The translations under genes were made by a program, and so were the position numbers. Source: Candidatus Latescibacterota bacterium (GTDB taxonomy: Bacteria; Latescibacterota; UBA2968; UBA8231). From it: a stretch of 64,000 nt of DNA. Location of the stretch: positions 2,688,001 through 2,752,000 of the forward strand of contig OZ220089.1 of NCBI GenBank assembly GCA_964291625.2, read 5' to 3'. The notes beneath the pieces were generated by a model. That model saw only the letters and a list, made by a program, of their open reading frames with translations. It ran no database searches and had not been told where the DNA came from. Of the stretch, positions 1 to 64,000 are shown piece by piece; within the stretch, counting starts at the first letter, position 1; each line of letters opens with the position of its first letter.

Positions 1-1015
1 CACCCCGGAGGAGCTGGGGCCGACGGCGGTCGTGCCCGGAAGCCACTTCTACGCGACCAGGGAAGGCGTGGACTCCTTCCCCGAGCTGCCCCTGTGCGGC
101 CCGGCCGGGACCGTGGCGATCGTCCACTACGACCTCTTCCACCGGGCCAGCCCGAACCGCACCGACCGCAACCGCTACATGATGAAGTTCCTCTTCGCGC
201 GCACGGCGGAGCCGCGGTCCCCGAGCTGGCGCAGCGGCGGACCCGGCTGGCCGGGTGACGGCGGCCCCGACCGCAGGATGTACGAGCACGTCTGGGACTG
301 GCACCACGGCCGGACCGCCAACGGCGCGGCGGAAGACGGGCGGGCCGGGGCCGCGGACTCCACGGAGCGGGTGGTCGAGCTGCTGGCGGGGATGGAGGAC
401 GGCGGCGAGGGCGCCCGGCTGCGCGCCGCTTATGCCCTGAGCGGGTCCGGCCCGGCCGCGGCCCCGGGGCTGGCGCGGCTGCTGCACGCTGATTCCCAGG
501 AGCTGAGGCGCAACGCCTGCCACGCCCTGAGCGCCATCGGCGAGGCGGCCGTGGGCCCCCTGATCGACGCGCTGCAGGGCGGCGGCGCCGAGCACGAGCG
601 CGCCGAGGCGGCCGAGACCCTGGGGGACATCGGTCTGGCGGCGGGTCCGGCGATTCCGGCCCTGACGGCGCGGTTGCGGGACGAGTCGGAGCAGGTCCGG
701 GCCCAGGCCGCCGAGGCCCTCGGGACGATCGCCCAGACCGGCTCCGCGGCCACCCCGGCGCTGGCCGGGGCCCTCGGCGACGAGAGCGTCCCCGTGCGCC
801 GCAACGCCGCCTTCGCCCTGGTGCGGCTGGGGCCCACCGGGGAGGCGGCGGTTCCGGCCCTGGGGGACGTGCTCCACGACGAGGACAGGTACGTCCGCGG
901 CGATGCCGCCCAGGCCCTGCTGAGGATCGGCACCCCGCGGGCCCTGGAGACGGTGCTGCCCTTCCTCGAGACCTCGAGGTGGTGCCCCCTGACGACGAAG
1001 GAGAGCACCTACTAG
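1..1015 (+). CDS. PhyH-family dioxygenase fused to HEAT (PBS-lyase-like) repeats, 5'-partial
   Basis: N-part has PhyH C-terminal motifs (VPGSH, GPAGTV..H..LFHR, NRTDRNR); C-part has repeated VR..AA.ALG.IG HEAT units; frame is open to the window edge. Confidence 0.8.
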   Translation, partial: TPEELGPTAVVPGSHFYATREGVDSFPELPLCGPAGTVAIVHYDLFHRASPNRTDRNRYMMKFLFARTAEPRSPSWRSGGPGWPGDGGPDRRMYEHVWDWHHGRTANGAAEDGRAGAADSTERVVELLAGMEDGGEGARLRAAYALSGSGPAAAPGLARLLHADSQELRRNACHALSAIGEAAVGPLIDALQGGGAEHERAEAAETLGDIGLAAGPAIPALTARLRDESEQVRAQAAEALGTIAQTGSAATPALAGALGDESVPVRRNAAFALVRLGPTGEAAVPALGDVLHDEDRYVRGDAAQALLRIGTPRALETVLPFLETSRWCPLTTKESTY

Positions 1016-1073
1016 GCCGCTCCCGCGCCCGGACTGCGGCCCCGGTGACGACCCCATCCATGGAGGTTTCCCC

Positions 1074-2555
1074 ATGCCCGTCCCTCGGCTCCTGCTCTGC
1101 GCCCTCGTGCCGGCCGCCGCCTTGACCGCCCCGGCGGAGGCCGGCGACCGGCCGGCCGACTTCGGCAAGCGCTGGGTGCGCTCCCATCCGTTCACGATCA
1201 CGGCCCTGACCCAGCGCCCGCAGGCGGTGCAGGACGACCGCTACGTGGAGGTCGGCTGCAACACCATGCTGGCGTGGAAGCGCTGGGAAGGGCTGGCCCC
1301 GGCGGCTCAGCGCATGGGCATCCCCTACCACTGCCACCTCAGCAAGGGGCTGCTCGGGGGCGCGCTGATGCGCCAGGAGCGCCACCGCTACGAGCAGATG
1401 GACCCCGCGGAGAAGGCCGCGGCCATGGAGGCCAGCCGCCCCGATCCCATGGGCGACGAGCTGCGGGCGCGCATCGAAGAGCTGGTGGACACCTGGCCGG
1501 GGGCCGAGGGGTTCATCGTCTGGGACGAGCCCAAGCGGCCGTCCATGAAGACGGCGGGGAAGGTCGTCTCCTGGCTCAAGGAGAGATTCCCCGAGGCCCT
1601 CGTCTACTCCAACGCCTACCCGTACGGCGCCCAGACCGGCAAGTACTTCGGCGGCCGCTGGGAGGGACCCGGCACCTACCAGGTACCGTCGGTCCCCTAC
1701 GACTACCCCCAGTACCTGCGCGACCTCGTGCAGATCATCGGCTCCGACCTGGTGATGGTCGACGTCTACCCCTACAAGCTGCCGCCCGAGGGCATCGAGG
1801 CCGAGTACCTCCACAATACCTACTTCCAGTGCCTCGCCGATACCCGGCAGGTCGGCCTGGAGCTGGACGTGCCCTACTGGATCTTCGTGCAGGCCTACGG
1901 CAAGGAGCGCTACAGGCGCATGCCGAGCGAGTCGGACCTGAGGATGCAGCTCTTCGCGGCCCTGACCTTCGGCTTCACGGGGATCTCGTACTTCACCTAC
2001 GACCACGTCTTCGACGGGGCCCTGCTGCGGGGCGAGGAGACCCACGAGACCACGGATCTGTACCGGCATGCGGCCCGTGCCAGCGTGGAGGTGGCCAACC
2101 TCGGCCGGACCCTGCGCTTCCTCACCAGCACCGACATGCGCTTCGTGGCGGGCCACAGCACGGCTGACAGCAACACCGACTTCAACCTGACGCCCCACGG
2201 GCTGACGGCCCACGATCCCCGCAAGCCGGTCGGTCCGATTCAGCAGATCGCCCTCTCCGTGGCCGGCCCCGGGCAGGACGTCCTGGTCGGCCTCTTCCGG
2301 GACGACGACGGCGGCGCCTACCTCATGGTGACCAACCTCTACCGGGCCGCGGGCGTCGGCGCCGGCGACTCCCACCAGGAGGTGACCCTGACCTTCGATC
2401 CCTCCATCGAACGGCTGCACCGGCTCGACCGGGAGACCGGCGCCGTGGAGGCAGTCGCCCTGGAGGACCAGCGGGTGACCATCACCCTGCCCGCCGGCAC
2501 GGGCGACCTGTTCAGCCTCGACGACGCGGCTTTCCCCGGCCTCGGGGACGGCTGA
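1074..2555 (+). CDS. Secreted hypothetical protein, possible glycoside-hydrolase-like TIM barrel
   Basis: Signal-peptide-like N-terminus; WDEP motif, VDVYPY, G..GISYFTY; genome-typical codon usage. Confidence 0.6.
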   Translation: MPVPRLLLCALVPAAALTAPAEAGDRPADFGKRWVRSHPFTITALTQRPQAVQDDRYVEVGCNTMLAWKRWEGLAPAAQRMGIPYHCHLSKGLLGGALMRQERHRYEQMDPAEKAAAMEASRPDPMGDELRARIEELVDTWPGAEGFIVWDEPKRPSMKTAGKVVSWLKERFPEALVYSNAYPYGAQTGKYFGGRWEGPGTYQVPSVPYDYPQYLRDLVQIIGSDLVMVDVYPYKLPPEGIEAEYLHNTYFQCLADTRQVGLELDVPYWIFVQAYGKERYRRMPSESDLRMQLFAALTFGFTGISYFTYDHVFDGALLRGEETHETTDLYRHAARASVEVANLGRTLRFLTSTDMRFVAGHSTADSNTDFNLTPHGLTAHDPRKPVGPIQQIALSVAGPGQDVLVGLFRDDDGGAYLMVTNLYRAAGVGAGDSHQEVTLTFDPSIERLHRLDRETGAVEAVALEDQRVTITLPAGTGDLFSLDDAAFPGLGDG

Positions 2556-2566
2556 CTCCCCCGCGC

Positions 2567-3790
2567 ATGAGGAAGCTCCGGGACGGCCTGAGCGAACGGA
2601 GCCTCGCCTTCGAGCCGGGCTTCAAGGCTCACGGCGAGGTCGTGTGCCGCACCTTCCAGCCGTCGTACGTCGCCATGGGCGACGGAACCCTGCTCGCCTT
2701 CTGCCAGGGCCGGCTGCGCGAAGGCCGCGACGATGATCCGAAGGTCGTCCTGACGAGCCGTAGCGGCGACGAGGGCGCCACGTGGTCGCCGGCGAAGCCC
2801 GTCTCGGGCCGGCTCACCCACTACGCCATGTCGGCGTACCTCTCCGAGCGGGATGGGCGGGAGCGCGTCTCGGTCCTGACCATGGTCGACATGCGGGGTA
2901 CGGAGAAGCTCTACGGCTGCGACCACGGCGCGATGCGGGGGGAGACCGGCATCGACATCGCCGCCGTGGGCCGCCGTACCCCGATGGTGCTCTGCCGTTT
3001 CGACTCGGACGACGGCGGAGAGAGCTGGACGATGGAGACGTTGCTCGGAGAGCGGTCGCCCCTGAACCGGCGGTATGCGGACGGCACGCTGATCATGTTC
3101 AACCCCGTGGGCCAGGTCCACGTGATTCCCGAGGGCCCCTATCGCGGCCGCTACATCCTCGGCGGCCCGGTCACCGTCGTGCCGGAAGGAGAAGCCGTCA
3201 GCGATTACTTCCGCGACCATCCCCAGTCCGGCTCCGCCGTCCTCTGCAGCGACGATCAGGGCGAGACCTGGCGCGCCGACGGCTTCATCACGGACTACTT
3301 GGCCAACGAGGCTTCCGCCGTCTCGGTCCGACAGGGCGAGGAGCTGCTGATCGTGCGCCGGCTGAATCCGCCGGACAGGTTGGCGGAGCGATCCCTCTCC
3401 GGCGAGGTGAGCCCCGGCCCGATGCAGCGCATCGCCCATACCTCCGCCGACTGCGGCCGGACCTGGTCGCCGCCCTTCCTCGTCGACATCAGCGGCGTCC
3501 TCTGCCACGGAACGCTGGCCCGGTGCGGCCGGCGCCTGGTGTTCTCCATTCCCAACGGCTCGGGCCTTTCCGGGGCCGGACGCTCCCATGTCTCCGAGCG
3601 CCGGCGCGGCGCCATCTATTGCAGCGACGACGAGGGCCGCACCTGGCGCCACAAGGTCATCGACCCGGAGAGCTTCTCGTACAGCACCGTGGGCCCTCTG
3701 AACGAGTCGCGGTACATCACCCTATACGCACGCGGCTCCATGGGGCAGGAAGGGGTCGGATGCCGCGTCTTCGAGGACGAGTGGCTATGA
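2567..3790 (+). CDS. Sialidase-like BNR/Asp-box beta-propeller protein
   Basis: Five Asp-boxes: SGDEGATW, SDDGGESW, SDDQGETW, SADCGRTW, SDDEGRTW. Confidence 0.85.
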   Translation: MRKLRDGLSERSLAFEPGFKAHGEVVCRTFQPSYVAMGDGTLLAFCQGRLREGRDDDPKVVLTSRSGDEGATWSPAKPVSGRLTHYAMSAYLSERDGRERVSVLTMVDMRGTEKLYGCDHGAMRGETGIDIAAVGRRTPMVLCRFDSDDGGESWTMETLLGERSPLNRRYADGTLIMFNPVGQVHVIPEGPYRGRYILGGPVTVVPEGEAVSDYFRDHPQSGSAVLCSDDQGETWRADGFITDYLANEASAVSVRQGEELLIVRRLNPPDRLAERSLSGEVSPGPMQRIAHTSADCGRTWSPPFLVDISGVLCHGTLARCGRRLVFSIPNGSGLSGAGRSHVSERRRGAIYCSDDEGRTWRHKVIDPESFSYSTVGPLNESRYITLYARGSMGQEGVGCRVFEDEWL

Positions 3791-4902
3791 AGATCACCGA
3801 CGTGACCATCGACTGCTATGCCTGGCCGAAGCCGAAGCCGATCAGCAACGGCAAGTACACCTACAGGACGGTGGTGCTCAACCTCGTGCACGTGCACACC
3901 GACGAAGGCCTGTCGGGGATCGGCTGGGGCGGGGGCACCGCGGCCACCCGGCCCGGAGCCGTGGGCGAGGCCCTGGTGGCCCACTTCAAGGAGGCCCTGA
4001 TCGGCGAGGACCCCTTCGCCTACCGCCGCATCTGGGCGAACATGTGGCTGCCCAAGATCGTCGGGCGCCGCGGCATGTCGACCCACATCATCAGCGCCAT
4101 CGACATCGCCCTGTGGGACCTGATGGGCAAGGCCCTCGGCAAGCCGGTGCACAAGCTGCTCGGCGGCTTCACCGACCGCATCCCCGCCTACGTCGCCGGG
4201 GGCTACTACGAGGAGGGGAAGGGGCTGAAGGAGCTGGCCAAGGAGATGGAGGAGAGCCTCGATCTCGGCGCCAGGGCGGTGAAGATGAAGGTCGGGGCCG
4301 TGCCCATCGACGAGGACGTCGAGCGGGTGCGGGTGGTGCGCGAGGCGGTCGGCCCCGGCATCAAGCTCCTCGTCGACGCCAACAACGCCTACGCCGCGTA
4401 CGAGGCGATCGAGCTGGCCCGCAAGATCGAGCCCTTCGACGTCTTCTGGTTCGAGGAGCCCGTGGCCCCCGACGACTACCGCGGCCACGCCCAGGTGGCG
4501 AGGGCGACGACGATCCCCATCGCCACCGGCGAGAACGAGTACACCCGCTACGGCTTCCGCGACCTCATCGAGCACGAGTCGGCGGCGATCTTCAACGCCG
4601 ACGCCCAGATCCTCGGGGGCGTCACCGAGTTCATGAACGTGGCCGCCCTGGCGGCGGCCCAGGACCTGCGCATCGCCCCCCACGGCGCCCAGGAGATCCA
4701 CATCCACCTCGTGGCGGCGATCGCCAACGGCCTGATCCTCGAGTTCTACCGCGAGACCGTCGACCCCCTGCGGGGCCGCATCTTCAAGGAACCCCTGAAG
4801 CTCGACTCCGAGGGCTGCGTGGCCGTGCCCGACCGCCCCGGCCTGGGGATGGAGCCGGACTACGAGCTGCTGAACCAATACCGGGAGAGCCGCCATGGCT
4901 GA
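3787..4902 (+). CDS. Mandelate racemase/muconate lactonizing enzyme family protein
   Basis: ATG overlaps the upstream stop; SAIDIALWD, KMK, VDAN, EEP, TGEN, PGLG. Confidence 0.92.
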   Translation: MKITDVTIDCYAWPKPKPISNGKYTYRTVVLNLVHVHTDEGLSGIGWGGGTAATRPGAVGEALVAHFKEALIGEDPFAYRRIWANMWLPKIVGRRGMSTHIISAIDIALWDLMGKALGKPVHKLLGGFTDRIPAYVAGGYYEEGKGLKELAKEMEESLDLGARAVKMKVGAVPIDEDVERVRVVREAVGPGIKLLVDANNAYAAYEAIELARKIEPFDVFWFEEPVAPDDYRGHAQVARATTIPIATGENEYTRYGFRDLIEHESAAIFNADAQILGGVTEFMNVAALAAAQDLRIAPHGAQEIHIHLVAAIANGLILEFYRETVDPLRGRIFKEPLKLDSEGCVAVPDRPGLGMEPDYELLNQYRESRHG

Positions 4903-5722
4903 GAGCGCCATCCGCGCCGGCGAGCCGTTCACCGCCGAGGAGACCGAACGCCTCGTTTCGCGGTTCCAGCGCGAAGGCTACTGCGAGCTGGGACCGGTCC
5001 TGGAGGAGGAGGAGGTCGAGGCCCTCCACGACGACATGCAGCGCAAGTGGGACGATCCCGCCATGCACGAGCCGGAGCGGGACCAGATCCGCGGTCGCAG
5101 CCTCATGCGCATGTTCGAGTACTCCACGGCCTTCCGCGACCTCATCGTCCGCGAGCCCTTCGCCAGCCTCGCCGAGGCGATCCTCGGACCGGACTGCCAC
5201 TGCATGTCCCAGAACGCCCTCTACACCCCTCCCGATCCAGAAGCCGTCACCGACGGCCCCGGCGGCTGGCACCTCGACGACCTCATCCACTTCCCGCTGC
5301 CGCCGGAGATCCCCCGCCACTCCCCCGACGTGCCGCTGCCCTGCTTCGTCATGCAGATCTTCACGCCGCTGACGGACGTGGAGGAGCTGCGGCACGGCCC
5401 CACCCAGATCGTCCCCGGCAGCCACTACGCCGGCCGCCGGCCCGAGGTGCAGGACCAGCCCTCCTTCGACGGCAACGGCCCCCACTCCTTCCTCGCCCGG
5501 CGGACCCACGCCTACATGTTCAACAACCAGGTCTGGCACCGCGGCGCCCCCAACACCTCGGACCGCACCCGCCTCATGGCCGGCGTCACCTACAGCAAGC
5601 GCTTCGTCTCCCAGAAGTTCTACCCCTTCATCGACTACCGCATGCCGGACCACGTCTGGGAGGGCGCGTCGCCGCGGCTGCAGCGCATGCTCGGACGCCA
5701 CGCCAGGGGCGCGTACGGCTGA
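4895..5722 (+). CDS. PhyH-family dioxygenase
   Basis: WHLD, VPGSH, VWHRGAPN..R. Confidence 0.9.
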   Translation: MAESAIRAGEPFTAEETERLVSRFQREGYCELGPVLEEEEVEALHDDMQRKWDDPAMHEPERDQIRGRSLMRMFEYSTAFRDLIVREPFASLAEAILGPDCHCMSQNALYTPPDPEAVTDGPGGWHLDDLIHFPLPPEIPRHSPDVPLPCFVMQIFTPLTDVEELRHGPTQIVPGSHYAGRRPEVQDQPSFDGNGPHSFLARRTHAYMFNNQVWHRGAPNTSDRTRLMAGVTYSKRFVSQKFYPFIDYRMPDHVWEGASPRLQRMLGRHARGAYG

Positions 5723-6579
5723 TGGAGGTCGCCCGACTCGGCGCCACCGACCTCGAGATCAGCCGCCACGGATTCGGGGCGGCGCGCATCGGCGCCGTTC
5801 CCCTCGACCGGAGCGAGAGCCTGCTGCGCAGCCTCCCCGATCTGGGCATCACCTTCATCGACACCGCCGACTGCTACGCCCGCAGCGAGGAGATCATCGG
5901 CCGCTGTCTCGCCGACCGCATGGGCGAGTTCGTCATCGCCACCAAGTGCGGCTGCATCACCGGCGGCGAGCAGGGAGAGGCGTACTCCCGCCCCGTCATC
6001 GAGAGAAGCATCAACCGGTCGCTGCAGCGGCTGGGTGTGGAGCGTCTCGATCTCGTTTTCCTGCACACCTGCTCGGCGGAGATCCTGCGCGCCGGCGAGG
6101 CGGCCGAGGCCCTGCTGCGGGCCCGCGACGCCGGCAAGGTGCGCTGCACCGGCTACAGCGGCGACGGCGAAGACGCCATGGAGGCGATCTCCATGGGGGT
6201 TTTCGACGCCCTCCAGGTGACCTTCAACATCCTCAGCCAGGAGGCCCTGGACGAGGTGCTGCCCGCCGCCGAGGCCGCGGGCATGGGGGTGGTCGCCAAG
6301 CGGCCGATCGCCAATGCCAGGCTGCTGCCCGAGGACTCGCCGCAGTACCACGGTGGTCCCTGGTGGGACCCCGTGCGTCCCCTGCTGACCGCCGAAGGGG
6401 CCTGGGACGACCCGCTGGAGTGCGCTCTGCGCTTCACCCTGTCCCATCCGGTGATCACCTCCGCCATCGTCGGCACCACCGATCCCGCCCACGCCCGGGA
6501 GAACGCCCGGCGGGCCGGGGCGGGACCGCTGTCGCCGCGGCTGCTGGAGGCTCTCCACCAGCTGCGCCCGGAGGACTGA
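5722..6579 (+). CDS. Aldo/keto reductase
   Basis: FIDTADCY, IATK, SLQRL...LDLVFLH. Confidence 0.9.
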   Translation: MEVARLGATDLEISRHGFGAARIGAVPLDRSESLLRSLPDLGITFIDTADCYARSEEIIGRCLADRMGEFVIATKCGCITGGEQGEAYSRPVIERSINRSLQRLGVERLDLVFLHTCSAEILRAGEAAEALLRARDAGKVRCTGYSGDGEDAMEAISMGVFDALQVTFNILSQEALDEVLPAAEAAGMGVVAKRPIANARLLPEDSPQYHGGPWWDPVRPLLTAEGAWDDPLECALRFTLSHPVITSAIVGTTDPAHARENARRAGAGPLSPRLLEALHQLRPED

Positions 6580-6584
6580 CCCCG

Positions 6585-8171
6585 ATGCCGGCTCCCCCCG
6601 ACTACCGGATCATCTACAACTGGGACGGCGCGCCTCACGGGTACTCCCCGGCGCCGCAGTCGATGGAGGACTTCCTCGAGAAGGTCTACGCGCCCCTCGA
6701 GGAGACCCAGGTGGGCGCCCTGTTCTGGAGCGTCGGCGGCCAGGGCTCGCGCTGGCCCAGCGACGTGGTGGAGTTCATCGGCCAGGCGCGGGAGCGCCCC
6801 TATCCGAGCGCCGGAGCATACAACGCCACCGAGAACATCCTGCGCATGTACGACCGCGGCGAGGACCCCCAGGAGGCCATGATCGAGCGCGGCCGCGAGC
6901 TGGGTCTCCACGTCTACGCCTCCGTGCGCATGAACGACAACCACTTCGGCGGCGCCCAGGTCGCCGACCTGGAGGCGCTGCGCAAGGCCCACCGCGTCGA
7001 GGCCCTGCGGCACGAGCACCCGGAGTGGGTGCTGGGCGAGCAAACCTCGGAGTGGTTCGCCCTCTCCTGGAACATGGCCGTCCCCGAGATCCGGGAGCGC
7101 CGCTTCCGCCACGTCGAGGAGGTCTCCCGGCGCTACGACTGGGACGGCGTCGAGCTGGACTGGCAGCGTCACGCCTTCCACTTCCCCGACGGCCACGGGT
7201 ACCGCCTGCGCTACCTGCTCACCGATCTGCAGCGCGCCGTCCGCCGCATGACCGAGGCCCTGGGGCGGGAGCGGGGCCGCCCCGTCTTTCTGGCGGCGCG
7301 GGTTGCCGGGTCGCTGGAGATGTGCCGCCGCATCGGCTACGACGTGCCTACGTGGATCGAGGAGGGACTCGTCGACGTGCTCATCCCGGCGGGAAACGCG
7401 GTCACCGACGCCAGCATCGACGCGACGGAATTCGTGGAGTTGTGCGAGGGAACGGACGTCGCCGTCTATCCCGGCTTCGACAGCAACCTTCCCGATCCCT
7501 TCGTCGGCCCCGAAGAGCCGGACGAGAAGGACCGCCTGCGGACCCGCGCCATCGCCAGCCGCTATCACCGCGCCGGGGCCACGGGGATCTACGTCTTCAA
7601 CTGGCACGCCAACCGCGACTCGAAGCGGCCGCTGCTGACGACGATCGGATCCCCGGAGAGCCTGGCCGCCACCGACAAGATCTACGCCGCCGCCCATCGC
7701 TTCATACAGCGGCAGGGGGACTGGCGCGGCGCCTACCGGATCGACCGGATCTACGGCCAGGTGCCGGTCGACCTCGTGCGGACGCTGACCGGAGAGGGAC
7801 CCACCATCACCCTGGAGATCGCCGAGGACTTCGAGGCCCACCCACCGGCCTCGCTGCAGTTGCGGCTGCGCGTGAAGGAGTGGACGGACAGGGATGCGCT
7901 GCAGGTGTGGTGGGACGGGGACGAGCTCGACGCGCCGCGGATCGACTACTGCCGGCTCGAGAGTCCCTCGCCTCCCGGCGGAGCTTTTCAGCCGCTGCCG
8001 CGCTGGCGGGAGCTGGCCGACGGGAGCACTGCCGTGTGGCTCCGCTGGGACTTCAGCGGGAGGGAAGTGTCGGCGGGGGAGCACACGGTCCGCGTCGCCG
8101 TGGAGGAACGCAATCCGCAGGTCGCGTCGGCCCTGATCCTTACCGATGTCGAGCTGGAGGTGCGATTTTGA
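6585..8171 (+). CDS. GHL10/family-10-like glycoside hydrolase-like protein
   Basis: IYNWDG, SVRMND, YDWDGVELDW, GIYVFN; paralog of 17841-19460. Confidence 0.6.
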   Translation: MPAPPDYRIIYNWDGAPHGYSPAPQSMEDFLEKVYAPLEETQVGALFWSVGGQGSRWPSDVVEFIGQARERPYPSAGAYNATENILRMYDRGEDPQEAMIERGRELGLHVYASVRMNDNHFGGAQVADLEALRKAHRVEALRHEHPEWVLGEQTSEWFALSWNMAVPEIRERRFRHVEEVSRRYDWDGVELDWQRHAFHFPDGHGYRLRYLLTDLQRAVRRMTEALGRERGRPVFLAARVAGSLEMCRRIGYDVPTWIEEGLVDVLIPAGNAVTDASIDATEFVELCEGTDVAVYPGFDSNLPDPFVGPEEPDEKDRLRTRAIASRYHRAGATGIYVFNWHANRDSKRPLLTTIGSPESLAATDKIYAAAHRFIQRQGDWRGAYRIDRIYGQVPVDLVRTLTGEGPTITLEIAEDFEAHPPASLQLRLRVKEWTDRDALQVWWDGDELDAPRIDYCRLESPSPPGGAFQPLPRWRELADGSTAVWLRWDFSGREVSAGEHTVRVAVEERNPQVASALILTDVELEVRF

Positions 8172-9421
8172 AGGTCACGGAGATCGACATCCACCGGGTG
8201 ACCCTGCCCTACGACGAGGCCAGGGCCTACGAGCTCCTCCACTACCACGACCTGACGCAGCGCACCATCTACGTGGCCCGCACCGACAGCGGCCTCACCG
8301 GCCTGGGCGAGTCGGAGGGGGTCGAGAGGCAGGAGGTGCTCGACCGCTACATCGGCTCGAACCCCTTCGACTGGCTGGGCGACGAGACCTCCCTCGGCCT
8401 GGGGACGGCGATGTACGACCTGATGGGCCAGGCCGCCAGCGTTCCCGTGTACAAGCTCTTCGGCCAGAAGTACCGCTCCTGGGTGCCGGTGGCGGCGTGG
8501 ACGGTGAGCACCCACCCCGACCGCATGGCCGCGGCCGTGTCGGCCTACGCGAGGCAGGGGCACACGTGGATGAAGTTCCACCTCTCGCCCTTCGAGAACG
8601 TGATCGATCAGACCGAGGCGATGCAGGAGGTGGCGCCCAGGGGGTTCAAGCTCCACTACGACTTCACCATGCACGGCACCGAGGACCACATGCCGGCTCT
8701 GCTGGAGAGGCTGTCGGAGTATGAGATCGCCGGCTGCTTCGAGGACCCTCTGCCCGGCGAGGACATCGACGGCTACATCGAGCTGCGCCAGCGCTCGCGC
8801 CTGCCCATCGTGCTCCACCACTTCCCCACGGGGGCCACCTACGAGGTCCTGCGCAGACCCGCGGACGCGTACATGCTGGGCCACTCCAAGATCGGGGACG
8901 CGGTGCGCAGGGCCGGCCTCTTCGCCGCCGGCGACAGTCCCTTCATGCTGCAGAACACGGGCAGCGACATCACCCGCGCCATGAACGCCCACATGATGGC
9001 GGCCTTCCCCTCGGCCAACTTCCACTTCGTCAACGCCACCACCGAAGTCTCGAGCGAACGCTTCGTCACCGAACCCCTGAACCCGGTCAACGGCTTCATC
9101 CGCGTGCCCGAGCAGCCGGGCCTCGGAGTCGAGCTGGACATGGACGAGGTGAGGCGCCTCGAGCGGATCGAGCCGATGGCGAAGCCGAGGTTCATCATCG
9201 TGTGCAGGTACGACAACGGGACCACCCTCTACGCCCGCCCGGACCCGGAGAACCCCCACTTCATGGTCCGGCCCGACTGGAGCCGGGAGTTGATGCCCAT
9301 GAGCTTCGCGGCGCCGCTGAAGACCCGGTACTGGGATGACGACGGCTCGGCGGAGTTCAGCGCCATGATGGCGCGTCTCGAGCGGGAGGGGGCGGTGCTG
9401 GAGGGCGGCGGCGGGAGCTGA
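8168..9421 (+). CDS. Enolase-superfamily (MR/MLE-like) protein with C-terminal extension
   Basis: TTG start overlapping the upstream stop; AMYDL.G....PVYKLFG, FEDP, PGLGVELD. Confidence 0.85.
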   Translation: MKVTEIDIHRVTLPYDEARAYELLHYHDLTQRTIYVARTDSGLTGLGESEGVERQEVLDRYIGSNPFDWLGDETSLGLGTAMYDLMGQAASVPVYKLFGQKYRSWVPVAAWTVSTHPDRMAAAVSAYARQGHTWMKFHLSPFENVIDQTEAMQEVAPRGFKLHYDFTMHGTEDHMPALLERLSEYEIAGCFEDPLPGEDIDGYIELRQRSRLPIVLHHFPTGATYEVLRRPADAYMLGHSKIGDAVRRAGLFAAGDSPFMLQNTGSDITRAMNAHMMAAFPSANFHFVNATTEVSSERFVTEPLNPVNGFIRVPEQPGLGVELDMDEVRRLERIEPMAKPRFIIVCRYDNGTTLYARPDPENPHFMVRPDWSRELMPMSFAAPLKTRYWDDDGSAEFSAMMARLEREGAVLEGGGGS

Positions 9422-9652
9422 CGGCGGGGCCGCCAGCCACCGGCGCCGGAGAGGGCCGGCGCGGTCAACGAGGGGGTGAGGTTCCCCGCCTGGGTTGCGT
9501 TCAGGCAGCCAGGCCGCGGCAGCCGGCGCCGGGAGGAGCCGGTGCTGGAGGGCGGCGGCGGGAGCTGACGGCCCGGCAGCCAGCCACCGGCGCCGGGAGA
9601 GGGTTGGCGCGGCCCACAGTGGGGTGAGGATCCCGCCGGGTTGCGTTCAGGC
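9394..9652. repeat. Imperfect direct duplication (~113 bp x2) of the junction between convergent genes; contains a GC-rich hairpin
   Basis: 9394-9506 vs 9541-9652, both ggtgctggagggcggcggcgggagctgacggc...gggttgcgttcaggc. Confidence 0.85.
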
Positions 9653-10513
9653 GGGCAGTATCAGGTCGCGCTCCGGGCGGGGCGGATTCCCCCAGTGGTT
9701 GACCGAGTCCACGCCGCTGATGACGACGCCTTCCTCGGCCCAGCCGAATCCGGGCAGGGCCCGCACCTCCATGGCGCAGTAGCGCAGGGTCAGACCGCAG
9801 CGCCGGCGGTCCGAGCGATTGCTTTCCGAGCCGTGCAGCAGCAGGTCGGAGTGCATCGAGATCTCCCCCGCCTTCAGCTCCACGTCCACGCACTCGCCGT
9901 ACTTCTCCACATCCAGGGCGGCCTGGTTGAAGAGGGTGTTCTCCTCCTCCCCGCTCTGGCGGTAGGGCAGATGCCCGTGCCGATGGGAGCCGGCGACGAA
10001 CCGCATGCACGAGTTCTCCCTGTCGGCATCGTCGATGGCCAGCCAGATGGTGACCGTCTTCGATGGCGTCAGCGGCCAGAAACTGGCGTCCTGGTGCCAG
10101 GAGATGCTCACCGGATCGTGGGGCATCTTGCAGAAGAAATGGGAGGCCAGGCCGACGATCTCGCGGCCCAGTATGTCCTGGGCGCAGGCGACCAGGCGCG
10201 GGTGGCGCATCAGATCGTGCACCCGGCCGCACTTCAGATGGGCCGATGAGATGGAGTAGCTGGTGCCGCCCGCGGCCATGGTATCCGCCAGCAGACGGTC
10301 GAAGTAGTGCCGGTGTTCGGCGATCTCGCCGTCGTCGAAGATCCGCAGGCCCTTGACGTAGCCGTCCCTGTTGAAGGCGGCGATCTGCTCGTGGGTGAGG
10401 GCCGAGGGATTCCGGGTGGTGCTGGGATGAAACCGCAGGTCCCTGTCCATGGCCCGCAGCTGATCGGGGCTCGGCCCCGTCTTGAAGGTCTGCACGGGTC
10501 GACTCACGCTCAC
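9647..10513 (-). CDS. PhyH-family dioxygenase
   Basis: WHQD, VAGSH, LLHGS..N..RR. Confidence 0.92.
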   Translation of the reverse strand: MSVSRPVQTFKTGPSPDQLRAMDRDLRFHPSTTRNPSALTHEQIAAFNRDGYVKGLRIFDDGEIAEHRHYFDRLLADTMAAGGTSYSISSAHLKCGRVHDLMRHPRLVACAQDILGREIVGLASHFFCKMPHDPVSISWHQDASFWPLTPSKTVTIWLAIDDADRENSCMRFVAGSHRHGHLPYRQSGEEENTLFNQAALDVEKYGECVDVELKAGEISMHSDLLLHGSESNRSDRRRCGLTLRYCAMEVRALPGFGWAEEGVVISGVDSVNHWGNPPRPERDLILPA

Positions 10514-11514
10514 CTCACCGGCTGACCGAGCCGTTCGGGACGCACCCCCTTGAAGATGCGATCATCGGTGTCGCTGCCGTCGTGCAGGGCCAGCCGCTTG
10601 TACGGGTTCGTGCCCGTCGCCATCAGTTCGAGTCCGAAGAGCTGCCGGCGTTCGGGGGTGTTGAGCCGGCCGGCCGCTTCAAGGGCCACGGCCGCCTCGA
10701 CGGTCACCCCCGGCTGCTTCTGGTAGAAGGGACAGTAGAGGGTGAGCACGCACCAGCGGTCGCGGTCACCCGTGTTGGGCAGGGTGGTGTGCCACAGCCG
10801 GGTGTTGAAGAGGAAGGCGCTGCCCGCCTTCACTTCGGCGGTCACCATTCCCGGCATCTCCCTCTGATCCCGAACCTTGGTCGCCTGGTCGGCGCCCCCG
10901 CCCATGCCCTTGTAGGCGAGGTGGTCCGGCTCGTGGTCCCACCGATGCGATCCCGGGACGCAGGCCGTGCAGCCATCGTCGGCGCCGACGTCCGTCAGAT
11001 AGACGAGAACCTTGGTGTTGAGGGGCGGCCCCATGTAGCGCCATGCCTCATCGTTCCTGTGGTCCCGGTGCCAGTTGACGTAGCCGCCTTCCTCCCGCGC
11101 GTCACGAGGGCTCTGCGGCTCCAGGACCCGGACCTGTATGGTGGCGGCCTGCACGTCTTCCCCGACGGTGGCGCCGAGGAAGGGCAAGAGGCGTGGATGG
11201 GTGATCATCTCCACGCAGGCGTCGTCCTCTTCGAGAAGGTGGAGCGGATAGATGTCGAAGTACTTCCTTCCATGGAAGGTGCCGGAGGCGTAGTACTCGC
11301 CGTTGGCCGAGACCCCCCGGCCCCGGGCCCGGCCCTTTTCCCAGTCGAGGCGGGTGACCGCCTGGGCCCGGTCGAAGGCGGCCTGGGCGCGGAGCAGCTC
11401 ATCCCCCTGCAGCACGTCCTCGATGATGATGAAGCCGTCGCGCTTGTAGGCATCCACCTGACTCTCGAGGAGCGTGCGGGAATCGGGAAGGGCCTGCCGG
11501 GTATCAGTCATCAT
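10510..11514 (-). CDS. PhyH-family dioxygenase
   Basis: WHRD, VPGSH, LWHT..N...R. Confidence 0.9.
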   Translation of the reverse strand: MMTDTRQALPDSRTLLESQVDAYKRDGFIIIEDVLQGDELLRAQAAFDRAQAVTRLDWEKGRARGRGVSANGEYYASGTFHGRKYFDIYPLHLLEEDDACVEMITHPRLLPFLGATVGEDVQAATIQVRVLEPQSPRDAREEGGYVNWHRDHRNDEAWRYMGPPLNTKVLVYLTDVGADDGCTACVPGSHRWDHEPDHLAYKGMGGGADQATKVRDQREMPGMVTAEVKAGSAFLFNTRLWHTTLPNTGDRDRWCVLTLYCPFYQKQPGVTVEAAVALEAAGRLNTPERRQLFGLELMATGTNPYKRLALHDGSDTDDRIFKGVRPERLGQPVR

Positions 11515-13567
11515 CGCCGCTCTCCGAATGGATGTCCTGCAGGCGCAGGACGCTCATGCCGTGGACGATCAGGCGGGGGATCGTGAAACGGAGCATTGAC
11601 CCGCTCTCCTGGTGCTCCAGCGCTAGCGGCTCCCGCATCTCCGGATAGCGCCACTCCACCCGCTCCACCCGAAAGCCGTCGGGCACTTCGCACTCCGCCT
11701 GAATCGGGCCGACGGGCAGCGGCACTTCGATGGCGGCTTCCTCGTCCTGCCGGTAGTTGATCCAGTGGACGACCAGAGCGTCCACGTCGCGCGGCCGCCA
11801 GGCGCGGACCCGCACGAACCAGGGCGCATCCGTGACCAGCCGGGGCCGGCCGAGGAACTCCTCCAGCTCCGCCAGGAACCGCTGGCCGAAGGGATCGTCT
11901 TCGAGCCGGGGGAAGACCGGCATCTCCTGCGGGAGCCCCTTGATCGGCACCGTCTCGGGGGACCAGGGTCCATCGGGAATGTGCATGGCACCATCCGCGA
12001 GGCCGCCGATCGATCCCCCGGTCGGAGTGGCTCTGAAGGTTGGCAGCAGCGGCTCCCCGCGGGGTGACCCGTCCGCGTCGAGACGTCCGCTGTGGCCCGT
12101 GAACACGAGGCGGCCTCCTTCGCCGACGAACGCCTCCAGCCGCTCGCCTTCCGCGGCGCTCAACCTCTCAACCTCCGGCAGGATCAGGGCCTCGTAGTCG
12201 CCGGCGCGCTCCAGCAGCTGGTCGTCGAGGATGATGTCGAAGAGCCAGTGACCGTCCTCCAGGTGCTGGCCGAGCCGCTTGAGGGCGTCGAGGCAGTCCA
12301 TCTCCGCCTGCATCTCCGCCCTCCGCGGATAGACGAGGGCGATCTGCGACCACGGGTCCGCCGGATGCAGCAGCTCCTCGTGTTGGTGCATGAAGCGCTG
12401 GCAGCGGATGACCGGCCCGTAGTAGTCCTCCGGCGCGACGTTGCCGCTCTCCTCCTGATCGAGGCGCGGAGGCCCGGCGTGGAAGGCGAGTGCCGTGCCG
12501 TGGTGGGCGATCGCCTCGGCGGCCCAGATGCGCCAGCGCCGGTAGTCGTACTTGTTGATGACGAAGGGCCGGCCGCCGCCTGCGGCGTACATGAACCGGG
12601 ACGGCAGCCCCATGTCGGCCAGGTAGCCCTGGGAGAGGGAGCAGACCGCCTTGGACGGTCCCTGGCTGTACCACAGGTAGTCCTCCCCCCGGGCCCACGA
12701 CTCCGGCGGCAGCAGGGACCGCTCGTCGTGGGGCCGGAAGTCGTACTTGTGATACCACTGCGCCAGCAGCAGGTCCGGCTTCAGGGACCGTCCGAACTCG
12801 ATGAAGACGTCGTCGAAGGACTCCTTGCGCTTGAGGGCCGATCCCTGGGCGAGCAGGAGCTCCAGGCGGGCGGCCAGCTCCGGCGGGCCATCCGGCGGCG
12901 CCGTGAAGACGTCGGGCACCTCCTCGAGGTCGGTGGATCCGAAGATCGCCTCCACCTCTTCCCGCGTCAGCCGGGCGGCCAGATAGCGGCGTGTATAGTC
13001 GCAGCAGTGCCGGCAGTGGCAGAGGGACTCGTAGTGATGGGTGGCGTTGAAGCCGTCGAGACCGAGCTCGATCCCCTTGCCCACCATCGCCCTGAGGGCC
13101 GCCAGCCACCGGGGATTGCTCATGCAGCCGCGATAGGTGCGGTAGGGCCGGCCCGGTATGGTGCGCCATCTCACAGACCCGTCGGCATCGCGCTGCGTCA
13201 CCTCCTCGGCAGAGGCGCACGGCGGCGGTCCCAGCAGATCGTCGGTCCACATCCGGTCCCAGTTCCCGCCGAACAGACCGATGCCCTCCTCGTGGTTCCC
13301 GAAGTGCATGGTCGTCGACAACTGCCCCGTCACCCGGGCCCCGGCCTCCTGGATCTGCGGAATGACCTCCGCGGCCAGGTCGAGACTGGCCTCAACGCTA
13401 CCCAGCGGCATCCCCGACCACGACGGCGGGACACTCTCGTCGCCGGCCAGGGAGTAGAAGTCGGCCCCGAAGTTCCCCACCTGCACCAGCTCGATCCTGG
13501 CGCGGCGAACGTGATCGAGAACCTGCGACGCCCGAGGCAGGGTCCAGTGCTCGATGATGCGGCTCAT
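11504..13567 (-). CDS. Hypothetical glycoside-hydrolase-like protein (TIM barrel + trimerisation/GATase-like domain)
   Basis: Long ORF with coding-like bias; CHC..C, IALVYP, YEALILP, VVHWINY; start chosen at MSRIIEHW. Confidence 0.6.
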   Translation of the reverse strand: MSRIIEHWTLPRASQVLDHVRRARIELVQVGNFGADFYSLAGDESVPPSWSGMPLGSVEASLDLAAEVIPQIQEAGARVTGQLSTTMHFGNHEEGIGLFGGNWDRMWTDDLLGPPPCASAEEVTQRDADGSVRWRTIPGRPYRTYRGCMSNPRWLAALRAMVGKGIELGLDGFNATHHYESLCHCRHCCDYTRRYLAARLTREEVEAIFGSTDLEEVPDVFTAPPDGPPELAARLELLLAQGSALKRKESFDDVFIEFGRSLKPDLLLAQWYHKYDFRPHDERSLLPPESWARGEDYLWYSQGPSKAVCSLSQGYLADMGLPSRFMYAAGGGRPFVINKYDYRRWRIWAAEAIAHHGTALAFHAGPPRLDQEESGNVAPEDYYGPVIRCQRFMHQHEELLHPADPWSQIALVYPRRAEMQAEMDCLDALKRLGQHLEDGHWLFDIILDDQLLERAGDYEALILPEVERLSAAEGERLEAFVGEGGRLVFTGHSGRLDADGSPRGEPLLPTFRATPTGGSIGGLADGAMHIPDGPWSPETVPIKGLPQEMPVFPRLEDDPFGQRFLAELEEFLGRPRLVTDAPWFVRVRAWRPRDVDALVVHWINYRQDEEAAIEVPLPVGPIQAECEVPDGFRVERVEWRYPEMREPLALEHQESGSMLRFTIPRLIVHGMSVLRLQDIHSESGDDD

Positions 13568-13613
13568 TCGCAGAGGTACGCCCATTCGATTCCTCAGGGA
13601 GTCGCCCGTGACG

Positions 13614-13935
13614 GCAGCCCACCAGGCCAACGTTCCACCGGATCGAGTGGCGCCGGAGTCACCATCGACTCAGTTCTGCTGCCAGGCGCCACCCGGTTCA
13701 CAAGAGTGCGTGTGCGGGTCTCCAACCACGGAGGGCGGTGCCGGCGGCGCAGGCCGCGCCTGGGCGGCCCATTACGCCGGGCCGGGGTCAACAACCACCA
13801 TCATCCAGGAGGCCCAGAGACCCGAGCGCAGCGAGGGGCTCGCCAGCCACTCGAATCACCCCCAGTCGATAGCTCCCCCAACCAGGCCCGGCGTACGCGC
13901 CGCCAAAGGCGCGGCCGGAGCCGCCGGCACCGTCC
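13614..13935 (+). repeat. Structured intergenic repeat element, copy 1 (full)
   Basis: Upstream hairpin gtggcgcc..ggcgccac; arms 13733-~13783 and ~13885-13935; GCGCAGC at 13826-13832. Confidence 0.92.
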
Positions 13936-13955
13936 GGCCCACAAGCACCCCCCCC

Positions 13956-15410
13956 TCAACAGCGCACCACATCCTCCACATCCTCTACCGCCAGCGTGTC
14001 CTCGTGCACCGGCTGCACCGCCCGCCCCCACGCCGCCAGCACCTCCGCATCCCGCATCAGCTCCGCGCTGCGCCGTGCCACCCGCTCGGGGTCCCACCCG
14101 GCGTAGAGCTGGCCCAGCAGGTCCTGACGCACCGCGGCGCAGGCCGCATCGCCGGCCAGGTCGTTCCACTCGCCCGGATCTTCCTCCAGGTTGAACAAGG
14201 CCGGAGGCGTATCCCCGTGGTACGCATACAGCTTCCACGGTCCCCGCCGGATCATCCGTGAAGGAGGATCGCCGCGGGTCGGCCCCAGCTCGCTGAATGT
14301 GAAATCGGGCCGGGACTCGTCCGGCAGACCCCGCATCTCGCTCCACAACGAGTGGCCGTCGAGGGCGGGCAGGGGCTCGCCGCCGGCCACCTGTATGGCG
14401 GTGGGGGCCCAGTCCAGCAGGTTGCAGATCGCCGTGCTCTCCGTGCCCGCCGGCACCACCCCCGGGAACCGGGCGATGAGGGGGACGCCCACCGAGCCCT
14501 CGTAGTAGTTGCTCTTCCACCAGCAGCCGTGCTCGCCGGCCATCTCGCCGTGGTCGCTGGCGTAGACCACGAGGGTGTTGTCGCTGAGTCCGGTCTCGTC
14601 GAGCTTGTCGAGGAGCTGGCCGACCTTGCGGTCGAAGTACTCGCACAGGCCGAAGTAGGCCGCACGGGCCACCCGGATGCGCTCGGCGGGCAGGGGTACC
14701 TCGATGCCGCGGTGCCTCTTGAAGCTGGTCACCGCCGCCGGCTCCCCGGACGGCTCGGGCTGCGGCACGTCGACGCGGTCGTAGTAGTAGTCGTAGAGAT
14801 CCTTCGGGGCGAAGAACGGGCAGTGGGGCAGCAGGAAGCCGGCCACCGCGGCAAAGGGCCGGTCACCGCCCCGGGCCTTCTCCTCCAGGTAGGCGCAGGC
14901 CGCGTCGGCGACGCGGTCGTCGAAGGACTGGTAGGTGGTGCGGCCGTGGCCGGCGATCTCGACGGACTCGCGGGTCTGGCCCGAGGTGCTGGCGGGGATC
15001 TCCTTGAACATCGGTCCGCCCTGGCCGGCTGCGCCCGGATGGTGGGCGCCGTACTCGCCGATGGGCCGGCGCTCGAAGCCGTGGCGCTGGTCGGGGCCGA
15101 CGAAGTGCATGCGGCCGATCAGCGCGGTCTCGTATCCGGCCGCGCCCACGGCGTGGGCCCAGGTGGGAAGGGCGGAGCTGAGGATGTGCTCGTTGAGCCA
15201 GGCCTCGTTGGCGCTGGGCCGCCGTCCGGTCATGAAGGCCATGCGCGCCGGCACGCACAGGGGCGAGGCGGTGTAGGCGTTGCGGAAGCGCATGCCCTCG
15301 CCGGCCAGGCGGTCGAGGTGCGGGGTGCGCACCACCGCGTCGCCGTAGCAGCCGAGGTGGTATTTGCTGTGCTGGTCGGAAAGGATGAAGAGGATGTTGG
15401 GGCGGTTCAT
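13956..15410 (-). CDS. Sulfatase (choline-sulfatase-like)
   Basis: PNILFILSDQH, formylglycine motif CVPAR..FMTG, SDHGEM.GEHG. Confidence 0.93.
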   Translation of the reverse strand: MNRPNILFILSDQHSKYHLGCYGDAVVRTPHLDRLAGEGMRFRNAYTASPLCVPARMAFMTGRRPSANEAWLNEHILSSALPTWAHAVGAAGYETALIGRMHFVGPDQRHGFERRPIGEYGAHHPGAAGQGGPMFKEIPASTSGQTRESVEIAGHGRTTYQSFDDRVADAACAYLEEKARGGDRPFAAVAGFLLPHCPFFAPKDLYDYYYDRVDVPQPEPSGEPAAVTSFKRHRGIEVPLPAERIRVARAAYFGLCEYFDRKVGQLLDKLDETGLSDNTLVVYASDHGEMAGEHGCWWKSNYYEGSVGVPLIARFPGVVPAGTESTAICNLLDWAPTAIQVAGGEPLPALDGHSLWSEMRGLPDESRPDFTFSELGPTRGDPPSRMIRRGPWKLYAYHGDTPPALFNLEEDPGEWNDLAGDAACAAVRQDLLGQLYAGWDPERVARRSAELMRDAEVLAAWGRAVQPVHEDTLAVEDVEDVVRC

Positions 15411-15464
15411 GGCCTTGGACTCGTCGGCGCGTAATTTAGGGCGCCCCATACATCCTACAAGAGA

Positions 15465-16709
15465 GTGATGCGCAGCGTGAGGTCCGCCAGAGGAGGTGTC
15501 CTCGAGCCCCTGGCCAACGGCGATTTCGTGCGCCTGTGGCTGGCCAACGGCCTCTGGTGGCAGGCGATGTGGATGGAGATGCTGGCCCTGGGGTGGGTGG
15601 CCCTGGAGTTGACCGACTCGGCATGGTGGGTCCAGGTCATCGCCTTCTACCGCGCCGCTCCCCTGCTGATCGTCGGTGTCTTCGGCGCCGTGATCACCGA
15701 CCGCTTCCGGCGGCGCCACATCGTCGCAAGCCTGCAGTTGATCAACGTCCTGGGGATGGGACTGCTGGCCCTGCTGCTCTTCCGCGGAGAGCTGGAGATC
15801 TGGCACCTGTCGGCGGTGTCGCTGGTGCTAGGGGCCGCCTGGGCCCTGGACTGGCCGACCCGCCGCAGCATGGTGCCCGATCTCGTCGGCAAGGCCCGCA
15901 CCGTCGACGCCATGGTTCTGGAGAACGTCATCCAGGGGATCACGCGCGTCGGCGGCCCCCTGGCGGCGGGCTATGTGACCGCGGCCTACGGCAGTCTGGG
16001 CGCCCTGCTGGCGCTGGTCGGGCTGGGCGCCCTCGGGCTGCTGCTGCTGCTGGGCCTCAGGACGGACTCCAGGGCCCCCGTCAAGGGCACCTGGACGTCG
16101 GGATGGGCCGGCCGCCAGGGATGGGCCAGTCTGAGAGGCTCGGCCCCGATGTTCGGCGTCTTCCTGGTCACCGTCCTGATGAACATCTGGACCTTCCCCT
16201 ACATGAACCTGCTCCCCGTCTTCGCCCGCGACGTGTACGGCCTGGGCCCGCAGGCGATGGGGTGGCTGGGCGCCGCCAGCGGGGCCGGCACGATCGTCGG
16301 CCTCGCCGCCGTCCAGCTCGGCCGCCGGAACCTCAGCAACGAGTGGGTCTTCGTCGGCGGCTCCCTGCTCTCGTGCCTGGGAGTCGCCGCCTTCGCCTTC
16401 AGCGCCACCTTCGGCCTCGCCCTGGCGATGCTGTTCTGCTCCGGCCTGGGGCAGGCGGGATTCAGCATCATGCAGAGCAGCATCATCCTGGTGAGGTCCT
16501 CCGACGAGATGCGCAGCCGCGCCATGAGCACCCTGGTCGTGGCCATCGGCGTCGGCCCCTTCGGCCGCCTGCAGAGCGGCGCCCTCGCCGAGACCTGGGG
16601 GGCCCAGGGATCCGTCGGCATCATGGCCGCCCTCGGCGGCCTCGGGATTGCGGCGACCACCGTCCTCCTCCGGGGATTCGTGGGCCGGCGAGAGGAAGCC
16701 TCCCCGTGA
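15465..16709 (+). CDS. MFS transporter
   Basis: ~12 hydrophobic segments, G.ITDRFRRR motif A. Confidence 0.88.
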   Translation: MMRSVRSARGGVLEPLANGDFVRLWLANGLWWQAMWMEMLALGWVALELTDSAWWVQVIAFYRAAPLLIVGVFGAVITDRFRRRHIVASLQLINVLGMGLLALLLFRGELEIWHLSAVSLVLGAAWALDWPTRRSMVPDLVGKARTVDAMVLENVIQGITRVGGPLAAGYVTAAYGSLGALLALVGLGALGLLLLLGLRTDSRAPVKGTWTSGWAGRQGWASLRGSAPMFGVFLVTVLMNIWTFPYMNLLPVFARDVYGLGPQAMGWLGAASGAGTIVGLAAVQLGRRNLSNEWVFVGGSLLSCLGVAAFAFSATFGLALAMLFCSGLGQAGFSIMQSSIILVRSSDEMRSRAMSTLVVAIGVGPFGRLQSGALAETWGAQGSVGIMAALGGLGIAATTVLLRGFVGRREEASP

Positions 16710-17215
16710 GAGAGAGCCGCTGCGTCCTCTTCGACTGGGGCAACACCCTGATGCGGGACTACCCGGACGCCGTGGGCCCCATGGCCGACTGGCCCTGCGT
16801 GGAAACCCTGCCCGGCGTCGAGGACGTCCTGCGTCAACTGCGTCCACACTGGACCCTGGCCCTCGCCACCAACGCCGTCGCCTCCGACGAACCCGCCGTG
16901 TGGAAAGCACTCGCCCGCGGCGGCATCGCTTCCCTCCTGGACAAGGTCTACTGTTTCCAGACCATCGGTCACAAGAAGCCGTCCCCCGCCTTCTTCGACC
17001 ACATCGTCAGGGACCTGCCCATGGAGAGAGACCGCATCGTCATGGTAGGCGACGACTTCCGGAACGACATCCGCGGAGCCACCCGCACGGGGATCCGCAG
17101 CATCTGGCTCAACCAGTCATCCGATGAAGAGAGAGTCGGGGAGTTGTACCAGACCATCCACGAATTCCAATCGCTCCCAAGTGCACTAACCTCTCTCTCC
17201 ATCTCCGATGCTTGA
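16706..17215 (+). CDS. HAD-family hydrolase
   Basis: LFDWGNTL, ATN, KP, MVGD...DI.GA. Confidence 0.88.
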   Translation: MRESRCVLFDWGNTLMRDYPDAVGPMADWPCVETLPGVEDVLRQLRPHWTLALATNAVASDEPAVWKALARGGIASLLDKVYCFQTIGHKKPSPAFFDHIVRDLPMERDRIVMVGDDFRNDIRGATRTGIRSIWLNQSSDEERVGELYQTIHEFQSLPSALTSLSISDA

Positions 17216-17269
17216 TCCCGGAACCAAAGTCCCATCCCCTCCCTCCACGCCCGTCGCCAACCCCCCTCT

Positions 17270-17621
17270 CACTGGCCCCGACGTCTACCACACCTCTCCC
17301 TGCCGAGAGCATCGCCAGGCATCCACCCCTCACTGCCTCCCATGTCTCCACCCCACTCTCCTTCAAGGGCGTCGCCAAGCCTTCCACCCTCCCACTGCCT
17401 CCCATGTCTCCACCCCACTCTCCTTCAAGGGCGTCGCCAAGCCTTCCACCCTCCCCACTGCCTCCCATGTCTCCACCCCACTCTCCTTCAAGGGCGTCGC
17501 CAAGCCTTCCACCCCCTCACTACCTCCCATGCCTCTACTCCCACTCTTCCAAGGGCGTCGCCAGCCTTCCACCCCTCATCGCCTCCCATGCCTCTACCCC
17601 ACTCCTTCCGAGGGCGTCGCC
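17270..17621. repeat. C-rich tandem repeat, 59-63 bp unit, ~5-6 copies, running into element copy 2
   Basis: Units start 17331, 17393, 17456, 17518, 17577 (cactgcctcccatgtctccaccccactctccttcaagggcgtcgccaagccttccaccctcc); degenerate unit at ~17270. Confidence 0.92.
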
Positions 17622-17811
17622 GGCGGCGCAGGCCGCGCCGGCGCGCGCATTACGCCGGGCCGGGGTCAACAACCACCCTCATCCCGGAGGCCCAGAGACC
17701 CGAGCGCAGCGAGGGGCTCGCCAGCCCTGAGAACCACCCCAAGTCGATAGCACCCGCAGCCAGGCCCGGCGTACGCGCCGCAAGGCGCGGCCGGAGCCGC
17801 CGGCGACGCCC
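17612..17811 (+). repeat. Structured intergenic repeat element, copy 2 (main hairpin only)
   Basis: gggcgtcgccggcggc ... gccgccggcgacgccc arms; ccgagcgcagcgaggggctcg core. Confidence 0.92.
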
Positions 17812-17840
17812 ACGCCAGGACACCCCCCAAAGGCTGACCA

Positions 17841-19460
17841 ATGGATAGGCCAGACTTCCCAGGAATCATCTTCACCGACGACGCCTGGATCCTCAACTCC
17901 GACCCACCCATCACCCAGGCCGACCTCCGCGACAAAGTCGTCGCCGCCTACGCCGGCACCGGCGGCGCCCTCTGGTGGTCGACCGGCGATCACGAGGTCT
18001 ACCACTTCGAGACCCGGATCGGCGAGATCTTCGGCGCAGAGCAGCCCACCCTCGAAGGCCTCGACGATCTCTACTCCTTCGTTCACTCCGCCGGCGATGA
18101 CGACGCCTACCCGAAGGTCGCCGCCAACGTGCGCGCCCTCATCGAGGAGTGCGGCGGCCCCCTGACGGCCCTCCTGCGCCTCTGCCGGGAACGGGGCCTC
18201 CCCTTCTTCCCGCGTGTGCGCATGAACAGCCACTACGTCATCGACCCCCGCCACCCGGGGTACGGCAACTACCGCCGCCGCCACCCCGACCGCCTCATCG
18301 CCCGCCCCGGGGAGCGCTTCGCCGAGGGCACCATCGAGCACGGCATCGGCACCGGCCTCGACTACGCCCACCCCGGCAACCGCGCCTTCGTCACCCGCAT
18401 CATCCGCGAGTGCTTCGAGCGCTTCGATGTCGACGGCGTCGAGCTCGACTTCATGCGCCACCCCGCCTTCTTCCGCGTCGAGGAGGGGTACGCCAACCGC
18501 CACTACATGACCGGCCTCGTGCGCGAGGTGCGCGCCCGCATGCAGGCCGTCTCCGCCGATCGCGGGCGCCGGCTGCTGCTCGGGGTCCGCGTGCCTCCGT
18601 CGATCGCCGACTGCAACCGCGTCGGCCTCGACGTGGTCCGCTGGCTTGAGGAAGGGCTCGTCGACATCGTCGTCGTCGGGGGCGGCTTCATCTCCTTCGA
18701 GACCCCGGTCGACGAGTTCGTCGCCGCGGCGGCCGGAACCGGCGCCCTCGTGTACGGATGCATCGAGGCGACCCGCGACAGCGACGACCGCAAGCTCCGC
18801 GCCCTGGCCCTCCGCTGGCTCGAGGACGGCGCCCACGGCGTCTACCTCTACAACTTCTTCACGCGCTCGCCCGGGTGGAACCGCCGCATCGCCTCCGAGC
18901 TGACCGATCGGGAGAAGCTCCGCCGCCTCGACAAGCGCTACGAGCTCGAGACCACCGGCTCCGCGTACGGCTCCTCCGGCCACAGCAGCGCCTTCGCCCT
19001 CGCCCAGTCGCAGACGCAGCTGCCGGTGCGGCTGCAGCCCAACTACGACGGTGAGGGACCGGTCCTGCGGCTGGCGATCGCCGACGATTTCGACGCGGCG
19101 CGGGAGGCCGGCGAGCTGGGCCCATGCCGGCTGACCCTGCGGTTCGACGCCCTGGAGGAGAGCGACTCCCTCCGCGTCCGGGTCAACGGCCGGGAGCTGG
19201 ACTGGAGCGGGGCCGAGGTCTCCTTCGACGGCTGGGAGGAGCTGACCGCGGCGTCCCTGTTCTGGTTGAGCTACCCCGCAGAGCCGGTGGAGCAGCACAT
19301 GGAAGGGTCGAGCGCCTCGTACGCGGTCACCGCCCCGCCGCTGCGGCAGGGCGAGATCGAGATCGAGATCCGCCTGCTCTCGGAGACCCGCGCCCCGGAG
19401 TGCCACGTATCCCTGGTCGGCCTCGAGATCGACCTCACCCTCGGAAGGCGGGAACGATGA
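17841..19460 (+). CDS. GHL10/family-10-like glycoside hydrolase-like protein
   Basis: RVRMN, FDVDGVELDFMRHP, GVYLYN. Confidence 0.6.
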   Translation: MDRPDFPGIIFTDDAWILNSDPPITQADLRDKVVAAYAGTGGALWWSTGDHEVYHFETRIGEIFGAEQPTLEGLDDLYSFVHSAGDDDAYPKVAANVRALIEECGGPLTALLRLCRERGLPFFPRVRMNSHYVIDPRHPGYGNYRRRHPDRLIARPGERFAEGTIEHGIGTGLDYAHPGNRAFVTRIIRECFERFDVDGVELDFMRHPAFFRVEEGYANRHYMTGLVREVRARMQAVSADRGRRLLLGVRVPPSIADCNRVGLDVVRWLEEGLVDIVVVGGGFISFETPVDEFVAAAAGTGALVYGCIEATRDSDDRKLRALALRWLEDGAHGVYLYNFFTRSPGWNRRIASELTDREKLRRLDKRYELETTGSAYGSSGHSSAFALAQSQTQLPVRLQPNYDGEGPVLRLAIADDFDAAREAGELGPCRLTLRFDALEESDSLRVRVNGRELDWSGAEVSFDGWEELTAASLFWLSYPAEPVEQHMEGSSASYAVTAPPLRQGEIEIEIRLLSETRAPECHVSLVGLEIDLTLGRRER

Positions 19461-20419
19461 CCAACCCTCTGCCCCGCGGCATCCGCCCCGCCTTCCCGCG
19501 GGATACGCCGGCCGGCCAGGTGAGAGCCAGGTTCCTGGAGGTTCTCGGGATGGACCACATACCCGAGGCGGTCGATGCCACCGCGGAAACCGTGGCCGAG
19601 GACGGGGTCCACCGGGAGCTGCGCCTCTCCTATGCGAACTCCCTCGGCGAGACGCTGACGGGTACCGCCCTCGTGCCGCTCGACCCGCCCGGCGGGCCGG
19701 TCCCAGGGGTCGTGTGCATGCACGGCACCGGTGGCACGACGGCGAACGTCCTCGCGGGAAGACTCGAGCGTGACGCGGAGAGCGGACAGCTGCGGGGATG
19801 GGGCCGGGAGCTGGCCAACCGCGGATACGCGACGATCTCGATCTCCCTCAAGGGATCCGTGGTCCGCCGCGCCACCGAGGAAGCATGGGAGGAGGAGGCG
19901 AAGCTGCTGGAGGCGTACGGCCGCCCCCACGCCGGCATCGTCGCCGAGGAAGCCCTGCTGGCGGCGCGCGTCCTGGGTTCCCTCCCCGAGGTCGACGGCG
20001 CCCGCATCGGCCTGACCGGCATGTCCCTGGGCGGCATGGCCACCTGGACGGCCATGGCCTGCGATCCCTCGATCCGCGCCGGCGCCGCCGTCTGCGGCGT
20101 GCTGGGCAGCCTGTCCCGGCTGATCCACGAGGGCAACATCTGGCGCCACAGCTCCCTGGTCTTCGTGCCCCACCTGCTGCGCTACTTCGACCACGGCGAC
20201 ATCGTCGGCGGCTGCATCGCCCCCCGCCCCTTCATGGCCGTCGCCCCTCTCGACGACGTGGACATGCCGAGCGCCGCCGTGGACGACTTCGTCCGCACCG
20301 TCACACCGACCTATGCGGAGACCAGTGAGCGCTTCGTCGTGCACCGGCCGCCAGGCGGCCACGTCTTCACGGTGGAGGCCTTCGAGCAGGTGGTCGACTG
20401 GTTCGGCCGGTTCCTCTGA
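19457..20419 (+). CDS. Alpha/beta hydrolase (dienelactone hydrolase/esterase-like)
   Basis: CMHG, nucleophile elbow GMSLGG, GGH. Confidence 0.85.
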   Translation: MTNPLPRGIRPAFPRDTPAGQVRARFLEVLGMDHIPEAVDATAETVAEDGVHRELRLSYANSLGETLTGTALVPLDPPGGPVPGVVCMHGTGGTTANVLAGRLERDAESGQLRGWGRELANRGYATISISLKGSVVRRATEEAWEEEAKLLEAYGRPHAGIVAEEALLAARVLGSLPEVDGARIGLTGMSLGGMATWTAMACDPSIRAGAAVCGVLGSLSRLIHEGNIWRHSSLVFVPHLLRYFDHGDIVGGCIAPRPFMAVAPLDDVDMPSAAVDDFVRTVTPTYAETSERFVVHRPPGGHVFTVEAFEQVVDWFGRFL

Positions 20420-20434
20420 GGCGCTGCGAGTCCC

Positions 20435-22696
20435 CTACCTGGCGAGGACCATCTTGCGTACGTGAGTGGCCGGCCCCGCCTTCAGGGCGCACAGGTACAC
20501 GCCGCTGGACACCCGTTCGCCGCGATCGTTGCGGCCATCCCAATGGGCGGCGCCGGCACTGGTCAGGTACCGGCCCGCCGCACGATGACGCAGGTCGATC
20601 TTCCGCACCAGGGCCCCGCGCACATCGTGGATCTTCAGCCGCACGTGGGCGGGTGCGTGGAGTTGATAGGGAATCCAGGTGTCCGGATTGAAGGGATTGG
20701 GGAAGTTGGCCAGCAGCGCCGTCCGTGCCGGTAGGGGCGTAGAGGATCGAATCGCCGTCGGCGCGGGGGGAGTGAAGTCTGGTGACGTATCCCACAGCAG
20801 AATCGTGCCGTCGGCGCTGGCACTGGCCAGGAGGTTCCCGTCCGGTGAGAACGTCACGGAATGGACAGATCCCGTATGGCCTTTGAGGATGGCTCTTGGC
20901 GACCCGCCACTCACCTCCCACAGCCTGACGGTCTGGTCCGAACTGCCACTGGCCAGGATGTCTCCCCGAGGCGAGAAGGCTACCGCATTGATCCAGGCGC
21001 CATCGACCTCCATGGTGCCCTCTTGCTGACCGCTGCTCAGTTCCCACAGCCTGATCGTCTGATCCCAGCCGCCGCTGGCGAGGGTTCTCTCGTCCGGCGA
21101 GAAAGCAACGGAAGTGACCCAGCCCGTGTGCCGCAGAGTGGACTTCAGCTGTCCGCTGTCGGCATCCCACACTCGCGCCGTCTTGTCTCCACTGGCACTG
21201 GCGAGGATCTGTCCGGAGGGTGAGAAGGCCACGGACAGGACCCGTTGACCATGCTCCCCCAGGCTGGCTCTGGCCTGTCCGCTGGACACGTGCCACAACC
21301 GCACCTTCCCGTCCTCGTCGCCGCTGGCCAGGGTTGCACCGTCCCGGGCGTATGCCACGCAGAGCACGCCATTCCGATGGCCCTCGAGGATCCTCGCCGC
21401 CAACGGTGTCCAGGTGCCGACGTTCGAGGCTCCCCAGGTGGCCTTCCGCACCTCGGCCATGTCCCACAGCACGACCCAGTCGTTCAAGTGGCCACTGGCG
21501 AGTGTCCGGCCATCGGGCGCGAAGGCGACGGCGCTGGCACGAGGCCCCCGTGGGGTTTTCATGGTGGCCTCTTCCTGTCCCGTGCCGAGGTCCCACAATC
21601 GCACCGTCCCGTCCCAACTGCTGCTGGCGACGGCGGCGGCATCGGGGGCGAAGGCCACGGAACTGACCCTGTCTCCATGTCCATGGTCCAGGAGAGCGCC
21701 TTCCTCCAGTCCGGAGCGGACGTCCCACAGCCGTACCTTGTTTTCTCCCCCGGCACTGGCGAGTGTGGTTCCATCGGGTGAGAAGGCCACGGAAGTGAAG
21801 TGCGAGGCCGCGCGCCTGGCCCTGGCTTTCCTCTCCCTGGTGCCGATCTCCCACAACACGAGTTCGTGGTTCCTGCCGACACTGGCGAGGGTTCTGCCAT
21901 CGGGGGAGAAGGCTACGGAGTTGACCCCGGATGAATGCCCGCGCATGTCGGCTCTCGGTTGTCCGCTGTCGACGTCCCACAGGCGGATCGTCTGGGTCCT
22001 GGCACTGGCAAGGGTTCGACCTTCGGGGGCGAAGGCAACGGAGTTGACGGACCCGGCTCCCCCATATCCCTCGAGGAGGGCTCCTGGTTGCCGGGTGCCG
22101 GGGTCCCATAGCTGCACCGTGCCGTTTCGGTAGCCACTGGCGAGTGTCCGGCCATCTGGCGCGAAGGCCAGGGAATTGACCGAGGACCGTTGTCCTTCGA
22201 GGGCAGCCGTCGATTCTCCGGTGGCCACCTGCCACAACCGCACCGTCTGATCCTTGCTGCCGGTAGCCAGGAGTTGTCCGTCCGGGGAGAACGTGACGCA
22301 GAGGACATCGTTCAGATGGCCTTCGAGGGTGGCCCTTGACTCTCCCGTGTCGACGTCCCACAACCTCACCCTATGGTCGGCACTCGCACCGGCGAGGGTT
22401 TTCCCATCAGGAGCAAAGGCCACGGAGTTCACCGGGGCCGCATGCCCTGTGAGCAGGGCGACTTCAGCATTGGTGTGGACATCGTAGAGCCAGACGCCGA
22501 CGTTCCCGGCCACCGCCAGCCGGGTGCCATCGGGAGAGTAGGCCACGGCCCGATCGCCTCCACTGGTGAGTCCCTTGCCCAGACGGAGGACGGCCCCCTC
22601 GGGCAATCCCCAGCGGGCATGGTCCTGAGCCTGGCTGCCCGGCGGGAAGGACAGGGGGTTCAGCAGAAGGGCCAGGGGGAACAGGATCCTCTTCAT
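20435..22696 (-). CDS. Secreted WD40-repeat protein with C-terminal FlgD-Ig/sorting-like domain
   Basis: Signal peptide; more than 12 GH...V.SVAFSPDG..LAS.S.D.TVRLWD repeats; C-terminal NFPNPFNP..WDGRN..G..VSSGVY. Confidence 0.92.
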   Translation of the reverse strand: MKRILFPLALLLNPLSFPPGSQAQDHARWGLPEGAVLRLGKGLTSGGDRAVAYSPDGTRLAVAGNVGVWLYDVHTNAEVALLTGHAAPVNSVAFAPDGKTLAGASADHRVRLWDVDTGESRATLEGHLNDVLCVTFSPDGQLLATGSKDQTVRLWQVATGESTAALEGQRSSVNSLAFAPDGRTLASGYRNGTVQLWDPGTRQPGALLEGYGGAGSVNSVAFAPEGRTLASARTQTIRLWDVDSGQPRADMRGHSSGVNSVAFSPDGRTLASVGRNHELVLWEIGTRERKARARRAASHFTSVAFSPDGTTLASAGGENKVRLWDVRSGLEEGALLDHGHGDRVSSVAFAPDAAAVASSSWDGTVRLWDLGTGQEEATMKTPRGPRASAVAFAPDGRTLASGHLNDWVVLWDMAEVRKATWGASNVGTWTPLAARILEGHRNGVLCVAYARDGATLASGDEDGKVRLWHVSSGQARASLGEHGQRVLSVAFSPSGQILASASGDKTARVWDADSGQLKSTLRHTGWVTSVAFSPDERTLASGGWDQTIRLWELSSGQQEGTMEVDGAWINAVAFSPRGDILASGSSDQTVRLWEVSGGSPRAILKGHTGSVHSVTFSPDGNLLASASADGTILLWDTSPDFTPPAPTAIRSSTPLPARTALLANFPNPFNPDTWIPYQLHAPAHVRLKIHDVRGALVRKIDLRHRAAGRYLTSAGAAHWDGRNDRGERVSSGVYLCALKAGPATHVRKMVLAR

Positions 22697-22823
22697 CAGG
22701 TTCAGGCATTCCTCGGGACGGGCAGGAGGGAGGCTCGGGCCGCGGTTCGGGAACATACGAACCGGCCACCCTCGACCCCCTATCGGGGCCGTCAACGCGG
22801 CTCGGCGACGGAGGTGCCTCGCG

Positions 22824-23396
22824 ATGATGGACAACTTCGCCGGTCACGGTCTTTACCTGGAGACGGCGCGCCTGAGACTGCGGCCATTCGAGAGTGGGGA
22901 CTTCGAGCTGGCCGTCCCGTTCTATCGAGATCCCGACTTCCTGAATGCCATGGAGGAGGCGCCGCCGGACGAACCTGTCACAGCCGGCTATCTCCGACGC
23001 GCGGGCAAGGCCATGGCGGAACAGGGATTCCTCTTTGCCATCGTCGAGAAGGCGAGGGGCCGCACCATCGGCGAAGTCTGTCTTCAGTGGATGAATCTGG
23101 ATCGCGGGAGAGTACCGGGTGAGAAGGTGATGCGCCTGCCCATCGGAATCTGGGACAAGTCCCTGTGGGGAAGGGGCTACGGAAAGGAGGTGGCGCGGCG
23201 CCTGATGGCGTACGCCTTCGAAGAGCTGGGAATCGACCGACTCTGCCCGATGGATGTCGCCGCCGACAATGCGCGTTCCGTGGCCCTGTGGCGGTCCCTC
23301 GGTCTGACCGTCGCCAGGGAAGTGGACGGCGGAAGAGTGCTGGACTTCGAGGTTACACGGACCGAGTATGAGCGGATGCAGCGTGGAGAGCGGTAG
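22824..23396 (+). CDS. GNAT N-acetyltransferase (RimJ/RimL-like)
   Basis: LETARLRLRP, WGRGYG, N.RS..L..SLG. Confidence 0.85.
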   Translation: MMDNFAGHGLYLETARLRLRPFESGDFELAVPFYRDPDFLNAMEEAPPDEPVTAGYLRRAGKAMAEQGFLFAIVEKARGRTIGEVCLQWMNLDRGRVPGEKVMRLPIGIWDKSLWGRGYGKEVARRLMAYAFEELGIDRLCPMDVAADNARSVALWRSLGLTVAREVDGGRVLDFEVTRTEYERMQRGER

Positions 23397-23434
23397 CAGT
23401 CTGCCTTCGTTCGGCTCCCGCGGCGACAGCCGGC

Positions 23435-23747
23435 ACAGCAGGCCTTTGGGCACCCCATTCGAGTGGCGCCGGAGTCACCACCGACCCAGAATCCTTCCAG
23501 GCGCCACACGGTCACGAGAGAGAGTGTGTGTGCGGAGCGGTCCCCTGGGCGGTGACGGCGGCGCAGGCCGAGCCGAGCGGCGCATTGCGCCGGGCCGGGG
23601 TCAACAACCACTCTCATCCAGAACGCCCAGAGACCCGAGCGCAGCGAGGGGCTCGCCAACCCTCAGCACACCCTCCGGCGATAGCTCCACCAAACGCCGC
23701 CCGGCGTACGCGCCGCCGAGGCGCGGCCGGAGCCGCCGTCACCGCCC
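23435..23747 (+). repeat. Structured intergenic repeat element, copy 3 (full)
   Basis: Perfect 16-bp outer arms gggcggtgacggcggc/gccgccgtcaccgccc; conserved core. Confidence 0.92.
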
Positions 23748-23766
23748 GCCACCAGGAGATCCGCGA

Positions 23767-24816
23767 ATGAGAATCACCCACCTGGAACGCACCGTCGTCC
23801 GCGTCCCCTTCCTGCCCGGCATCCTGCCCCCACCCGAGTACGAGGAGTTCACCGAGTCCTATCCCGCCCCCCTCGGCGAGCGAAGGCAGGACGTCCTCCG
23901 CATCCACACCGACGAGGGGATCATCGGCCTCGGCATGAGCGGCCCCTACTTCGGCGACCGCGAGCATCCGCTCCCGGACCTCGTCGGCAAGAGTCCCCTC
24001 GACTTCGAGCCCCGCACTCTTGGCGGCGGCGGCTACGACATCGCCCTGCTGGACCTGATGGGCAAGGAGATCGGCTGGCCCCTGTACCGCATCTTCGGCG
24101 GCAAGGCGCAGGACCGCGTTCTCGTCGACTACTGGATCGCGCGCATGGGAGCGGAAGCCTCGGCCGCCGCCGCCCGGCGGGCCTCCGGGCTGGGCTTCCG
24201 CGGCATCAAGGTGAAGTGCTCCCTGGACGACGGGAACGTGGCCGACCGGGTCCACGCCATCCACGAGGCGGCGCCGTCGCTGCGCATCGTCCTCGACCCC
24301 GGTCACCGCTTCCATACCGTCGAGCAGGCCCTGGCCCTGGCCCGCGAGATCGAGGCGTACGACGTCGTCTTCGAGGACCCGATCCCCAAGGACGACATCG
24401 AGGACTACCGCCGGCTCAAGGAAGGGACATCGATCCTCATCGCCCCCCACCTGCAGAACCCGCGGCAGGTGATCGAGATGGTGGCCCGCGGCGCCGTGGA
24501 CGGGATCAACGTCGCTCCTTCGGACTGGGGCTTCCTGGACATGGCGCGGATCGCCGAGGCCGCCGGCATCCCCGTGTGGCAGGCCTCCAACGTCGACCTG
24601 GGGATCTTCGACGCCTTCCGCCTCCACGCCTCTGCCGCCGCTCCCAACTGCACCCTGGCCAGCGACCTGTGCGGCAACTTCGTCCACGAGCACAGCCTGC
24701 TCGCCGAACCCCTGGTCCGGGACGGCTGGGCGGTGGTGCCGGACAGGCCGGGACTGGGGGTCGAGCTGGACGAGGATGCGGTGCGGCGGTATGCGGTGGG
24801 GCTACCTCAGGGGTAG
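23767..24816 (+). CDS. Mandelate racemase/MLE family protein
   Basis: DIALLDL.GK, KVK, FEDP, PGLGVELD; aggag RBS upstream. Confidence 0.88.
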   Translation: MRITHLERTVVRVPFLPGILPPPEYEEFTESYPAPLGERRQDVLRIHTDEGIIGLGMSGPYFGDREHPLPDLVGKSPLDFEPRTLGGGGYDIALLDLMGKEIGWPLYRIFGGKAQDRVLVDYWIARMGAEASAAAARRASGLGFRGIKVKCSLDDGNVADRVHAIHEAAPSLRIVLDPGHRFHTVEQALALAREIEAYDVVFEDPIPKDDIEDYRRLKEGTSILIAPHLQNPRQVIEMVARGAVDGINVAPSDWGFLDMARIAEAAGIPVWQASNVDLGIFDAFRLHASAAAPNCTLASDLCGNFVHEHSLLAEPLVRDGWAVVPDRPGLGVELDEDAVRRYAVGLPQG

Positions 24817-24840
24817 CTTATGTTCACTGAGAGGGATGAC

Positions 24841-24981
24841 ATGAACGCGAAGAACGGCATGCGGCCGGTGCATCCGGGCGAAGTCCTGCGCGAGGAACTC
24901 GACGAGCTCGGGCTCTCAGCCAATGCGTTGTCGAAGGCCCTTGGCGTCCCGGTGCCGGGACCTGGTGTCGTGGGGCGATGA
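24841..24981 (+). pseudogene. higA: Truncated HigA-family antitoxin
   Basis: Own translation: MNAKNGMRPVHPGEVLREELDELGLSANALSKALGVP, then diverges and stops at the next gene's start. Confidence 0.8.
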
Positions 24982-25751
24982 TGAAACCGATGTCCGAATA
25001 CGAGAAGTTCCTCTTTGACCTCAAGGGATTCCTCGTCATTCCCGGAGTGCTCACCGACGAGGAGACCCGCACGGTGCGCGAGCACACCGAGACCCTGCTG
25101 CGGGATCCGGAGAGCCTGCCCGAGCATCACCGCGCGCCGATCGCGGGGCCGGCGGAGTTCCTCATCGATCACCCAAGGGTCATGGGGCTCCTGCAGACGG
25201 TGCTCGCCCCGAAGCGCGAGCACATCCGCCTGGAGAGCGTCTTCGTCTCCAGCCGCTCCGCCGGCGGCAAGGACCCGTGGCGGCCCCACGCGGGCGGAGC
25301 GAACCTCCATCCATCCCTCTCCTACCGCTATCGGGACGGCCGCATCTACAGCGGCATGACCCGCATCGTCTGGGAGCTGAACGAGGTCGGGAAGGGGCGG
25401 GGCGGGACCTGCCTGGTGCCCGGCTCGCACAAGGCGAACCTGGCTTCACACAAGGACGGAGCGTGGCCGCAGGAAGCGGACGATCCGGACTCCGGGCTCT
25501 GGGAGACCTACGGCTGCCCGCCGGGCAGTCTCGTCATGTTCTCTGAAGGCGTGCGGCACTCCGCCGCCGCCTGGACCGACCCGGATCACCCCCGCCGGGC
25601 CATCCTCATCGCCTACAACCACGTGACCGTCCGCTACCACGAGCCCAAGCCCTGCATGAATCCACGGGTGATCGGCGGCATGTCCGCGGAGCGCCAGCAG
25701 TTCTTCCGGGATGTCTGGGTTCTGGCCAACGCCCGGAGCAAGAAGCAGTAG
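24978..25751 (+). CDS. PhyH-family dioxygenase-like protein (HxG variant)
   Basis: FLFDLKGFLV, PHAGG, VPGSHKAN, SEGVRH, RR. Confidence 0.85.
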   Translation: MMKPMSEYEKFLFDLKGFLVIPGVLTDEETRTVREHTETLLRDPESLPEHHRAPIAGPAEFLIDHPRVMGLLQTVLAPKREHIRLESVFVSSRSAGGKDPWRPHAGGANLHPSLSYRYRDGRIYSGMTRIVWELNEVGKGRGGTCLVPGSHKANLASHKDGAWPQEADDPDSGLWETYGCPPGSLVMFSEGVRHSAAAWTDPDHPRRAILIAYNHVTVRYHEPKPCMNPRVIGGMSAERQQFFRDVWVLANARSKKQ

Positions 25752-25754
25752 AGC

Positions 25755-27581
25755 CTACAGCGCTTCCCTCTCGTACCACCCCGCCTGCAGGCCCCACATG
25801 CGGGCGTACTCCCCGTCCCCGGCGACCAGCTCGTCGTGGGTGCCGTTCTCGACCAGCCGGCCCTCCTTCAACACCAGGATCCGGTCGCACAGCCGCGCCG
25901 AGCCCAGGCGGTGGGATACCACGATCGTGGTCCGTCCCCCGGCCATGGACAGGAATCGCCGGAAGACGTCGGCCTCGGCCTGCGGGTCCAGGGAGGCGGT
26001 CGGCTCGTCGAGGACGACGAAGTCGGCCCGGCGCATGAAGCCGCGGGAGATGGCGACGCGCTGCCACTCGCCGCCGGACAGCTCCGTGCCGCCTTCGAAC
26101 TCCCGGGTGAGCAGGGTGTCGTACTCCTCCGGGAGCCCGCTGGCGACGGTGTCGGCCCCGCCCTGGCGCGCGGCGTGCTCGATCTCGCCGTGCTCCCCCA
26201 TCCTCTCGGTCCGCCCGAAACCGATGTTCTCGCCGAGGCTGAAGGCGAAGCGGGTGTAGTCCTGGAAGACCGCCGCCGACTGGTCCCGCAGCCGGTCCCG
26301 GTCCACCTCTTCCGCCTCGAGGTCACCGTAGCGCAGCTCGCCCGCGGTCGGCCGGAACAGGCCCAGCAGGATCTTGACGAGGGTGGTCTTGCCGGAGCCG
26401 TTGGCGCCGACCAGGGCGACCCGCTCCCCGGGCCGGATGGTGAAGGCGACGTCCTCGAGGGCGAAGCGTTCCGCCTGCGGATACCGGAAGGTGAGGCCCC
26501 GGGCGTCGATCGAGTTCCCGGCGAGGGCGCCGATGCTCTTCCCTCCCCGCGGCTCCTCCGGACCCAGGTCCAGGTAGATGAAGAGGTCGGCGATGTTGAG
26601 CAGGTAGTGGGAGAGGAAGCCCATGCGGCCCACGATCTCGTCGACGCCGTGCCGCACCTGGCGCAGGGCGACGATCATGGCGGCGAACTGCCCGGCCGAC
26701 AGACCGCCGTCGAGCACCGTCCACGCCGCCCAGCCGACCCCGGCGGCCAGCCCCAGGAGGCTGAAGGCCGACAGGGTGCCGGCGACGGCGTAGTGCCTCC
26801 GGCTCTGGCGGTAGATCCGGTCCGCCACCCTCCAGTAGAGGTATTCCCACCATCGGATCAGGACCGAGCCCAGGCCGAAGACGCGCACCTCCTTGGCGGC
26901 GTCCCTGCCCGTGAGGGTGCTCTCCAGGTAGCCGCGCAGGCGTTGTGACTGGGTCTGCTCGCGTTGCAGGTAGAACCTGGAACGGCTCTGGATCATGCCG
27001 GCGATGGGCGACGGCAGCGACACGAGGACGATGGCGAGGAGCAGGAGCGGGTCCCAGAGCCCGACGACGACGGCCACCGAGACCGCCGTCACCGTTCCCG
27101 TGAGGATGGTGTAGCTCTCGAAGAGGAGGTTGAGGAAGAAGCCGGGGGTGGCGGCCTCCTGGGCGCGGCGCAGGAGGTCGTGGAAGTCGGCCCGCTCGAA
27201 GACCTCCAGGCGGAGGGACCGGGACTTGGCCTGCAGCTGCTCCAGGAGCCGGTCCTCCATCGCCTGCTTCAGGCGCTCGAGCAGGATCGTCCGCGACCAC
27301 GTCCAGATCCCGTGCTCGGCCAGCGTCACCGCGCCCCACAGGGCCAGCCACGGGAGCATGGCATCGACGGCCAGCCGGCCCTCGTACACGTCGAGGCCGC
27401 GGTCGAAGATCTCCCGGACGATCCAGACCGTGGCGGCCGGCAGCAGGCCGGCGGTGAACTGCAGCGCCAGCGAGGCGACCGCCCGCCGGGGATCGGTGCG
27501 GATCATCCACGCGAGGAAGCGGAGCAGGGTCCGCGGCGCCGGCGGGCGCTGCAGGATCGGGTCGGGCCCTACCGGTACCAC
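25755..27581 (-). CDS. ABC transporter ATP-binding/permease
   Basis: TM N-half; GANGSGKT, LSGGEWQR, VVLDEP, SHR; start approximate. Confidence 0.9.
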   Translation of the reverse strand: MVPVGPDPILQRPPAPRTLLRFLAWMIRTDPRRAVASLALQFTAGLLPAATVWIVREIFDRGLDVYEGRLAVDAMLPWLALWGAVTLAEHGIWTWSRTILLERLKQAMEDRLLEQLQAKSRSLRLEVFERADFHDLLRRAQEAATPGFFLNLLFESYTILTGTVTAVSVAVVVGLWDPLLLLAIVLVSLPSPIAGMIQSRSRFYLQREQTQSQRLRGYLESTLTGRDAAKEVRVFGLGSVLIRWWEYLYWRVADRIYRQSRRHYAVAGTLSAFSLLGLAAGVGWAAWTVLDGGLSAGQFAAMIVALRQVRHGVDEIVGRMGFLSHYLLNIADLFIYLDLGPEEPRGGKSIGALAGNSIDARGLTFRYPQAERFALEDVAFTIRPGERVALVGANGSGKTTLVKILLGLFRPTAGELRYGDLEAEEVDRDRLRDQSAAVFQDYTRFAFSLGENIGFGRTERMGEHGEIEHAARQGGADTVASGLPEEYDTLLTREFEGGTELSGGEWQRVAISRGFMRRADFVVLDEPTASLDPQAEADVFRRFLSMAGGRTTIVVSHRLGSARLCDRILVLKEGRLVENGTHDELVAGDGEYARMWGLQAGWYEREAL

Positions 27582-29488
27582 GACGCCTGTTCCTCCCACA
27601 TGGCGGCGTACACCCCCCGCGCCGCCACCAACTCGTCGTGCCGGCCCTGCTCGACGATGCGGCCGTCCTGCAGCACCAGGATGCGGTCGGCCATGCGCGC
27701 CGAGCCGAGGCGGTGGCTGATGAGCAGGGCCGTGCGCCCCTCGAGGAGCTCGGCGAACTGCCGGTAGAGCTCGGCCTCGGCCACCGGGTCGAGGGCCGCG
27801 GCCGGCTCGTCGAGAATGAGCAGCTCCGGGTCTCGGGTGAAGGCGCGGGCGATGGCGAGGCGCTGCCACTCGCCGCCGGAGAGGCCCTGGCCGCCGTCGA
27901 GGATGTGACCGACAGGCGTGTCGTACCCGCCGGGGAGCCGCTGGGCGAGCTCTTCGGCCCCGGAGCGGCGCGCGGCGTCGGCCACCACCGCCGGGTCCGG
28001 GTGCAGCCAGGAGGGCCACAGGTCGGCGGCCTCGCCCGGTTCCGCGGCCAGCGCCGCGATCCCGATCGACTGCCCGAGGGTCAGCTCGAACCGGTAGTAG
28101 TCCTGGAAGGCGGCGCTCACGGCGCCGGCCAGGCTGTCGGGGTCGATCCCGGCGTAGTCGAGGCCGTCGGCGAGAACGCGTCCGGCCGTGGGCGGGTAGA
28201 GGCCGAGGAGGATCCTGGCCAGGGTCGACTTGCCGGATCCGTTCTCGCCCACGAGGGCGACGCGCTCCCCCGGGGCCAGGTGGAAGCCGACGCCCCGCAG
28301 CACGGGAGGAGCCTTGGCGGAGTCCGCCCCGTCGGACCCTGCCGCCGGGTAGGTGAAGTGGACGTCGTCGACCCGGATCCCCTGGCGCAGCGGCCTGGGG
28401 AAGGGCGAGGGCCCGGTCGGCGCGACCCCCGCCATCGCGGTTCCGGCGCCGTCCTGCTCCGGCAGATCGAGGAACTCCCGGACGTAACCGACCTCGCCCG
28501 ACTGGACCTGCAGGTCCCAGGAGGAGAACCCGAGAGTGCTGCCGGCCTCGAGCATGTCGTCGACCCCCTGGAAGAGGGCGACGAAGCGTCCCGGCGTCAG
28601 GAGCCGGTCGCCGAGCAGGTACGCCAGGGCGCCGGCGACGCCCACCCCTACGGCGACGCGCAGCCCCGTGAGCGGGAGCCCGCCCACGACCAGACGCTGG
28701 CGCTGGTCCAGGACTCGTCGGCGCAGCACCCCGCGCATCCCCCGCCAGCGCTCGGCGAGCGGCGCGTGCAGGCCGAAGAGACGCATCTCCTTCTGCTCCG
28801 CCCGCCCCGTGAGGATGCGGTCCACGTACCCGGCCCGGCGCTCCTCCGGGGTGGCGCCGTAGGTGAAGGCCATGAACTTGCGGCTCTGCCCGACCTCGAG
28901 GCGGACCTGGGGCACCAGCACCGCCAGCAGGGCCAGGGAGATCCACGGCGAGACCGGGGCGAACATGGCGGCCACCGAGACCGCCGTGATCACCGCCTGG
29001 GAGAAATGCAGGACGGAGAACAACAGCCGGTCGATCTTGCGCCCCGGGTTCCCGGCCCGCTCGAGGAGGTCGTAGGTCTGGCTGGCCTCGAAGAACAGCA
29101 GGGGCAGCCGCGACGACTTGGCCAGGACGAGGCGGCCCATGACGGAGGAGAGCTTCTGCTCCAGCCGCAGATTGAGGGTGTCCCGCACGTTCCACAGGAC
29201 CTCGTTGGTGAGCAGCAGGATCAGACCGAAGGCGATCAGCCATGGGAGGGCGTCGCCGAAGTCCCCGGGGCCCGCCCCGGCGGCGGCGACCACCGTGTCG
29301 ACGAGGTTCCGGGTGACGTGGATGAGCAGGGCCGGCTGCAGGCCCAGCAGGAGGTGGACGCCGACCAGACCGAGGGCCGCCCCCTTCCCATGGGCCCAGA
29401 TGTGGCTCCAGGCCCAGCGCAGGTTGGCGGCGATCGAGCCGGCGGTCGAGCGGCGGCTCCAGAACTCGAGATCAGATCGACTCTTCAT
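27569..29488 (-). CDS. ABC transporter ATP-binding/permease
   Basis: TM N-half; GENGSGKS, LSGGEWQR, LILDEP. Confidence 0.92.
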   Translation of the reverse strand: MKSRSDLEFWSRRSTAGSIAANLRWAWSHIWAHGKGAALGLVGVHLLLGLQPALLIHVTRNLVDTVVAAAGAGPGDFGDALPWLIAFGLILLLTNEVLWNVRDTLNLRLEQKLSSVMGRLVLAKSSRLPLLFFEASQTYDLLERAGNPGRKIDRLLFSVLHFSQAVITAVSVAAMFAPVSPWISLALLAVLVPQVRLEVGQSRKFMAFTYGATPEERRAGYVDRILTGRAEQKEMRLFGLHAPLAERWRGMRGVLRRRVLDQRQRLVVGGLPLTGLRVAVGVGVAGALAYLLGDRLLTPGRFVALFQGVDDMLEAGSTLGFSSWDLQVQSGEVGYVREFLDLPEQDGAGTAMAGVAPTGPSPFPRPLRQGIRVDDVHFTYPAAGSDGADSAKAPPVLRGVGFHLAPGERVALVGENGSGKSTLARILLGLYPPTAGRVLADGLDYAGIDPDSLAGAVSAAFQDYYRFELTLGQSIGIAALAAEPGEAADLWPSWLHPDPAVVADAARRSGAEELAQRLPGGYDTPVGHILDGGQGLSGGEWQRLAIARAFTRDPELLILDEPAAALDPVAEAELYRQFAELLEGRTALLISHRLGSARMADRILVLQDGRIVEQGRHDELVAARGVYAAMWEEQASWYR

Positions 29489-29500
29489 GGGCAGCAGTCG

Positions 29501-29757
29501 TCAGAGCACGCGCCACCAGGGCGCGGCCAGCACGCGGTCGGTGAGCCAGTGGGCGGTGGCCGCGGCCTTCACTTCCATCGGCAGCAGACGCCGGCCCGTC
29601 TCGATGACGAGATCGACCTCGGCGCCCTTGGTGGTCCGCCAGAAGAGAATCTCCGCTCGGTCGATGCCGGCACCCGCCCAGGCCAGCAGGTCGCAGACTC
29701 TCAGCGCCCGCTCCAGGCTCTCCGCAGCCAGTCGGGACAGCAGTCGATCGGTGGCCA
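29501..29757 (-). pseudogene. Internally deleted AAA+/DUF4143 ATP-binding protein remnant
   Basis: FWRT..GAEVDLVIE....LPMEVK is the DUF4143 C-terminal motif; no ATPase domain present. Confidence 0.65.
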
Positions 29758-29771
29758 TTCGCCCATGGTAT

Positions 29772-29808
29772 GGGTGATTATCACCCACGTCGAGGGTGAT
29801 TATCACCC
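29772..29808. promoter_or_regulatory. Tandem palindromic operator-like site
   Basis: GGGTGAT-T-ATCACCC at 29772-29786 and 29794-29808 (22-bp period). Confidence 0.55.
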
Positions 29809-29836
29809 CGCAGCCGGAGCGCCGCCAGCTCGAGAA

Positions 29837-30246
29837 TCAGTCGCGCGCGTCGAGCGCCATCACATGTGGATAGGTGAGGATGCGGCTGTCCGCGGTCACC
29901 ACGGTGAGGTCGTGGACTCTCGCCGCGGCGACCAGGATGCGGTCGGCGGGGTCCCGATGGACTCTCCGGGCAGGTCGTACGCCGCAATCGCTGTCTCGTG
30001 GTCGAGGGAGATCGTCTCCGCAAGCAACGCCTGCATCGACTCCGAGACCCACGTCTGCAGCCGGCCCGCCAGAGTCAGGCGCCCTGCCCGTGCGAGCTGC
30101 GCCAGTTCCAGTGACGACACCGGGGATACGAAGAGGCGGTTCTCCTCCGCAGCGAGTGCCCTGCGCGCATGGGGACCGAGTGTCTGCGGAGACTCCTGGG
30201 TCCAGATCCACACGTGGGTATCGATCAGGAGGTTCAACCTTCCCAC
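29837..30246 (-). pseudogene. vapC: VapC/PIN toxin, frameshifted
   Basis: LLIDTHVWIW...SLEL in one frame, HRDPADRILVAAA....VTAD in another; 1-nt shift near 29960. Confidence 0.85.
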
Positions 30247-30467
30247 TCCCAGTGGTCCGCGAAATCACAGTTCACGATGTCCCCGTGAATGGTCATGCGC
30301 CCGCGCAGGGTCCCCAGCTCCCGCTTGCGTGGAGTCTCCCGGTACGGATCGACCACCGCGATGGGACGCTTCCGCAAAGTGACGACAAGGGATTCCCCCG
30401 TAGCGTGAACCGTCTTCAGCTCTTCTATGCACTTCGCCTTGAACTCCGAGATGCCCATGGTTTTCAT
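30234..30467 (-). CDS. Phd/YefM-family antitoxin
   Basis: MKTMGISEFKAKC...V.ATGE..VVT..KRPIA; overlaps the vapC start. Confidence 0.85.
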   Translation of the reverse strand: MKTMGISEFKAKCIEELKTVHATGESLVVTLRKRPIAVVDPYRETPRKRELGTLRGRMTIHGDIVNCDFADHWEWEG

Positions 30468-30512
30468 GGTTGGCTCACCTTCCACCGGACAGGGTGTTTC
30501 CAGTCTGCCGGC

Positions 30513-30541
30513 AGACTAACTTGGTCAAGTAACCAGGTCAA
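30513..30541 (-). promoter_or_regulatory. Sigma70-like promoter of the phd-vapC operon with overlapping palindrome
   Basis: Minus strand TTGACC-N17-TAGTCT; ACTTG-GT-CAAGT palindrome at 30519-30530 in the spacer. Confidence 0.55.
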
Positions 30542-30573
30542 TTGCCAGTGGGCGGCTGGTGGGGGGCTACCCG

Positions 30574-30724
30574 GTCCATCTACCTCGATCACGTCCTCGA
30601 ACGGCTGAGCGACGAGATCGATGCCGCCACCGCCGCCGTCCTCGTCGTGGCGGTGCTCACGACCTGCTCGCAGACCCTGCGGGCGGCGTGGTCGAACCCG
30701 GTCGACGCGCTGCGCCACGAGTGA
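30574..30724 (+). pseudogene. Chimeric remnant: 49-bp PhyH 3' fragment + FtsX/MacB-type ABC permease C-terminus
   Basis: 30574-30622 matches 33372-33420 (1 mismatch); then ..TLRAAWSNPVDALRHE*. Confidence 0.7.
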
Positions 30725-30770
30725 CCTGGAGGACAGCCGGGGTGCGAGGCCAAGCCGACGCCCCACGCGG

Positions 30771-32168
30771 CTACTTGGAGCCGAAGGCCGCGTCCGCCAG
30801 GTTGTCGTAATGGTGTACGTAGGTGACTCCTCCGATGACGATGTGGTGGTTGTGGGGCAGGTCCTCTTCCCAGGTCATCTCCTCGCCCCAGTTGTGGGGC
30901 GGGACGTCTCTCTTGCCCCAGCGACTGCCGTTGTAGCGGCGGGAGAGCACCGTGCGGCCGGCGCGGGTGACATAGGCCTCGACCAGGACGTGGCGGTCGC
31001 TGGCCTCTCTCTCAAGGTCGAAGACGCGCATGCAGGCAAAGGACCGGTCCCCGATGTGGACGTCGAACACCCCCGCGCCGATCAGTTGGGGAGCGTCCGC
31101 CTCGACCTCGAGGGAGCCGTCGGCCAGCGGGCGCAGGCAGCCGCGATCCTCGATCCGGCGCGGGGAAGGGCCCCAGTCGTCGTGGAACCCTTCATCGAGA
31201 AAGGTCATCAGTTCCCGCGTGCCGTCCGCGCGCAGCGATTCCACCGCCATCCACTCCACCTCGTCTTCGGCCAGCCGTCCCCAGATCCTGACGATCCGGC
31301 TCTTCTGTTCGATGGGCGTGTGGTCTCCCGCCATCACCGCCAAGTGGTGCTCCTCAACCTCGATCTCCACGCAGGCCCGGCCGTGGATGACCGCGGGCCG
31401 GCAGGCCTCCAGCGAGACCATCTCCGTCAGCATCCAAGGCGCCTCGCCGTCGCTGGAAGGGCCGTACGCGCCATAGGCCACGCGGTCGCCTACCTCGGGC
31501 ACGATGAACCACCAGGCCATCTCCCTCAGATCGATGCCAAAAGGGGCCTCCCGGCTCGCCTCGATGCGTACTTCGGGCCGGCTCGGAGGAAAGGGTCCCT
31601 GGTCAGTGCTCATTCTCTTTCTCCTCGTCGCGGGGGTGACGCCGAGCACCCGGCGGATCTGGTCGCGCCCGTGGGACAGTCGGCGCTTGACCGTGCCGTC
31701 GGGACAGCGGTGGCGGGCGGCGATCTCGGCGATGCTCAGACCGTCCAGGTAGAAGGCCCGCAGGGCAGCGCGCTCGCGGTCGGGGACCTCCTCCATGGCC
31801 TCGACGACGGCCGCGGCGGCTTCCCGCTGCCGGGCCTGGGCGACGCCCAGCCGGTTGACCATGGGCGCCAAGGCCTCCGTCTCGACGAACAGCTCGCGGC
31901 GCTGGGTGGAGCGGAAGTAGTCGCGGCAGCGGTTGCGGGCCACCTGCAGCATCCAGGCCCGCACATCGCGCGGGGTGTCCTGGCGCAGGCCGCTCCAGAT
32001 GTGAACCAGGGTCTCCTGCAGGACATCCTGCACCTGGTCGCGGCAACCGATCCGAGAGCGGATCAGCCCCGCCAGGGTGCGTTCGTGACGCCGGATCAGC
32101 CGTACGAAGGCGTCCTCGCTGCCCCGCCGGATCCGCTCTGCCAAGAGGTGGTCGCCTGGACCGGTCAT
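30771..32168 (-). CDS. ECF sigma-70 factor with large C-terminal extension
   Basis: Region 2 (QDVLQET, AWMLQVARNRCRD) and region 4 (GLSIAEIA....GTVKRRLSHGR) followed by ~280 extra aa. Confidence 0.85.
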   Translation of the reverse strand: MTGPGDHLLAERIRRGSEDAFVRLIRRHERTLAGLIRSRIGCRDQVQDVLQETLVHIWSGLRQDTPRDVRAWMLQVARNRCRDYFRSTQRRELFVETEALAPMVNRLGVAQARQREAAAAVVEAMEEVPDRERAALRAFYLDGLSIAEIAARHRCPDGTVKRRLSHGRDQIRRVLGVTPATRRKRMSTDQGPFPPSRPEVRIEASREAPFGIDLREMAWWFIVPEVGDRVAYGAYGPSSDGEAPWMLTEMVSLEACRPAVIHGRACVEIEVEEHHLAVMAGDHTPIEQKSRIVRIWGRLAEDEVEWMAVESLRADGTRELMTFLDEGFHDDWGPSPRRIEDRGCLRPLADGSLEVEADAPQLIGAGVFDVHIGDRSFACMRVFDLEREASDRHVLVEAYVTRAGRTVLSRRYNGSRWGKRDVPPHNWGEEMTWEEDLPHNHHIVIGGVTYVHHYDNLADAAFGSK

Positions 32169-32246
32169 GTCCTCTACCCTTCCTGCAATAGAAGGCGGCC
32201 GTCAGCGGCAAAAGGTTCACCCCCTCGGACAGTCGGGAGTCGGTTC

Positions 32247-32526
32247 GGCGCTCCACCGTCATCGAGAGGCGCTGGCGCCACCGCGGCAAGGAATCCCCGT
32301 GCGGCGCCATCCGGCCCAGAGAGAGTTGTCGGCGCGGTGGTCTCCCACCCAGGGCGGTGACGGCGGCGCAGGCCGCGCCGAGCGGCGCACTTACGCCGGG
32401 CCTGGGGTCAACCCGAGCCTCGCGAGGGGCTCGCCAGCCCGGCGGATCACTCTCAAGCGACAGATCCATCAGCGAGGCCCGGCGTACGCGCCGCCCGAGG
32501 CGTGGCCGGAGCCGCCGGCGCCGCCC
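32247..32526 (+). repeat. Structured intergenic repeat element, copy 4 (loop deletion)
   Basis: Arms intact; ggtcaac joined directly to ccgagc; core altered to gagcctcgcgag. Confidence 0.88.
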
Positions 32527-32568
32527 CTTGCGGCCGCGACCACGCTATCTTCCACCAGTGGAGCAGCC

Positions 32569-33447
32569 ATGAACGATACCGACAACCCCTCCGCCCTGAC
32601 CCCGGAGCAGAAGTACGAGTTCGACCTGCGGGGGTACATCGTCCTGAAGGGCCACTACGACGAGGAGGCGGTGACGGAGTTCCACGCCGGCATCGACGAG
32701 CTGCAGGCGATCCCCGTCGACTACGAGACCTACACCCGGCTCGGGGTCGCCAGCTATTTCCTGGCCGCAGCCATGTCCGACCCGGAGCACCCGTTCTGGA
32801 AGGGGGAGCACCGCCCCGACCGGCGCCCCAACCCCGACTCCGGCGGCATCGGGCGGGTCGACCACGCCCTGTGCGGCACGGCGAAGTTCGACCGCATCGT
32901 GCGCGATCCGGTGATGAAGTCAGTCCACCGGGAGCTCGCCGGCGGCCCGGTCTACATCTCGGCGACCTACTACATCGAGAAGGTGGGACCCGCCGCGGGG
33001 GGCGGGCTCCACAACGGCGGCTTTCCGGTGGACCGCGACATCTACTATGCCTACGACCACACGCGGCAGCGGTTCGCCTGCAAGAGCACAAAGAGCGTGG
33101 TCATCCTCTCCGACATGACCCGCGTGGAGAACGGCCCCTTCGCCGCGGTCCCGGGGAGCCACAAGGCGAACTTCTCCTGTCCCTTCGACATGACGGACGC
33201 GGTCCGGAACCCGATGGCGGTGCCGGTGCTGGCCGCGCCCGGCGACGTCGTGATCTTCTCGGAGGGGATGACCCACAACGCCTATCCGGTCACCAACGAC
33301 TCGATCCGGCGCTCGGTGTTCTTCAACTACATGCCGGCCATCGGCCGCGACAACCTGCCCTTCCAGCGCATGTCCATCTACCCCGATCACGTCCTCGAAC
33401 GGCTGAGCGACGAGATCGATCTTCTCACCTCGGCGGGATACATCTGA
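32569..33447 (+). CDS. PhyH-family dioxygenase-like protein (HxG variant)
   Basis: KYEFDLRGYIV, LHNGG, VPGSHKAN, SEGMTH, RR. Confidence 0.85.
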   Translation: MNDTDNPSALTPEQKYEFDLRGYIVLKGHYDEEAVTEFHAGIDELQAIPVDYETYTRLGVASYFLAAAMSDPEHPFWKGEHRPDRRPNPDSGGIGRVDHALCGTAKFDRIVRDPVMKSVHRELAGGPVYISATYYIEKVGPAAGGGLHNGGFPVDRDIYYAYDHTRQRFACKSTKSVVILSDMTRVENGPFAAVPGSHKANFSCPFDMTDAVRNPMAVPVLAAPGDVVIFSEGMTHNAYPVTNDSIRRSVFFNYMPAIGRDNLPFQRMSIYPDHVLERLSDEIDLLTSAGYI

Positions 33448-33459
33448 CAGGAGAGCGTC

Positions 33460-33798
33460 GTGATCCACAGAGTCCGGAAGGACGAGAGGAATCTGGCCGC
33501 CTATGATGCGCCCGGCGCCACGGTGCGGGTCTCCGATCCCATCCGGGGCGCCGGCGACAGGCTGTCCGCCGGTTTCACCGAGTACACGGAGGCCAGCCGG
33601 CTGACGTGGACCTTCGACTACGACGAGGTCTTCTTCATGCTGGAGGGGTACCTGGAGATCGAGGTCGAGGGCCAGGACCCGGTGCCATACGAGGCGGGGG
33701 ACCTGGGTTTCATCGAGAAGGGTGCGCGGACGACCATCACCGTGCCGGAACGGGCCTACATGCTGCATGTCACCCACCCGGCGTGGCGTCCCGAGTGA
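33460..33798 (+). CDS. Cupin, EutQ-like
   Basis: LSAGF, WTFDYDEVFFMLEG, AGDLGFIEKG. Confidence 0.8.
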   Translation: MIHRVRKDERNLAAYDAPGATVRVSDPIRGAGDRLSAGFTEYTEASRLTWTFDYDEVFFMLEGYLEIEVEGQDPVPYEAGDLGFIEKGARTTITVPERAYMLHVTHPAWRPE

Positions 33799-33920
33799 GT
33801 GATTGGTGCCCGCGGGTCGTCGGCGCGGTCACTCCGCCGCAGGCCGCGTCCGCCAGGTCGATGACCATGGGGTGCCCGGCCAGAAAGAGCCCGACCCAAC
33901 CGGGGCTCACCCGCTGACGC

Positions 33921-36215
33921 TCAGGAGCGCCTCACCACCCTCGGTCCGTCCGGCAGGTCGTCCACGTCGTACCCGGCTTCGAGGATCTGTGCCCTGAGGG
34001 CGTCGGCCGTCCCGAAGTCCCGCTGCCGCCGGGCTTCCGTCCGCCGCCGCACCATCTCCGTAACCTCGGCCGGAATCTCCTCCCGGGGCGGTTCCCAGTC
34101 CGCCAGACCGAGGCCGAGGACGCGGTCGAACGCCAGAAGCGTCCCCTTCTTCACGTGGTCGGGCAGCTTCGACCGCACCAGGTCCCAGACCACGGCCAGG
34201 GCCCGGGGCATGTTGAGGTCGCTGTTGAGGCAGCGTGTGAAGGCCTCGAGGCAGCCCGGGTCCGGGTCGCCGGCCGGACCCCAGGCGTGGGTGGTGCGGC
34301 GCAGCCGTTCCAGGGCCGCGGTGGCCGCGTCAAGGGCCTCCCAGTTGAAGCTGAGGGGCCGCCGGTAGTGCGCCCCGAGCAGGAACATCCGGTAGGCCAG
34401 CGGGTCGTATCCCGCCTCGACCAGGCTGTCCAGAGTCAGGAAGGACCCGCTCGACTTGGACATGCGCTCGTCATCGAGCACCAGGAACCGGCCGTGCATC
34501 CAGAACCGGGCCAGCCGGGTCCCGTAGCATGCCTCGGACTGGGCGATCTCGTTCACATGGTGAATGGCGAGATGGTCCTCGCCGCCGCAGTGGATGTCGA
34601 ACTGCGGACCCAGATGGGAGTGCGACATGGCCACGCACTCCGTGTGCCACCCCGGGAACCCCCGCCCCCAGGGGCTGTCCCACTCCATCTGCCGCGTGCT
34701 GCCGGTCGGGCTCAGCTTCCACAGGGCGAAGTCGGTGGCCCGACGCTTCTCACCCAGCTCGACGCGGGCCCCGGCCTGCAGCCCCTTCACGTCCAACCGC
34801 GCCAGCCGGCCGTAGTCCGGCTGCCGGGAGGTGTCGAAGTAGATCCCGTCGGAGGTCGAGTAGATGAAGCCGCGCTCCTCCAGGGAGCGGATGACGCCGA
34901 TCTGCTGGTCGATGTAGTCCGTGGCCTTGCACCACACCGTCGGCTCGAGGACGTTGAGCCGGCGCAGGTCTTTCTCGAAGTAGAAGTCCGCCACCCACCA
35001 GGCGCTCTGGCCCGTGCGCCGCGCTCCCCGCTCCATCTTGTCCTCGCCCGTGTCGGGTCCGAGGTCAGGTGGCCCACGTCGGTGATGTTCACGAAGAACC
35101 TCGTAGCCGCTCCAGCACTCGCCCAGCACGTCCTCGAAGACGTAGTGCCTACCTGCACGTTCAGCGTATGTATCTGAAGCGTAGGGACGACGTCCGCTTC
35201 TTCCACTCGTAGGGCTGCGCCGTCGAGCCTTGCACCGGCGATGAAGGCCGATGGCTTCAGTTGCCGGGGCGAGGTGAAGCTGGCCCCCTCGCGCGGACGT
35301 GCTGAGCCGGCGATTCAGCCAGCAGGCGTTGGTGGGCGTGTAGGTGCACTTTGGGATGGCGGGCCCAACGGTCGCGCTTGGGCTTGTGGGTGTTGAGGTT
35401 GTCCAGGATCACGTGAATGGCCTGGTGGGGCGTCTCGCCACCAGGTCGTTCATGGTCGAGGAACTCCCGGCGCCGGCGTCGCTTCGCGTGGCCGGCCTGG
35501 ATGCGCCCCTCGACCTCGAGGGCCGCCGTCGTGGTGCGTGGCCTGATAGCGGTGGCTGGCGCCGCATGGCCTCATTGGGCAACCGCGCTCCAGGCCTTGT
35601 CCTCGCACAGCACCACGGCGTTGTCCGGCGGGTCCGAGGTACAGGTGGCCCACGACATCGGTGATGCCTTCACCACATGTGTGAGACCTCGCAGAGATGC
35701 CGTTGTGCCGCAGCACCCGCCACACGTGATCGTCCAGACACTCGCCGCAGGCACTCGGCCACCAGTGTCCCGAGGTCGCGTGCCCGTCCGGCGGCGGTTG
35801 GGACACCACGTATGCGCTGCTCGGTCGTCATACCGCCTCGGCACCCGTCCGCGGCGCGTCCTGGTCCAGGCCGTGCCGCGAAGCGCGTCCGCCACTTGCT
35901 CACCGTGGCGTGGCGGACCCCCAGCCGGGCGATGGCCGCCGACGCCTCGCCGTCCGCCGCGTCGAGAATGATCGCAAGGCGACGTTCCGTGGTCCCCGAT
36001 CGCGCATTGCGACAGCGTGGCGCGGTCCTCTTCCGTCAAGAAATCTAGAGGGTCGCTGGCCGTGGCATGCTCCCAAGATACAGATAACTCCAAGTGAGCA
36101 GTAGGTCCTCAGGTTGCCGCGTAGTCGACCCGTCGGCCCGAGGCGTACAGTCCGACGGGCGCGAGCGGTTCGAAGACGCGTTCGCTTCGGGAGTAGGAAT
36201 CGTAGAGTCTCAGCT
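33921..36215 (-). pseudogene. cysS: Cysteine--tRNA ligase interrupted by IS630 and frameshifted at the 5' end
   Basis: N-terminus LRLYDSYSR...GLYA..G.T.DYA..GNLRT at ~36102-36215; YVFEDVL, NITDVGHLTSD, DFALWK, PGWHTEC, MSKS at 33921-35144. Confidence 0.88.
35145..36101 (-). mobile_element. Decayed IS630-family insertion sequence
   Basis: Fragments DVVG.LY.DPPDNAVVLC, HVILDNLNTHK, YTPT...WLN; TA at both sides (35143-44, 36102-03); weak terminal inverted repeats. Confidence 0.85.
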
Positions 36216-36483
36216 CCAAGGGCAGTCCGCGTCGACCCTGACCAGTGCCCGGATCCCATCCTCGTCGTCGCTGGCCGGGCCTTTCTCCAGCGGCGTCTGT
36301 TCGGGGACCGGCTCCCCGTCCATGAGCAATCCCTCGATGTGACAGGCGACGGCCTCGCGAGCGGATTCGATGGCCTCCTCGAGCGTGTCTCCGGCCGAGA
36401 AGCAACCGGGCAGATCCGGCACGGTGACTCCATACCCGCTCTCCTCGTCCTTGTGAATCACGGCTGCGAAACGCAAACGCATC
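36210..36483 (-). CDS. hicB: HicB-family antitoxin (orphan, C-terminus possibly degraded)
   Basis: YGVTVPDLPGCFSAGDTLEEAI...EA...HIEG. Confidence 0.85.
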
Positions 36484-36584
36484 AGCGGTCCTCCCCATCC
36501 ATGTTCGTGCTCTTCATCGGTGCGTAACATACGCACCGCTCCCGGCCTCAACGGAGGGCCAGGTGTGGGCCAGTCGGGTATGTC

Positions 36585-37000
36585 CGCAACGGCCACCAAG
36601 CCAGCGCACCACCGGATCGAGTGGCGCCGGAGTCGCGCCGGCACAGAGCCCCCGGCCGGCGGCACGAGGCCCAGAAAGGTGGCTGCACGGTGATCCCACC
36701 GGCCGCGGCCACGCCTGCTGCGACGTCCCGCGAATGGAAGCCCTGCCAGCGGCGGCGACGGCGGCGCAGGCCGAGCCGAGCGGCGCATTACGCCGGGCGG
36801 ATCCCAAGCTTGCGCGCATCCAGAAGGCCCAGAGACCCGAGCGCAGCGAGGGGCTCGCCGGCCCCACGAATCACTCCGATAGGTCCTCGCCCTGCTTGGG
36901 CACGGGGCGCACTACGACATCTTCTCGGCTTGCGATAGATCCATCAACCAATCCGGGCGTACGCGCCGCCGAGGCGCGGCCGGAGCCGCCGGCGCCGCCC
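36585..37000 (+). repeat. Structured intergenic repeat element, copy 5 (50-bp loop insertion)
   Basis: Arms and core conserved; extra 36883-36932 flanked by CGATAG repeats. Confidence 0.9.
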
Positions 37001-37029
37001 CAAGGCAGAGGAGAACCAGAGGGAGAGCA

Positions 37030-37849
37030 CCGTGAACATCAGCTCCCGACCAGATCCAGGTGACGGAGGGTGGATTGGATCGCACCTGCCTCTACGAGCA
37101 CCGGGATCAACTCCGCGTGTCTCGTCCGCTCGGCCGCACCGAACAACAGCCGCGTATAGGGCTTCACCAGCGCGCCTTCGCCGATCAACCACCGCGCGAG
37201 CTGCTCGTGGCCTCCGGCCACGGCAGGCGGCTCACCGCCTGCAGGCTACTGATGACGCGGGCCTCCAGGGCCCGGGTGCAGGGGGGTCACACGCCAGACC
37301 GAGTCGTCTTCCTGTTCCCTGGTCAACAGGTCTGGCTCGGTCTCGAGCCAGTGTTGCACGCGGTCGGTGTCACCCAGGTAGCACGCGGAGTAGATATCCA
37401 GCAGCGGGCTGATGCAATCCTTCCTCAGCTCCCGACCAGCACCTGCCTCTACGAGCACCGGGATCAACTCCGCGTGTCTTCCAACATCTCGGCGAGGTGC
37501 GGTCGGCGATAGCGCCCCGCGATGCAGTAGGGCTTGAGGAGCACCGGGATCTCAGTAGGGCTTGAGGAGCACCGGGATCTGTCCGCCCCGGGACATTGGG
37601 ATCGGCTCCGGCCCGCAGCAGGAACCGCACGACGTCAACCCGATGGCCGCGCGTCGCTTCCCAAAGGAAGGTCCTGTTGTGCCCGCCGCTCTTGGCCAGC
37701 AGCAGCGACGGGTCCTGTCTCAGATGCCGCTTTACCGACTCCAGATCTCCGCGCCGCGCCGTCTGCAGAATCGCGGCGATACCGGTACGCCCACTGTGGC
37801 CCGCACGCGGCTTGACTTCATTGCCCCATCCGTGGTCGTCTCCGCTCAT
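37030..37849 (-). pseudogene. Ankyrin-repeat protein, rearranged/frameshifted
   Basis: TARRGDLESVK, EATRGHRVDVVRFLLRAGADPN, ACYLGD, GGHEQLARWLI.EGA in different frames; internal duplications. Confidence 0.8.
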
Positions 37850-40182
37850 GGAACCACGCCCGCATCCCCGAGCTCATACCTCCAGCCATTCACGACCAGC
37901 AGCGCCACCCCGTCCGAGCGATGGTTGCCGTACACCACCCCGTCCCGACCGCCCACCAGCACGAGGTCGTCCCCGATACGCGCCACTTCCGTCTCGCCCG
38001 ATCGCTCGGTCTGCACTTCAGCCCGGTGAAGCAGTTCGTGGCCGGGGCACAACACGACCCCCAGATTGCGGCGGCTCACCAGACCGGAGGGGGTGAACCG
38101 CAGGTGGTACTGCTGGTGCCACTGCGAGTCATCCTTGCGGATCCGCATCGGCGGGGGGTCCCATCCCTCGCCCAGGGAGAAGAAGGCGTTGTTGTGGTAC
38201 ATGAAGTGCCCTTCGAGGGAGCTGCCGTCACGCTCCAGCAGGAACGTCCTGGCCTCCTCGTCCACGGCGAAACGGTTCCAGGAGTGGATGTTCCACTGCA
38301 ACGCCGAGTCGAGACCCGGAACCGCGACGAACTCGTCGATCATCACGAAGCAGCTCCGCGCCTTCAGGAAGAGCACGTGCCGCCGGCACCGCCTAGCGCG
38401 GTCGCTGTAGCTTGCGTCGGCGTTGCCCGCAAAGTAGATGAGCCGTTCGTCCTCGAAGGGATTCTCGATCCTGCCCCTGGAGTCGTGAGACCGCATGATC
38501 TGCGAGGCGTCGGAGAGGGTGACGCAGTTGTGGGATTTGGTGTGCCACACCCAATGGGTGTGGTGATCCGAACCGTACCCGGCGTAGTAGCCGCTGGGCA
38601 TGGCCAGCACCTTGCCCCCGGCGTGCAGGATGAAGTCGTTGTTGTTGGCGTGGGAGTGGCTGATGGCGCCGAGAGGTGAAGAGCGGAAGATCATCGCCAC
38701 ATCCCGCGCGGGATCGTCCAGATGAGTCCGGACCGCGGCCCAGCCCGCGGCGGGAAAGAGACGGAACATGGGATGGCCCGATTCCTTCGGCCTGGGTGTC
38801 TCCAACGCGGGAGTCAGAAACAGCTGCGGCAGAACGCCCGGGGTTTGCCGGTTCGGCGGCGTCTGCATGTGCTCCGCCTCGGCGCGAAAAGCCTCGACGT
38901 AAGGCGTGAATTCACCGGTCCCGGTCTCTCGTCCGATCAGGTCCACCAGGTCCGCATTGGACCGCCACGAGCTCGCCCAGCGCTCGGTATGGTCGCCGAA
39001 CCCCATCCACTCCGCGTAGGGCGGCAGACAGTACTGACGCCACCGGGCGTGGTTCTTCCAGAACGGTCTCCTGTAGAGATCGACGCCCGCCCCCCGTTTC
39101 AGGGCGGTGGCGAACATGGTCATGATGGTCACGTAGGCCAGGCCGTAGGAGGGGCCTTCCGCCCACGCACCGTCGTCGCCGGCCCAGATCGGCCAGATAC
39201 CGCACAGCACCGGCCGCAGCCACTCGAGCCACGACTGCGCCTCGGGGATGTGCTCGTGGAAGACCAGCGCGATGTGGGCCAGGAAGACGATCTCGCGGCC
39301 GGCGTGCGAGTCGAAGCGCGTCAGTCCGTAGGATCCCCGGTTGTGCATGTGATCGAACGTCATCCGCCCACGCTGCCGGAACTGGGCGACGACGGCGTCG
39401 CGCTCCTCGTCCGTGAAACGGTCCCACACCCAGTCGCAGGCGTTCGAGCCGTTCCAGATCACCGACATGTGAGCTTCGTCGTTGTGGGCCAGGTGGCTCG
39501 ACCCCTCCGGATCCCAGCGGGAGATGGAGGCCATCCGCCGGCAGGCGGCGCGGGCGAAACGGTCCTCCCCGCCCACCAGCCAGGCCAACGCCAGGGTCTC
39601 GGCGCCCTTGACGAAGCGCCGGGAGTTCCACATCAGCGGACTCCAGGCCTCGAAGAATGCCTGATAGCTCTCCCGGCGGTCGGGGAGATAGGGCGGCTCC
39701 TCGATCTCGTGAGGTTCCGCCAACACGGCCTCGGCGCTTCTCCGCAGGCCTTCCCACGCTGACGCACGCTCGCCAAGAGCCGCCGCACGCAGCGCCGGTA
39801 CCTCCTCGGGGCGGACGTAGATCCGCGGGTGTTGCGCCGGGAAGCGTTTCAGCCACTCCGCAGCCGACGGCACCTCCACAACCACCGCCTCCGCTGCGAT
39901 CTCAAAGGCGAAGACCTCCGACATCGCGCTATCCCCCGCGCACCAGCGCCAGAAGTACCTACCCGGCGCGAAGGCGGTCTCGGGCAGAAACAGCGGGTCC
40001 TGCAGATTCCCCTTCTCCAGGCAGATGCTCTCGAAGCCGGGATCCCGGGCCACCTGCAGCCGATAGCCCGACGCGGACTCCACGGGAAGCCAGGCGAAGA
40101 CAGGCGGATTCGTCCCCGGCCTGGCGTCTGCCCTGGGCTGCCGCGGATCTCTGTGCGGGTGCGGATGGCGGTGTTGCTTCAT
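37846..40182 (-). CDS. DUF4962 + heparinase II/III-family polysaccharide lyase (oligo-alginate-lyase-like)
   Basis: NPPVFAW, HPRIY, DG.WAEG.SY, SHSHANNN, TKSHN. Confidence 0.85.
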   Translation of the reverse strand: MKQHRHPHPHRDPRQPRADARPGTNPPVFAWLPVESASGYRLQVARDPGFESICLEKGNLQDPLFLPETAFAPGRYFWRWCAGDSAMSEVFAFEIAAEAVVVEVPSAAEWLKRFPAQHPRIYVRPEEVPALRAAALGERASAWEGLRRSAEAVLAEPHEIEEPPYLPDRRESYQAFFEAWSPLMWNSRRFVKGAETLALAWLVGGEDRFARAACRRMASISRWDPEGSSHLAHNDEAHMSVIWNGSNACDWVWDRFTDEERDAVVAQFRQRGRMTFDHMHNRGSYGLTRFDSHAGREIVFLAHIALVFHEHIPEAQSWLEWLRPVLCGIWPIWAGDDGAWAEGPSYGLAYVTIMTMFATALKRGAGVDLYRRPFWKNHARWRQYCLPPYAEWMGFGDHTERWASSWRSNADLVDLIGRETGTGEFTPYVEAFRAEAEHMQTPPNRQTPGVLPQLFLTPALETPRPKESGHPMFRLFPAAGWAAVRTHLDDPARDVAMIFRSSPLGAISHSHANNNDFILHAGGKVLAMPSGYYAGYGSDHHTHWVWHTKSHNCVTLSDASQIMRSHDSRGRIENPFEDERLIYFAGNADASYSDRARRCRRHVLFLKARSCFVMIDEFVAVPGLDSALQWNIHSWNRFAVDEEARTFLLERDGSSLEGHFMYHNNAFFSLGEGWDPPPMRIRKDDSQWHQQYHLRFTPSGLVSRRNLGVVLCPGHELLHRAEVQTERSGETEVARIGDDLVLVGGRDGVVYGNHRSDGVALLVVNGWRYELGDAGVVP

Positions 40183-40212
40183 GGCGGTACCCTACGGCAA
40201 TCTCGGTGATCC

Positions 40213-40457
40213 CCGCCAACCCCAGCCCCCCCGGCCGGCGCCCCACCGGATCGAGTGGCGCCGGAGGCACCCCCGGCCCGGAGTCACCACCGAGCGCCAC
40301 CCCGCCCACAGAAAGGTGTGTGGAGTGAGGTCCCACCCGGGGCGGTGACGGCGGCGCAGGCCGGGCCGAGCGGCGCACCTTACGCCGGGCCGGGGTCAAC
40401 AACCACCCGCATCCAGCAGGCCCAGAGGCCCGAGCGCAGCGAGGGGCTCGCCAACCC
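40213..40457 (+). repeat. Structured intergenic repeat element, copy 6 (3'-truncated, no right arm)
   Basis: Similarity stops after ggggctcgccaaccc. Confidence 0.92.
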
Positions 40458-40639
40458 ACGGACCAGGTTCAGGGGAGATGACCACCGCCAGCCAGCACGA
40501 GGGGTGGCCTGGACCTCAGCGGGAGCCAACCTTCCGGAGTGTCCCTTTGGGAGGAGGGTTGCGCAAGGGTCCCTGGCGACTCTACTCTGGAACCAGGGGG
40601 TGGGCCCGCCTCCCAATCCGCTTTGATCGGAGTTCTATC

Positions 40640-40894
40640 CTGAATCGGCCTAGGGAGCTTCGACAGCAGATTCTCGGTGGTCGCTCGGATGCGAACATCC
40701 GTTTCGACGACTTGCGCTCGCTACTCCGGAGGCTGGGGTTCACCGAGCGGGTGCGAGGAAGTCATCACATATTCCGGAAGGAAGGAATCGCTGAAAGGCT
40801 GAACCTGCAACGTGATGGCAGCCACGCGAAACCCTATCAGGTGCGACAGGTCCGCCGAGTGATACTGAAATACAAACTGGAGGATCCGGACTGA
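40640..40894 (+). CDS. hicA: HicA-family toxin (start codon unclear)
   Basis: NIRFDDL..LL..LGF..R.RGSHHIF, AKPYQV.QV. Confidence 0.85.
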   Translation: MNRPRELRQQILGGRSDANIRFDDLRSLLRRLGFTERVRGSHHIFRKEGIAERLNLQRDGSHAKPYQVRQVRRVILKYKLEDPD

Positions 40895-41106
40895 TGTACA
40901 GATACGAGATCATCCTTTACTGGAGCGATGCCGACAGCGTTTTCGTGGCTGAAGTGCCGGAGCTATCTGGATGCATGGCTCACGGTGACACACAAGAGGC
41001 CGCTCTCAGGCAGGTCAAGGAAGCCATGGGTCTTTGGATCGATACCGCAAGGGAGTTCGGCGACCCGATTCCGGAACCCAAGGGCGAGCGTCTGATGCTG
41101 GCATAG
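40894..41106 (+). CDS. hicB: HicB-family antitoxin
   Basis: FVAEVPELSGCMAHGDT.E.AL....EA..LWI. Confidence 0.92.
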   Translation: MYRYEIILYWSDADSVFVAEVPELSGCMAHGDTQEAALRQVKEAMGLWIDTAREFGDPIPEPKGERLMLA

Positions 41107-41109
41107 CCA

Positions 41110-41437
41110 GCCAACCGCAGCCCACCAGGCAAGCGCCCCACCGGATCGGTGGCGCCGGAGTTCACCCCGGGCCCAGAACCCCAGCAGGCGCCACCCCGCC
41201 CACAGAAAGGTGTGTGGGGTCAGGTCCCACCCGGGGCGGTGACGGCGGCGCAGGCCGGGCCGAGCGGCGCCCTTTACGCCGGGCCGGGGTCAACAACCCC
41301 CCACATCCAGCAGGCCCAGAGACCCGAGCGAAGCGAGGGGCTCGCCAACCCCTCGAACCACCTCCCGTCGATAGCCCCACCAACCAGGCCCGGCGTACGC
41401 GCCGCCGAGACACGGCCGGAGCCGCCGGCACCGCCCC
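41110..41437 (+). repeat. Structured intergenic repeat element, copy 7 (full)
   Basis: Near-identical to copy 6 over ~240 bp; core GCGAAGC. Confidence 0.93.
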
Positions 41438-41489
41438 TTGCCAGAACCCCCTATCTTGGACCCAATCCAATCCAACCGGAGAACCAGCC

Positions 41490-42371
41490 ATGACCGAACA
41501 CGCCAACACCTCGCGCTCGATCACCGCAGACACGACCGAGATGTCCCCCGACGAGAAGTACCTCTTCGACCTGACCGGCTTCCTGATCGTGCGCGACGTG
41601 CTGAGCGACGAGCACCTGAAGCTGGCCAACGAGGCGATCGACTCGATGGAGCTCAACCCGAGCCCCGAGTACTTCGGCGATTCGGCCGCCCTGAGGGGTG
41701 AGAACCGCTCGACCCGCCTCGGCAACAGCGAGAACCTGATGGAGCTTCCCCATCCCCACTGCGAGCCCTTCCGGGAGATGCTGGCCCATCCGAAGACCAT
41801 CCCCCATCTCAACACCATCCTCGGGGAAGGCTGGCGCCTGGACCACGGCCCCGGCCTGATCGCCATGGACAAGGGATGCTCCGGGGGCATGCTGCACGGC
41901 AACTTCGACAACGCCCCCTACTTCTACCGCGAGGGGAAGATCTTCACGGGCCTCTGCGTCATCGAGTACCTCCTCGCCGACGAAGGCCCCGGCGACGGCG
42001 GCATCAGCGTTGTGGCCGGCAGCCACAAGGCGAATCTCGCCTGCCCGGCGAAGATGCTCCGATGGGAGCAGTACCAGGAGTACGTGACCGAGATCAACGC
42101 CAGGGCCGGCGACGCCGTCATCTTCAGCGAGGCCTGCACCCACGGCACCCTCCCGTGGAACGCCGACCACCAGCGCCGCGCCATCCTCTACAAGTACAAC
42201 ACCGGCCACATGGCCTGGGGCGGAGGCGGACTGCGAGGGGCTCGCCCCTCCTACTGGGACGAGCTCACCCCTGCGCAGCAGGCGGCTCTGCTCCTGCCCT
42301 CCCACCACTCCCGCCGGCCCAAGCAGAGCAACGGGTACGCCGGGCTCGCCGAGGTGGCCGACTCGGCCTGA
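41490..42371 (+). CDS. PhyH-family dioxygenase-like protein (HxN variant)
   Basis: KYLFDLTGFLIV, LHGN, AGSHKAN, SEACTHG, RR. Confidence 0.85.
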   Translation: MTEHANTSRSITADTTEMSPDEKYLFDLTGFLIVRDVLSDEHLKLANEAIDSMELNPSPEYFGDSAALRGENRSTRLGNSENLMELPHPHCEPFREMLAHPKTIPHLNTILGEGWRLDHGPGLIAMDKGCSGGMLHGNFDNAPYFYREGKIFTGLCVIEYLLADEGPGDGGISVVAGSHKANLACPAKMLRWEQYQEYVTEINARAGDAVIFSEACTHGTLPWNADHQRRAILYKYNTGHMAWGGGGLRGARPSYWDELTPAQQAALLLPSHHSRRPKQSNGYAGLAEVADSA

Positions 42372-42378
42372 GCACGGC

Positions 42379-43491
42379 ATGCACGACGCCATCGTCATCG
42401 GGGGAGGGGTGCTCGGCGCCGCCACCGCCTGGCACCTCGTCCTCGCCCGGGCGCGGGTGCTGCTGCTCGACCGCGGCGACGAGGGACGGGCCACCGCCGC
42501 CGGGGCCGGCATCGTCTCCCCGGCGACCTACCGCGGCGACTCCGACGTCTGGTACCGCTTCAGCCGGGCCTCATACCGTCACCTCTCGACGCTGGTCCCC
42601 CAACTCGAGGCCGAAGGCATCGGCACCGGGTTCGCCCGCTGCGGCCTGCTGCTGGTGGCGGTCTCCGACGACGAGTTCGGACCCTTCGAGGCCGCCTCTC
42701 AGCGGATCCTCTCGCGCCCGGATGAAGGCTCCCCGGTTCGCCCCGTCGACATTGCCGAAGCCCGGGAGATGTTCCCGCCCCTCGCCGAATCCGCCCGGGC
42801 CCTGCACAACCCCGACGCCGCCCGCATCGACGGCCGCCTCCTGGCCCGGGCCCTGCTCGAAGCCGGCGAACGCCGCGGACTCGAGCGCCGGACCGCCTCG
42901 GCCGACAGCCTCATCCTCGACGGGAGCCGCGTCACCGGCGTCCTCAGCGGCGGCGACCGCATATCCGCGGGAGCCGTGGTCATCGCCGGCGGCGCCTGGT
43001 CCCGGCGCTTCTCGGACCAGCTCGGCCTCGACATCCCGGTGGCCCCCCAGCGCGGCCAGATCATCCACCTCGACCTCGGAGGCACCGACACCTCCACCTG
43101 GCCGATCGTCAGCGCCTTCCGCGACCACTACATGGTCCCCTGGCCGGACAGCCGCGTAGCCGCCGGCGCCACCCGCGAGACCGGCTCCGGCTTCGAGCCC
43201 AAGGCGACCGCCGCCGGGACCGTCGAGGTGCTCTCCGAGGCCCTGCGCGTCGCCCCCGGCCTGGCCTGCGCCTCCATCCGCGAGACCCGCGTCGGCCTGC
43301 GCCCCCTGTCGGCCGACGGCCTGCCGGTCATGGGCGCGGTCCCGGGGTGGCAGGGCCTCTACCTGAACACGGGGCACGGGGCCAGCGGTCTGCAACTGGG
43401 GCCCTTCAGCGGGCGGGCTGTCGCCGATGCTGCCCTGGGCTGCGGGCCGGGGTTCGACCTCTCGTCTTTCTCGGTCGAGCGGTTCCTGTGA
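42379..43491 (+). CDS. FAD-dependent oxidoreductase (D-amino-acid oxidase family)
   Basis: GGGVLG, AGGAWS, RGQ, GLRP..DGLP..G, TGHG..G. Confidence 0.92.
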   Translation: MHDAIVIGGGVLGAATAWHLVLARARVLLLDRGDEGRATAAGAGIVSPATYRGDSDVWYRFSRASYRHLSTLVPQLEAEGIGTGFARCGLLLVAVSDDEFGPFEAASQRILSRPDEGSPVRPVDIAEAREMFPPLAESARALHNPDAARIDGRLLARALLEAGERRGLERRTASADSLILDGSRVTGVLSGGDRISAGAVVIAGGAWSRRFSDQLGLDIPVAPQRGQIIHLDLGGTDTSTWPIVSAFRDHYMVPWPDSRVAAGATRETGSGFEPKATAAGTVEVLSEALRVAPGLACASIRETRVGLRPLSADGLPVMGAVPGWQGLYLNTGHGASGLQLGPFSGRAVADAALGCGPGFDLSSFSVERFL

Positions 43492-43522
43492 CGATGGTCG
43501 ACGGCCCAACCTGCGCCGCGCC

Positions 43523-43576
43523 GTCAGGTTCACCAACTGGCGGATCGTCGACGTGGACCTGATCGACTATCACTAG
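43523..43576 (+). pseudogene. HigB toxin C-terminal remnant
   Basis: Reads [17 protein letters not shown], matching the NWRI...DVD..DYH end of HigB killer proteins, directly before higA. Confidence 0.6.
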
Positions 43577-43593
43577 CGAGAGGCTGGAAACTC

Positions 43594-43830
43594 ATGGCGA
43601 TGAAGAACCCACCACATCCGGGCCGCAGCATCAAGGAGAGCTGTCTGGCCCCCCTCGGCCTGAGCGTCACCGAAGCGGCGAAGGTGTTGGGCATAGCTCG
43701 TCACACGCTCTCCCGCGTCCTGAACGGCCATGCGGCCATCTCGCCGGAGATGGCCATTCGACTGGAGAAGGCGGGCTGGTCCAACGCGGAGTTCTGGCTG
43801 CGGCGACAGATCGCCTACGATCTGGTATAG
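43594..43830 (+). CDS. higA: HigA-family antitoxin (probable premature stop; reading continues to 43887)
   Basis: MKNPPHPG....[32 protein letters not shown]; after TAG reads ARRTEGKIQVRPYEPEIA*. Confidence 0.88.
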
Positions 43831-43898
43831 GCCCGCCGGACCGAAGGGAAGATCCAGGTCAGGCCCTACGAGCCGGAGATAGCCTGAGCAACCAAGCC

Positions 43899-44195
43899 AT
43901 GGATCACCCCTCGCCCCGGCCCTCCACCCCATGGCGGGTCCACAGCGTCGAAGCCCTGCCCGGACTTCGGTTGCAGGTCCGCTTCACGGACGGCACATCG
44001 GGTGAGGTGGACATGGGGAGGTTCCTCCAGAGCCCCGCCGTCCGAGGCACCCCCTTCGAGCCGCTCCTCGATGAGAGCCTGTTCAGCCAGGTTCGCGCAG
44101 ACCTCGGAGCCGTCACTTGGCCCACGGGAGCCGATCTCGCTCCCGACGCCATGTACGACGCCGTCCGCGCCTCAGGAGAGTGGATCCTCGAGTAG
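43899..44195 (+). CDS. DUF2442-domain protein
   Basis: L.VRFTDG..G.VD, F.QV...GAVTWP.GADLAPD.MY. Confidence 0.85.
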   Translation: MDHPSPRPSTPWRVHSVEALPGLRLQVRFTDGTSGEVDMGRFLQSPAVRGTPFEPLLDESLFSQVRADLGAVTWPTGADLAPDAMYDAVRASGEWILE

Positions 44196-44206
44196 TCGGG
44201 GACACC

Positions 44207-44535
44207 CCCCAACCGCAGCCCACCAGGCCGGCGCTCCACCAGAGCAAGTGGCGCCGGACCCACCCCAGGCCCAGAACAACCCCCCAGGCGCCACCCCACC
44301 CCTAAAGGAGTGTGTGGTGGTGGTCCCCCCCAGGGCGGTGACGGCGGCGCAGGCCAAGCCGAGCGGCGCATTACGGCGGGCCGGGGTCAACAACCACCCG
44401 CATCCAGGAGGCCCAGAGACCCGAGCGAAGCGAGGGGCTCGCCAGCCCCACGAATCCACCCCAGGCGATAGCCCCACCAAACAGGCCCGCCGTACGCGCT
44501 GCCGAGGCGCTGGCCGGAGCCGCCGTCACCGCCCC
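44207..44535 (+). repeat. Structured intergenic repeat element, copy 8 (full)
   Basis: Arms with compensatory tacggcgggcc/ggcccgccgta; core GCGAAGC. Confidence 0.93.
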
Positions 44536-44589
44536 GCGCCAGAACCACCCCCCATCACCACAGCTGTCGTCTTCATGGTCGATCTCCCT

Positions 44590-45780
44590 TCAGTCGAAGA
44601 AACCCGCGTCCTCTTCGGAGAGGTGCCGCTTCGCCTCCTCGACGACGAACTCCACCCCCAGTCCCGGGGAATCCCACACCTCGATGTGGCCGTCGGCGAC
44701 GATCGGGTCGGGCAGCCCGGTGACCATGTCGAGCCAGGACTCCTCGTACCGGCCCGGCATCTCGAAGGCGATGTAGTTCTGCGGCAGGGTGGCGGCGAGA
44801 TGGACATGGGCCGCCAGTCCGAAGAGCCCGTCGATCACTCCGTGGGGGGCCATGAGGATGCCGTGGAGGTCGGCGTACTCGGCGATCCACTTCGTCTCCG
44901 CGATCCCGCCGACGTCGGCCGGGTCGGGGCCGACGACGTTCACCGCCTGCTTCTCGAAGAGTTCCTTGAAGTGCTGCCGCAGGTAGATCTGCTCCCCCGT
45001 GTGGATCGGCGTCGAGGTGCTGCGCGTCACCTCCCGGTAGAGGTCGGCGAGCACGTACGGGACGTAGTCGCCGGTGATCATGTCCTCGAGCCACATCAGG
45101 TTCAACGGCTCCACGGCTTGGGCCAGCCGTATCGAGTCGGGGACCGTCATTCCGGGACCGCAGTCGAGGGCGAGGCCGACCTCGTCTCCCAGCTCCGCCT
45201 TCATCGCCTCGGCGCAGGCGATCACGTGCTTCAGGCCCCGCTCCGTCAGCGGGCCCCGGTTGGCGTGCCAGCGGCCGCCCGAGCTCTCCCCGTAGAAGAA
45301 GCCGGGGACGTGCGCGGGCATGCCGCTGTGGAAGGCGACGCCCATCTTGCACAAGGTGAACCCCTGCGGCAGCTCCCGGACGGCGCGGGCGGCAGCGGCG
45401 TATTCCTCGGGCCGGGAGTCCGTCACCGGAACCGGAGAGCCGGTCAGGTAGACCCGCACCCGGTCGCGGATCTTGCCGCCGAGCAGCTTGTACACCGGAA
45501 CCCCCGCGGCCTGGCCGGCGATGTCCCAGAGCGCCATCTCGATGGCGCTGACCGCACTGCCCCAGGGCTTGAAGCCCCCGAGCCGCCGGATGCCGAGCAT
45601 GACCCGCTCGACGTCGGTCGGGTCCATGCCGAGAACGAGGTCGCGGTAGAACAGGACGTGGGGCTTGAGGTAGGGCTTGGAGGACTCCACCTGCCCCGTG
45701 CCGACGATCCCCTCGTCCGTGAGGATGCGGACGATCGGATGGCGGCCGATGACGGCGCACTTCAGATCGATGATCTTCAT
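44590..45780 (-). CDS. Mandelate racemase/MLE family dehydratase
   Basis: SAIEMALWD, LDCG, LED, TGEQ, APH, PGLG. Confidence 0.92.
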   Translation of the reverse strand: MKIIDLKCAVIGRHPIVRILTDEGIVGTGQVESSKPYLKPHVLFYRDLVLGMDPTDVERVMLGIRRLGGFKPWGSAVSAIEMALWDIAGQAAGVPVYKLLGGKIRDRVRVYLTGSPVPVTDSRPEEYAAAARAVRELPQGFTLCKMGVAFHSGMPAHVPGFFYGESSGGRWHANRGPLTERGLKHVIACAEAMKAELGDEVGLALDCGPGMTVPDSIRLAQAVEPLNLMWLEDMITGDYVPYVLADLYREVTRSTSTPIHTGEQIYLRQHFKELFEKQAVNVVGPDPADVGGIAETKWIAEYADLHGILMAPHGVIDGLFGLAAHVHLAATLPQNYIAFEMPGRYEESWLDMVTGLPDPIVADGHIEVWDSPGLGVEFVVEEAKRHLSEEDAGFFD

Positions 45781-46700
45781 GACAGCCTCTGGGCGACCTC
45801 CACCGGGAGGCCGTCTCCCGCGTCGAGGGTGATCGAGCGGATGGGCACCCCAAGGGCGAGATCGCGCTCCCCAGGCGGCGTGCCGTGGGCGATCTCCCCG
45901 GCCAGGGCGTCCACGTCGTCCGTCCAGAGCCCGAAGGAGCCCACGACCCCGCGGCCGAGACCATCGGTGGTCCCGCCGTCCTTCCGCCCCCGCAATTCGA
46001 TGTCGCACATGCCGGCGGCGAAGACGTACCCCTCGTGCGTGCCGCTGTCGGAGTGGTCGATGACGGACAGCCCCAGCTTCTCCCCGTACAGCGCCTTCCC
46101 CCGGCCGATGTCCGGGCACTCCATGGCCATGTGATCGAAACCCTTGAGCAGGCTCCCGGCGGAGAGGCTGGCGATCCGCTGCTTCTCCCGCCGCCTCTCC
46201 TGGTTGTGCAGCCTCGGGTCCACGATCTCGGAGATCTGGATCGGGTAACCGTTCGGATCGACGAACTCCAGCAGGCTCCTCTGCATGTAGGCGTGGTCCA
46301 TCGGCTGCACGATGGGTCCGTCCTTCGTTGCCCGGAACCTGTTGGACGCGAAGAAGCCCTCGAAGTGCGAGAAGGCATGGTGGTTGCCCTCGACGTAGAA
46401 GGACCAGTGTCCGACCGAGCCGTAAGCCTGCCCCGTCCTCTCGCCCTCGGGCGACAGCAGCACGGGGGCGGCCTCGTCCTCCCGCAGAACCAGGAAGGAG
46501 TCGCCCACCTGGAGGACGGCCTCGCGGTCGCCGCTCTCGGCGGCGGCGCCGTCCACCCACTCGCCCTTCTCGTTCTGCACGGCGGTGGTGTTCTGCAGCT
46601 CGGTGAGGCCGAGGCGCCGGCCATAGACCTCCCGGCACTCGTCCCAGAGGCGTGTCCGCATCTCGATGTAGGCGATTCCCGTGATCATGTTCGACAACAC
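45777..46700 (-). CDS. Two-domain VOC/glyoxalase-family protein
   Basis: Y...LGL, GHWSF, F.DPNG..I, FDHMA, Y.EKLGL. Confidence 0.75.
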   Translation of the reverse strand: MLSNMITGIAYIEMRTRLWDECREVYGRRLGLTELQNTTAVQNEKGEWVDGAAAESGDREAVLQVGDSFLVLREDEAAPVLLSPEGERTGQAYGSVGHWSFYVEGNHHAFSHFEGFFASNRFRATKDGPIVQPMDHAYMQRSLLEFVDPNGYPIQISEIVDPRLHNQERRREKQRIASLSAGSLLKGFDHMAMECPDIGRGKALYGEKLGLSVIDHSDSGTHEGYVFAAGMCDIELRGRKDGGTTDGLGRGVVGSFGLWTDDVDALAGEIAHGTPPGERDLALGVPIRSITLDAGDGLPVEVAQRLS

Positions 46701-46782
46701 CTTCCCAGGCCCGTGCCGGAGACGCAGGGGTGAGGGAGGGGGACCGCGTGTGCTACGTCACTGCCGACGGCAGGTTGCATCT

Positions 46783-47091
46783 TCACGGCTCACCTCCAAG
46801 CGCACGCACAACCGCCTCGGGATCGCGGTCGATGACGGTCAGCAGCACCCGGGCGGCCCGGTCAGGCACACGCCGCCCCTGTTCCCACTCCTGCAGGGCC
46901 CGCGCATCCAGGCCGAATCGGTCCGCGAACTTCCGGCGACTCAGCTTCATGCGCTTGCGCAGCGCGACGATATGTTCGGCGGCGGGATCGTCCACGATCC
47001 GGCAGGGCAGTTCCACTTCGCCGCGCACATGGGCAAGCACCTCGCCCAAGGCGGTCTCGACTTCCTGCCCCACCTGAGTCCGTTCCGTCAT
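46783..47091 (-). CDS. XRE HTH antitoxin (HigA2-like)
   Basis: I.ALR...LS...FA..FG.....LQEWEQGRR.PD.AA..LL.VI...P. Confidence 0.88.
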   Translation of the reverse strand: MTERTQVGQEVETALGEVLAHVRGEVELPCRIVDDPAAEHIVALRKRMKLSRRKFADRFGLDARALQEWEQGRRVPDRAARVLLTVIDRDPEAVVRALGGEP

Positions 47092-47094
47092 CTG

Positions 47095-47260
47095 TCAGCC
47101 TTCTCCTCCCCAACGCATCTTGCGAATCCCTCCCGTACCACGGAGCAAAGGCGCCGCGTCGGGATCGGCGACGATGGCGGCCTCCATCTCCCTGCGCTGG
47201 TCCACCCGTGAGGAGCTTGCCGATGGCGCGCTCGTAGGCTCGGGTGATGACCAGTCGCAC
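47095..47260 (-). pseudogene. RelE/HigB2-family toxin, frameshifted and truncated
   Basis: VRLVITRAYER..KLL, then a second frame with I.ADPDA..L.RGTGGIRKMRW followed by a stop. Confidence 0.75.
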
Positions 47261-47327
47261 GGTCACTGAAAATGCGGCATTGCCGCAGGTCCGGCAAGGT
47301 GTCCTGGGCAAGGCCTCTCTCTCCCGT

Positions 47328-47632
47328 CCCACCAGGCCCGCGTTCCCCACGGATCGAGTGGTGCCGGAGTCCGGCACCCCCACCAAGCGCCACCCGCCCC
47401 AGAGGGAGTGCGTGTGGGCGGTCCCCACCCAGGGCGGTGGCGGCGGCGCAGGCCGAGCCGAGCGGTGCACTATGCGGGGCCTCGCCACCAACCACCACGC
47501 ATCCAGGAGGCCTAGAGACCCGAGCGTAGCGAGGGCACCCCAACCCTCGAACCACCCCCCGTCGATAGCTCCGCCACCCAGGCAGCGCGTACGCGCTGCC
47601 GCGGCGCGGCCGGAGCCGCCGGCACCGCCCCC
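47328..47632 (+). repeat. Structured intergenic repeat element, copy 9 (full, divergent)
   Basis: Arms conserved; core GCGTAGC. Confidence 0.9.
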
Positions 47633-48081
47633 TGCCAGTACCCCCCACCTACCCCTATCTTCCACTCACCCAAACCCATCCATGCCAATCCTTCTGATCC
47701 CCCACCCGGCCAAGCAGATGGCCCCCTCCGATTGCGCAGCGCCATCACCACCCAGGGCCTCCGGGCTGGCCCGCGGGCCAGCCAAACGGCCGCCCATCGG
47801 AGAGTCGTTGGACACATGCCTCGGGGAGAATCCCCATGCCGGTCGGACCCCCTAACGAGGAGACAACCGCAGAACGCTCCTTGATTGGCTCTAGGGTAGC
47901 CCTGCAGGTTTCAACTCCAAACGCACCGCTGATGGGCCCCAGTTTGGAACACAGCAATGAAGCTGGGAGGCCTCAACTTGCATTCAAGTGCCCGTGAATG
48001 CGGTGGTGGCTCCCGCTCCCGAGCATCCTCTCTATGGGGCACGGAATGGTGATAAGGCGCCCCGGGAAAGGCCGACCTCTA

Positions 48082-49860
48082 ATGCGACTATCACGAGTAC
48101 AGATACGGAACTTTCGGAATTTTAACACCCTGGACGTCGAGCTATCAGAGAATGCGGTTGTAGTCGGCGAGAACAAGATCGGCAAGACCAACCTGCTGCA
48201 CGCGATGCGATTGGTGCTTGATCCGACCTTGCCCGACTCAGCACGGCATCTGAAGGACGAAGATTTCTGGGATGGTCTGCCTCGACCCCTTGCGCGCGAA
48301 CACAGGATAACCGTTTCGATTGACCTCACGGACTTCGAAGGCGACGAGGACCAAGTTGCTTTGCTGTGCGAACACCTGGTCGTAGCTGAGCCAATGACGG
48401 CGAGGCTGACATATGTGTTCCAGCCGCTTGAGACATTGGATGGCGAACCGTCCAAGGAGTCTGACTACGAGTTCGTGCTGTACGGGGGCGATCGTCCCCA
48501 GAATCGCGTTGGTTATGAGATTCGTCGACGGCTGCCTTTCGATCTGCTACCCGCGCTTCGCGATGCGGAGGGAGATCTGCGAAATTGGCGACGTTCTCCA
48601 CTCCGCCCACTCCTGGACCTAGTTGCTGGGCGTATCGATCGGGAAGCACTGGTGGCACTAGCGAGGGACATTTCTGCTGCCACAGCAGCTGCCGCTGGCA
48701 ACGAGGAAGTGAAGAGGCTCGTCGATGAGATAAACCGGCGCGTGAGGACCCTAGTGGGTCCGTTTCAGACGGTCGATACGTCGCTTGGATTCTCTCCGAG
48801 CGATCCAGAGCGCCTCTTGCGAGCGATGCGCCTGTTCGTTGACGCGGGGAGGCGCGAAATCGGCACGGCCAGCTTGGGATCCACGAACGTGCTGTACCTT
48901 ACCCTCAAGGCTCTGCAACTAGATGAATCAGTTGCGGAGAGGGAGAGGCATCACACGTTCCTCGCAATTGAGGAGCCAGAGGCGCATCTCCACCCCCACT
49001 TGCAGAGACTCGCTTACCGGGGGCTTCTCCGCCCTCCAGAAGGTCATGGTCACACATCACCCCTAACGGCGGTGCTTACCACGCACTCACCTCACATCGT
49101 GAGTGTTGCCCCTCTCAATTCGCTTGTCCTATTGCGAAAGACGCAAGCCGGGAACAGCAGTGAGGGGGTGTCTACGGCCAAATTGGAGCTTGCCTCGGAA
49201 GTCGTGGCCGATCTTGAGCGATACTTGGACGTTACACGCGGAGAGATGCTCTTCGCCAAGGGCGTACTGCTCGTTGAGGGCGAGGCAGAGCGATTCTTGC
49301 TTCCGGCTCTAGGGAAGTCCAATGGAATCGATTTCGACGAGCTCGGGATCTCGGTTTGCTGCGTAGGGGGTACGAACTTCCGGCCGTACATCGAGTTTCT
49401 GGGTGACCGTGGGCTGGACCTGCCAGTCGCCGTGCTCACAGATGGAGATCCGGCGAAGGACGGTCGGAGACGCGGGGAGGAACGGGTGTTGAGTTTGCTG
49501 CGTGATGCCGTCGCCCCGTCGGACCTTGATGGGAAGACGGACGGGCAGCAGCTTGAAATGGCTAGGGACCGGGGGTTTTTCGTCGGTGATTACACCTGCG
49601 AGGTAGATCTGTTCGGGAGCGGGGCCCACAGGCAAATTGGGAAGACACTAGTTGAGTTGGCTCCAGGGGAGGCCGTTCGGAGTAGAGCGGAAGCCTGGAC
49701 AGCCAGCCCGGAGGACTTGGATCCAGTGCGCTTTCTGGCGGACATCTCATCGATTGGAAAGGGTCGCTTCGCTCAGCGGCTATCGGCGCGCGTCGAAGGT
49801 GGCAGCTGGCCAGCCTACATGAGGGATGGTATCGAGTATGTCCGCACCCGCTGTCGCTAG
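48082..49860 (+). CDS. gajA: OLD-family ATP-dependent nuclease (ABC ATPase + TOPRIM), Gabija GajA-like
   Basis: NFRNF, GENKIGKT, IEEPEAHLHP, TTHSP, LLVEG..E, TDGD; visibly lower GC. Confidence 0.85.
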   Translation: MRLSRVQIRNFRNFNTLDVELSENAVVVGENKIGKTNLLHAMRLVLDPTLPDSARHLKDEDFWDGLPRPLAREHRITVSIDLTDFEGDEDQVALLCEHLVVAEPMTARLTYVFQPLETLDGEPSKESDYEFVLYGGDRPQNRVGYEIRRRLPFDLLPALRDAEGDLRNWRRSPLRPLLDLVAGRIDREALVALARDISAATAAAAGNEEVKRLVDEINRRVRTLVGPFQTVDTSLGFSPSDPERLLRAMRLFVDAGRREIGTASLGSTNVLYLTLKALQLDESVAERERHHTFLAIEEPEAHLHPHLQRLAYRGLLRPPEGHGHTSPLTAVLTTHSPHIVSVAPLNSLVLLRKTQAGNSSEGVSTAKLELASEVVADLERYLDVTRGEMLFAKGVLLVEGEAERFLLPALGKSNGIDFDELGISVCCVGGTNFRPYIEFLGDRGLDLPVAVLTDGDPAKDGRRRGEERVLSLLRDAVAPSDLDGKTDGQQLEMARDRGFFVGDYTCEVDLFGSGAHRQIGKTLVELAPGEAVRSRAEAWTASPEDLDPVRFLADISSIGKGRFAQRLSARVEGGSWPAYMRDGIEYVRTRCR

Positions 49861-51649
49861 ACCATCGCCGGCTTATTGGCAGGCCGTGGAAGAGCTTCAG
49901 GAGAATCCTGGTCAGTGGCAAGCGTACAACTCGGATGGACACTGCGTTGTGCTCGCAGGGCCAGGAAGCGGCAAGACCAGGACACTCACCGTGAAGATTG
50001 CGAAGCTGCTGATTGAGACAATTCACGAACCTCGTGGGTTAGCGTGCATCACCTACAATTCGGAGTGTGCGCGTGAGCTGAAGGCTAGGCTTGAGCGACT
50101 GGGAGTGTATGAGTCCAGAAGTGTCTTCATTGGGACAGTTCACTCATTCTGCTTGAGGCGAGTGGTGATTCCCTTTTCAGCCTTGGCGGGCATCGAGCTG
50201 CCGGAGGACTTCCGTATTGCACTAGAGAGCGAACAAGAGGCCGCGTTTGAGGAGGTCAGGGCTCGGGTCAGCCCCGATGGGCGGTCGCGGGGGCTGCGTA
50301 CGATGGCGGAGAAGTACCGACGTACTCACCTTGATCGGGACGGTGCGGAGTGGCAGGAGGACAAGGAGTTGGCGGCCTTGGTGGCCGGCTACGAGCAGTT
50401 GTTGAGAGCAGGAGGGATGATCGACTTTGACGACATGGTGCTTATCGGGCTGAAGCTGATCGAGAGTCGGAAGTGGGTACGCCGGGCACTTCACGCACAG
50501 TTCCCCGTGGTCGTTGTTGATGAGTACCAGGACTTGGGCTTGGCGCTGCATCGGATTGTGAGCAATCTCTGTTTCCGAGGAGGTTCGCGTCTCTTTGCGG
50601 TTGGGGATCCTGACCAGTCGATCTATGGCTTCGCAGGAGCACGGCCAGAGCTATTTCGCGGCCTAGCGGACTCTCCCGAGGTGGAGGCCGTACAGCTGCC
50701 ATTCAACTACCGAAGTGGGGAGACGATTGTTCAAGCCGCGGAGATCGCGCTTGGGGAGACCCGTGGCTATGAGGCGCGTGGAGCTAACGCGGGATCGGTA
50801 GACTTTCACGAGCGACCGAGGGGTCTTGACGATCAAGCGGAGTATATCTGTGGTGAGATAATCCCGTCTGCAATGGAGAGGGTTGAGGGCCTACAGCTTG
50901 CCGATGTGGCAGTGCTGTATGTCGACAGGAGCGACGGAGACGTGATCGCTGGGAGGGCAAAGCAACACAAGTACGCTACAGTGAGGGTTGACCGGGGTGC
51001 ACCCTACCGCAAGACTCCGCTGATCAGATGGTTAGAGGACTGTTCTGCATGGTGCGCGGGGGGTTGGGCTACTGGGTCCCCGCGGTTAAGCTCTCTCCTT
51101 GGTACTTGCGCCTCCATCCTTGGGATGCATGCTGGGGATCGTGAGTGGCATGAGCACAAGGTGAGGCTCGTGGGAGTGCTGCTTTCCCAACGGCAGCCAG
51201 AGCTGTTACTGCGAGAGTGGCTGACAACGCTCAAGAGGGAAGTCTTAGACCTGTTCTTGGAGAGGGACATGACGTTGAGGGACGAGCGGGAGGCGTTAGG
51301 TGTGGTCACGGAGGCCTGCAAGATCGGCGGAGTGCTTGGAGAGTGGAGTGTCGCCGCTTTCGGTGGGCAGGGCGGTTCCCCTGACCACCTAAACCTCATC
51401 ACCCTGTGGAGTGCAAAGGGGCATGAGTATAGAGTAGTCGTCATGATGGGTATGGAGGAGGGACGGGTTCCTGGGTGGAACGCTAGCGAGTTGGAGAAGC
51501 GGGAGCAGCGGAGGCTGTTCTACGTGGGGCTCACTAGAGCGAAGGAGGAGGTCCACATGACCTACTCTGGCTGGAGGGAGAATCGGTACGGGCGACGGTT
51601 CTTTGATGGACCCTCGAGGTTTCTTGTGGAGGTTCGCGAACGTCTCTAG
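49838..51649 (+). CDS. gajB: UvrD/PcrA-family helicase, Gabija GajB-like
   Basis: AGPGSGKT, VDEYQD, VGDPDQSIY.F.GA, NYRS, SAKG.E, RLFYVGLTRA; overlaps the OLD gene. Confidence 0.85.
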   Translation: MSAPAVARPSPAYWQAVEELQENPGQWQAYNSDGHCVVLAGPGSGKTRTLTVKIAKLLIETIHEPRGLACITYNSECARELKARLERLGVYESRSVFIGTVHSFCLRRVVIPFSALAGIELPEDFRIALESEQEAAFEEVRARVSPDGRSRGLRTMAEKYRRTHLDRDGAEWQEDKELAALVAGYEQLLRAGGMIDFDDMVLIGLKLIESRKWVRRALHAQFPVVVVDEYQDLGLALHRIVSNLCFRGGSRLFAVGDPDQSIYGFAGARPELFRGLADSPEVEAVQLPFNYRSGETIVQAAEIALGETRGYEARGANAGSVDFHERPRGLDDQAEYICGEIIPSAMERVEGLQLADVAVLYVDRSDGDVIAGRAKQHKYATVRVDRGAPYRKTPLIRWLEDCSAWCAGGWATGSPRLSSLLGTCASILGMHAGDREWHEHKVRLVGVLLSQRQPELLLREWLTTLKREVLDLFLERDMTLRDEREALGVVTEACKIGGVLGEWSVAAFGGQGGSPDHLNLITLWSAKGHEYRVVVMMGMEEGRVPGWNASELEKREQRRLFYVGLTRAKEEVHMTYSGWRENRYGRRFFDGPSRFLVEVRERL

Positions 51650-51936
51650 GACGGGGGGTAAGGGGTGTCTATTTACGATGCTTAGGTTTGGAGGGGGTGA
51701 GGAACCCTTCGGGCCTTCATCAGAAGGAGGGAAGAGAGTCCTGATCCATTGCGTTCCTCTCTGCTCGTAGGGGATGCATCTCTTCTGGGGAGGGCGTCTT
51801 GGAGAGCGGCCGCAGTTTAGGGGGAGGCGTGGTGGATGCGGTGGGCGACGAATAATCTTGCTTGCTGCGGGAGACCGCAGGAGGTGGGTGCTTGAGTAGA
51901 ACCGCAAGGCAGACCGTATAGTTTGGAGGCGCTAAA

Positions 51937-52395
51937 GTGAAGACAGTCTTCTTTGTTCTTTCGGTAGTGATGTTTTATCCAGAGGCCAAGTCGGAAGATG
52001 CCGAGGAAGAAGGCCCTGTTCTGACTCTCGATAGGCTGTTGTCCAAGTCTGAACAGGCAGAGATGGGCCTGCACAAGCTGACGGAGGAGGAGAAGGGGCG
52101 GCTTCGTGACTACGTGGTCAGAATGTTCATCGCGGGGGTTGAGGAAGGGAAGAGGCAGGTTGGTAGCGCCCAGTTGTCCCAGGTCATCGAGAGCCAGATC
52201 GACGGTGACTTTGACGGGTGGGAGGGTGAGACGATCGTGAAGTTGATGAATGGTCAGATTTGGCAGCAGTCGGAGTTCTACTACCACTATCACTATGCCT
52301 TTATGCCGGACGTACTGATTTACAATTCGGGTGGGGTGTACAAGATGATTGTGGAAGGTGTTGACAGGGCGATCGGGGTCATTCAATTGAGATAG
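51937..52395 (+). CDS. Hypothetical secreted protein
   Basis: Signal-like N-terminus; IDGDFDGWEGETIVKLMNGQIWQQ; ggagg RBS; lower GC. Confidence 0.7.
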   Translation: MKTVFFVLSVVMFYPEAKSEDAEEEGPVLTLDRLLSKSEQAEMGLHKLTEEEKGRLRDYVVRMFIAGVEEGKRQVGSAQLSQVIESQIDGDFDGWEGETIVKLMNGQIWQQSEFYYHYHYAFMPDVLIYNSGGVYKMIVEGVDRAIGVIQLR

Positions 52396-52589
52396 GGCGG
52401 GGAGTTTGGACGGGGGTGGCAAGTTCGTTAGGCGTCGCCCAGGGCCTGGAGTGCCAGTCGACCATCGTGGCCATCCGCTGGAAACCGGGACCGATGGCGG
52501 TCAACTGGGGGTCGCCGCCACCGATCAAAGCACCGGAGTTGGTCTCGGCCCCCGCGACACACGGTCCAAAATGAGTGTGTGGTTGAGTG

Positions 52590-52700
52590 ATTCCCCTGCA
52601 GACATCCACATTGCCGCGGTTGCGGCTACTGCCGGCGCCTGCGCCGTCTGGCGCCGAGCTGGCCGCCGATCGCTTCAAGCACGTCAAGTTCAGGGAGTCG
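52590..52700 (+). pseudogene. Possible PIN/VapC toxin C-terminal remnant
   Basis: ADIHIAAVA..G, then in another frame ADRFKHV; short and frameshifted. Confidence 0.35.
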
Positions 52701-52807
52701 GAGACGTATACGGACCCTGCCAGGCGAGCCCCACGAGGCGTGAGCTATGGCCGTCAGGCAGCCTTGTGAGATCTCTGCGTCTCATCGCACTCTGCCGGAG
52801 CTCACCG

Positions 52808-52993
52808 ATGGAATACCGCGTCTTGATCGAGCAGGATGAAGATGGAGTCTTCGTGGCAGCAGCCCCCTCACTCCCCGGTTGCATCAGCCAGGGTGCCACA
52901 CGTCAGGAGGCGCTGACCGGCATCCGCGAGGCGATGACCCTGTACCTGGAGAGCCTTGCCGCGTATGGTGATCCCATACCGCCTCCGGTCTGA
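52808..52993 (+). CDS. hicB: HicB-family antitoxin (orphan)
   Basis: MEYRVLIEQDEDGVFVA..PSLPGCISQG.T..EAL..IREA..LYLE. Confidence 0.9.
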   Translation: MEYRVLIEQDEDGVFVAAAPSLPGCISQGATRQEALTGIREAMTLYLESLAAYGDPIPPPV

Positions 52994-53018
52994 AGAGACC
53001 GTCGAGCTCCAGGATCCC

Positions 53019-53359
53019 CCGCCAACCCCAGCCCCACCAGGCCGGCGCCCCACCAGATCGAGTGGCGCCGGAGTCCCCCCCCGGCCCAGAACCCCTGCCA
53101 GGCGCCACCCGGCCCAGAAACAGTGTGTGTGGGCGGTCCCCGCAGGGCGGTCCCCGCAGGGCGGTGACGGCGGCGCAGGCCGAGCCGAGCGGCGCATTAC
53201 GAGGGGCCGCGCCACCAACCCCCGCATCCAGGAGGCCCAGAGACCCGAGCGCAGCGAGGGGCTCGCCGACCCCTCGAACCACCCCCAGTCGATAGACCCA
53301 CCACCAAAGCCCCGCGTACGCGCCGCCGAGGCGCGGCCGGAGCCGCCGGCACCGCCCCC
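53019..53359 (+). repeat. Structured intergenic repeat element, copy 10 (full; 14-bp duplication at left foot)
   Basis: gggcggtccccgca x2 at 53131-53158, then the left arm; core GCGCAGC. Confidence 0.93.
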
Positions 53360-53433
53360 TCCCAGACCACCCCCACCACCCCTATCTTCAATCCAATCCA
53401 ACCCAATCCACTCCCCCAAACCGGACCCCCAGA

Positions 53434-55308
53434 ATGCCCTCCGACTACCGATCCTCCATCACCACCCAGGGCCGTCGCATGGCCGGCGCCCGCGCCCTCT
53501 GGCGCGCCACCGGCATGAAGACCGAGGACTTCCTCAAGCCCGTCGTCGCCATCGCCAACAGCTTCACCCAGTTCGTCCCCGGCCACGTCCACCTGCACCC
53601 CATCGGCCAGCGCGTCAAGCAGGTCGTCGACGCCGCCGGCGGCTACGGCGTCGAGTTCAACACCATCGCCGTGGACGACGGCATCGCCATGGGCCACGAC
53701 GGCATGCTCTACTCCCTGCCGAGCCGCGAGCTGATCGCCGACTCCGTGGAGTACATGGTCAACGCCCACAAGGCCGACGCCCTCGTCTGCATCTCCAACT
53801 GCGACAAGATCACCCCCGGCATGCTGCTGGCCGCCCTGCGCCTCAACCTGCCGACGATCTTCGTCTCCGGCGGCCCCATGGAGGCCGGCCGCGAGCAGCT
53901 CTCCACCGGGCCGGCCAAGCTCGACCTCGTCGACTCGATGGTCGCCGCCGGCGACGACCGCGTCTCCGACGAGGAGCTGGAGAAGATGGAGGCCGCCGCC
54001 TGCCCCACCTGCGGCTCCTGCTCGGGCATGTTCACGGCCAACTCGATGAACTGCCTCAACGAGGCGATGGGCCTGGCCCTGCCCGGCAACGGCACCGTCC
54101 TGGCCACCCACCAGCTGCGCTGGTCCCTCTTCGAGCGGGCCGGCGAGCGCATCGTCGAGATGGCCCAAGCCTACTACCGCGGCAAGGACAGCTCGGTGCT
54201 GCCGCGCTCGATCGCCACCTTCGAGGCCTTCGAGAACGCCATGAGCCTCGACATCGCCATGGGAGGGTCCACCAACACCGTGCTGCACCTGCTGGCCATG
54301 GCCCGGGAGGCCGGCGTCGACTTCACCATGGCCGACATCGACCGCCTGTCGCGCCAGGTGCCCTGCATCTGCAAGGTGGCGCCGGCATCGCAGGAGTTCC
54401 ATGTGGAGGACGTGGCCCACGCCGGCGGCATCCCCACGATCATGGGGGAGCTGCAGCGGGCCGGCCTCGTTCACGCCGGGGCGCGGACCGTCGCCGGCGT
54501 CACCATGGGCGACCTGATCGCCGCCGAGGACCTGCGCGGCGGCAGCCCCTCCGAGGCCGCGCGCCAGCGGGCCCTGGCCGCCCCGGGCGGGGTGCGCACC
54601 AAGGAGGCCTTCTCCCAGGCCAACTACCACGAGGCGCCGGACCTCGACGACCGCGAGGGTTGCATCCGCTCGGTGGAGCACGCCTACTCGCAGGACGGCG
54701 GCCTGGCCGTCCTCTTCGGCAACCTCTCCGGGGACGGCTGCATCCTCAAGACCGCGGGCGTCGACGAGTCGATCCTGACCTTCGAGGGACCGGCCCGCAT
54801 CTTCGAGTCCCAGGAGGCGGCCTGCGAGGCGATCCTCGGCGACCGCATCCAGGCCGGCGACGTGGTCGTCATCCGCTACGAGGGGCCCAAGGGCGGACCC
54901 GGCATGCAGGAGATGCTCTACCCGACCTCCTACATCAAGGCGAAGCAGCTCGGCGCCCGCTGCGCCCTGCTCACCGACGGCCGGTTCTCCGGCGGCACCA
55001 GCGGCCTCTCCATCGGCCACGTCTCGCCCGAGGCGGCCGAGGGCGGCGCCATCGGACTGCTGGAGGAGGGGGACCTCATCCGCATAGACACCCCGAACCG
55101 CCGCATCGACGCGCTGGTCTCCGACGAGGAGCTGGAACGGCGGCGGGAGCGGATGGAGGGCCTGGGGGCGGCGGCCTGGCAGCCCCTCAAGCGGCGGCGG
55201 CGGGTCTCGGCGGCGCTGCAGGCCTACGCGGCCCTGACCACGAGCGCCGCCCGGGGAGCGGTGCGCGACGTGAGCCAGGTGCAGCCCGGAGCCGCCGCGG
55301 GAGACTGA
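53434..55308 (+). CDS. ilvD: Dihydroxy-acid dehydratase
   Basis: [55 protein letters not shown]. Confidence 0.97.
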
Positions 55309-55360
55309 GGCTCAAGCCTCGAGCCTCACCCGAAGTCCCGGCAGCCGGCCCCCGGTTCGA

Positions 55361-55918
55361 TCACCCCCCGCGGCCCTCCTCCCACTCCCTCCGCAGGATG
55401 GAGAGGCCGTGCTGACTGTGCCACGCCCCGTCGAAGAACACGGTCTCCCGGAAGAAGGCCTCCCGCTGCATCCCCAGGCGCTCGGCCATGAGGAGGGAGC
55501 GCTCGTTCGCGCCGTCGCAGTGGGCGGTGATCCGGTGCAGGTCGAGGGTGGTGAAGGCGAACTCCAGCATCGCCCGGCTGGCCTCGGTGGCCAGCCCCTG
55601 GCCCCGGTACCCGGCGTGGAGGAACCACCCCATGTCCCCCTGGCGGTGGACCCGGCTGTTCACCTTGATGCAGCTGGTGCCGATCACCCGGCCCGTCTCC
55701 TTGTGCTCGATCGCCAGGTGCAGGTAGGCCCCCTCCGCGTCCAGCGGCAGGTCGCGCGAGGTGGCGATGAAGCTCCTCGCCACTTCCTCCGTGTAGGGCT
55801 CGCGGCTGAGGTAGAGGGTGTGGCCGGGCTGGGCCTCGCAGTCGAGGTAGTCGGCCAGGTCGTCGTCCCGCATCCTGCGCAGGACCAGGCGCTCCGTCTC
55901 GATGCGGATCTCGGACAC
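55361..55918 (-). CDS. GNAT N-acetyltransferase (RimJ/RimL-like)
   Basis: IETERLVLR, YRGQGLATEA, N.RS...ERLGM..E. Confidence 0.88.
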   Translation of the reverse strand: MSEIRIETERLVLRRMRDDDLADYLDCEAQPGHTLYLSREPYTEEVARSFIATSRDLPLDAEGAYLHLAIEHKETGRVIGTSCIKVNSRVHRQGDMGWFLHAGYRGQGLATEASRAMLEFAFTTLDLHRITAHCDGANERSLLMAERLGMQREAFFRETVFFDGAWHSQHGLSILRREWEEGRGG

Positions 55919-55932
55919 GGGTCCGGGAAGGG

Positions 55933-56727
55933 TCAGTCGAAGAGGGAGGGGAAGTAGCGGTGCGGGTCGGCGGCGTCGCGGAAGAGGATCTGCTGGCGCG
56001 GCGTCAGCTCGATCCCCTCGGGGGGCTGCATGCGGTTGGCCGACCAGGCGATCTGGGAGACGCAGTACTTGTAGAGCAGGCAGCGCCGCTCGTGGGGCGC
56101 CCTCCAGGCCGCGGTGCCGTGGGTGATCGCCTCGGTGAAGAGGGTCACCGAGCCGGCCGGCGCCGAGGGCAGGATGACCTGGTCGGCGTCCTCGTGGGCC
56201 TCCTGGATGTGCTCCGGGATGCGGAAGACGGACTTGTGGGAGCCGGGGACGCAGCAGAAGCCGCCGTGGCCGGGGCCGGCGTCGGTGAGGTTCCAGGAGA
56301 CGACGACGAACCCGGTGTGCAGGACGTTCTCCGGCCAGTGGTAGCGCTCGCCGGCCACCGAGGGCGCGCCGATGGCCGAGGCCCCGTAGTCGGAGTGCAG
56401 GAAGCCGCGGGGGGAGCCCTGCCGCGTGCGGATGCCGTAGATGCGGTCCAGCCGGAAGCAGTCCCCCAGCCGGAACCGCAGGATCGGCAGGATGCGCTCG
56501 TGGTCGAGGAGGTCGCAGAACGGCTGCCCCCACTGCAGGAACCCCGGCCCCTCGGGCGACGAGCCGCAGGCGTCGCCGAAGCGCTGGACGCCCTCCTTGT
56601 CGGGCAGGTCCTGCCCGTCGATCCGCTCGTTGAGGGCGGCCAGCTCCGCGGCGTCGAGGACGTCCTCCACCACCAGGTAGCCCTGCAGGTCGAAAAGGTA
56701 CTGCTGGGTCTCGAGATCAGCCTTCAT
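55933..56727 (-). CDS. PhyH-family dioxygenase
   Basis: YLFDLQGYLV, LHSD, VPGSHK, TEAITHG, RR. Confidence 0.9.
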   Translation of the reverse strand: MKADLETQQYLFDLQGYLVVEDVLDAAELAALNERIDGQDLPDKEGVQRFGDACGSSPEGPGFLQWGQPFCDLLDHERILPILRFRLGDCFRLDRIYGIRTRQGSPRGFLHSDYGASAIGAPSVAGERYHWPENVLHTGFVVVSWNLTDAGPGHGGFCCVPGSHKSVFRIPEHIQEAHEDADQVILPSAPAGSVTLFTEAITHGTAAWRAPHERRCLLYKYCVSQIAWSANRMQPPEGIELTPRQQILFRDAADPHRYFPSLFD

Positions 56728-56824
56728 GGTGTGCTCCTTGAGGCGGACGAGAGCCCGCCGCCGTCCGGCCCCGGCGGCAGGCCTCCCCCGTCGCCCACGG
56801 CGCCTCGTCCGGCGAGAGACCCCC

Positions 56825-57826
56825 TCACCAGCGGACGGTCCGCCGGCCGCCGCCGGGACCGGCCTTGAGGATCGCCTCGGCCACGGCCACCGCCTTGATC
56901 GCCTCGGTTCCCGGGGAGCGGCACTCGGCCCGGCCGCGGATGCAGTCGAGGAAGTGGCGGGCCTGCCGCTTGTACATCTGGTTGAAGTCCGCCGGGGCCC
57001 GCAACTGGACCTGCTTCCCGTTGGTCCGGGTGATGCAGAACCAGCTGTGCTTGCCCTCGTCTCCCTCGGGCGGGCCCTGCGGTCCCGGGCCGAACTCGAG
57101 GCCGCCCTTGGGGCCGATGACGTCGGTCATGCCCTTGCCGCGGGTGCCCCAGGACCAGGAGATCAGCAGCTGGTTGCCGCCGGGGTAGCGCACCACCGCC
57201 GAGCCGGTGTCGGTGGCGGTGACCGCGGGGTTCACCTTCAGGGTGCTGGCCACCACGCTTTCGGGGTCCCCGAAGATCATGTTGGCGAAGTCGTAGTTGT
57301 GGACCGCCCCGTCGAGGAGGGGGCCGCCGCCCAACTCCTCGTCCATGAACCAGCGCCCCGGCCCCATGTGGGCGGAGCAGTCCCGCCACAGCACCGGGAA
57401 GCCGAGGCGGCCGGCCTGCACCGCCCGGCCCCAGGTCCCCCAGTGGGAGTCGTAGCGCCGGCAGTGGGCGACCATGAGCAGGGTCCCCGTCTTCTCGCTG
57501 GTCCGGTTCATGGCGCGGCACTGGGCCACGGTGCGGGCCATCGGCTTCTCCACCAGCACCGGCACGCCGGCCTCGAGGCAGTCGATGGCGACCGCCGCGT
57601 GGAGGCCCGTGGGCACCGCCACCACCACTGCGTCAATGCCCCCGGCGAGCAGGTCATGGTGGTCGTCGTGGACCGCCGCCCCTTCGTGGTCGGCGGCCAG
57701 GGCCTCGGCCGCGGGCCTCGCGGGGTCGGCCACGGCCGCCACCCGGCAGCCCCGGACCTGTGAGAAACTCGCGGCCTGGTGCCGCCCCATGCCGCCGGCG
57801 CCGATGAAACCGATCTCGATCATCAT
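56825..57826 (-). CDS. Gfo/Idh/MocA oxidoreductase
   Basis: IGAGGMG, VEKPM, GG.LLD.AVH. Confidence 0.92.
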   Translation of the reverse strand: MMIEIGFIGAGGMGRHQAASFSQVRGCRVAAVADPARPAAEALAADHEGAAVHDDHHDLLAGGIDAVVVAVPTGLHAAVAIDCLEAGVPVLVEKPMARTVAQCRAMNRTSEKTGTLLMVAHCRRYDSHWGTWGRAVQAGRLGFPVLWRDCSAHMGPGRWFMDEELGGGPLLDGAVHNYDFANMIFGDPESVVASTLKVNPAVTATDTGSAVVRYPGGNQLLISWSWGTRGKGMTDVIGPKGGLEFGPGPQGPPEGDEGKHSWFCITRTNGKQVQLRAPADFNQMYKRQARHFLDCIRGRAECRSPGTEAIKAVAVAEAILKAGPGGGRRTVRW

Positions 57827-57915
57827 CCCCTCCGTCCTGAATCTTGTCTGTCGCCGCAGCCTCAATCTAGCGTTGTTTGCCTCCGGATGCATGGAGCCGA
57901 AAGAGAGGAGCCGGC

Positions 57916-59118
57916 GTGAAGATCACGGACGTGCGCGTGCGGGAGGTGTCGATCCCGCGGATCTACGGGACCCATGCCGCGGACCCGAAGCGGCTGCAGC
58001 CCGACACCGACCACAATCGCTCGTGGTACCAGGTCCTGGAGCTGTTCACGGACGAGGGACCGGTCGGCCTCGGGGAGGTCTCGGACATGGCCGCCCGCAT
58101 GGACCCGCTGCCGCCGGACCGGCTGCGGGAGCTGCTCGCCGGCCAGCTCGTGGGCCGGGATCTGGGCCGCTGGCGGGAGGCCTTCGCCGCCGTGGCCGGG
58201 GCCCTGCCCGAAGACTGCCACCCGGAGCTTCGAGGCCTCACCCTCTTCGGCGTCGAGATCGCCCTCCTGGATCTGGTGGGCAAGAGGCTGGGGGCGCCTC
58301 TCCACGAGCTGCTGGGAGGCCGGGTCCGCGGCCGGGTCGAGGTCTGCTGGGTGGCCTACATGCGCAACGACATGACGCCGGAGGCGGAGCTGGAGGCGCT
58401 GGCGGAGGAGGTGCGGGGCAAGCTGGCCGAGGGGATCCGCGCCTTCAAGATGAAGGTCGGCGGCGATCCCGGCCGGGACCTGGAGCGGGTGCGCCGGTTC
58501 CGGGAGGTGGCGGGCCCCGACGTCTACCTGCGCGGCGACGCCAGCGGCGCCTGGGGCGAGGAGGAGGCCGTGGAGCGCCTGCGCGAGCTGGCCGCCGCCG
58601 GCATCCACGCCTGCGAGACCCCCGTCGACGCCGTGAGCCGGCCCGTGGTCAACGACCACCCCGAGCGCATCAACGGCGACCCCGATGGCGCGGCCTCCGC
58701 CCTCGCCCGGGTCCGCGAGCGTTCCCCCATCGACATCATCGAGCACGTGGCCGACCTCGACGACGCCTTCACCGCCTCGGTGGTCCGCCACCGGGCCGTG
58801 GACGTGGTCAACGTCATCCCCTCCCAGGGCGGCGGCGTGACCCGCGGCCAGCGCCTGATCCACGCCGCCGGCACCGGCGGCATCTCCGCCCTCCTGGGCA
58901 GCACCGTCGAGCTCGGTCCGGGGACGGCCGCCTTCGTCCACCTCGCCGCGGCCTGCGCCAACGTCACCGTGCCCTCCGACCTGGTCGCCCCGGGCCTGCT
59001 GGTGGACGATGTCTGCGCCAACCCCTTCGAGTACCGCGACGGCGCCCTCGAGCCTCCGGAAGGTCCGGGCCTCGGCGTCGAGCTGGACGAGGCGAGGATG
59101 GAGAAGTGGGCGGTATGA
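57916..59118 (+). CDS. Mandelate racemase/MLE family protein
   Basis: EIALLDL.GK, FKMKVG, DA, ETP, PGLGVELD. Confidence 0.9.
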   Translation: MKITDVRVREVSIPRIYGTHAADPKRLQPDTDHNRSWYQVLELFTDEGPVGLGEVSDMAARMDPLPPDRLRELLAGQLVGRDLGRWREAFAAVAGALPEDCHPELRGLTLFGVEIALLDLVGKRLGAPLHELLGGRVRGRVEVCWVAYMRNDMTPEAELEALAEEVRGKLAEGIRAFKMKVGGDPGRDLERVRRFREVAGPDVYLRGDASGAWGEEEAVERLRELAAAGIHACETPVDAVSRPVVNDHPERINGDPDGAASALARVRERSPIDIIEHVADLDDAFTASVVRHRAVDVVNVIPSQGGGVTRGQRLIHAAGTGGISALLGSTVELGPGTAAFVHLAAACANVTVPSDLVAPGLLVDDVCANPFEYRDGALEPPEGPGLGVELDEARMEKWAV

Positions 59119-59873
59119 TGCGCTTCGGCCCGGCAGCCGTCGCCGCGATCATCGCGGTCATCGCCGCGGGCGCCTCCCCCGGGGACGCCGAGCTCCACTA
59201 CCGCGGCGGGATCGTCTTCGACCTGTCCGAGGAGACGCGCTTCCTCGACGTCGACTGCACCAGCCAGAATCCGGCCGCCCTCTACGGCTGCGGCGAGGGG
59301 ATCGACGGCGCCCCCCTGGGAGCGGCGGGCGACTTCGGCTCCACCCCGGGGATCGAGATCGGCGTCGGCCGGGGTCTGGCCTCGGTCCTGCGCTTCGAGG
59401 CGCTGGCCCAGTACCGTCCCGGGCTCTCCTTCCGGGGGCGCTCGAACTTCGTGCAGACCCGCGGCATCCAGGCGGCCTCGGCCGAGTTGTCCTCCCTGTC
59501 GGGGCTGGTCGCCGCCTACCTGCAGTGGTCCGGCCGCGCCGGCCCCTTCCTCGGCGGCGGCGCCGGCCTGTCCCGCGTCGCCATCGGCGAGACCCGCCTG
59601 CGCTTCCGCAAGACGGATACCATCGTCCCCGGGGCCCGACGGCTGGGCTCCGCATGGATGGTGACAGCCGGCGTCTCGGCGGGCCTGGGCCCGTGCTTCG
59701 TCCTCGATCTCGCCTGGCGCTACACGGAGTCCCGCGCCGTGAAGACCGGCCGCGGCAAGGGCCGGATCGTATGGCGCGACGGGAGCCACGAGCCCATCGA
59801 GCTCGACCTGGCCGAGACCGGCGCGGACCTGGCCACCCACGGCCTGCGGGCCTCCATCCGCTGGATTCCCTGA
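59115..59873 (+). CDS. Outer-membrane beta-barrel (porin/opacity-like) protein
   Basis: Signal peptide; PFLGGGAG, AW...AGV, LDLAWRY, terminal beta strand. Confidence 0.6.
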   Translation: MMRFGPAAVAAIIAVIAAGASPGDAELHYRGGIVFDLSEETRFLDVDCTSQNPAALYGCGEGIDGAPLGAAGDFGSTPGIEIGVGRGLASVLRFEALAQYRPGLSFRGRSNFVQTRGIQAASAELSSLSGLVAAYLQWSGRAGPFLGGGAGLSRVAIGETRLRFRKTDTIVPGARRLGSAWMVTAGVSAGLGPCFVLDLAWRYTESRAVKTGRGKGRIVWRDGSHEPIELDLAETGADLATHGLRASIRWIP

Positions 59874-59884
59874 CGAGAGACGGC

Positions 59885-60517
59885 GTGGCCCCCTTCACCA
59901 TCTACTTCGCCGGCGACCTCTTCGACCACAAGCACCTCACCGGCAACGCCGTGCTCGCAGGGGCGATCGAGGAGCACTCCGGCGGCCGCTACCTCTGCGT
60001 CCTGCCTCAGGATCTGGAGCAGTCGACGGAGCGCGCCGTCGACATCCGCAACCAGGACCTCAAGCAGGTCATCGCCTGCGACCTCGGCCTGTTCAACTTC
60101 GACGGCCCCGACCTCGACTCCGGCACGGTGGTGGAGTTCATGCTGGCCAAGATGCTGGACATCCCCTCGGTGGTCCTGCGCTCCGATTTCCGCTCCTCCG
60201 GCGACCAGGAGAAGGACGGCGACGACTGGAACCTGATGTGCTCCTTCTACCCGCGGGTCCGGGTGGTGAGCTTCAACGCCATGGCGTGGTACCAGCAGGT
60301 CAGCTCCCCGGGCCGTCTCTACGCCAGGATCGCCGCCGCCGTCATCGAGCAGCTCGACGCGGTGCGGGCCCAGCCGCCCGTCCTCGACGACGCCCGCCGC
60401 CAGGAGGAGCTCTACCGCTGGGCGATGCGCTTTCCGGGAAGCGGCTTCGAGGCCTGCTGCGGCCCCGGCTTCGTGGAGCAGGTGCTGGAGGCGAAGCGGC
60501 GGAAGAAGCTGCTCTGA
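59885..60517 (+). CDS. Nucleoside 2-deoxyribosyltransferase-like protein
   Basis: IYFAG.LF, LPQ, D..D..DSGTVVE, RSDFR, WNLM. Confidence 0.8.
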   Translation: MAPFTIYFAGDLFDHKHLTGNAVLAGAIEEHSGGRYLCVLPQDLEQSTERAVDIRNQDLKQVIACDLGLFNFDGPDLDSGTVVEFMLAKMLDIPSVVLRSDFRSSGDQEKDGDDWNLMCSFYPRVRVVSFNAMAWYQQVSSPGRLYARIAAAVIEQLDAVRAQPPVLDDARRQEELYRWAMRFPGSGFEACCGPGFVEQVLEAKRRKKLL

Positions 60518-60518
60518 A

Positions 60519-61634
60519 TCAGGCGAGCTCGTCGTACAGGGATTCCAGGGCGGCGCCCTGCCGGGGAGCGTTGTAGCACTCCTCCACGTGGCGGCGGCCC
60601 TCCCGCCCCATCTCGGGCCAGCGGGCCGGGTCCTCCGCCATGGCGGTGATGCATTCGGCCAGGGCTTCCACGTCGCCCTCCGGCGCCAGCAGTCCGCTGC
60701 GGCCGTCGAGGACGTACTCGGGGATGTCGGCGTGGTGGGTGGCCACCACCGGCAGGCCGGAGGCCTGGGCGTCGAGGAGCACCACGGGCGCCCCGCCCTC
60801 GCCGTCGCCGTCGGCTGCCGTGAGGCTGGCCTGGAGCAGCACGTGGCAGCCCTCCATCTCCTCCAGGACCCGCTCGTAGGGCAGGGCCCCCAGGAGTTGC
60901 ACGCGCTCTCCCAGGCCGGAGTGCTCGACCGCCTCCAGGACCCGCGCCCTCTCCGGACCGTCGCCGATCAGCACCACCTCGCAGGGGAAGGGGCCCTGCT
61001 CCAGCGCCCGGCCCACGGCCATCAGGGCCTGGGGGATTCCCTTCTTCTCGCGGAAGGAGGCGCAGATCAGGAAGCGCACCGTCTCCGCCGGCTGCCGCGG
61101 CCGGAAGGGGATCTGCGCCGCCTCCACCCCGAGGCGGTGGACCCGCACCTTGTCCGGCGGGCAGCCGGCCTCCACCAGGCGGCCGCCCATGGCGCCGCCC
61201 TCCACGAGAACGGCCTCGGCCGCCTCGAAGAGCCGGCGGTAGCGCCGCAGCCAGCGAGGGTAACGCAGGTAGCGGGTGCCGTCCTCGCCGTAGAAGCTGA
61301 CCACCATGGGCAGGCCGGAGGCCCTGCGGGCGCGCTGGCAGAAGTGGCCCTGGTAGCCGAAGTGGGCGTGGATCAGGCAGGCGTCCTCCTGCCTGAGCAA
61401 GCCGCCGTAGAAGGGGTATTGCCCCGTCGCCTTGCGCACCAGCCGGTTGGCCCACCTGCGCGGCGCGGGCCAGGCGCCGGCGTCGTGGACCGCGCCCACG
61501 GGGAAGCTGTCGAGGTGCTGCGTCTCCTGGGTGAGCACCACCGGCCGGTAGCGCCGCAGGTGGGCGATCTGGGCGTGGATCCACCGCGCCGTCAGGGGCA
61601 GGTAGGGGGTGACGCAGTGGGCGACGGTCCTCAC
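60519..61634 (-). CDS. GT4 glycosyltransferase (WcaL-like)
   Basis: IHAHFG, EKKG, GDG.E, S.TA.DGDGEG.PVVLLDAQA.GLPVV.T.H. Confidence 0.92.
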   Translation of the reverse strand: MRTVAHCVTPYLPLTARWIHAQIAHLRRYRPVVLTQETQHLDSFPVGAVHDAGAWPAPRRWANRLVRKATGQYPFYGGLLRQEDACLIHAHFGYQGHFCQRARRASGLPMVVSFYGEDGTRYLRYPRWLRRYRRLFEAAEAVLVEGGAMGGRLVEAGCPPDKVRVHRLGVEAAQIPFRPRQPAETVRFLICASFREKKGIPQALMAVGRALEQGPFPCEVVLIGDGPERARVLEAVEHSGLGERVQLLGALPYERVLEEMEGCHVLLQASLTAADGDGEGGAPVVLLDAQASGLPVVATHHADIPEYVLDGRSGLLAPEGDVEALAECITAMAEDPARWPEMGREGRRHVEECYNAPRQGAALESLYDELA

Positions 61635-61641
61635 GCGGCCG

Positions 61642-62538
61642 TCAGCCTCCGTGCACGTCCCCCGTCGCCTCCGGCGGTCCGAGCTGCCCCCACGGCATCG
61701 GCATCGACGGCCGCTGCCCGTGGTGGTCGCCCCTCGGGGGCTTCGGTCGGGAGCCGAACTCCTCCACCCAGCGGGCCAGCTGCCGGGCCGCCTCCTCCAC
61801 GGCGAGGCGCCCCTTCTCGCGGCTGGCCAGGGTGGCCTCCCCGAGGACGCCGCTGTCCGAGTAGCTCGCCGTCCACGAGGTGACCTGGGCCGGGCAGGAG
61901 CCCAGCAGGTCGGTCCAGTGGAAGTCGGACTCGTGGCGGTGGAAGGCGATCTCGCCGTCGGCGATGCGGTCCTCGCGGACGTTGTCCGGGTCGAGGTGGA
62001 GGTAGACGGAGGTCTCCAGCTCGCAGGCGTGGGAGCAGCCGCCCGGGAACCTGCTCTCCCGCCAGCCCTTCATGAACTCCGGGTCCACCCCCAGCAGGCT
62101 CCACCAGCTCAGGAAGCTGCACTCGGCGTCGGTCTCCAGGTTCACCCGCCGCGCCGCCAGGTCGAGGTTGGGGGCGTTCGACCCGTGGCCGTTGAGGAGG
62201 AGGATCTTCTTGAAGCCGTGGTAGGCGAGGCTGCGGCCTACGTCGACGACGAACTTGATGAAGTGCTCCCAGTGGATGTTGACGGTGCCGGGGAAGTCCA
62301 TCACGTGGGCCGTGTACCCGTGGACGATCGGCGGCATCACCAGCACCCGCTCCGGCATGAGGCGGGCGGCGGCGTGGGCCACCCCCGTGGGGCAGACCAC
62401 GTCCACGTCCAGGGGCAGGTGGGGGCCGTGCTGCTCGGTGGAGCCGATGGGGGCGATCACCGGCTTGCCCGCGGCCACGGCCTCGTTGATCTCGGGCCAG
62501 GTGAGCTTCTCGTAACGCCAGGGTTCGGCCTTCGGCAT
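61642..62538 (-). CDS. Creatininase/creatinine amidohydrolase family protein
   Basis: GSTEQHGPHLP..D, NGHGSN, HA.E.ETS. Confidence 0.92.
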   Translation of the reverse strand: MPKAEPWRYEKLTWPEINEAVAAGKPVIAPIGSTEQHGPHLPLDVDVVCPTGVAHAAARLMPERVLVMPPIVHGYTAHVMDFPGTVNIHWEHFIKFVVDVGRSLAYHGFKKILLLNGHGSNAPNLDLAARRVNLETDAECSFLSWWSLLGVDPEFMKGWRESRFPGGCSHACELETSVYLHLDPDNVREDRIADGEIAFHRHESDFHWTDLLGSCPAQVTSWTASYSDSGVLGEATLASREKGRLAVEEAARQLARWVEEFGSRPKPPRGDHHGQRPSMPMPWGQLGPPEATGDVHGG

Positions 62539-62610
62539 GTGGGGTTCTCCTTGATGCGGTCAGGGGTGAAAACCGGATCACTCCAGCAGAGGCTCCGGCT
62601 GTCCGCGGTT

Positions 62611-63879
62611 CTACTCGGTCACCTCCGGAGCAGCCGCGTAGATGGTGAGCAGGAGTTCGGCGTCGCCGATCATCCGGTAGGTCGGAGTCTTGCCTGAGAG
62701 GCGCTCGCTGTTGTCGAGGATAACTCGCACGCCCTCGCCACGGCGGTCCATCAGGGTTGTGCGGTCCGTGGTCAGCCAGGAGTGGTCGGGTACCGGAATC
62801 CGCGCCAGCAGGCTGGCAACAGTCTCGTTGCGGGACGACTGAATGTGCACCAGGTCGTCGACGCTCATCGAATTGGGGATCGATCCCGGCGAGTAGATCT
62901 CCAGCCGGTCATCGAAGAGACGCAAGCGGATCTTGGACCCGTGGATGGAGTAGTCCCGGTGCGCGACGGCATTGACCACCGCTTCGAAGACGGCGGACAT
63001 GTCGAACTGCGGTCGGTCCACCCGCCCCATGCTCTTGAAGGCCGCGGTCTTCATGTTCCTGGCGACGAAGCGGCAGGCGTTCTCCACCTGCGCATCCAGC
63101 GGTCCGGCCACGTCTTCGGCGTCGAGCTGGTAGGGATCGCCCGATCCCACGCGGACTTCGGTGCCGCGGTAGGCAACGGCCTGAACGTAGGCACTTGGCA
63201 GCCACTCCCGAGGGTCCATCGCAGCAAGGAGAATGCCGGCAACGGTCGGCTTGAGGTTGCCCCGTTCATCGGTTCGCGCCAGGTGCAGGTTTGACAGGAA
63301 GCGGGAAGCCTCTGTTGCCGACCGGGGGGTTCTGAACCGTTCGACCAGGTCATCCTGCAGGTCGTCGAGCGAGGCCTCGGCTACGACCTCCTCGTCGAAA
63401 CGCACCAGACCGGTTCGCGAACGCTGCGCCAGGAGGCGGGCGAGATACTCCGTGGACATGGGCCGCTTCTGGCTCCCGACCCGGAGCAGGTATCCGCCGG
63501 GGCCGCGATGAACGAACAGGCTGGACGCAACGTCGATCTTGATTACCGGAACCTCGTCCCCCGTCGCGGTCGGCAGCTCGAGGCGCTCGATGATGGGCGC
63601 AACAGAGGGGTCGATCCTGTCCCGGCAGATCTCGTGCACGAGCAATTCCGCCGCATCGAGACCCTCGGCCGGGATGCCCAGGACCTCGCGGGGCTTGTCC
63701 TGGACGCCCAGAACGATCACGCCGCCGTGGCTGTTGGCCAGAGCAGCGATTTCGTCCGCAAGCGAGTTGCGACGCGGCTCCTTTACCTGTCTGCCTGCCA
63801 GGCGCACTTCCTTCAACTCCAGGTAGGAGTCCTCGCCCAGGCGTATCTTGTCGAGCAGCTCGCGCTTGCTATCGAACAC
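62611..63879 (-). CDS. AlbA_2 (Schlafen-like) + HATPase_c_4/RecG-C domain protein
   Basis: GEDSYLELK, ALANSHGG.IVLGV.D, EAVVNAVAHRDY, RLEIYSPG, RN. Confidence 0.85.
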   Translation of the reverse strand: MFDSKRELLDKIRLGEDSYLELKEVRLAGRQVKEPRRNSLADEIAALANSHGGVIVLGVQDKPREVLGIPAEGLDAAELLVHEICRDRIDPSVAPIIERLELPTATGDEVPVIKIDVASSLFVHRGPGGYLLRVGSQKRPMSTEYLARLLAQRSRTGLVRFDEEVVAEASLDDLQDDLVERFRTPRSATEASRFLSNLHLARTDERGNLKPTVAGILLAAMDPREWLPSAYVQAVAYRGTEVRVGSGDPYQLDAEDVAGPLDAQVENACRFVARNMKTAAFKSMGRVDRPQFDMSAVFEAVVNAVAHRDYSIHGSKIRLRLFDDRLEIYSPGSIPNSMSVDDLVHIQSSRNETVASLLARIPVPDHSWLTTDRTTLMDRRGEGVRVILDNSERLSGKTPTYRMIGDAELLLTIYAAAPEVTE

Positions 63880-64000
63880 CGGCCCGCTCCTGTCCGAGGC
63901 GGCGGTAGCGGCGCTCGAAGGCCTCCCGCCCTCCTTCCATGATGCGGCAGACTTCCTCGCGCATGGCCGGTTCCTGCAACGAACCACGTTGCGTGACCAC

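Follow-up and report, generated by a model that had tools for sequence, protein, structure and literature searches.

A lineage-restricted family of two-module structured intergenic elements, without a match in Rfam, is represented by ten copies in the window, that is, in the whole stretch of 64,000 nucleotides analyzed here. The copies belong to an array that is the local amplification of one subfamily, about a dozen copies, inside a single plastic island combining sulfated-polysaccharide and sugar-acid catabolism with defence genes, and their association with accessory genes is real and non-random. Judged from sequence, we see about an even chance that the element is a cis-acting RNA structure, which would be transcribed with its neighbours, and that the copies in the array also act as homology patches.

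Architecture and distribution of the element

The unit is ~330 nt long and intergenic. It consists of a 5' module, made up of a C-rich leader and hairpin 1, and a core (module B), in which an irregular stem of ~50 bp (P1), its internal loops conserved, closes a junction of three small hairpins. Alignments show every part that the initial annotation had described, namely the C-rich leader, the hairpin GTGGCGCC...GGCGCCAC, the GTGTG tract, the ~50-nt arms, GGTCAACAACC, the inner CCGAGCGNAGCGAGGGGCTCG hairpin and CGATAG, although c6 is partial and c2 has neither the leader nor hairpin 1. The left border reads ...CAGCCCACCAGGCC and the right border ...CACCGCCCC(N)CCAGA. Over 43 copies, the motif GGCGGCGCAGGCC varies little or not at all, and the core motifs are kept in copies that cluster by position, not by genome. 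The 5' module is optional, as copies consisting of module B only are found in the relatives G007 and G006, and truncated and tandem-partial copies are common.

In the 5.9-Mb genome (G000), nhmmer gave 12 matches, all on the + strand and within one 65-kb region (C1:2675854-2741365). Two array copies lie upstream of the window (L001:7854-8161 and L001:9899-10195), and one further, diverged copy is found outside the array, between sufB and sufC. A covariance model, as the initial annotation had recommended, recovered this diverged suf copy. Among the 151 genomes sampled, the family was seen in two genera of sponge-associated Gemmatimonadota only, with 1 to about 20 copies per genome and several subfamilies. 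Similar one-orientation arrays are present in G006 and G007. Copies of genus g6 have a re-written outer stem with the same internal loops kept. Rfam 15 yielded no match at the gathering score across the whole window, just two chance snoRNA matches, away from the elements, at E<=10 over 40150-44650, and, at four loci that hold diverged copies, none at E<=1. Copies of the element are 60-90% identical at the DNA level, whereas the paralogues flanking them share only 22-45% protein identity; the elements were therefore not co-duplicated with their neighbours.

The ten copies of the window and their neighbours

All ten copies reported initially were recovered, none more than about 100 nt from the position first given and all on the + strand. 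Their coordinates below are nhmmer matches converted to window positions, and domains are from Pfam. The full-length copy c1 (13614..13936, module B 13730-13937; 193.5 bits with covariance model R1) is neighboured by two - strand genes, a GH42-like gene and a sulfatase gene. In c2 (17519..17817, module B 17609-17813; nhmmer and covariance model), a 63-nt tandem repeat at 17328-17541 takes the place of the 5' module; a HAD gene lies to the left, and 24 nt separate the copy from the start of a GHL10-like gene on the right. Copy c3 (23431..23753, full length) has a GNAT gene on its left (22824-23396) and the start of an MR/MLE enolase-family gene 14 nt to its right, and CCAGGAGA directly follows the stem, before the MR/MLE gene, in c3 and its orthologues. 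In c4 (32240..32531), alignment shows that 31 nt are deleted within the junction; this copy lies between a divergent ECF sigma gene and a PhyH gene starting 38 nt to the right. Copy c5 (36592..37005; alignment, nhmmer and covariance model) contains two ~50-nt insertions and has a - strand HicB gene on its left (36210-36461).

Copy c6 (40220..40530) lacks the right arm and gives only a partial covariance model match (40393-40486). Its left ~260 nt are a duplicate of c7 (41115..41444, full length), with 89% identity between 40255-40457 and 41149-41351. Between the two lies an accessory toxin-antitoxin pair on the + strand, hicA (40478-40894) and hicB (40894-41106), which is thus the left neighbour of c7; on its right, c7 is followed after 46 nt by the start of a PhyH gene. 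The full-length copy c8 (44213..44541; nhmmer and covariance model) is flanked by XRE-HTH and DUF2442 genes on the left (43594-44195) and a convergent MR/MLE gene on the right. A gene for an MqsA-like HTH protein precedes c9 (47323-47638, nhmmer). According to pairwise alignment, the segment 47323..47780 (+ strand) consists of c9, the 3' tail of this copy and a broken piece, ~75 nt long, of the 5' end of ilvD; it duplicates, in diverged form, c10 together with the start of ilvD and makes up the left border of a 5.3-kb Gabija block. The block (47998..52993, + strand) encodes an OLD/GajA-like ATPase (47998-49860), a UvrD/GajB-like helicase (49826-51649) and, left of c10, a HicB-like protein (52406-52993), besides two small ORFs. 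Contig depth showed no contig cover of this block in three other runs. The full-length copy c10 (53033..53365) ends the series, with an IlvD/Edd dehydratase gene starting 69 nt to the right. Pfam agrees with the left neighbours named in the initial annotation, which were of toxin-antitoxin type for c5, c7, c8, c9 and c10 and HAD or GNAT for c2 and c3.

Fold and compensatory substitutions

The description as an unannotated structured element was borne out by the Rfam searches and by folding. With c8 as the reference copy for folds and for R1, one copy folds well below shuffled controls on both strands (z = -5.5 for + and -4.8 for -), the reverse strand folding about as well as the forward strand. 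Within the array family, 13 of 74 pairs are changed on both sides, compared with 7.9 in shuffles (0/500 reach the observed value). The element at the suf locus is orthologous in at least 8 of 10 genomes of the genus. Among its orthologues from 8 species, 95.9% of cells are paired and 9 of 46 pairs are changed on both sides, a value reached by 2/500 shuffles, while the covariation score is 0.177 versus 0.077 in shuffles (0/500) and at most 0.037 with slid partners. The suf orthologues show a secondary structure with compensatory substitutions, as is expected of a generic structured cis-acting RNA. That compensatory changes preserve the helices of the suf copy at a single fixed locus indicates a structure selected in place, most simply as RNA. 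Against this reading, orthologous copies are 0.85-0.90 conserved, only slightly above the 4-fold sites of the flanking genes (0.76-0.90).

We consider it unlikely that the fold is instead the by-product of a MITE- or PATE-like non-autonomous DNA element, the 50-nt arms of which would be terminal inverted repeats for a transposase located elsewhere or lost. Such an origin is consistent with the similar folding of both strands and with an ambiguous mismatch test, in which G.T versus A.C mismatches in the long stem number 33 versus 19 or 30 versus 45, depending on the alignment, and about 8 versus 6 in the suf orthologues. It would also agree with the many copies, whose several subfamilies occupy non-orthologous loci of different species, with the frequency of truncated and tandem-partial copies, and with differences in presence between relatives, which had been suggested as a test: where G006 has solo copies, the corresponding sites of G000 have none, and the site of a G003 copy between rny and ymdB is empty in G000. 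However, recognition of terminal repeats does not predict compensatory changes at one vertically inherited locus. The long inverted arms are present but internal, with the 5' module outside them; they differ in conserved ways, and the same asymmetric loops recur in two genera. The array subfamily is moreover restricted to one 65-kb region, and the dispersed copies between co-directional genes are uniformly in sense (see below). As the initial annotation had noted, no target duplication was apparent: two filled/empty comparisons revealed neither a duplication nor a clean boundary, the flanks being too diverged to fix the borders.

The enzyme searches bear on this alternative and on an integron-like one (see below). 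No recombinase or transposase domain was detected by Pfam in 40 scanned ORFs of the window, in line with the initial statement that a cognate enzyme is lacking there, and the Y1 HUH transposase (PF01797, Y1_Tnp) had no match in G000, which is 95% complete. Tyrosine recombinases (PF00589) are encoded at four places in the genome (C1:77 kb, C1:206 kb, C1:4.12 Mb and C2:591 kb), none within 1.4 Mb of the array, and a reverse transcriptase (RVT_1) was found on C2 only, with none near the array. The proposed search for copies flanking an HUH, tyrosine recombinase or reverse transcriptase gene thus had no hit near the array, and scans of viral, genome and metagenome sequences found no autonomous relative of the element. 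A REPIN/RAYT or PATE assignment was rejected, as there is no Y1 HUH gene and the 330-nt unit occurs as 12 copies in one 65-kb region plus 1 diverged copy, not as many palindromes of 20-40 nt dispersed over the genome.

Orientation relative to neighbouring genes

Genes around the array and the dispersed copies were called with our own codon-usage caller. Where dispersed copies lie between co-directional genes, the element is in sense in 7/7 cases (suf, rny-ymdB, G001:C129, G001:C18, G009:C6, G001:C40 and G091:C88), a count that leaves out four G091 copies found with R1, the contexts of which are not resolved. Covariance model R2 included a flank with the ribosome-binding site (RBS) and start codon and may favour sites upstream of genes, but R1, a model without such a flank, had already found suf, rny-ymdB and G001:C129. 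At two divergent dispersed sites, the downstream gene is co-oriented with the element. The fold ends just 5' of the downstream RBS at suf, where GGAGAA follows 3-8 nt after P1, and at c3, c4, c7 and c10. Taken together, the compensatory changes at suf, the sense orientation and the RBS just after the stem lead us to read the element as a putative cis-acting RNA structure.

In the array, the neighbour pairs (G000, n=12) comprise four (+,+), four (-,+), two (+,-) and two (-,-). Orientation is thus independent of the neighbours, so that some copies would be antisense or located at convergent 3' ends, which speaks against the RNA reading; 4 of the 12 G000 copies, and about 40% of array copies, are without a co-oriented downstream gene. 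This independence, as an own promoter would allow it, could suggest that each array copy is an independent small-RNA gene, with the 5' module as promoter and leader and the stem as a trans-acting RNA, for example in defence or regulation of the island. The two-module build with its optional 5' module and the multi-helix architecture with conserved unpaired stretches would suit such a gene as well. We nevertheless regard this as quite improbable: there is no sigma-70-like promoter in or near the copies between 40000 and 54000 (1 site, outside the elements, versus 1.5 expected), no terminator-like site follows the copies, and the dispersed members inside operons leave no room for a promoter.

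The genes downstream of copies encode SufC, YmdB, an amidohydrolase, a TIM-barrel protein, a solute-binding (sugar-binding) protein, a GHL10-like protein, an MR/MLE enzyme, two PhyH proteins, IlvD and HicA, and have no shared function. A riboswitch or gene-specific leader was rejected because no consistent class of downstream gene was found. Leader RNAs and riboswitches share with the element a conserved fold of several helices that shows covariation and stops a few nucleotides short of the downstream RBS, but the downstream genes of the element lack a common function, and neither a ligand pocket nor an expression platform was identified.

REP/BIME and ERIC of enterobacteria, BOX of Streptococcus pneumoniae and Correia elements of Neisseria are structured repeats that are co-transcribed with their neighbours. 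Like these, the element is intergenic, multi-copy, lineage-restricted and modular, forms imperfect palindromes foldable as RNA, occurs within operons without an enzyme of its own and is often truncated. It differs from them in its size of 330 nt, with a 50-bp stem, a three-hairpin junction and a 5' hairpin module, in its copy number of 1 to about 20, with one subfamily in a single 65-kb island in one orientation, and in an orthologous copy with compensatory changes genus-wide; in sequence, the comparison with these families was through Rfam only, which gave no match.

Accessory genes at the copies

Three of the genome's five HicB-like genes lie in the array, each immediately left of a copy, and partial duplicates of the element flank both hicAB (c6/c7), where the element-hicAB-element unit has a spacing of 894 nt, and the Gabija block (c9/c10). 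In G006, an element-GNAT-element unit and a solo extra copy after ilvD were found, and synteny shows that the Gabija block is missing. Most blocks are syntenic in G006 and G007 with 85-95% identity, and just the Gabija, GNAT and hicAB-type blocks vary. Across species, most copies of the array occupy orthologous positions, so that these have been inherited and not recently moved. The borders of the duplicates fall at variable points (about profile position 54, 85, 104, 260, 285 and full length plus 175 nt); this varying length suggests homologous, not site-specific, crossover. Some breakpoints of rearrangements in the island fall away from the elements. The partial duplicates flanking cargo, together with the placement of HicB genes, suggest that the copies act as homology patches for accessory DNA. 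The initial proposal that the element carries or attracts cargo is therefore a fair description of the array as regards attraction, but not as regards carriage by a mobile element. Likewise, the suggested single-strand folding and mobilization in trans find no counterpart in a Y1 HUH gene, a tyrosine recombinase near the array or recent movement of the inherited copies.

The arrangement recalls integrons. An attC site measures roughly 55-141 nt, has R''-L''/L'-R' boxes and carries a GTTRRRY core where it borders the cassette, and IntI is required for an integron but not for a CALIN. Like attC arrays and CALINs, the array has folded repeats in one orientation, toxin-antitoxin and acetyltransferase genes directly upstream and variable blocks. 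The copies might accordingly be large attC-like recombination sites for an unspecified recombinase elsewhere, with cassettes inserted alongside, as the one-orientation array in all three complete relatives, the small cassette-type genes (toxin-antitoxin, GNAT) immediately 5' of copies, the 3/5 HicB enrichment, the element-gene-element units and the presence or absence of the Gabija block among relatives would suggest. We hold this to be very unlikely, as the element is 2-5 times longer than attC and, as read from alignments, its borders carry no GTTRRRY-type core or R/L box layout. Spacings between copies range from 0.9 to 24 kb and contain multi-gene blocks encoded on both strands, the supposed "cassettes" are for the most part core catabolic genes kept in synteny, the variable duplicate borders do not define a single crossover site, and members of the family also occur singly inside housekeeping operons. 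An integron or CALIN was rejected for want of IntI near the array, of an attC layout and of single co-oriented cassettes. The REPIN-, PATE- or attC-like logic first proposed thus departs from the element in size, dispersal, Y1 HUH, IntI and attC layout.

Genomic islands also accrete in tandem at tRNA or small-RNA genes. The array is similar in that direct structured-RNA-like repeats separate accessory blocks and a partial duplicate is paired with a full one (c6/c7, c9/c10), and differs in that the blocks have no integrase genes, the duplicated length varies and most copies are full length and conserved.

Proposed role of the element

We propose that the element is a folded RNA segment in the transcripts of neighbouring genes, placed a few to ~100 nt upstream of the RBS of the next gene. 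It would most likely serve as an intercistronic or 5'-UTR structure for processing, stability or translation control, and the long double-stranded stem would be a natural target of RNase III or of a binding protein. One subfamily was amplified about a dozen times within the single plastic island, where the copies may also serve passively as ~300-nt homology patches. Incoming DNA with part of an element would recombine with a resident copy, probably by homologous (RecA-type) recombination, to give a truncated left duplicate, then the cargo and then a full copy. Insertion at such patches would explain the uniform orientation of the copies as well as the toxin-antitoxin, GNAT, HAD and Gabija genes just left of them.

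Alternatively, the element could be the ~330-nt recognition site of a new, integrase-independent gene capture, in which an unlinked or host recombination activity inserts accessory cassettes (toxin-antitoxin, GNAT, Gabija) immediately 5' of it; we think this highly doubtful. If it were true, the one-orientation array in the catabolic island would amount to a platform that resembles an integron but has an unrelated site and enzyme, and the lone copies in operons would be either the source from which it evolved or its decoys.

A structured intergenic element repeated in one orientation

A repeat search of the window recovered ten copies (c1 to c10; repeat families D1, D3 and D4) of a ~330-nt element at 13614, 17612, ~23435, ~32247, ~36585, 40213, 41110, 44207, 47328 and 53019, as proposed in the initial annotation. 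All parts of the architecture described there are visible in the copy alignments, namely a C-rich leader preceding hairpin 1 (GTGGCGCC...GGCGCCAC), a GTGTG tract, two ~50-nt arms, GGTCAACAACC, the inner hairpin CCGAGCGNAGCGAGGGGCTCG and CGATAG. We refer to the leader and hairpin 1 as the 5' module, and to the ~50-bp stem (P1) closing a three-hairpin junction as the core module. The c6 copy comprises the left part of the element only. At c2, a 63-nt tandem repeat (17328-17541, ~3.4 units, 80-92% identity) stands where the 5' module would be, and the c2 orthologues in G006 and G007, the two best assemblies among the other genomes of the genus, are simply without this module. The fold of one copy was far below shuffled controls (z = -5.5 and -4.8 for the two strands).

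Using a profile built from the ten copies, 12 copies were found in the whole genome (5.9 Mb, two contigs, 69.5% G+C), all on the + strand and within C1:2675854-2741365 (the array), two of them upstream of the window. Across 43 aligned copies, core motifs such as GGCGGCGCAGGCC are invariant or nearly so, which points to constraint in place. The inner segment had the same orientation in all 43, and an invertible promoter switch was rejected on this ground; a dif/Xer site was rejected as well, since no AT-rich XerD-type arm was found by inspection. Comparison with Rfam 15, as suggested in the initial annotation, gave no match to a known family at gathering score, looser thresholds brought up nothing of relevance, and the element fails the defining test of a riboswitch. 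The titles and opening lines of abstracts searched mention no element of this kind, whether from Gemmatimonadota or from a sufB-sufC spacer. The element is a genuine structured element that was previously undescribed.

The family was found in two genera

BLAST detected the element in six of the nine remaining genomes of its genus, but in none of 31 further relatives; G006 and G007 again carry a single one-orientation array, of ~77 kb and ~60 kb, respectively. An exact-pattern scan of one genome per species (185,579 species) returned 35 stretches, of which 19 were confirmed by nhmmer, all in MAG records whose titles give Gemmatimonadaceae or, in some cases, Candidatus Latescibacterota, while the remaining 16 were chance matches in unrelated taxa. 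The same scan of viral contigs gave one stretch that nhmmer did not confirm, and metagenome contigs gave nine, all from subfamilies already known, none of them linked to an enzyme or placed in a context not seen before. A search of public runs returned 22 rows that contain the stretch in part. Many of them carry the label sponge metagenome, and two runs so labelled covered 23 of 30 bins. The four runs examined all consist of contigs, which break or join inside repeats, and such joints were left unused.

The covariance model of the core module (R1) added weaker full-length matches, four in G091, a genome of a second genus (g6), and a single diverged copy each in G000 (the source genome), G001, G003 and G009. 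A model of this diverged type (R2) found the family in all nine other genus members plus the source genome and in both genomes of g6, with no match in the other 16 genera of the same taxonomic family or in 87 genomes of 13 other families (151-genome phylum sample). Since these are genome samples searched with strict filters, beyond the two genera the family is correctly described as not found in those searched. The scan of the genome and its relatives envisaged in the initial annotation thus places the family in two genera among those searched.

Compensatory changes at the sufB-sufC locus

The diverged copy of the source genome lies between sufB and sufC (L089:4039-4217; genes identified by Pfam). 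The whole 334-nt spacer forms one unit, running from upstream hairpins through the core module and GGAGAA to the TTG start of sufC. It is occupied in at least eight of ten genus genomes; G008 has the 3' part only and G009 could not be placed. For the orthologues of eight species, RNAalifold predicts 46 pairs, with 95.9% of cells paired. Nine pairs changed on both sides with pairing kept, including G-C to U-A, U-A to G-C and C-G to G-C, and the inner hairpin changed from CUCGAC/GUCGAG to CUCGCC/GGCGAG. The covariation score was 0.177 compared with 0.077 in shuffles (0/500), and at most 0.037 with the pairing partners slid. As the suf copies are orthologous at one locus, these two-arm changes cannot reflect different transposases. 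The array family displays the same trend more weakly, with two-sided changes in 13 of 74 pairs versus 7.9 expected (0/500).

In the G091 copies, the outer stem is rewritten while the asymmetric loops are the same (GCA opposite G(G/C)A, and an AU bulge before UACG/CGUA). Taken together, the compensatory changes and the kept asymmetric loops indicate that the fold itself is under selection, along with several unpaired motifs. A pseudoknot between the GAUAG loop and a CUAUC tail was rejected, as only 10 of 38 copies have CTATC in the 110 nt that follow, and it shows no covariation. The first hairpin loop of the sufB-sufC spacer reads GUGAGCGCAGCGAAC (L089:3897-4038, corresponding to C1:4269897-4270038), and it has GAGCGCAGCGA in common with the array-type inner hairpin; GAGCGCAGCGA may be a shared protein-binding or tertiary-contact motif.

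Orientation of dispersed copies favours an RNA

Dispersed copies between co-directional genes have the orientation of those genes at all seven such sites (sufB-sufC, rny-ymdB, DUF4838-amidohydrolase, G001:C18, G009:C6, G001:C40 and G091:C88), for which the chance under random orientation is ~0.008. At two divergent spacers, the gene downstream of and co-oriented with the element encodes a solute-binding protein and a 568-aa ORF, respectively, and no antisense case was found among the dispersed copies examined. The genes were predicted with our own codon-usage caller, the R2 model included the flank with the ribosome-binding site, and the counts leave out the contexts of the four R1 matches in G091. 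Because the orientation matches that of co-directional neighbours in 7/7 cases, the dispersed copies favour an RNA, as far as can be judged from sequence. Three results are cautions that speak against an RNA, or do not speak for it: a strand test based on G.T versus A.C mismatches was contradictory between two alignment methods (33 vs 19 and 30 vs 45) and was dropped as evidence, the element folds on both strands, and when 40000-54000 was scanned for promoter and terminator consensus sequences, no site fell in or beside an element.

An old array in a flexible island

The array copies all have one orientation regardless of their neighbours, the neighbour pairs being (+,+) four times, (-,+) four times, (+,-) twice and (-,-) twice by our own gene calls. 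Most of the island is syntenic with those of G006 and G007 (85-95% identity), and the majority of copies are positional orthologues, which indicates that the array is old and for the most part inherited. Identity between orthologous copies is 0.85-0.90, compared with 0.76-0.90 for the 4-fold sites of genes that flank them. Duplication of the elements as part of larger segments that include their neighbouring genes was ruled out: paralogues among the flanking genes have just 22-45% protein identity, and the elements, being far more alike than these, were not copied along with the genes. A function like that of replication-terminus Ter sites was also rejected, since the cumulative GC skew turns at ~0.08 and 3.08 Mb and not at the array, which lies ~350 kb from the skew minimum. 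On C1 this skew has its maximum near 0.08 Mb and its minimum near 3.08 Mb without coming back to zero, which makes the replichores look unequal.

The larger genes of the island encode a sulfatase, a heparinase II/III-like enzyme, GH-like proteins, several MR/MLE enolase-family and PhyH enzymes, an IlvD/Edd dehydratase, an ECF sigma factor, a WD40 protein and a Gabija-like OLD ATPase with a UvrD helicase; genes for the breakdown of polysaccharides and sugar acids are thus mixed with defence genes. Five MR/MLE enolase-superfamily paralogues, 22-32% identical (3787-4902, 8168-9421, 23767-24816, 44590-45780 and 57916-59118), and at least three PhyH dioxygenases within one 60-kb stretch suggest a large catabolic island for acid sugars or unusual substrates. 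The spacer after one MR/MLE gene contains 67-nt direct repeats (9383-9449 and 9530-9596; 93% identical, 147 nt apart). The - strand encodes the 799-aa WD40 protein (20435-22834), whose 12 repeat units make up DNA repeat family D2, as well as a small protein of ankyrin repeats (37370-37849); eukaryote-like repeat proteins of these types are often reported from sponge symbionts. Also on this strand, adjacent paralogous genes for ABC-transporter ATPase/permease fusions of 608 and 639 aa (25755-29488; DNA repeats D15 and D20, 1802-nt spacing) are followed by a small DUF4143 fragment (29501-29758), and a 371-aa ORF (33921-35036) matches class-I cysteinyl-tRNA synthetase over the C-terminal two thirds of the catalytic domain and over the anticodon-binding part. 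The match to the catalytic domain is limited to profile positions 83-300 of 301, and the ORF is possibly a truncated or paralogous CysS.

Accessory genes, insertion borders and the question of a recombinase

The initial annotation had associated the copies with accessory genes, and this association proved real. Pfam bore out the left neighbours given there and identified HAD at c2, GNAT at c3, HicB at c5, HicA/HicB at c7, XRE plus DUF2442 at c8, an MqsA-like protein at c9 and a HicB-like protein at c10. Three of the five HicB-like genes of the genome, the one gene type counted genome-wide, lie within the 65 kb of the array (1.1% of the genome), each immediately left of a copy; being just 38-45% identical to one another, they are separate acquisitions. 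Just upstream of the first element copy, translations read by eye revealed a putative pair of AbiEi-like antitoxin and AbiEii-like nucleotidyltransferase toxin genes (L001:5417-6928, window -14584 to -13072).

Several of these genes are enclosed by duplicated elements. Copy c6 duplicates the left ~260 nt of c7 with 89% identity, and the two enclose hicAB. Copy c9, taken together with its 3' tail and a broken ilvD 5' end of ~75 nt, is a diverged duplicate of c10 and the ilvD start, and these duplicates enclose a 5.3-kb block of Gabija-like genes and a HicB-like gene. In the block, a GajA-like OLD-family ATPase gene with a TOPRIM domain overlaps a gene for a GajB-like UvrD-type helicase (47998-51649), and codon usage is atypical. 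The block is missing from G006, where other DNA with a partial element occupies the place, and 47452-52763 had no cover in three contig runs (X2, X4 and X6). At the GNAT site, G006 has element-GNAT-element versus GNAT-element in the source genome; the GNAT gene and the 5' module are both missing from G007. The repeated layout is a left duplicate of variable length, the cargo and a full copy, with partial tandem copies stopping at differing profile positions (~54, 85, 104 and 285).

Such gatherings could be the work of a true recombinase-driven gene-capture system acting at the copies, and of all outcomes this one would hold the most interest. That the end points vary speaks against a single fixed crossover site and hence against a dedicated site-specific recombinase. 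No recombinase or transposase domain was present among the 40 window ORFs scanned, in agreement with the earlier view that the window holds no cognate enzyme. The search for an enzyme beside the copies, also proposed there, came back empty: the genome has no Y1 HUH transposase, its tyrosine recombinase domains (four places) are all distant from the array, and its only reverse transcriptase sits on the second contig. The integron-like and REPIN/PATE-like reading did not hold either, as the element fails the defining tests of both. Filled and empty sites were compared for an additional solo copy after ilvD in G006 and for rny-ymdB in G003 versus the source genome, and at both the borders are too diverged for ends or a target duplication, as expected of a MITE, to be read. 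We consider recombinase-driven capture improbable.

If a resident element recombined in one crossover with incoming DNA of partial homology, exactly this layout of left duplicate, cargo and full copy would result, and direct repeats would arise automatically. Some rearrangement breakpoints in the island lie away from elements altogether. Our overall reading, on which we are evenly divided, is that the element is a cis-acting RNA family of two sponge-associated Gemmatimonadota genera, one subfamily of which underwent amplification within a flexible island, with the copies there acting as homology patches for accessory genes. REP, BOX, Correia-type repeats, attC and tRNA-island accretion are general comparison systems; the element may work somewhat like REP, BOX and Correia-type repeats, and the array bears some resemblance to a CALIN.

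The reach of the finding is that of a family known from two genera, with a predicted function. The covariance model can be used by annotators against spurious ORF calls over these regions. If our main reading is true, this would be a new large structured RNA element of uncultivated sponge symbionts, supported by covariation and absent from Rfam, and a testable example of short structured repeats seeding integron-like arrays without a dedicated recombinase. One element would then lead two lives, as a conserved structure of the suf operon and as a homology patch, present many times over, that organises the places at which genes for defence and toxin-antitoxin systems gather in the flexible island.

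Follow-up and report, generated by a model that had tools for sequence, protein, structure and literature searches.

The ten copies of a roughly 340-nt element found in the window (the whole 64-kb stretch of DNA that was analysed) belong to a new, lineage-restricted family of structured non-coding element, and there is strong support for selection on its fold. The host is a sponge-associated bacterium and the locus is a sugar-degrading gene island, in which nhmmer detects 12 copies within a 65-kb array, all 12 on the plus strand. Across copies the element spans about 200-340 bases, lying between genes and always in one direction. Its job is most likely done in an RNA copy. The reading we prefer, with a probability of about 0.45 and hence tentatively, is that of a sense-oriented, extragenic long-hairpin family placed behind co-oriented genes, whose top strand would act in RNA.

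The element consists of a small hairpin (module A) followed by an imperfect palindrome of about 220 nt with an apical C-GNA-G hairpin (B; 195-271 nt, 221 positions in the model). Module A is a conserved 5' part of about 110 nt ahead of the palindrome; the element is thus larger than the initial annotation described. The palindrome forms a rod of about 45 base pairs, bearing a GNA/GNA internal loop and a tandem G.A motif, which gives way to an A/C-rich interior. This interior holds an invariant CCAGAGAC...GGCTCG core, clamping a short hairpin that is usually capped by a C-GNA-G triloop. The invariance of the core suggests a specific partner; a simple barrier would need none.

The sequence variants from which a folded strand was originally proposed are all present. 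The outer arms read GTGCCGG/CCGGCAC in copy 1, GTGACGG/CCGTCAC in copies 3 and 8 and GGGCGTCGCC/GGCGACGCCC in copy 2, while the inner arms are TACGGCGGGCC/GGCCCGCCGTA in copy 8 and TACGCCGGGCC/GGCCCGGCGTA elsewhere; the internal loop GGCGCAGGCC opposite GGCCGGAGCC is kept in all nine two-armed copies. The apex is GCGNAGC in nine of the ten copies (N is C in six, A in copies 7 and 8, T in copy 9) and has been lost from copy 4. By itself this heptamer is not enriched (it occurs 87 times in the window, and 88 +/- 9 times after shuffling), and it is meaningful only through its fixed place within the repeat. A C-GNA-G triloop caps 9/10 window copies, 32/37 close copies and 11/17 further members; most of the first ten diverged copies have it and the four of genome G028 lack it. 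The stem under the triloop covaries.

Table 1. Copies of the element and associated features, in positions of the window.
Feature	Position	Strand	Description	Evidence
Copy 1	13610-13949	+	Module A and hairpin B (B = 13723-13945); between two minus-strand genes (GH42-like operon start, sulfatase end)	nhmmer, model R1 (206.5 bits), Pfam
Tandem repeats	17328-17600	+	62-63-nt units immediately 5' of copy 2; family D15	
Copy 2	17517-17827	+	B = 17602-17821; 14 nt upstream of plus-strand GHL10-like gene	nhmmer, model R1, Pfam
Copy 3	23430-23766	+	B = 23537-23757; plus-strand GNAT gene before, start codon of enolase-superfamily gene after, hairpin-to-start gap too short for a promoter	nhmmer, model R1
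Copy 4	32238-32544	+	B = 32342-32536; internal deletion, apical GNA hairpin gone; flanked by minus-strand ECF sigma gene and plus-strand PhyH gene	nhmmer, model R1, Pfam (neighbours)
Copy 5	36593-37008	+	B = 36740-37010; insertion of ~50 nt in 3' half of interior	nhmmer, model R1
Copy 6	40216-40491	+	Truncated: module A, 5' arm and apical core, without 3' arm; HicA-domain ORF next	model R1 (positions 61-161 only)
Copy 7	41111-41457	+	B = 41224-41446, apex GCGAAGC; PhyH gene starting at 41490 downstream	nhmmer, model R1
Copy 8	44210-44552	+	Reference anatomy	
Copy 8, module A stem	44247-44257 / 44285-44294		Paired	
Copy 8, outer helix	44333-44348 / 44519-44534		Paired	
Copy 8, internal loop	44349-44351 / 44516-44518		GCA opposite GGA	
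Copy 8, inner helix	44371-44382 / 44484-44494		Paired	
Copy 8, conserved core	44412-44421		CCCAGAGACC	
Copy 8, apical hairpin	44420-44436		GCGAAGC at 44425-44431	
Copy 8, GGGCTCGCCAGCC	44435-44447			
Copy 9	47318-47647	+	B = 47422-47640, apex GCGTAGC; CTGCCA-N18-TATCTT 3' of it, then low-GC block with Gabija-like genes	nhmmer, model R1
Copy 10	53033-53373	+	B = 53149-53367; hicB-like gene before, ilvD/edd-like dehydratase after	nhmmer, model R1, Pfam

Covariation was examined in two alignments. The first, of 37 copies drawn from six genomes, has 1787 cells, of which 94.2% are paired, and shows changes on both sides at 10 of the 49 pairs; none of 500 shuffles matches any of the measures, and slid controls are 33-50% paired. 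When ten diverged relatives are added (20 rows), 36/49 pairs have changed on both sides, in 105 cells, and 93.9% of cells remain paired, as against 79.6% in shuffles, of which again 0/500 attain the observed values. The ten diverged copies themselves carry 91 compensatory double changes compared with 23 mismatches, 13 G.T and 8 A.C cells. The helix is also recovered by a structure-blind procedure (MAFFT followed by RNAalifold on 17 sequences), with 15 of 27 predicted pairs compensated. Since 36/49 pairs have changed on both sides with about 94% of the pairing kept, the earlier proposal that the structure is selected is strongly supported, and the signal holds in the larger alignments on which it could be checked. 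One detail of that proposal is modified: although the quoted outer-arm variants are real, the position at which they were said to covary (columns 20/272) is often an A.G mismatch, the 37 aligned copies having A.G in 17, C-G in 9, A-T in 6, G-C in 2, T-A in 1, G.G in 2 and C.T in none.

The family extends beyond the island. In covariance-model searches, model R1 matches 9/9 genomes of the genus and 1/2 of one sister genus, with no match in 16 other genera, and model R2 matches 9/9 and 2/2 genomes of the genus and sister genus, respectively. The host genome holds one more, diverged copy (C1:4270032-4270225), giving about 13 altogether. Copy number ranges from 1-3 up to 16 per species; a sub-clade of the genus carries 12-16 same-direction copies in one island of polysaccharide/sugar-acid catabolism and defence genes, and the G006 and G007 arrays likewise run all one way. 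Partial and decayed copies are common, in G007 especially. The diverged members are single and scattered, beside housekeeping genes. Rfam 15 (including 6S, Y RNA and HEARO) gives no match at gathering thresholds over the whole window, and none even at E <= 5 over 40150-41550. In the preferred reading the family is ancient at some sites, and local duplication amplified it into the island array in that one sub-clade.

A multicopy, extragenic, palindromic sequence with many decayed copies and such variable numbers could also be a selfish or relic repeat of the MITE or REP type, whose hairpin is kept for a mobilising enzyme or by recent common descent without host benefit. We consider this improbable: there is no candidate transposase, reading of the flanks of the palindrome showed no target-site duplications, and species and genera share the sites although the sequence has turned over by compensated changes, a combination that needs long-term purifying selection at fixed sites. 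IS200/IS605-type ends and MITEs differ in the same respects, as no TnpA Y1 enzyme is present here and copies sit at conserved sites across species. In placement the element resembles the REP/BIME sequences of enterobacteria and pseudomonads. Their units are about 20-40 nt long and number in the hundreds; like them, the element is an extragenic imperfect palindrome with conserved mismatches, found at 3' ends and between cistrons (including an ABC binding-protein/permease junction), rarely between divergent genes, and presumed to be a 3' barrier in the transcript. It differs in its length, which at 190-220 nt, module A not counted, is five to ten times theirs, in its invariant apical core, in its number (about 13 copies, forming a one-direction array in one island) and in that 0/6 carriers have a RAYT/Y1 transposase. 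A search of the genome for small hairpins gave no abundant family.

The placement of the element relative to genes bears on its role. Across 39 loci, at some of which the neighbour is a GC3-based ORF call that has no Pfam hit, the upstream gene runs with the element in 26, runs against it in 7 and is unscored in 6 (26/33 scorable; about 21/28 when obvious orthologous loci are collapsed), while the downstream gene runs with it in 22, runs against it in 15 and is unscored in 2 (22/37 scorable). The contexts include rpsU followed by the element and a convergent RNase D gene, RNase Y (rny) and ymdB on either side of it, an ABC operon with the element between binding protein and permease, and GH4 followed by the element and a TIM-barrel gene. 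In five copies (c2, c3, G009a, G028a and L125) the next start codon comes just 7-22 nt after the hairpin, so the top strand there must belong to a message. Judged from gene arrangement, the orientation bias agrees with an RNA element transcribed in the sense direction, at 3' ends or between cistrons, with REP-like placement. In the mechanism we propose, members would stand behind co-oriented genes, between convergent genes or between cistrons, and the upstream message would include the top strand as its 3' extension or as an intercistronic segment. Acting in RNA, this very stable fold may then form a barrier or a processing site, fixing where the upstream transcript ends and how stable it is, and may insulate the promoter of the next gene, which begins 2-3 nt after the hairpin in several copies. 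Several observations run against this mechanism: no promoter-like site lies upstream of the element and no T-run after it, a canonical terminator is already present between rpsU and the element at three loci (G003b, G009b and L110), and 4/12 array copies (u1, c1, c4 and c6) have no co-oriented upstream gene, copy 1, between its two minus-strand genes, being intact.

The gene downstream could instead be the one that matters, with the element as a leader RNA, either protein- or ligand-binding or a Rho-dependent attenuator, that co-regulates the operons of the island. At the 22 of 37 loci with a co-oriented downstream gene, that gene begins 0-140 nt away; the pair of element and ilvD/edd-like gene at the copy 10 site recurs in the sister-genus genome G028 (84% amino-acid identity between the orthologous genes), and three non-orthologous PhyH genes each have a copy in front. 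The core, invariant and single-stranded, could offer a binding site, and the tails 3' of the hairpin are C-rich and G-poor. However, the downstream gene is convergent at 15/37 loci, and no common function links the partner genes (rpsU, ymdB, queC, ABC permease, sulfatase). Moreover, a promoter-like motif lies between element and downstream gene in at least six copies, which would place the element outside the 5' UTR there: the rpsU promoter motif of the host genome is TTGTCG-N17-TATCTT, similar motifs follow copies 9 and 10, and TTGACA-N17-TACAAT follows G001b. The 45-bp rod is, to our knowledge, unlike known riboswitches. A leader function is unlikely in our estimate.

A further possibility is a stand-alone small RNA, acting in trans or sequestering a protein in the manner of 6S/Ms1 or a sponge, with its own promoter at each copy. 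Intercistronic RNase III hairpins, as in the phage T7 early region, and 6S/Ms1 RNAs are long imperfect duplexes with conserved internal loops, and the element resembles them in shape (rod, large interior, terminal hairpin) and in its one direction between genes. It differs from them in having no sequence or Rfam match, a much larger interior, a terminal stem shorter than that of 6S and many copies per genome. The A/C-rich loops include CAACAAC, and several copies follow a terminator in a long gap that separates convergent genes. In Bacteroides, paralogous sRNA families are reported in association with polysaccharide loci (PMC11697453). Nevertheless, no promoter-like site was found upstream of the element; across 40000-48000 (four copies) there was no promoter-like site, and a looser scan gave sites only outside B. 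Co-orientation with the upstream gene is not expected of independent genes, five copies abut the next start codon, and we give this explanation little weight.

The identification of the top strand as the folded one receives modest support from three features: stem G.T cells exceed A.C cells (32 vs 19 in the close copies, 13 vs 8 in the diverged ones), the unpaired segments on that strand are rich in A and C, and orientation tracks the upstream gene. Whether this strand folds as RNA or as DNA is a separate matter. G.U-type cells make up only about 2-3% of all cells, roughly 1.7 times A.C, a share that is low relative to a typical RNA family. DNA is favoured by the triloops of C-GNA-G type, by the GNA/GNA internal loop and by the likely replication geometry: with oriC probably at about 2.532 Mb, the array and the 4.27-Mb copy would both have their top strand as lagging-strand template. 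Both motifs are presented chiefly as DNA motifs in PMC13037366 and PMC3201870; the former places them in single-stranded origins and hairpin promoters and attributes exceptional thermal stability to the d(GCGNAGC) mini-hairpin as DNA.

On these grounds the top strand might fold when it is single-stranded as lagging-strand template and provide a site for recombination or landing, making the island an integron-like cassette array that lacks an integrase, an explanation we find doubtful. The uniform direction of the 12 copies in 65 kb, and of those in G006 and G007, is in its favour. In addition, gene blocks differ between species at or beside repeats: a 5.1-kb low-GC block with Gabija-like and hicB genes starts within about 25 nt of the 3' end of copy 9, a 2.9-4.3-kb difference lies 10-15 nt from that of copy 8, G006 has two extra blocks that bring extra repeats with them, and relocated blocks are also seen between species. 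Yet the arrays are mostly collinear between species, and the upstream gene predicts the orientation better than the downstream gene does. The suggestion that the structure is ssDNA read by an HUH transposase or integron integrase is not supported. Y1 transposase (PF01797) has no hits in the host genome or in 5/5 other carriers (genome completeness 92-96%); the four tyrosine recombinase hits (PF00589; C1 77 kb, 206 kb and 4.12 Mb, C2 591 kb) all lie away from 2.66-2.76 Mb; no resolvase was found, nor any relaxase (PF03432) or coupling protein (PF02534) in the genome; and none of the annotated species-specific blocks contains a recombinase. The ORFs beside the first copy of the array encode a TIM-barrel protein and AbiE. 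The single family members at conserved places by housekeeping genes further weaken that suggestion.

Integron attC sites are about 57-141 nt long, with RYYYAAC and GTTRRRY cores. Like attC/cassette arrays (including CALINs), the present array has same-direction structured imperfect palindromes of about 220 nt between variable gene blocks, conserved strand-specific mismatches and TA modules among the blocks. It has no IntI, however, GTTRRRY occurs within 30 nt of B in 0/9 two-armed copies (one stray RYYYAAC lies outside B), and the blocks are 0.9-23 kb long with their own promoters. That the hairpins are strand-specific ssDNA landing pads, folded on the lagging-strand template, at which blocks are gained, lost and reshuffled, served by no known integrase or HUH enzyme, is quite unlikely; if true, the island would be an integron-like cassette array driven, for example, by host Xer or replication-repair functions, and its hairpins would come from a family that the lineage retains at other places too.

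Frpo/ssi elements, which are single-stranded DNA promoters and priming signals of plasmids and ssDNA phages, and N4 hairpin promoters are comparable as orientation-specific folded strands of about 200-330 nt. GNA-type mini-hairpins are reported in G4, RSF1010 ssiA and N4 signals (PMC13037366), and Frpo is described upstream of same-strand genes, near TA and anti-defence genes (PMC11541004). The element differs from these in having neither a -35/-10 in the stem nor a conjugative or phage context, being chromosomal and vertically conserved.

For the ssDNA reading also speak the TA modules that adjoin copies and the tandem duplications at the hairpin base; against it, indels beside long palindromes are expected from fragility alone. 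Each 62-63-nt unit 5' of copy 2 copies the initial bases of the B arm (AAGGGCGTCGCC), a pattern that suggests slippage at the hairpin base.

The window (69% G+C) contains one element in ten copies, which a repeat search placed, always on the + strand, at 13.6, 17.5, 23.4, 32.2, 36.6, 40.2, 41.1, 44.2, 47.3 and 53.0 kb. A profile built from these copies finds only 12 in the whole 5.9-Mb assembly, again all on the + strand, within C1:2675855-2741373 (C1 being a contig of this genome); two of the 12 lie just upstream of the window, and the same search returned one weak reverse-strand self-match besides. A full copy is about 340 nt long. Module A, at the 5' side, consists of a hairpin (GTGGCGCC...GGCGCCAC) and, after it, a spacer rich in purines, and module B is an imperfect palindrome of about 220 nt. 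Copies 4, 5 and 6 (numbered from the left) are irregular, with an internal deletion, an insertion of about 50 nt and loss of the 3' arm, respectively. The sequence details quoted in the initial annotation all proved correct. On its own, GCGNAGC is no commoner in the window than expected by chance (87 occurrences versus 88 +/- 9 in shuffles). Tandem duplications are found at the hairpin base before copy 2 (62-63-nt repeats), in copy 10 (21 nt) and around G001a (partial arm duplications); those before copy 2 and in copy 10 look like slippage at the hairpin foot. Diverged 'b-type' members are preceded by one to three small hairpins of the form CAAGAT-TYCGGC-GMA-GCCGRA-GCG, each with a GNA triloop as its cap (L110:3900-4030, a stretch of the genus genome G001; also L089 and L093); these hairpins seem to correspond to module A. 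As a small REP-like family, the module-A mini-hairpin is not abundant in the present genome.

Because the element is a palindrome, both strands of copy 7 are predicted to form the long hairpin. As DNA, the top strand folds at -96.7 kcal/mol (z = -5.1) and the bottom strand at -101 (z = -2.9); as RNA, the values are -177.5 (z = -4.2) and -218.4 (z = -3.0), so that in both chemistries the top strand departs further from its shuffles. A 49-pair structure was drawn on an alignment (A1) of 37 of the 38 candidate copies, all two-armed and from six genomes of the genus; partial copies without either model end had been filtered out beforehand, and copy 6 was left out because it lacks the 3' arm. In A1, 94.2% of 1787 cells are paired and 10 pairs (30 cells) are changed on both sides; none of 500 shuffles reached any of the measures and slid partners pair at 33-50%, both being controls that ignore phylogeny. 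Since many changes are common to orthologous copies, the covariation of this close set is real but thin. Orthologous and paralogous copies are about equally similar (roughly 85-90% identity) and thus allow no rate test. The main outer-arm example of covariation noticed earlier (columns 20/272) is in fact an A.G mismatch in 17 of the 37 copies; it is repaired to C-G (9), A-T (6), G-C (2) or T-A (1), and C.T never occurs. The G and A positions of the GCA/GGA internal loop, described as retained, are invariant in 37/37 copies.

The claim of a selected structure was settled by diverged relatives. In ten such copies, 91 pair cells are changed on both sides with pairing kept, against 23 mismatches, 13 G.T and 8 A.C cells. 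A model-fitted alignment of 20 rows (A4), combining the 10 window matches with these ten copies and omitting the close copies of G002, G004, G005, G006 and G007, has 36/49 pairs changed on both sides (105 cells); 93.9% of its cells are paired compared with 79.6% in shuffles, of which 0/500 reach the observed values (the shuffles ignore phylogeny). The rod was also recovered by structure-blind MAFFT and RNAalifold from 17 sequences (seven of the ten window copies, minus 4, 5 and 6, and the same ten diverged copies), with 15/27 pairs compensated. Toward the upper end of the rod all members share GCGCATTACGCCGG / CCGGCGTACGCGCC; also constant are a tandem GA/GA motif halfway along the stem and the core CCAGAGAC-[hairpin]-GGCTCG(A/C)CA(A/G)CC, in which GAG is able to pair with CTC. 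Covariation is free in the stem of the core hairpin, which most members cap with a C-GNA-G triloop: array-type copies read GC-GNA-GC, other members GAC-GCA-GTC, GGC-GTA-GCC, CGC-GAA-GCG or CC-GAA-GG. In the sister-genus genome G028, an 8-nt loop takes the place of the triloop, and the internal loop is GCA/GCA instead of GCA/GGA, retaining two G.A pairs while the middle pair is gone.

Two covariance models, both with rough E-values, were used to delimit the family. R1, built from the 37 close copies, gives matches of 47-70 bits in three genus genomes that BLAST missed or barely touched and in G028; none of 16 other genera in the same taxonomic family gave a match, and neither did any of 57 genomes from three other families. 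R2, which includes the diverged copies, matches 9/9 genus genomes and 2/2 sister-genus genomes (G001 with 10 matches, G028 9, G003 4, G009 3 and G014 2), with none in the other 16 genera. Because R2 shows this wider, dispersed family, confinement of all copies to one locus is true only for the highly similar sub-family, amplified by one sub-clade of the genus. A search of 185,579 species genomes for the exact array-type core gave just 17 stretches, every one in a MAG record labelled Gemmatimonadaceae or Candidatus Latescibacterota, and a metagenome collection gave 2; near-identical pieces occur in two sequencing runs labelled sponge metagenome (X4, X6). There was no match among the curated RNA families of Rfam, and no description in the literature searched; supplementary motif lists could hold one.

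Membership of the HUH or integron classes, to which the initial annotation had pointed, was rejected: the six carrier genomes have no Y1 transposase, and the array has neither a tyrosine recombinase nearby nor attC core sites. A conjugative origin was rejected as well (no relaxase or coupling protein), no resolvase was found, and the stem holds no promoter hexamers. Six-frame translations of six copies share no open frame, and a peptide-coding, type I toxin-like repeat was rejected. The gapped core pattern occurs in two stretches of viral contigs; since R1 matched neither there, they were treated as chance, with no confirmed viral copy, and a phage origin was rejected. The nearest known kinds are REP/BIME in placement and attC in array logic, but by the defining tests of either class the element is not a member. 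Its persistence as a selfish relic is improbable.

The island that houses the array combines catabolism and defence. Its genes include a sulfatase, heparinase II/III-like and GH-like genes, four enolase-superfamily dehydratases, PhyH, an ilvD/edd-like dehydratase and ABC transporters; also present are an ECF sigma factor, a WD40 protein, HicA, HicB, HigA and a low-GC pair of OLD-family and UvrD genes (Gabija-like). Dispersed members adjoin ordinary genes (see table).

Table. Features of the array and gene contexts of dispersed family members
Feature	Location	Strand	Remarks
Tandem 62-63-nt units, three to four	window 17328-17600		before copy 2; each ends in the first bases of the copy 2 hairpin arm
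HicA-domain ORF	window 40478-40894		directly upstream of copy 7
HigA; DUF2442 protein	window 43594-43830; 43899-44195		directly upstream of copy 8
OLD-family ATPase/TOPRIM gene	window 47998-49860		Gabija-like pair; low-GC (0.59) block 47650-52750
UvrD-like helicase	window 49826-51649		Gabija-like pair; same block
HicB-like antitoxin	window 52808-52993		directly upstream of copy 10
21-nt duplication	window 53131-53172		in copy 10; similar to the copy 2 units
AbiEi/AbiEii pair	L001:5416-6928		just upstream of the array
Thirteenth, diverged copy in this genome	C1:4270032-4270225 (L125:4033-4226)	+	R2, 79 bits; an ABC-transporter ATPase gene begins 7 nt further on
rpsU, element, convergent RNase D			three species
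RNase Y, element, ymdB			two species
Solute-binding protein, element, permease			dispersed member
GH4, element, TIM-barrel gene			two sister-genus species
sufBD, DsbA-like gene, response regulator			dispersed members behind these
queC, sulfatase			dispersed members before these

Among 39 loci, some with neighbours called by GC3-based ORF prediction alone, the upstream neighbour is co-oriented with the element in 26, opposite in 7 and undetermined in 6, and the downstream neighbour co-oriented in 22, opposite in 15 and undetermined in 2. The orientation of the element thus follows the upstream gene (26/33 scorable; about 21/28 once obvious orthologous loci are collapsed) much more than the downstream gene (22/37). 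This asymmetry counts for an action on RNA and is not expected from replication-linked orientation; gene-strand bias along the chromosome is negligible and carries no replication signal. The intercistronic or 3'-end positions, including the classical junction of binding protein and permease, are those of REP elements, which likewise counts for RNA. In five copies, the next start codon is just 7-22 nt from the hairpin; the top strand must there belong to a message, and some copies, judged from sequence, must be transcribed, again in favour of RNA. Taken together, these points suggest that the element probably acts at the RNA level. The best explanation, to which we assign a probability of about 0.45, is that the RNA hairpin would serve as a 3'-end or intercistronic barrier and insulator. 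A leader RNA for the downstream gene is unlikely, and a stand-alone RNA is improbable. Both genera retain the element ahead of the ilvD/edd-like gene (proteins 84% identical). The three PhyH genes behind copies are non-orthologous. In copies 9 and 10, CTGCCA/CTCCCA-N18-TATCTT begins 2-3 nt after the hairpin; the same -10-like TATCTT precedes rpsU of this genome, as TTGTCG-N17-TATCTT, and TTGACA-N17-TACAAT follows the element in G001b. These motifs are putative promoters, read against consensus sequences. An argument from UTR-like composition was dropped because the C excess outside genes is only slight (0.37 C against 0.33-0.34 G after stop and before start codons). The rpsU gene (ribosomal protein S21) lies here at C1:3221600-3222018, between a 275-aa gene and the convergent RNase D gene; the gap after it holds a family member in G001 (by analogy also in G003 and G009), which is absent there in the present genome.

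Extrusion of a cruciform from duplex DNA is unlikely because of the non-palindromic interior of about 100 nt; the fold therefore needs a single strand, either a transcript or DNA at the replication fork. Near C1 2.532 Mb, three DnaA-box-like 9-mers (at most one mismatch) lie within about 50 nt (C1:2531818-2531873) beside dnaA (2532420-2532905, - strand), at a sign change of the local GC skew. The site is a probable oriC, read against the consensus, and the array lies some 145 kb to its right. The 4.27-Mb copy is also to its right, both are on the + strand, and their top strand probably serves as template for the lagging strand. A role of the replicative single strand in recombination, close to the folded DNA first proposed, would agree with this and with the clustering of rearrangements at the hairpins; it would also suit the scarcity of G.T cells, which outnumber A.C by a factor of only about 1.7, and the C-GNA-G triloops and GNA/GNA loop. 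GNA-type mini-hairpins are described for the G4 origin, RSF1010 ssiA and N4 promoters (PMC13037366). The recombination role is unlikely.

The arrays of the present genome and of G006 and G007, two further genomes of the genus, are largely collinear at 85-95% nucleotide identity, and differ by blocks of gene size, many of which coincide with or adjoin repeats. The 1.7-kb block that separates the first two copies is found at another place in G007; G006 carries two additional blocks with additional repeats, one of them with an ECF sigma factor, a TonB-dependent receptor and DUF4249, and its PhyH block and DAO gene are relocated. A 5.1-kb low-GC block, starting within about 25 nt of the 3' end of copy 9, occurs only in the present genome and is absent at the matching place in the other two, while a stretch of 2.9-4.3 kb, 10-15 nt from the 3' end of copy 8, is missing here. 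The annotated species-specific blocks contain no recombinase. Four sequencing runs, including a single RNA library (X4), consisted of assembled contigs, from which strand, ends and level are not readable, and nothing from them is counted as evidence. Bins with repeats are no deeper than genes; the low-GC block (47.4-52.7 kb) is covered only in X1 and not in X2, X4 or X6, and no well-supported contig joins across it. Short-sided joints between different copies, such as 36872 to 41378 and 40200 to 53149, may be assembly effects at repeats.

With this family, uncultured sponge-associated bacteria (records labelled Gemmatimonadaceae or Candidatus Latescibacterota), a little-studied lineage, would gain a large structured non-coding element that is well supported, with some 45 covarying pairs and a core that does not vary. 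Its anatomy is unusual in joining G.A-rich motifs with C-GNA-G triloops, both better known from folded DNA. The element has moreover been amplified into a one-direction array inside such an island. At the RNA level, it would represent a REP-like but far more elaborate shaping of operon expression in high-GC bacteria with few canonical terminators; at the DNA level, it would amount to a novel type of cassette boundary. In either case the question is open to direct test with the alignment and the two models.

Enolase-superfamily paralogs (MR_MLE / sugar-acid dehydratase) number at least five in the window (4094, 8394, 24029, 44590-45705 on the - strand, and 58247), and the one at 23767-24816 is the only such gene directly behind a repeat copy. 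The WD40 protein (20435-22834, - strand) is a eukaryote-like repeat protein of 799 residues with 12 repeats, whose 126-nt DNA periodicity is visible as repeat family D2. The G006-only block between two extra copies (L042:17684-L043:3644) encodes an ECF sigma factor, a possible anti-sigma factor, a TonB-dependent receptor (CarboxypepD_reg, Plug) and DUF4249, a layout resembling the regulatory unit of Bacteroidetes polysaccharide utilisation loci.

Follow-up and report, generated by a model that had tools for sequence, protein, structure and literature searches.

A predicted hicAB toxin–antitoxin pair between a truncated and a full copy of a structured intergenic repeat: an apparently old, inherited arrangement in a sponge-associated bacterial genus

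The locus was analysed within a stretch of 64,000 nt, referred to as the window, and positions are those of the window unless a contig is named. A gene for a heparinase II/III-like lyase (37846..40182, minus strand; open reading frame with the Pfam domains DUF4962 and Hepar_II_III_C, 3.9e-38 and 2.8e-19) lies on the left, and its start codon is separated by 26 nt from c6, a partial copy of an intergenic repeat (40208..40479, plus strand). When compared with a profile of 18 full copies, c6 was found to hold only the 5' part of the repeat (model positions 4–274 of approximately 349), namely stem 1, a small hairpin, the 5' arm of the long stem (approximately 40339–40394) and the inner hairpin, the 3' arm being absent. 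There follow on the plus strand a leader of 160 nt that is not derived from the element (40480..40639), hicA (40640..40894, 84 codons), hicB (40894..41106, 70 aa, of the short UPF0150/HicB-like type) and c7, a full copy of the element (41106..41450) in which the arms of the long stem lie at approximately 41233–41288 (5') and 41384–41436 (3') and the inner hairpin at approximately 41320–41345. A PhyH-family dioxygenase gene (41491..42371, plus strand) starts 40 nt past c7. A sequence-only reading of this DNA had placed hicAB in roughly 650 bp of lower-GC DNA between a partial and a full copy, the latter beginning at the hicB stop. Both points were borne out: the GC content is 0.54–0.59 in 40600–41099 vs. 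0.68–0.77 on either side, the domains were found, and the stop codon occupies 41104–41106, with model position 7 of c7 aligned at 41106. The architecture, a direct duplication of the 5' part of the element around low-GC foreign cargo, was likewise recovered, with a unit of 894 nt (start-to-start spacing of the direct repeats 40255–40457 and 41149–41351, 89% identical over 203 nt). An independent short-read contig from run X1, which may be the source sample, corresponds to 40387–41251 with no differences and bridges the end of c6, hicAB and the start of c7. Scanning of 40100–41560 for sigma-70 promoters and terminators gave none of either.

The hicA product matches HicA_toxin (PF07927; E value 1.4e-06, 28.8 bits against a cut-off of 27), and 3474 homologues were obtained at E <= 1e-5, with 70–91% identity among the matches listed. 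HicB (40894–41103) matches PF15919 (1.1e-09) and PF21748 (1.3e-08), HicB_lk_antitox/UPF0150; no DNA-binding domain was found by Pfam in its 70 residues. The toxin gene comes first, and the ATG of hicB overlaps the hicA stop by one base; by domains and gene order, the two genes are predicted to encode a type II toxin–antitoxin pair. The hicA frame is intact and lacks an ordinary start codon, no in-frame ATG, GTG or TTG being present between 40478 and approximately 40709. The CTG at 40640 aligns with Met in six of seven aligned homologues and is conserved at the start-Met position in three species. Values of pN/pS were 0.12–0.34 for hicA and 0.11–0.14 for hicB, and both genes are held by purifying selection, except in congener G007, in which hicA is broken. 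Within the class, hicA occurs in 27 of 132 genomes (12 of 31 genera), and its best matches outside the genus come from another family. DNA homology to the hicAB genomes outside the genus spans only 40656–41107, that is, the two open reading frames; congeners G002 and G006 conserve the leader, G007 conserves part of it, and the out-of-genus hicAB loci do not share it. Low GC content and patchy distribution mark the pair as foreign cargo, apparently acquired horizontally.

The repeat is a GC-rich intergenic element of approximately 345 nt with a conserved stem of approximately 50 bp. Twelve copies are present in the genome under study (G000), all on the plus strand of contig C1 at 2675855–2741374 (65 kb of a 5.9 Mb genome); minus-strand matches to the element are its internal inverted repeat. 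The copies are spaced 0.9–8.9 kb apart, and an interval may contain as many as six or more genes, on both strands. Strong matches occur only within this genus of sponge-associated bacteria, and arrays only in five congeners besides, with single weak matches in four further genomes; the six genomes that hold the element are close kin. Seven of the G000 copies (cA, cB, c1, c3, c5, c8 and c10) cluster in the tree with the copies at the corresponding positions of G002, G004 or G006; support is strong for four, namely cB, c3, c5 and c10. A search of Rfam 15 gave no match at the gathering score in the whole window and none at E <= 1 in 40150–41520; the element is new to Rfam. A core-motif scan of metagenome contigs returned a single contig, the same one as in G005. 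No such repeat appears in the titles and abstract openings of the papers listed on Latescibacteria, sponges, toxin–antitoxin systems and repeats, and a term search of PMC12993501 gave only protein repeats and toxin–antitoxin systems in general. The array lies within a polysaccharide-catabolism island; the element is found at many rearrangement break points and borders slots that hold a different defence system in each species.

The predicted structure was assessed on 38 copies, in which 1636 of 1663 cells in 44 predicted pairs were paired and six pairs had changes on both sides. G·U was observed in 29 cells (13 pairs) vs. A·C in 5 cells (5 pairs), the counts being of cells, not of events. The element forms a long, imperfect palindrome whose mismatches are conserved and whose wobble pairs favour one strand. 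Its action is most likely that of a single strand, the plus strand, and probably of an RNA; it may serve, for example, as a terminator, an insulator or a leader between genes. Folding z scores of −4.5 and −3.8 were obtained for the two strands; both fold well, and folding was dropped as a means of telling the active strand. A sigma-54-like motif (GGCAC-N6-TTGC) near the 3' end of the element was discarded on account of its apparently wrong spacing. By GC skew, the array lies to the left of a weak minimum at approximately 3.06 Mb, which is too weak to name the strand exposed in replication. Contigs of the RNA run X3 cover parts of 37010–46900; contigs cannot show transcription, ends or strand.

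The one-strand array of folded sites, with toxin–antitoxin and defence genes in its cargo, invites comparison with an integron, in which the element would serve as a large folded site of attC type, and hicAB together with c7 would be a cassette placed there by a recombinase. The long imperfect palindrome with its conserved mismatches and biased wobble pairs would suit such a site, and toxin–antitoxin and defence cassettes are described as typical of chromosomal integrons in PMC13108822 and 10.1101/2024.07.02.601686. No integron integrase is present in the genome, however (best TIGR02249 match 69.6 bits vs. a cut-off of 265), and no tyrosine recombinase lies within 1.3 Mb of the array: the only four PF00589 matches are at 0.08, 0.21 and 4.12 Mb of C1 and on C2, with the array at 2.68–2.74 Mb. 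Nor do the details fit: the break points vary from case to case (model positions 274, 297, 229 and 127), the copies stand at positions common to the species and group by position, the 0.9–8.9 kb intervals carry several genes on both strands, and site-specific insertion would give two whole sites and none truncated. An integron-like origin is considered very improbable.

The extent of c6 was determined with a profile of the 3' 100 positions of the element, which gave no match in 40458–40625 with all filters off; c6 therefore genuinely lacks the 3' arm of the long stem. Residual 3' homology in the leader, suspected from a MAFFT alignment, was rejected by this search. The homology of c6 is secure as far as 40457, and its break lies somewhere in 40457–40479, placed slightly less sharply than in the sequence-only reading. 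When c7 (41100–41460) was searched against the genome by BLAST, c6 (40212–40457) matched c7 positions 8–252 with 89.9% identity over 247 nt, the remaining ten copies giving 73–85%. In a tree of 33 copies from the six genomes, c6 and c7 (approximately 91% identical) are sisters with a support of 97/98, and they are mutually closest among all copies of these genomes. The shared variants and the sister relationship put forward in the sequence-only reading were thus both recovered: over 245 columns, 14 non-consensus positions are common to c6 and c7, and 21 positions differ.

The age of the arrangement was judged from the congeners. Counting G000, hicAB DNA is present in four of the ten genomes of the genus, and the order hicAB, c7 orthologue, PhyH gene is found in G002, G006 and G007. 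Approximately 50 nt past the c6 break are common to G000 and G006. In G002 and G006, c6 is reduced to relics of approximately 35–130 nt, both without the first approximately 125 nt; in G007, hicA is internally deleted, c7 is a remnant, and lyase and c6 are both absent, so c6 may postdate hicAB. Identity of the flanking DNA to G000 was 94–97% for G002, 91–94% for G006 and G004, and 89% for G007, the order of species being read from percent identity of this one 10 kb stretch, not from a tree. Since hicAB–c7–PhyH is present in three congeners and the c6 junction in G006, the event is older than these species: the arrangement is old and vertically inherited, predating the split of G000, G002 and G006, and comparison with G007 indicates that hicAB–c7–PhyH predates that lineage as well. 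Relatives can do without the left partial copy, which decays in them. That the first part of c6 is missing from both G002 and G006, the former being the closest relative by identity, calls for one of three things: two parallel deletions, made plausible by a short internal repeat present at either end of the loss; a polymorphism that was inherited; or interspecies recombination. In G009, a more distant congener without the element, the PhyH orthologue has neither hicAB nor element upstream; its surroundings are not those of G000, and the junction is therefore a different one.

These comparisons bear directly on the proposal that the locus is a snapshot of cargo acquisition, which could not be upheld. 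A recent acquisition in G000 would agree with the sisterhood and 91% identity of c6 and c7 and with the still low GC content of the cargo. The arrangement, however, is common to G002, G006 and G007 and its junction to G006, and the single element without hicAB that was expected at the orthologous junction was found in none of the three congeners holding that junction. The tree path between c6 and c7 (0.11, corresponding to the 21 differences) matches that between orthologous copies of G000 and G002 (0.09–0.175). Recent acquisition through transfer between species would need near-identical flanks, and these are 85–94% identical. Such a recent event is judged most improbable.

The likeness of the twin copies is nevertheless real, and what fails is its reading as recency. 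Eight of the 14 variants common to c6 and c7 are markers of the c7 lineage; the other six are missing from the positional counterparts of c7 in G002 and G006 and occur individually in 0–9 of the other 31 copies. At the marker that can be checked (model position 160), the c6 relics of G002 and G006 have the consensus of the family, and c7 of G000 is placed apart from its positional orthologues, which fall outside the c6/c7 pair. Because c6 has c7-lineage variants that the relics lack, c6 of G000 has probably been kept approximately 91% identical to c7 by gene conversion in the G000 lineage between direct repeats 894 nt apart, not by a recent duplication. A second duplication in G000 could also give the sisterhood of c6 and c7, the counter-argument being the shared downstream junction alone. 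Where gene conversion is possible, a near-identical pair of neighbouring repeats is no sign of recency.

Taken as a whole, the account that we somewhat favour is that of an old, inherited hicAB beside c7, with c6 as a duplicate of the first approximately 250–270 nt of the repeat on the far side of hicAB from c7. How the duplicate arose is a matter for more reserve. A replication error at the long hairpin, by slippage or template switching, is a reasonable candidate short of an even chance: it would yield a 3'-truncated copy directly before a full copy, and hicAB would have entered at that joint in the same event or later. Pairs of a truncated and then a full copy without cargo are found in G006 (model positions 8–297, then directly 31–347), in G005, and as cB in G000 and G002. 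In G006, a GNAT gene is flanked by twin copies that are sisters with a support of 90/77; the same slot has one copy in G000 and in G002, and one copy and no GNAT gene in G007. In G000, the c5 copy contains two patches with 89% and 96–97% identity over 28–53 nt to an ankyrin gene, which adjoins the c5 orthologues on their downstream side; after each patch the element resumes where it had left off (model positions approximately 118 and 272), close to the break of c6. The hexamer CGATAG, which flanks a c5 patch, was dropped as a site-specific target, because the patch begins with the same letters in the donor gene itself and the hexamer is microhomology. No donor or intermediate for any mechanism was seen, and the case for template switching is one of analogy with other copies of the element.

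The frequency of deletions within copies raises the alternative that c6 and c7 were two ordinary, independent members of the array with hicAB between them, c6 having later lost its 3' 75–90 nt; their likeness would then stem from gene conversion only, with no duplication linked to the cargo. Internal losses are indeed common (the c7 remnant of G007, the c6 relics of G002 and G006, c9, and short forms from model position approximately 127), gene conversion is indicated independently, and the GNAT gene of G006 is bounded by two full-length copies, of which one has lost a small internal piece. Nothing in this explanation accounts, however, for hicAB between copies only approximately 650 nt apart or for c7 starting at the hicB stop, and the c6 break falls near the same model position (approximately 272) as the templated patch in c5. 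It is regarded as quite improbable.

A duplicate with this geometry, a truncated left copy, cargo and a full right copy in direct orientation, is also exactly what an ancient Campbell-type integration would leave, in which a circle carrying hicAB and approximately 270 nt of element recombined by homology with a resident element, so that the partial copy of the circle came to lie to the left of the cargo and a full, hybrid copy to its right. This corresponds to the first of the two routes offered in the sequence-only reading, moved to the distant past. Repeated integrations would build a one-strand array of direct repeats, and on a manual reading element copies mark the end of approximately 8 of the 16 structural differences that separate G000 from G006. 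A circle with a partial element, however, needs an earlier locus of the same structure, by which the origin is merely pushed back, and the truncated-plus-full tandems without cargo are not explained by a circle. In the contigs of the four public runs (X1–X4; contigs only, which drop rare forms), no skip or go-back joint of 894 nt on 37010–46900 was present among the joints listed (15 of 35). Joints involving c6, c7 and c8 (e.g. 40264 to 44329; 44436 back to 41350) were set aside as evidence: their sides are short or they contain extra letters, and they lie in repeats common to relatives within the same metagenomes. Integration of a circle is accordingly thought unlikely, if less so than two independent members.

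A wider reading, offered as rather unlikely, is that the hairpin repeat forms the core of an integrase-free gene-capture array. Replication would stall at the 50 bp stem, template switching would paste in nearby or foreign DNA (toxin–antitoxin pairs, defence systems, small enzymes), and the element would be duplicated in the same orientation; the one-strand array would grow and be reshuffled in integron-like fashion by replication errors and homologous exchange, with no dedicated recombinase. The single locus is modest, an ordinary, long-resident hicAB beside a decaying repeat duplicate. More interest attaches to its setting, an undescribed structured repeat of narrow taxonomic range with one-strand arrays and templated patches. 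If the repeat does promote recombinase-free capture and shuffling of genes, a new route to genome plasticity would be at hand; should the repeat prove to be a large cis-acting RNA instead, a new RNA family tied to catabolic operons would be the result.

Several known systems resemble parts of this arrangement. Integrons and CALIN share with it a repeated, folded, one-strand site and, here, toxin–antitoxin and defence cargo, and in CALIN, as here, no integrase is nearby. attC sites are far shorter than approximately 345 nt. The present sites have that length, their intervals are multi-gene, on both strands and up to 8.9 kb long, the copies are positionally conserved between species, and the break points are variable; cassettes of mostly one promoterless open reading frame in one orientation are not what the intervals hold. 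IntegronFinder clusters attC sites within 4 kb, according to PMC4889954, and in the integron system itself excision would yield one open reading frame with one site. HicAB modules are matched in domains, toxin-first order, one-base overlap, small size, low GC content and patchy distribution; the differences are the CTG at the start-Met position of the family and the 70-aa form of HicB.

Orphan toxin/immunity modules are reportedly found downstream of cdiA and rhs genes (Poole et al. 2011). As in that system, cargo here enters beside conserved sequence, leaving a truncated duplicate of it, and growth is in one direction; there, however, the repeat is coding sequence of the toxin gene and the route homologous recombination, whereas here it is a non-coding structured element. 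REP/BIME and ERIC sequences are GC-rich imperfect palindromes that are intergenic only, packed against gene ends and spread genome-wide on both strands. The element resembles them in being a GC-rich imperfect palindrome that is intergenic and tight against gene ends, and differs in its 12 copies on one strand within 65 kb; dispersal on both strands of the MITE/REP kind is not seen, nor is recent mobility of that kind, seven G000 copies following positional orthology. Template-switch mutations at quasi-palindromes and microhomology-mediated replication restarts are known, and we know of no case, here or elsewhere, in which capture of a whole foreign two-gene module by template switching has been established. 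The likeness to such events lies in the partial tandem duplications and in the short, nearby-templated patches beside a long hairpin, after which the original sequence resumes at its point of departure.

The 5'-only repeat copy c6 and the full copy c7 flank a hicAB pair between a heparinase-like lyase gene (37846–40182, minus strand) and a PhyH-family gene (41491–42371, plus strand). From left to right the locus consists of c6, a leader of 160 nt, hicA, hicB and c7, the hicB stop codon being the start point of c7. Both copies belong to a GC-rich repeat of ~345 nt (the element); they lie in register at a spacing of 894 nt and are 89.9% identical over c7 positions 8–252 (BLAST). According to a profile built from 18 full copies (~349 model positions), c6 covers model positions 4–274 (40208–40479). 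A profile of the last 100 positions gave no match in the 168 nt after c6 with all filters off, so the long stem's 3' arm is missing from c6. Across hicAB the GC content is 0.54–0.59, versus 0.68–0.77 in the surroundings. A short-read contig of the public sequencing run X1, which may be the source sample, matched 40387–41251 with zero differences, and the arrangement is therefore not an assembly artefact of the record of the source genome (G000) alone. The layout described in the sequence-only reading (partial copy, low-GC hicAB, full copy) is thus borne out by profile, BLAST, GC content and the X1 contig.

The same reading had taken this layout for a snapshot of cargo acquisition, which had to be abandoned because the arrangement is also present in the congeners G002 and G006, and hicAB-c7-PhyH in G007 as well. 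Synteny of G000 with G006 and G007 is extensive. The order in G006 is lyase, c6 relic, leader, hicA, hicB, full c7 orthologue and PhyH, with 89.7% identity to G000 over hicAB-PhyH, and ~50 nt after the c6 break are common to these two genomes; G002 has the order of G006 with a still shorter c6 relic. In G007, an ankyrin gene and a partial leader are followed by an internally deleted hicA, an intact hicB, what is left of c7 after a large internal deletion, and PhyH. Altogether, hicAB DNA was found in 4 of the 10 genomes of the genus. The 10-kb flanks are identical to those of G000 at 94–97% (G002), 91–94% (G006 and G004), 89% (G007) and 72–80% (G005). On the basis of the shared arrangement and these flank distances, the insertion and the c6 break are older than the split of G000, G002 and G006; likewise, hicAB-c7-PhyH predates the split from G007. 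In G009, an outgroup without the element, the PhyH orthologue (79% identical) is preceded by a different gene, with neither hicAB nor element upstream of it; this fits a gain of both, but the G009 junction is not the same one. Both hicA and hicB are under purifying selection (pN/pS 0.11–0.34). The c6-hicAB-c7 arrangement is genuine, though old, inherited and in part decayed.

The likeness of c6 and c7 was assessed in a maximum-likelihood tree of 33 copies and 245 columns, in which the two are sisters, as had been predicted, with support of 97/98. Seven other G000 copies cluster by position, with counterparts from G002, G004 or G006 (strongly supported for four), and the c7 orthologues at the corresponding position of G002 and G006 do not group with the c7 of G000. 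The path length between c6 and c7 is 0.11, that of orthologous G000–G002 pairs 0.09–0.175. The two copies differ at 21 positions and have 14 non-consensus positions in common: eight of these variants also occur in the c7 orthologues and are markers of the c7 lineage, and six are missing from both orthologues, most of them being seen in a few other copies. Where readable, the c6 relics of G002 and G006 show the consensus of the family in place of the c7 marker, model position 160 being an example. On the simplest reading, c7 converted c6 in the G000 lineage, the two being direct repeats at a spacing of 894 nt, and the twin-like look of the pair is due to concerted evolution. The first ~125 nt of c6 are missing in both G002 and G006, which is awkward for gene conversion: conversion cannot add sequence without outside homology, and this segment must therefore have been present in the ancestor; its loss happened either in two events or in a single one followed by exchange. 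A short C-rich repeat within the element contains both deletion ends, and recurrent loss would thereby be favoured.

The origin of the partial duplicate was approached through other copies. A 3'-truncated copy stands directly ahead of a full copy without cargo in three places: in G006 (model positions 8–297 immediately followed by 31–347; sisters at 91/88), in G005 (125–347, then 18–340), and at cB, an element copy upstream of the window, in G000 and G002 (18–99, then 45–341). A GNAT acetyltransferase gene in G006 (stretch L027, about 4590–5860, minus strand; 54149–55398 of the reverse-complemented G006 sequence) lies between twin copies, sisters at 90/77, and its ribosome-binding leader is also doubled; in G000 (22824–23747) and G002, GNAT is accompanied by the downstream copy alone, and G007 lacks GNAT and has a single partial copy. 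In addition, copy c5 (36591–37009) contains two foreign, templated-looking patches, 36719–36746 and 36882–36934, matching at 89% and 96–97%, respectively, an ankyrin gene that is located just downstream of the c5 orthologues in G004, G006 and G007 and is itself mostly gone from G000. After each patch the element resumes at its departure point (model ~118 and ~272), the second of which is close to the c6 break; the patches look like traces left by short template switches next to the long hairpin. The tandems, the GNAT twins and the patches lead us to infer that partial duplicates in the array usually stem from template switching or replication slippage at the hairpin, and that hicAB, sitting at a joint of this kind, was taken in either together with the duplication or subsequently. 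A circle integrated in Campbell fashion would yield an identical geometry and is a less likely alternative. A site-specific recombination system is unlikely: no integron integrase was found in the genome, tyrosine recombinase matches number just four, with the closest over 1.3 Mb distant, the break points are variable, and copies are conserved by position.

The cargo is an ordinary HicAB member except for its start codon. A search with HicA gave 3474 homologues (E ≤ 1e-5), mostly of 83–84 aa; their start Met aligns with a CTG at 40640, which is also CTG in G002 and G006, and the gene is still under purifying selection. Translation starts either at this CTG or at a site upstream of it; alternatively, the toxin is produced at a very low level. 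The gene is patchy in the class (27 of 132 genomes, 12 of 31 genera), and its best matches outside the genus belong to another family (77–82% identity). DNA similarity to these loci is confined to 40656–41107, that is, to both reading frames; this agrees with a horizontal origin and with the low GC content. A second short hicB-like gene (52811–52993) ends 17–25 nt ahead of copy c10, with no intact hicA readable upstream; its G006 counterpart is preceded by a partial element copy.

The repeat array is a more novel object than the hicAB locus. BLAST of c7 against both genome contigs returned 12 loci, all on the plus strand and within 65 kb (contig C1, 2675855–2741374): 13611–53374 of the window, and 2675855–2678193 of C1 (L030 7854–10198) upstream of it; the window itself corresponds to C1 2688001–2752000. 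The few minus-strand matches reflect an internal inverted repeat (c7 positions 134–189 are the reverse complement of 285–337). Among 41 related genomes, strong-match arrays were found in five congeners only (G002, G004, G005, G006 and G007), one-stranded again in the contiguous assemblies G006 and G007 (60–77 kb), and zero matches in the congeners G001 and G009 (92 and 96% completeness). An exact scan for a 31-nt core in one genome per species (185 579 species) gave 22 loci, by contig name all in four of these congeners and labelled as MAGs of uncultured Latescibacterota or Gemmatimonadaceae, and a scan of JGI metagenome contigs gave one contig, apparently that of G005. No Rfam match was obtained, and a limited literature search turned up no account of a repeat of this kind. 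A short form with the long-stem module only (model ~127–346) recurs at orthologous sites, for example c2 (17603–17820), where three tandem units of 62–63 nt each (17328–17541) occupy the expected place of the 5' module.

RNAalifold of the 18 full copies predicted a 5'-proximal stem GTGGCGCC / GGCGCCAC, a ~50-bp stem joining both arms, and an invariant inner hairpin. Across 38 copies with the long-stem module, 1636 of 1663 cells of the 44 predicted pairs are paired, and six pairs show changes on both sides. G·U occurs in 29 cells (13 pairs) and A·C in five (5 pairs), counted as cells among related sequences and not as independent events; this excess speaks for the plus strand folding in single-stranded form. 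For both strands, folding is better than that of shuffled sequences (z −4.5 and −3.8). With a crude ORF filter, gene placement was counted in G000, G006 and G007 for the 32 copies whose 3' end is intact: a plus-strand gene starts 7–106 nt after 17 copies, a minus-strand gene stops 5–24 nt after nine, and six were left unresolved by the filter. Given these short distances, the elements take up nearly the whole of the intergenic gaps in which they lie. The element is probably a functional structured intergenic module, putatively acting as RNA. A CTATCTT motif lies 15–30 nt past the 3' end of several copies preceding plus-strand genes (41445–41490, 53374–53434, 32531–32590), also in G006 and G007; it might be a piece of a Bacteroidota-type promoter.

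The array spans a catabolic island of PhyH, enolase-superfamily, sulfatase, lyase and dehydratase genes with scattered toxin–antitoxin and defence genes. Each species has its own defence system in the slot upstream of c10: a Gabija pair in G000 (47998–51649; GajA 2.7e-216, GajB 3.1e-219), an AriA/AriB-like pair in G006 (L025 15423–17650), and a different, NsnB/AriA-like ATPase with a PIN protein in G007 (L024 9540–11418), each with GC3 below that of its neighbours. By a manual reading of the synteny, roughly half of the G000–G006 structural differences seem to terminate at an element copy. At 43594–44195, genes for a HigA-family antitoxin (TIGR02607, 1e-26) and a DUF2442 protein end right at the start of c8; the neighbouring DAO block, probably with HigA, is elsewhere in G006 and G004, upstream of the lyase. 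Upstream of the window, near copies cA and cB, lie two more defence-type pairs (L030 5416–6925 and 11290–13997): AbiEi/AbiEii, not at that place in G006, and an AAA_15/AAA_21 ATPase whose partner belongs to no known family. Just past the c8 orthologue of G007, a Mutator-family transposase gene (L024 3959–5227) sits between two pieces resembling one glycoside hydrolase gene.

The array is similar in layout and cargo to an integron cassette array or CALIN, but differs from these, as defined in PMC4889954, in the defining features tested, namely integrase and cassette structure. REP- and ERIC-type palindromes are alike in form and unlike in distribution. The duplication next to cargo is reminiscent of orphan modules at cdi and rhs loci, and also of mutagenesis by template switching at quasi-palindromes.
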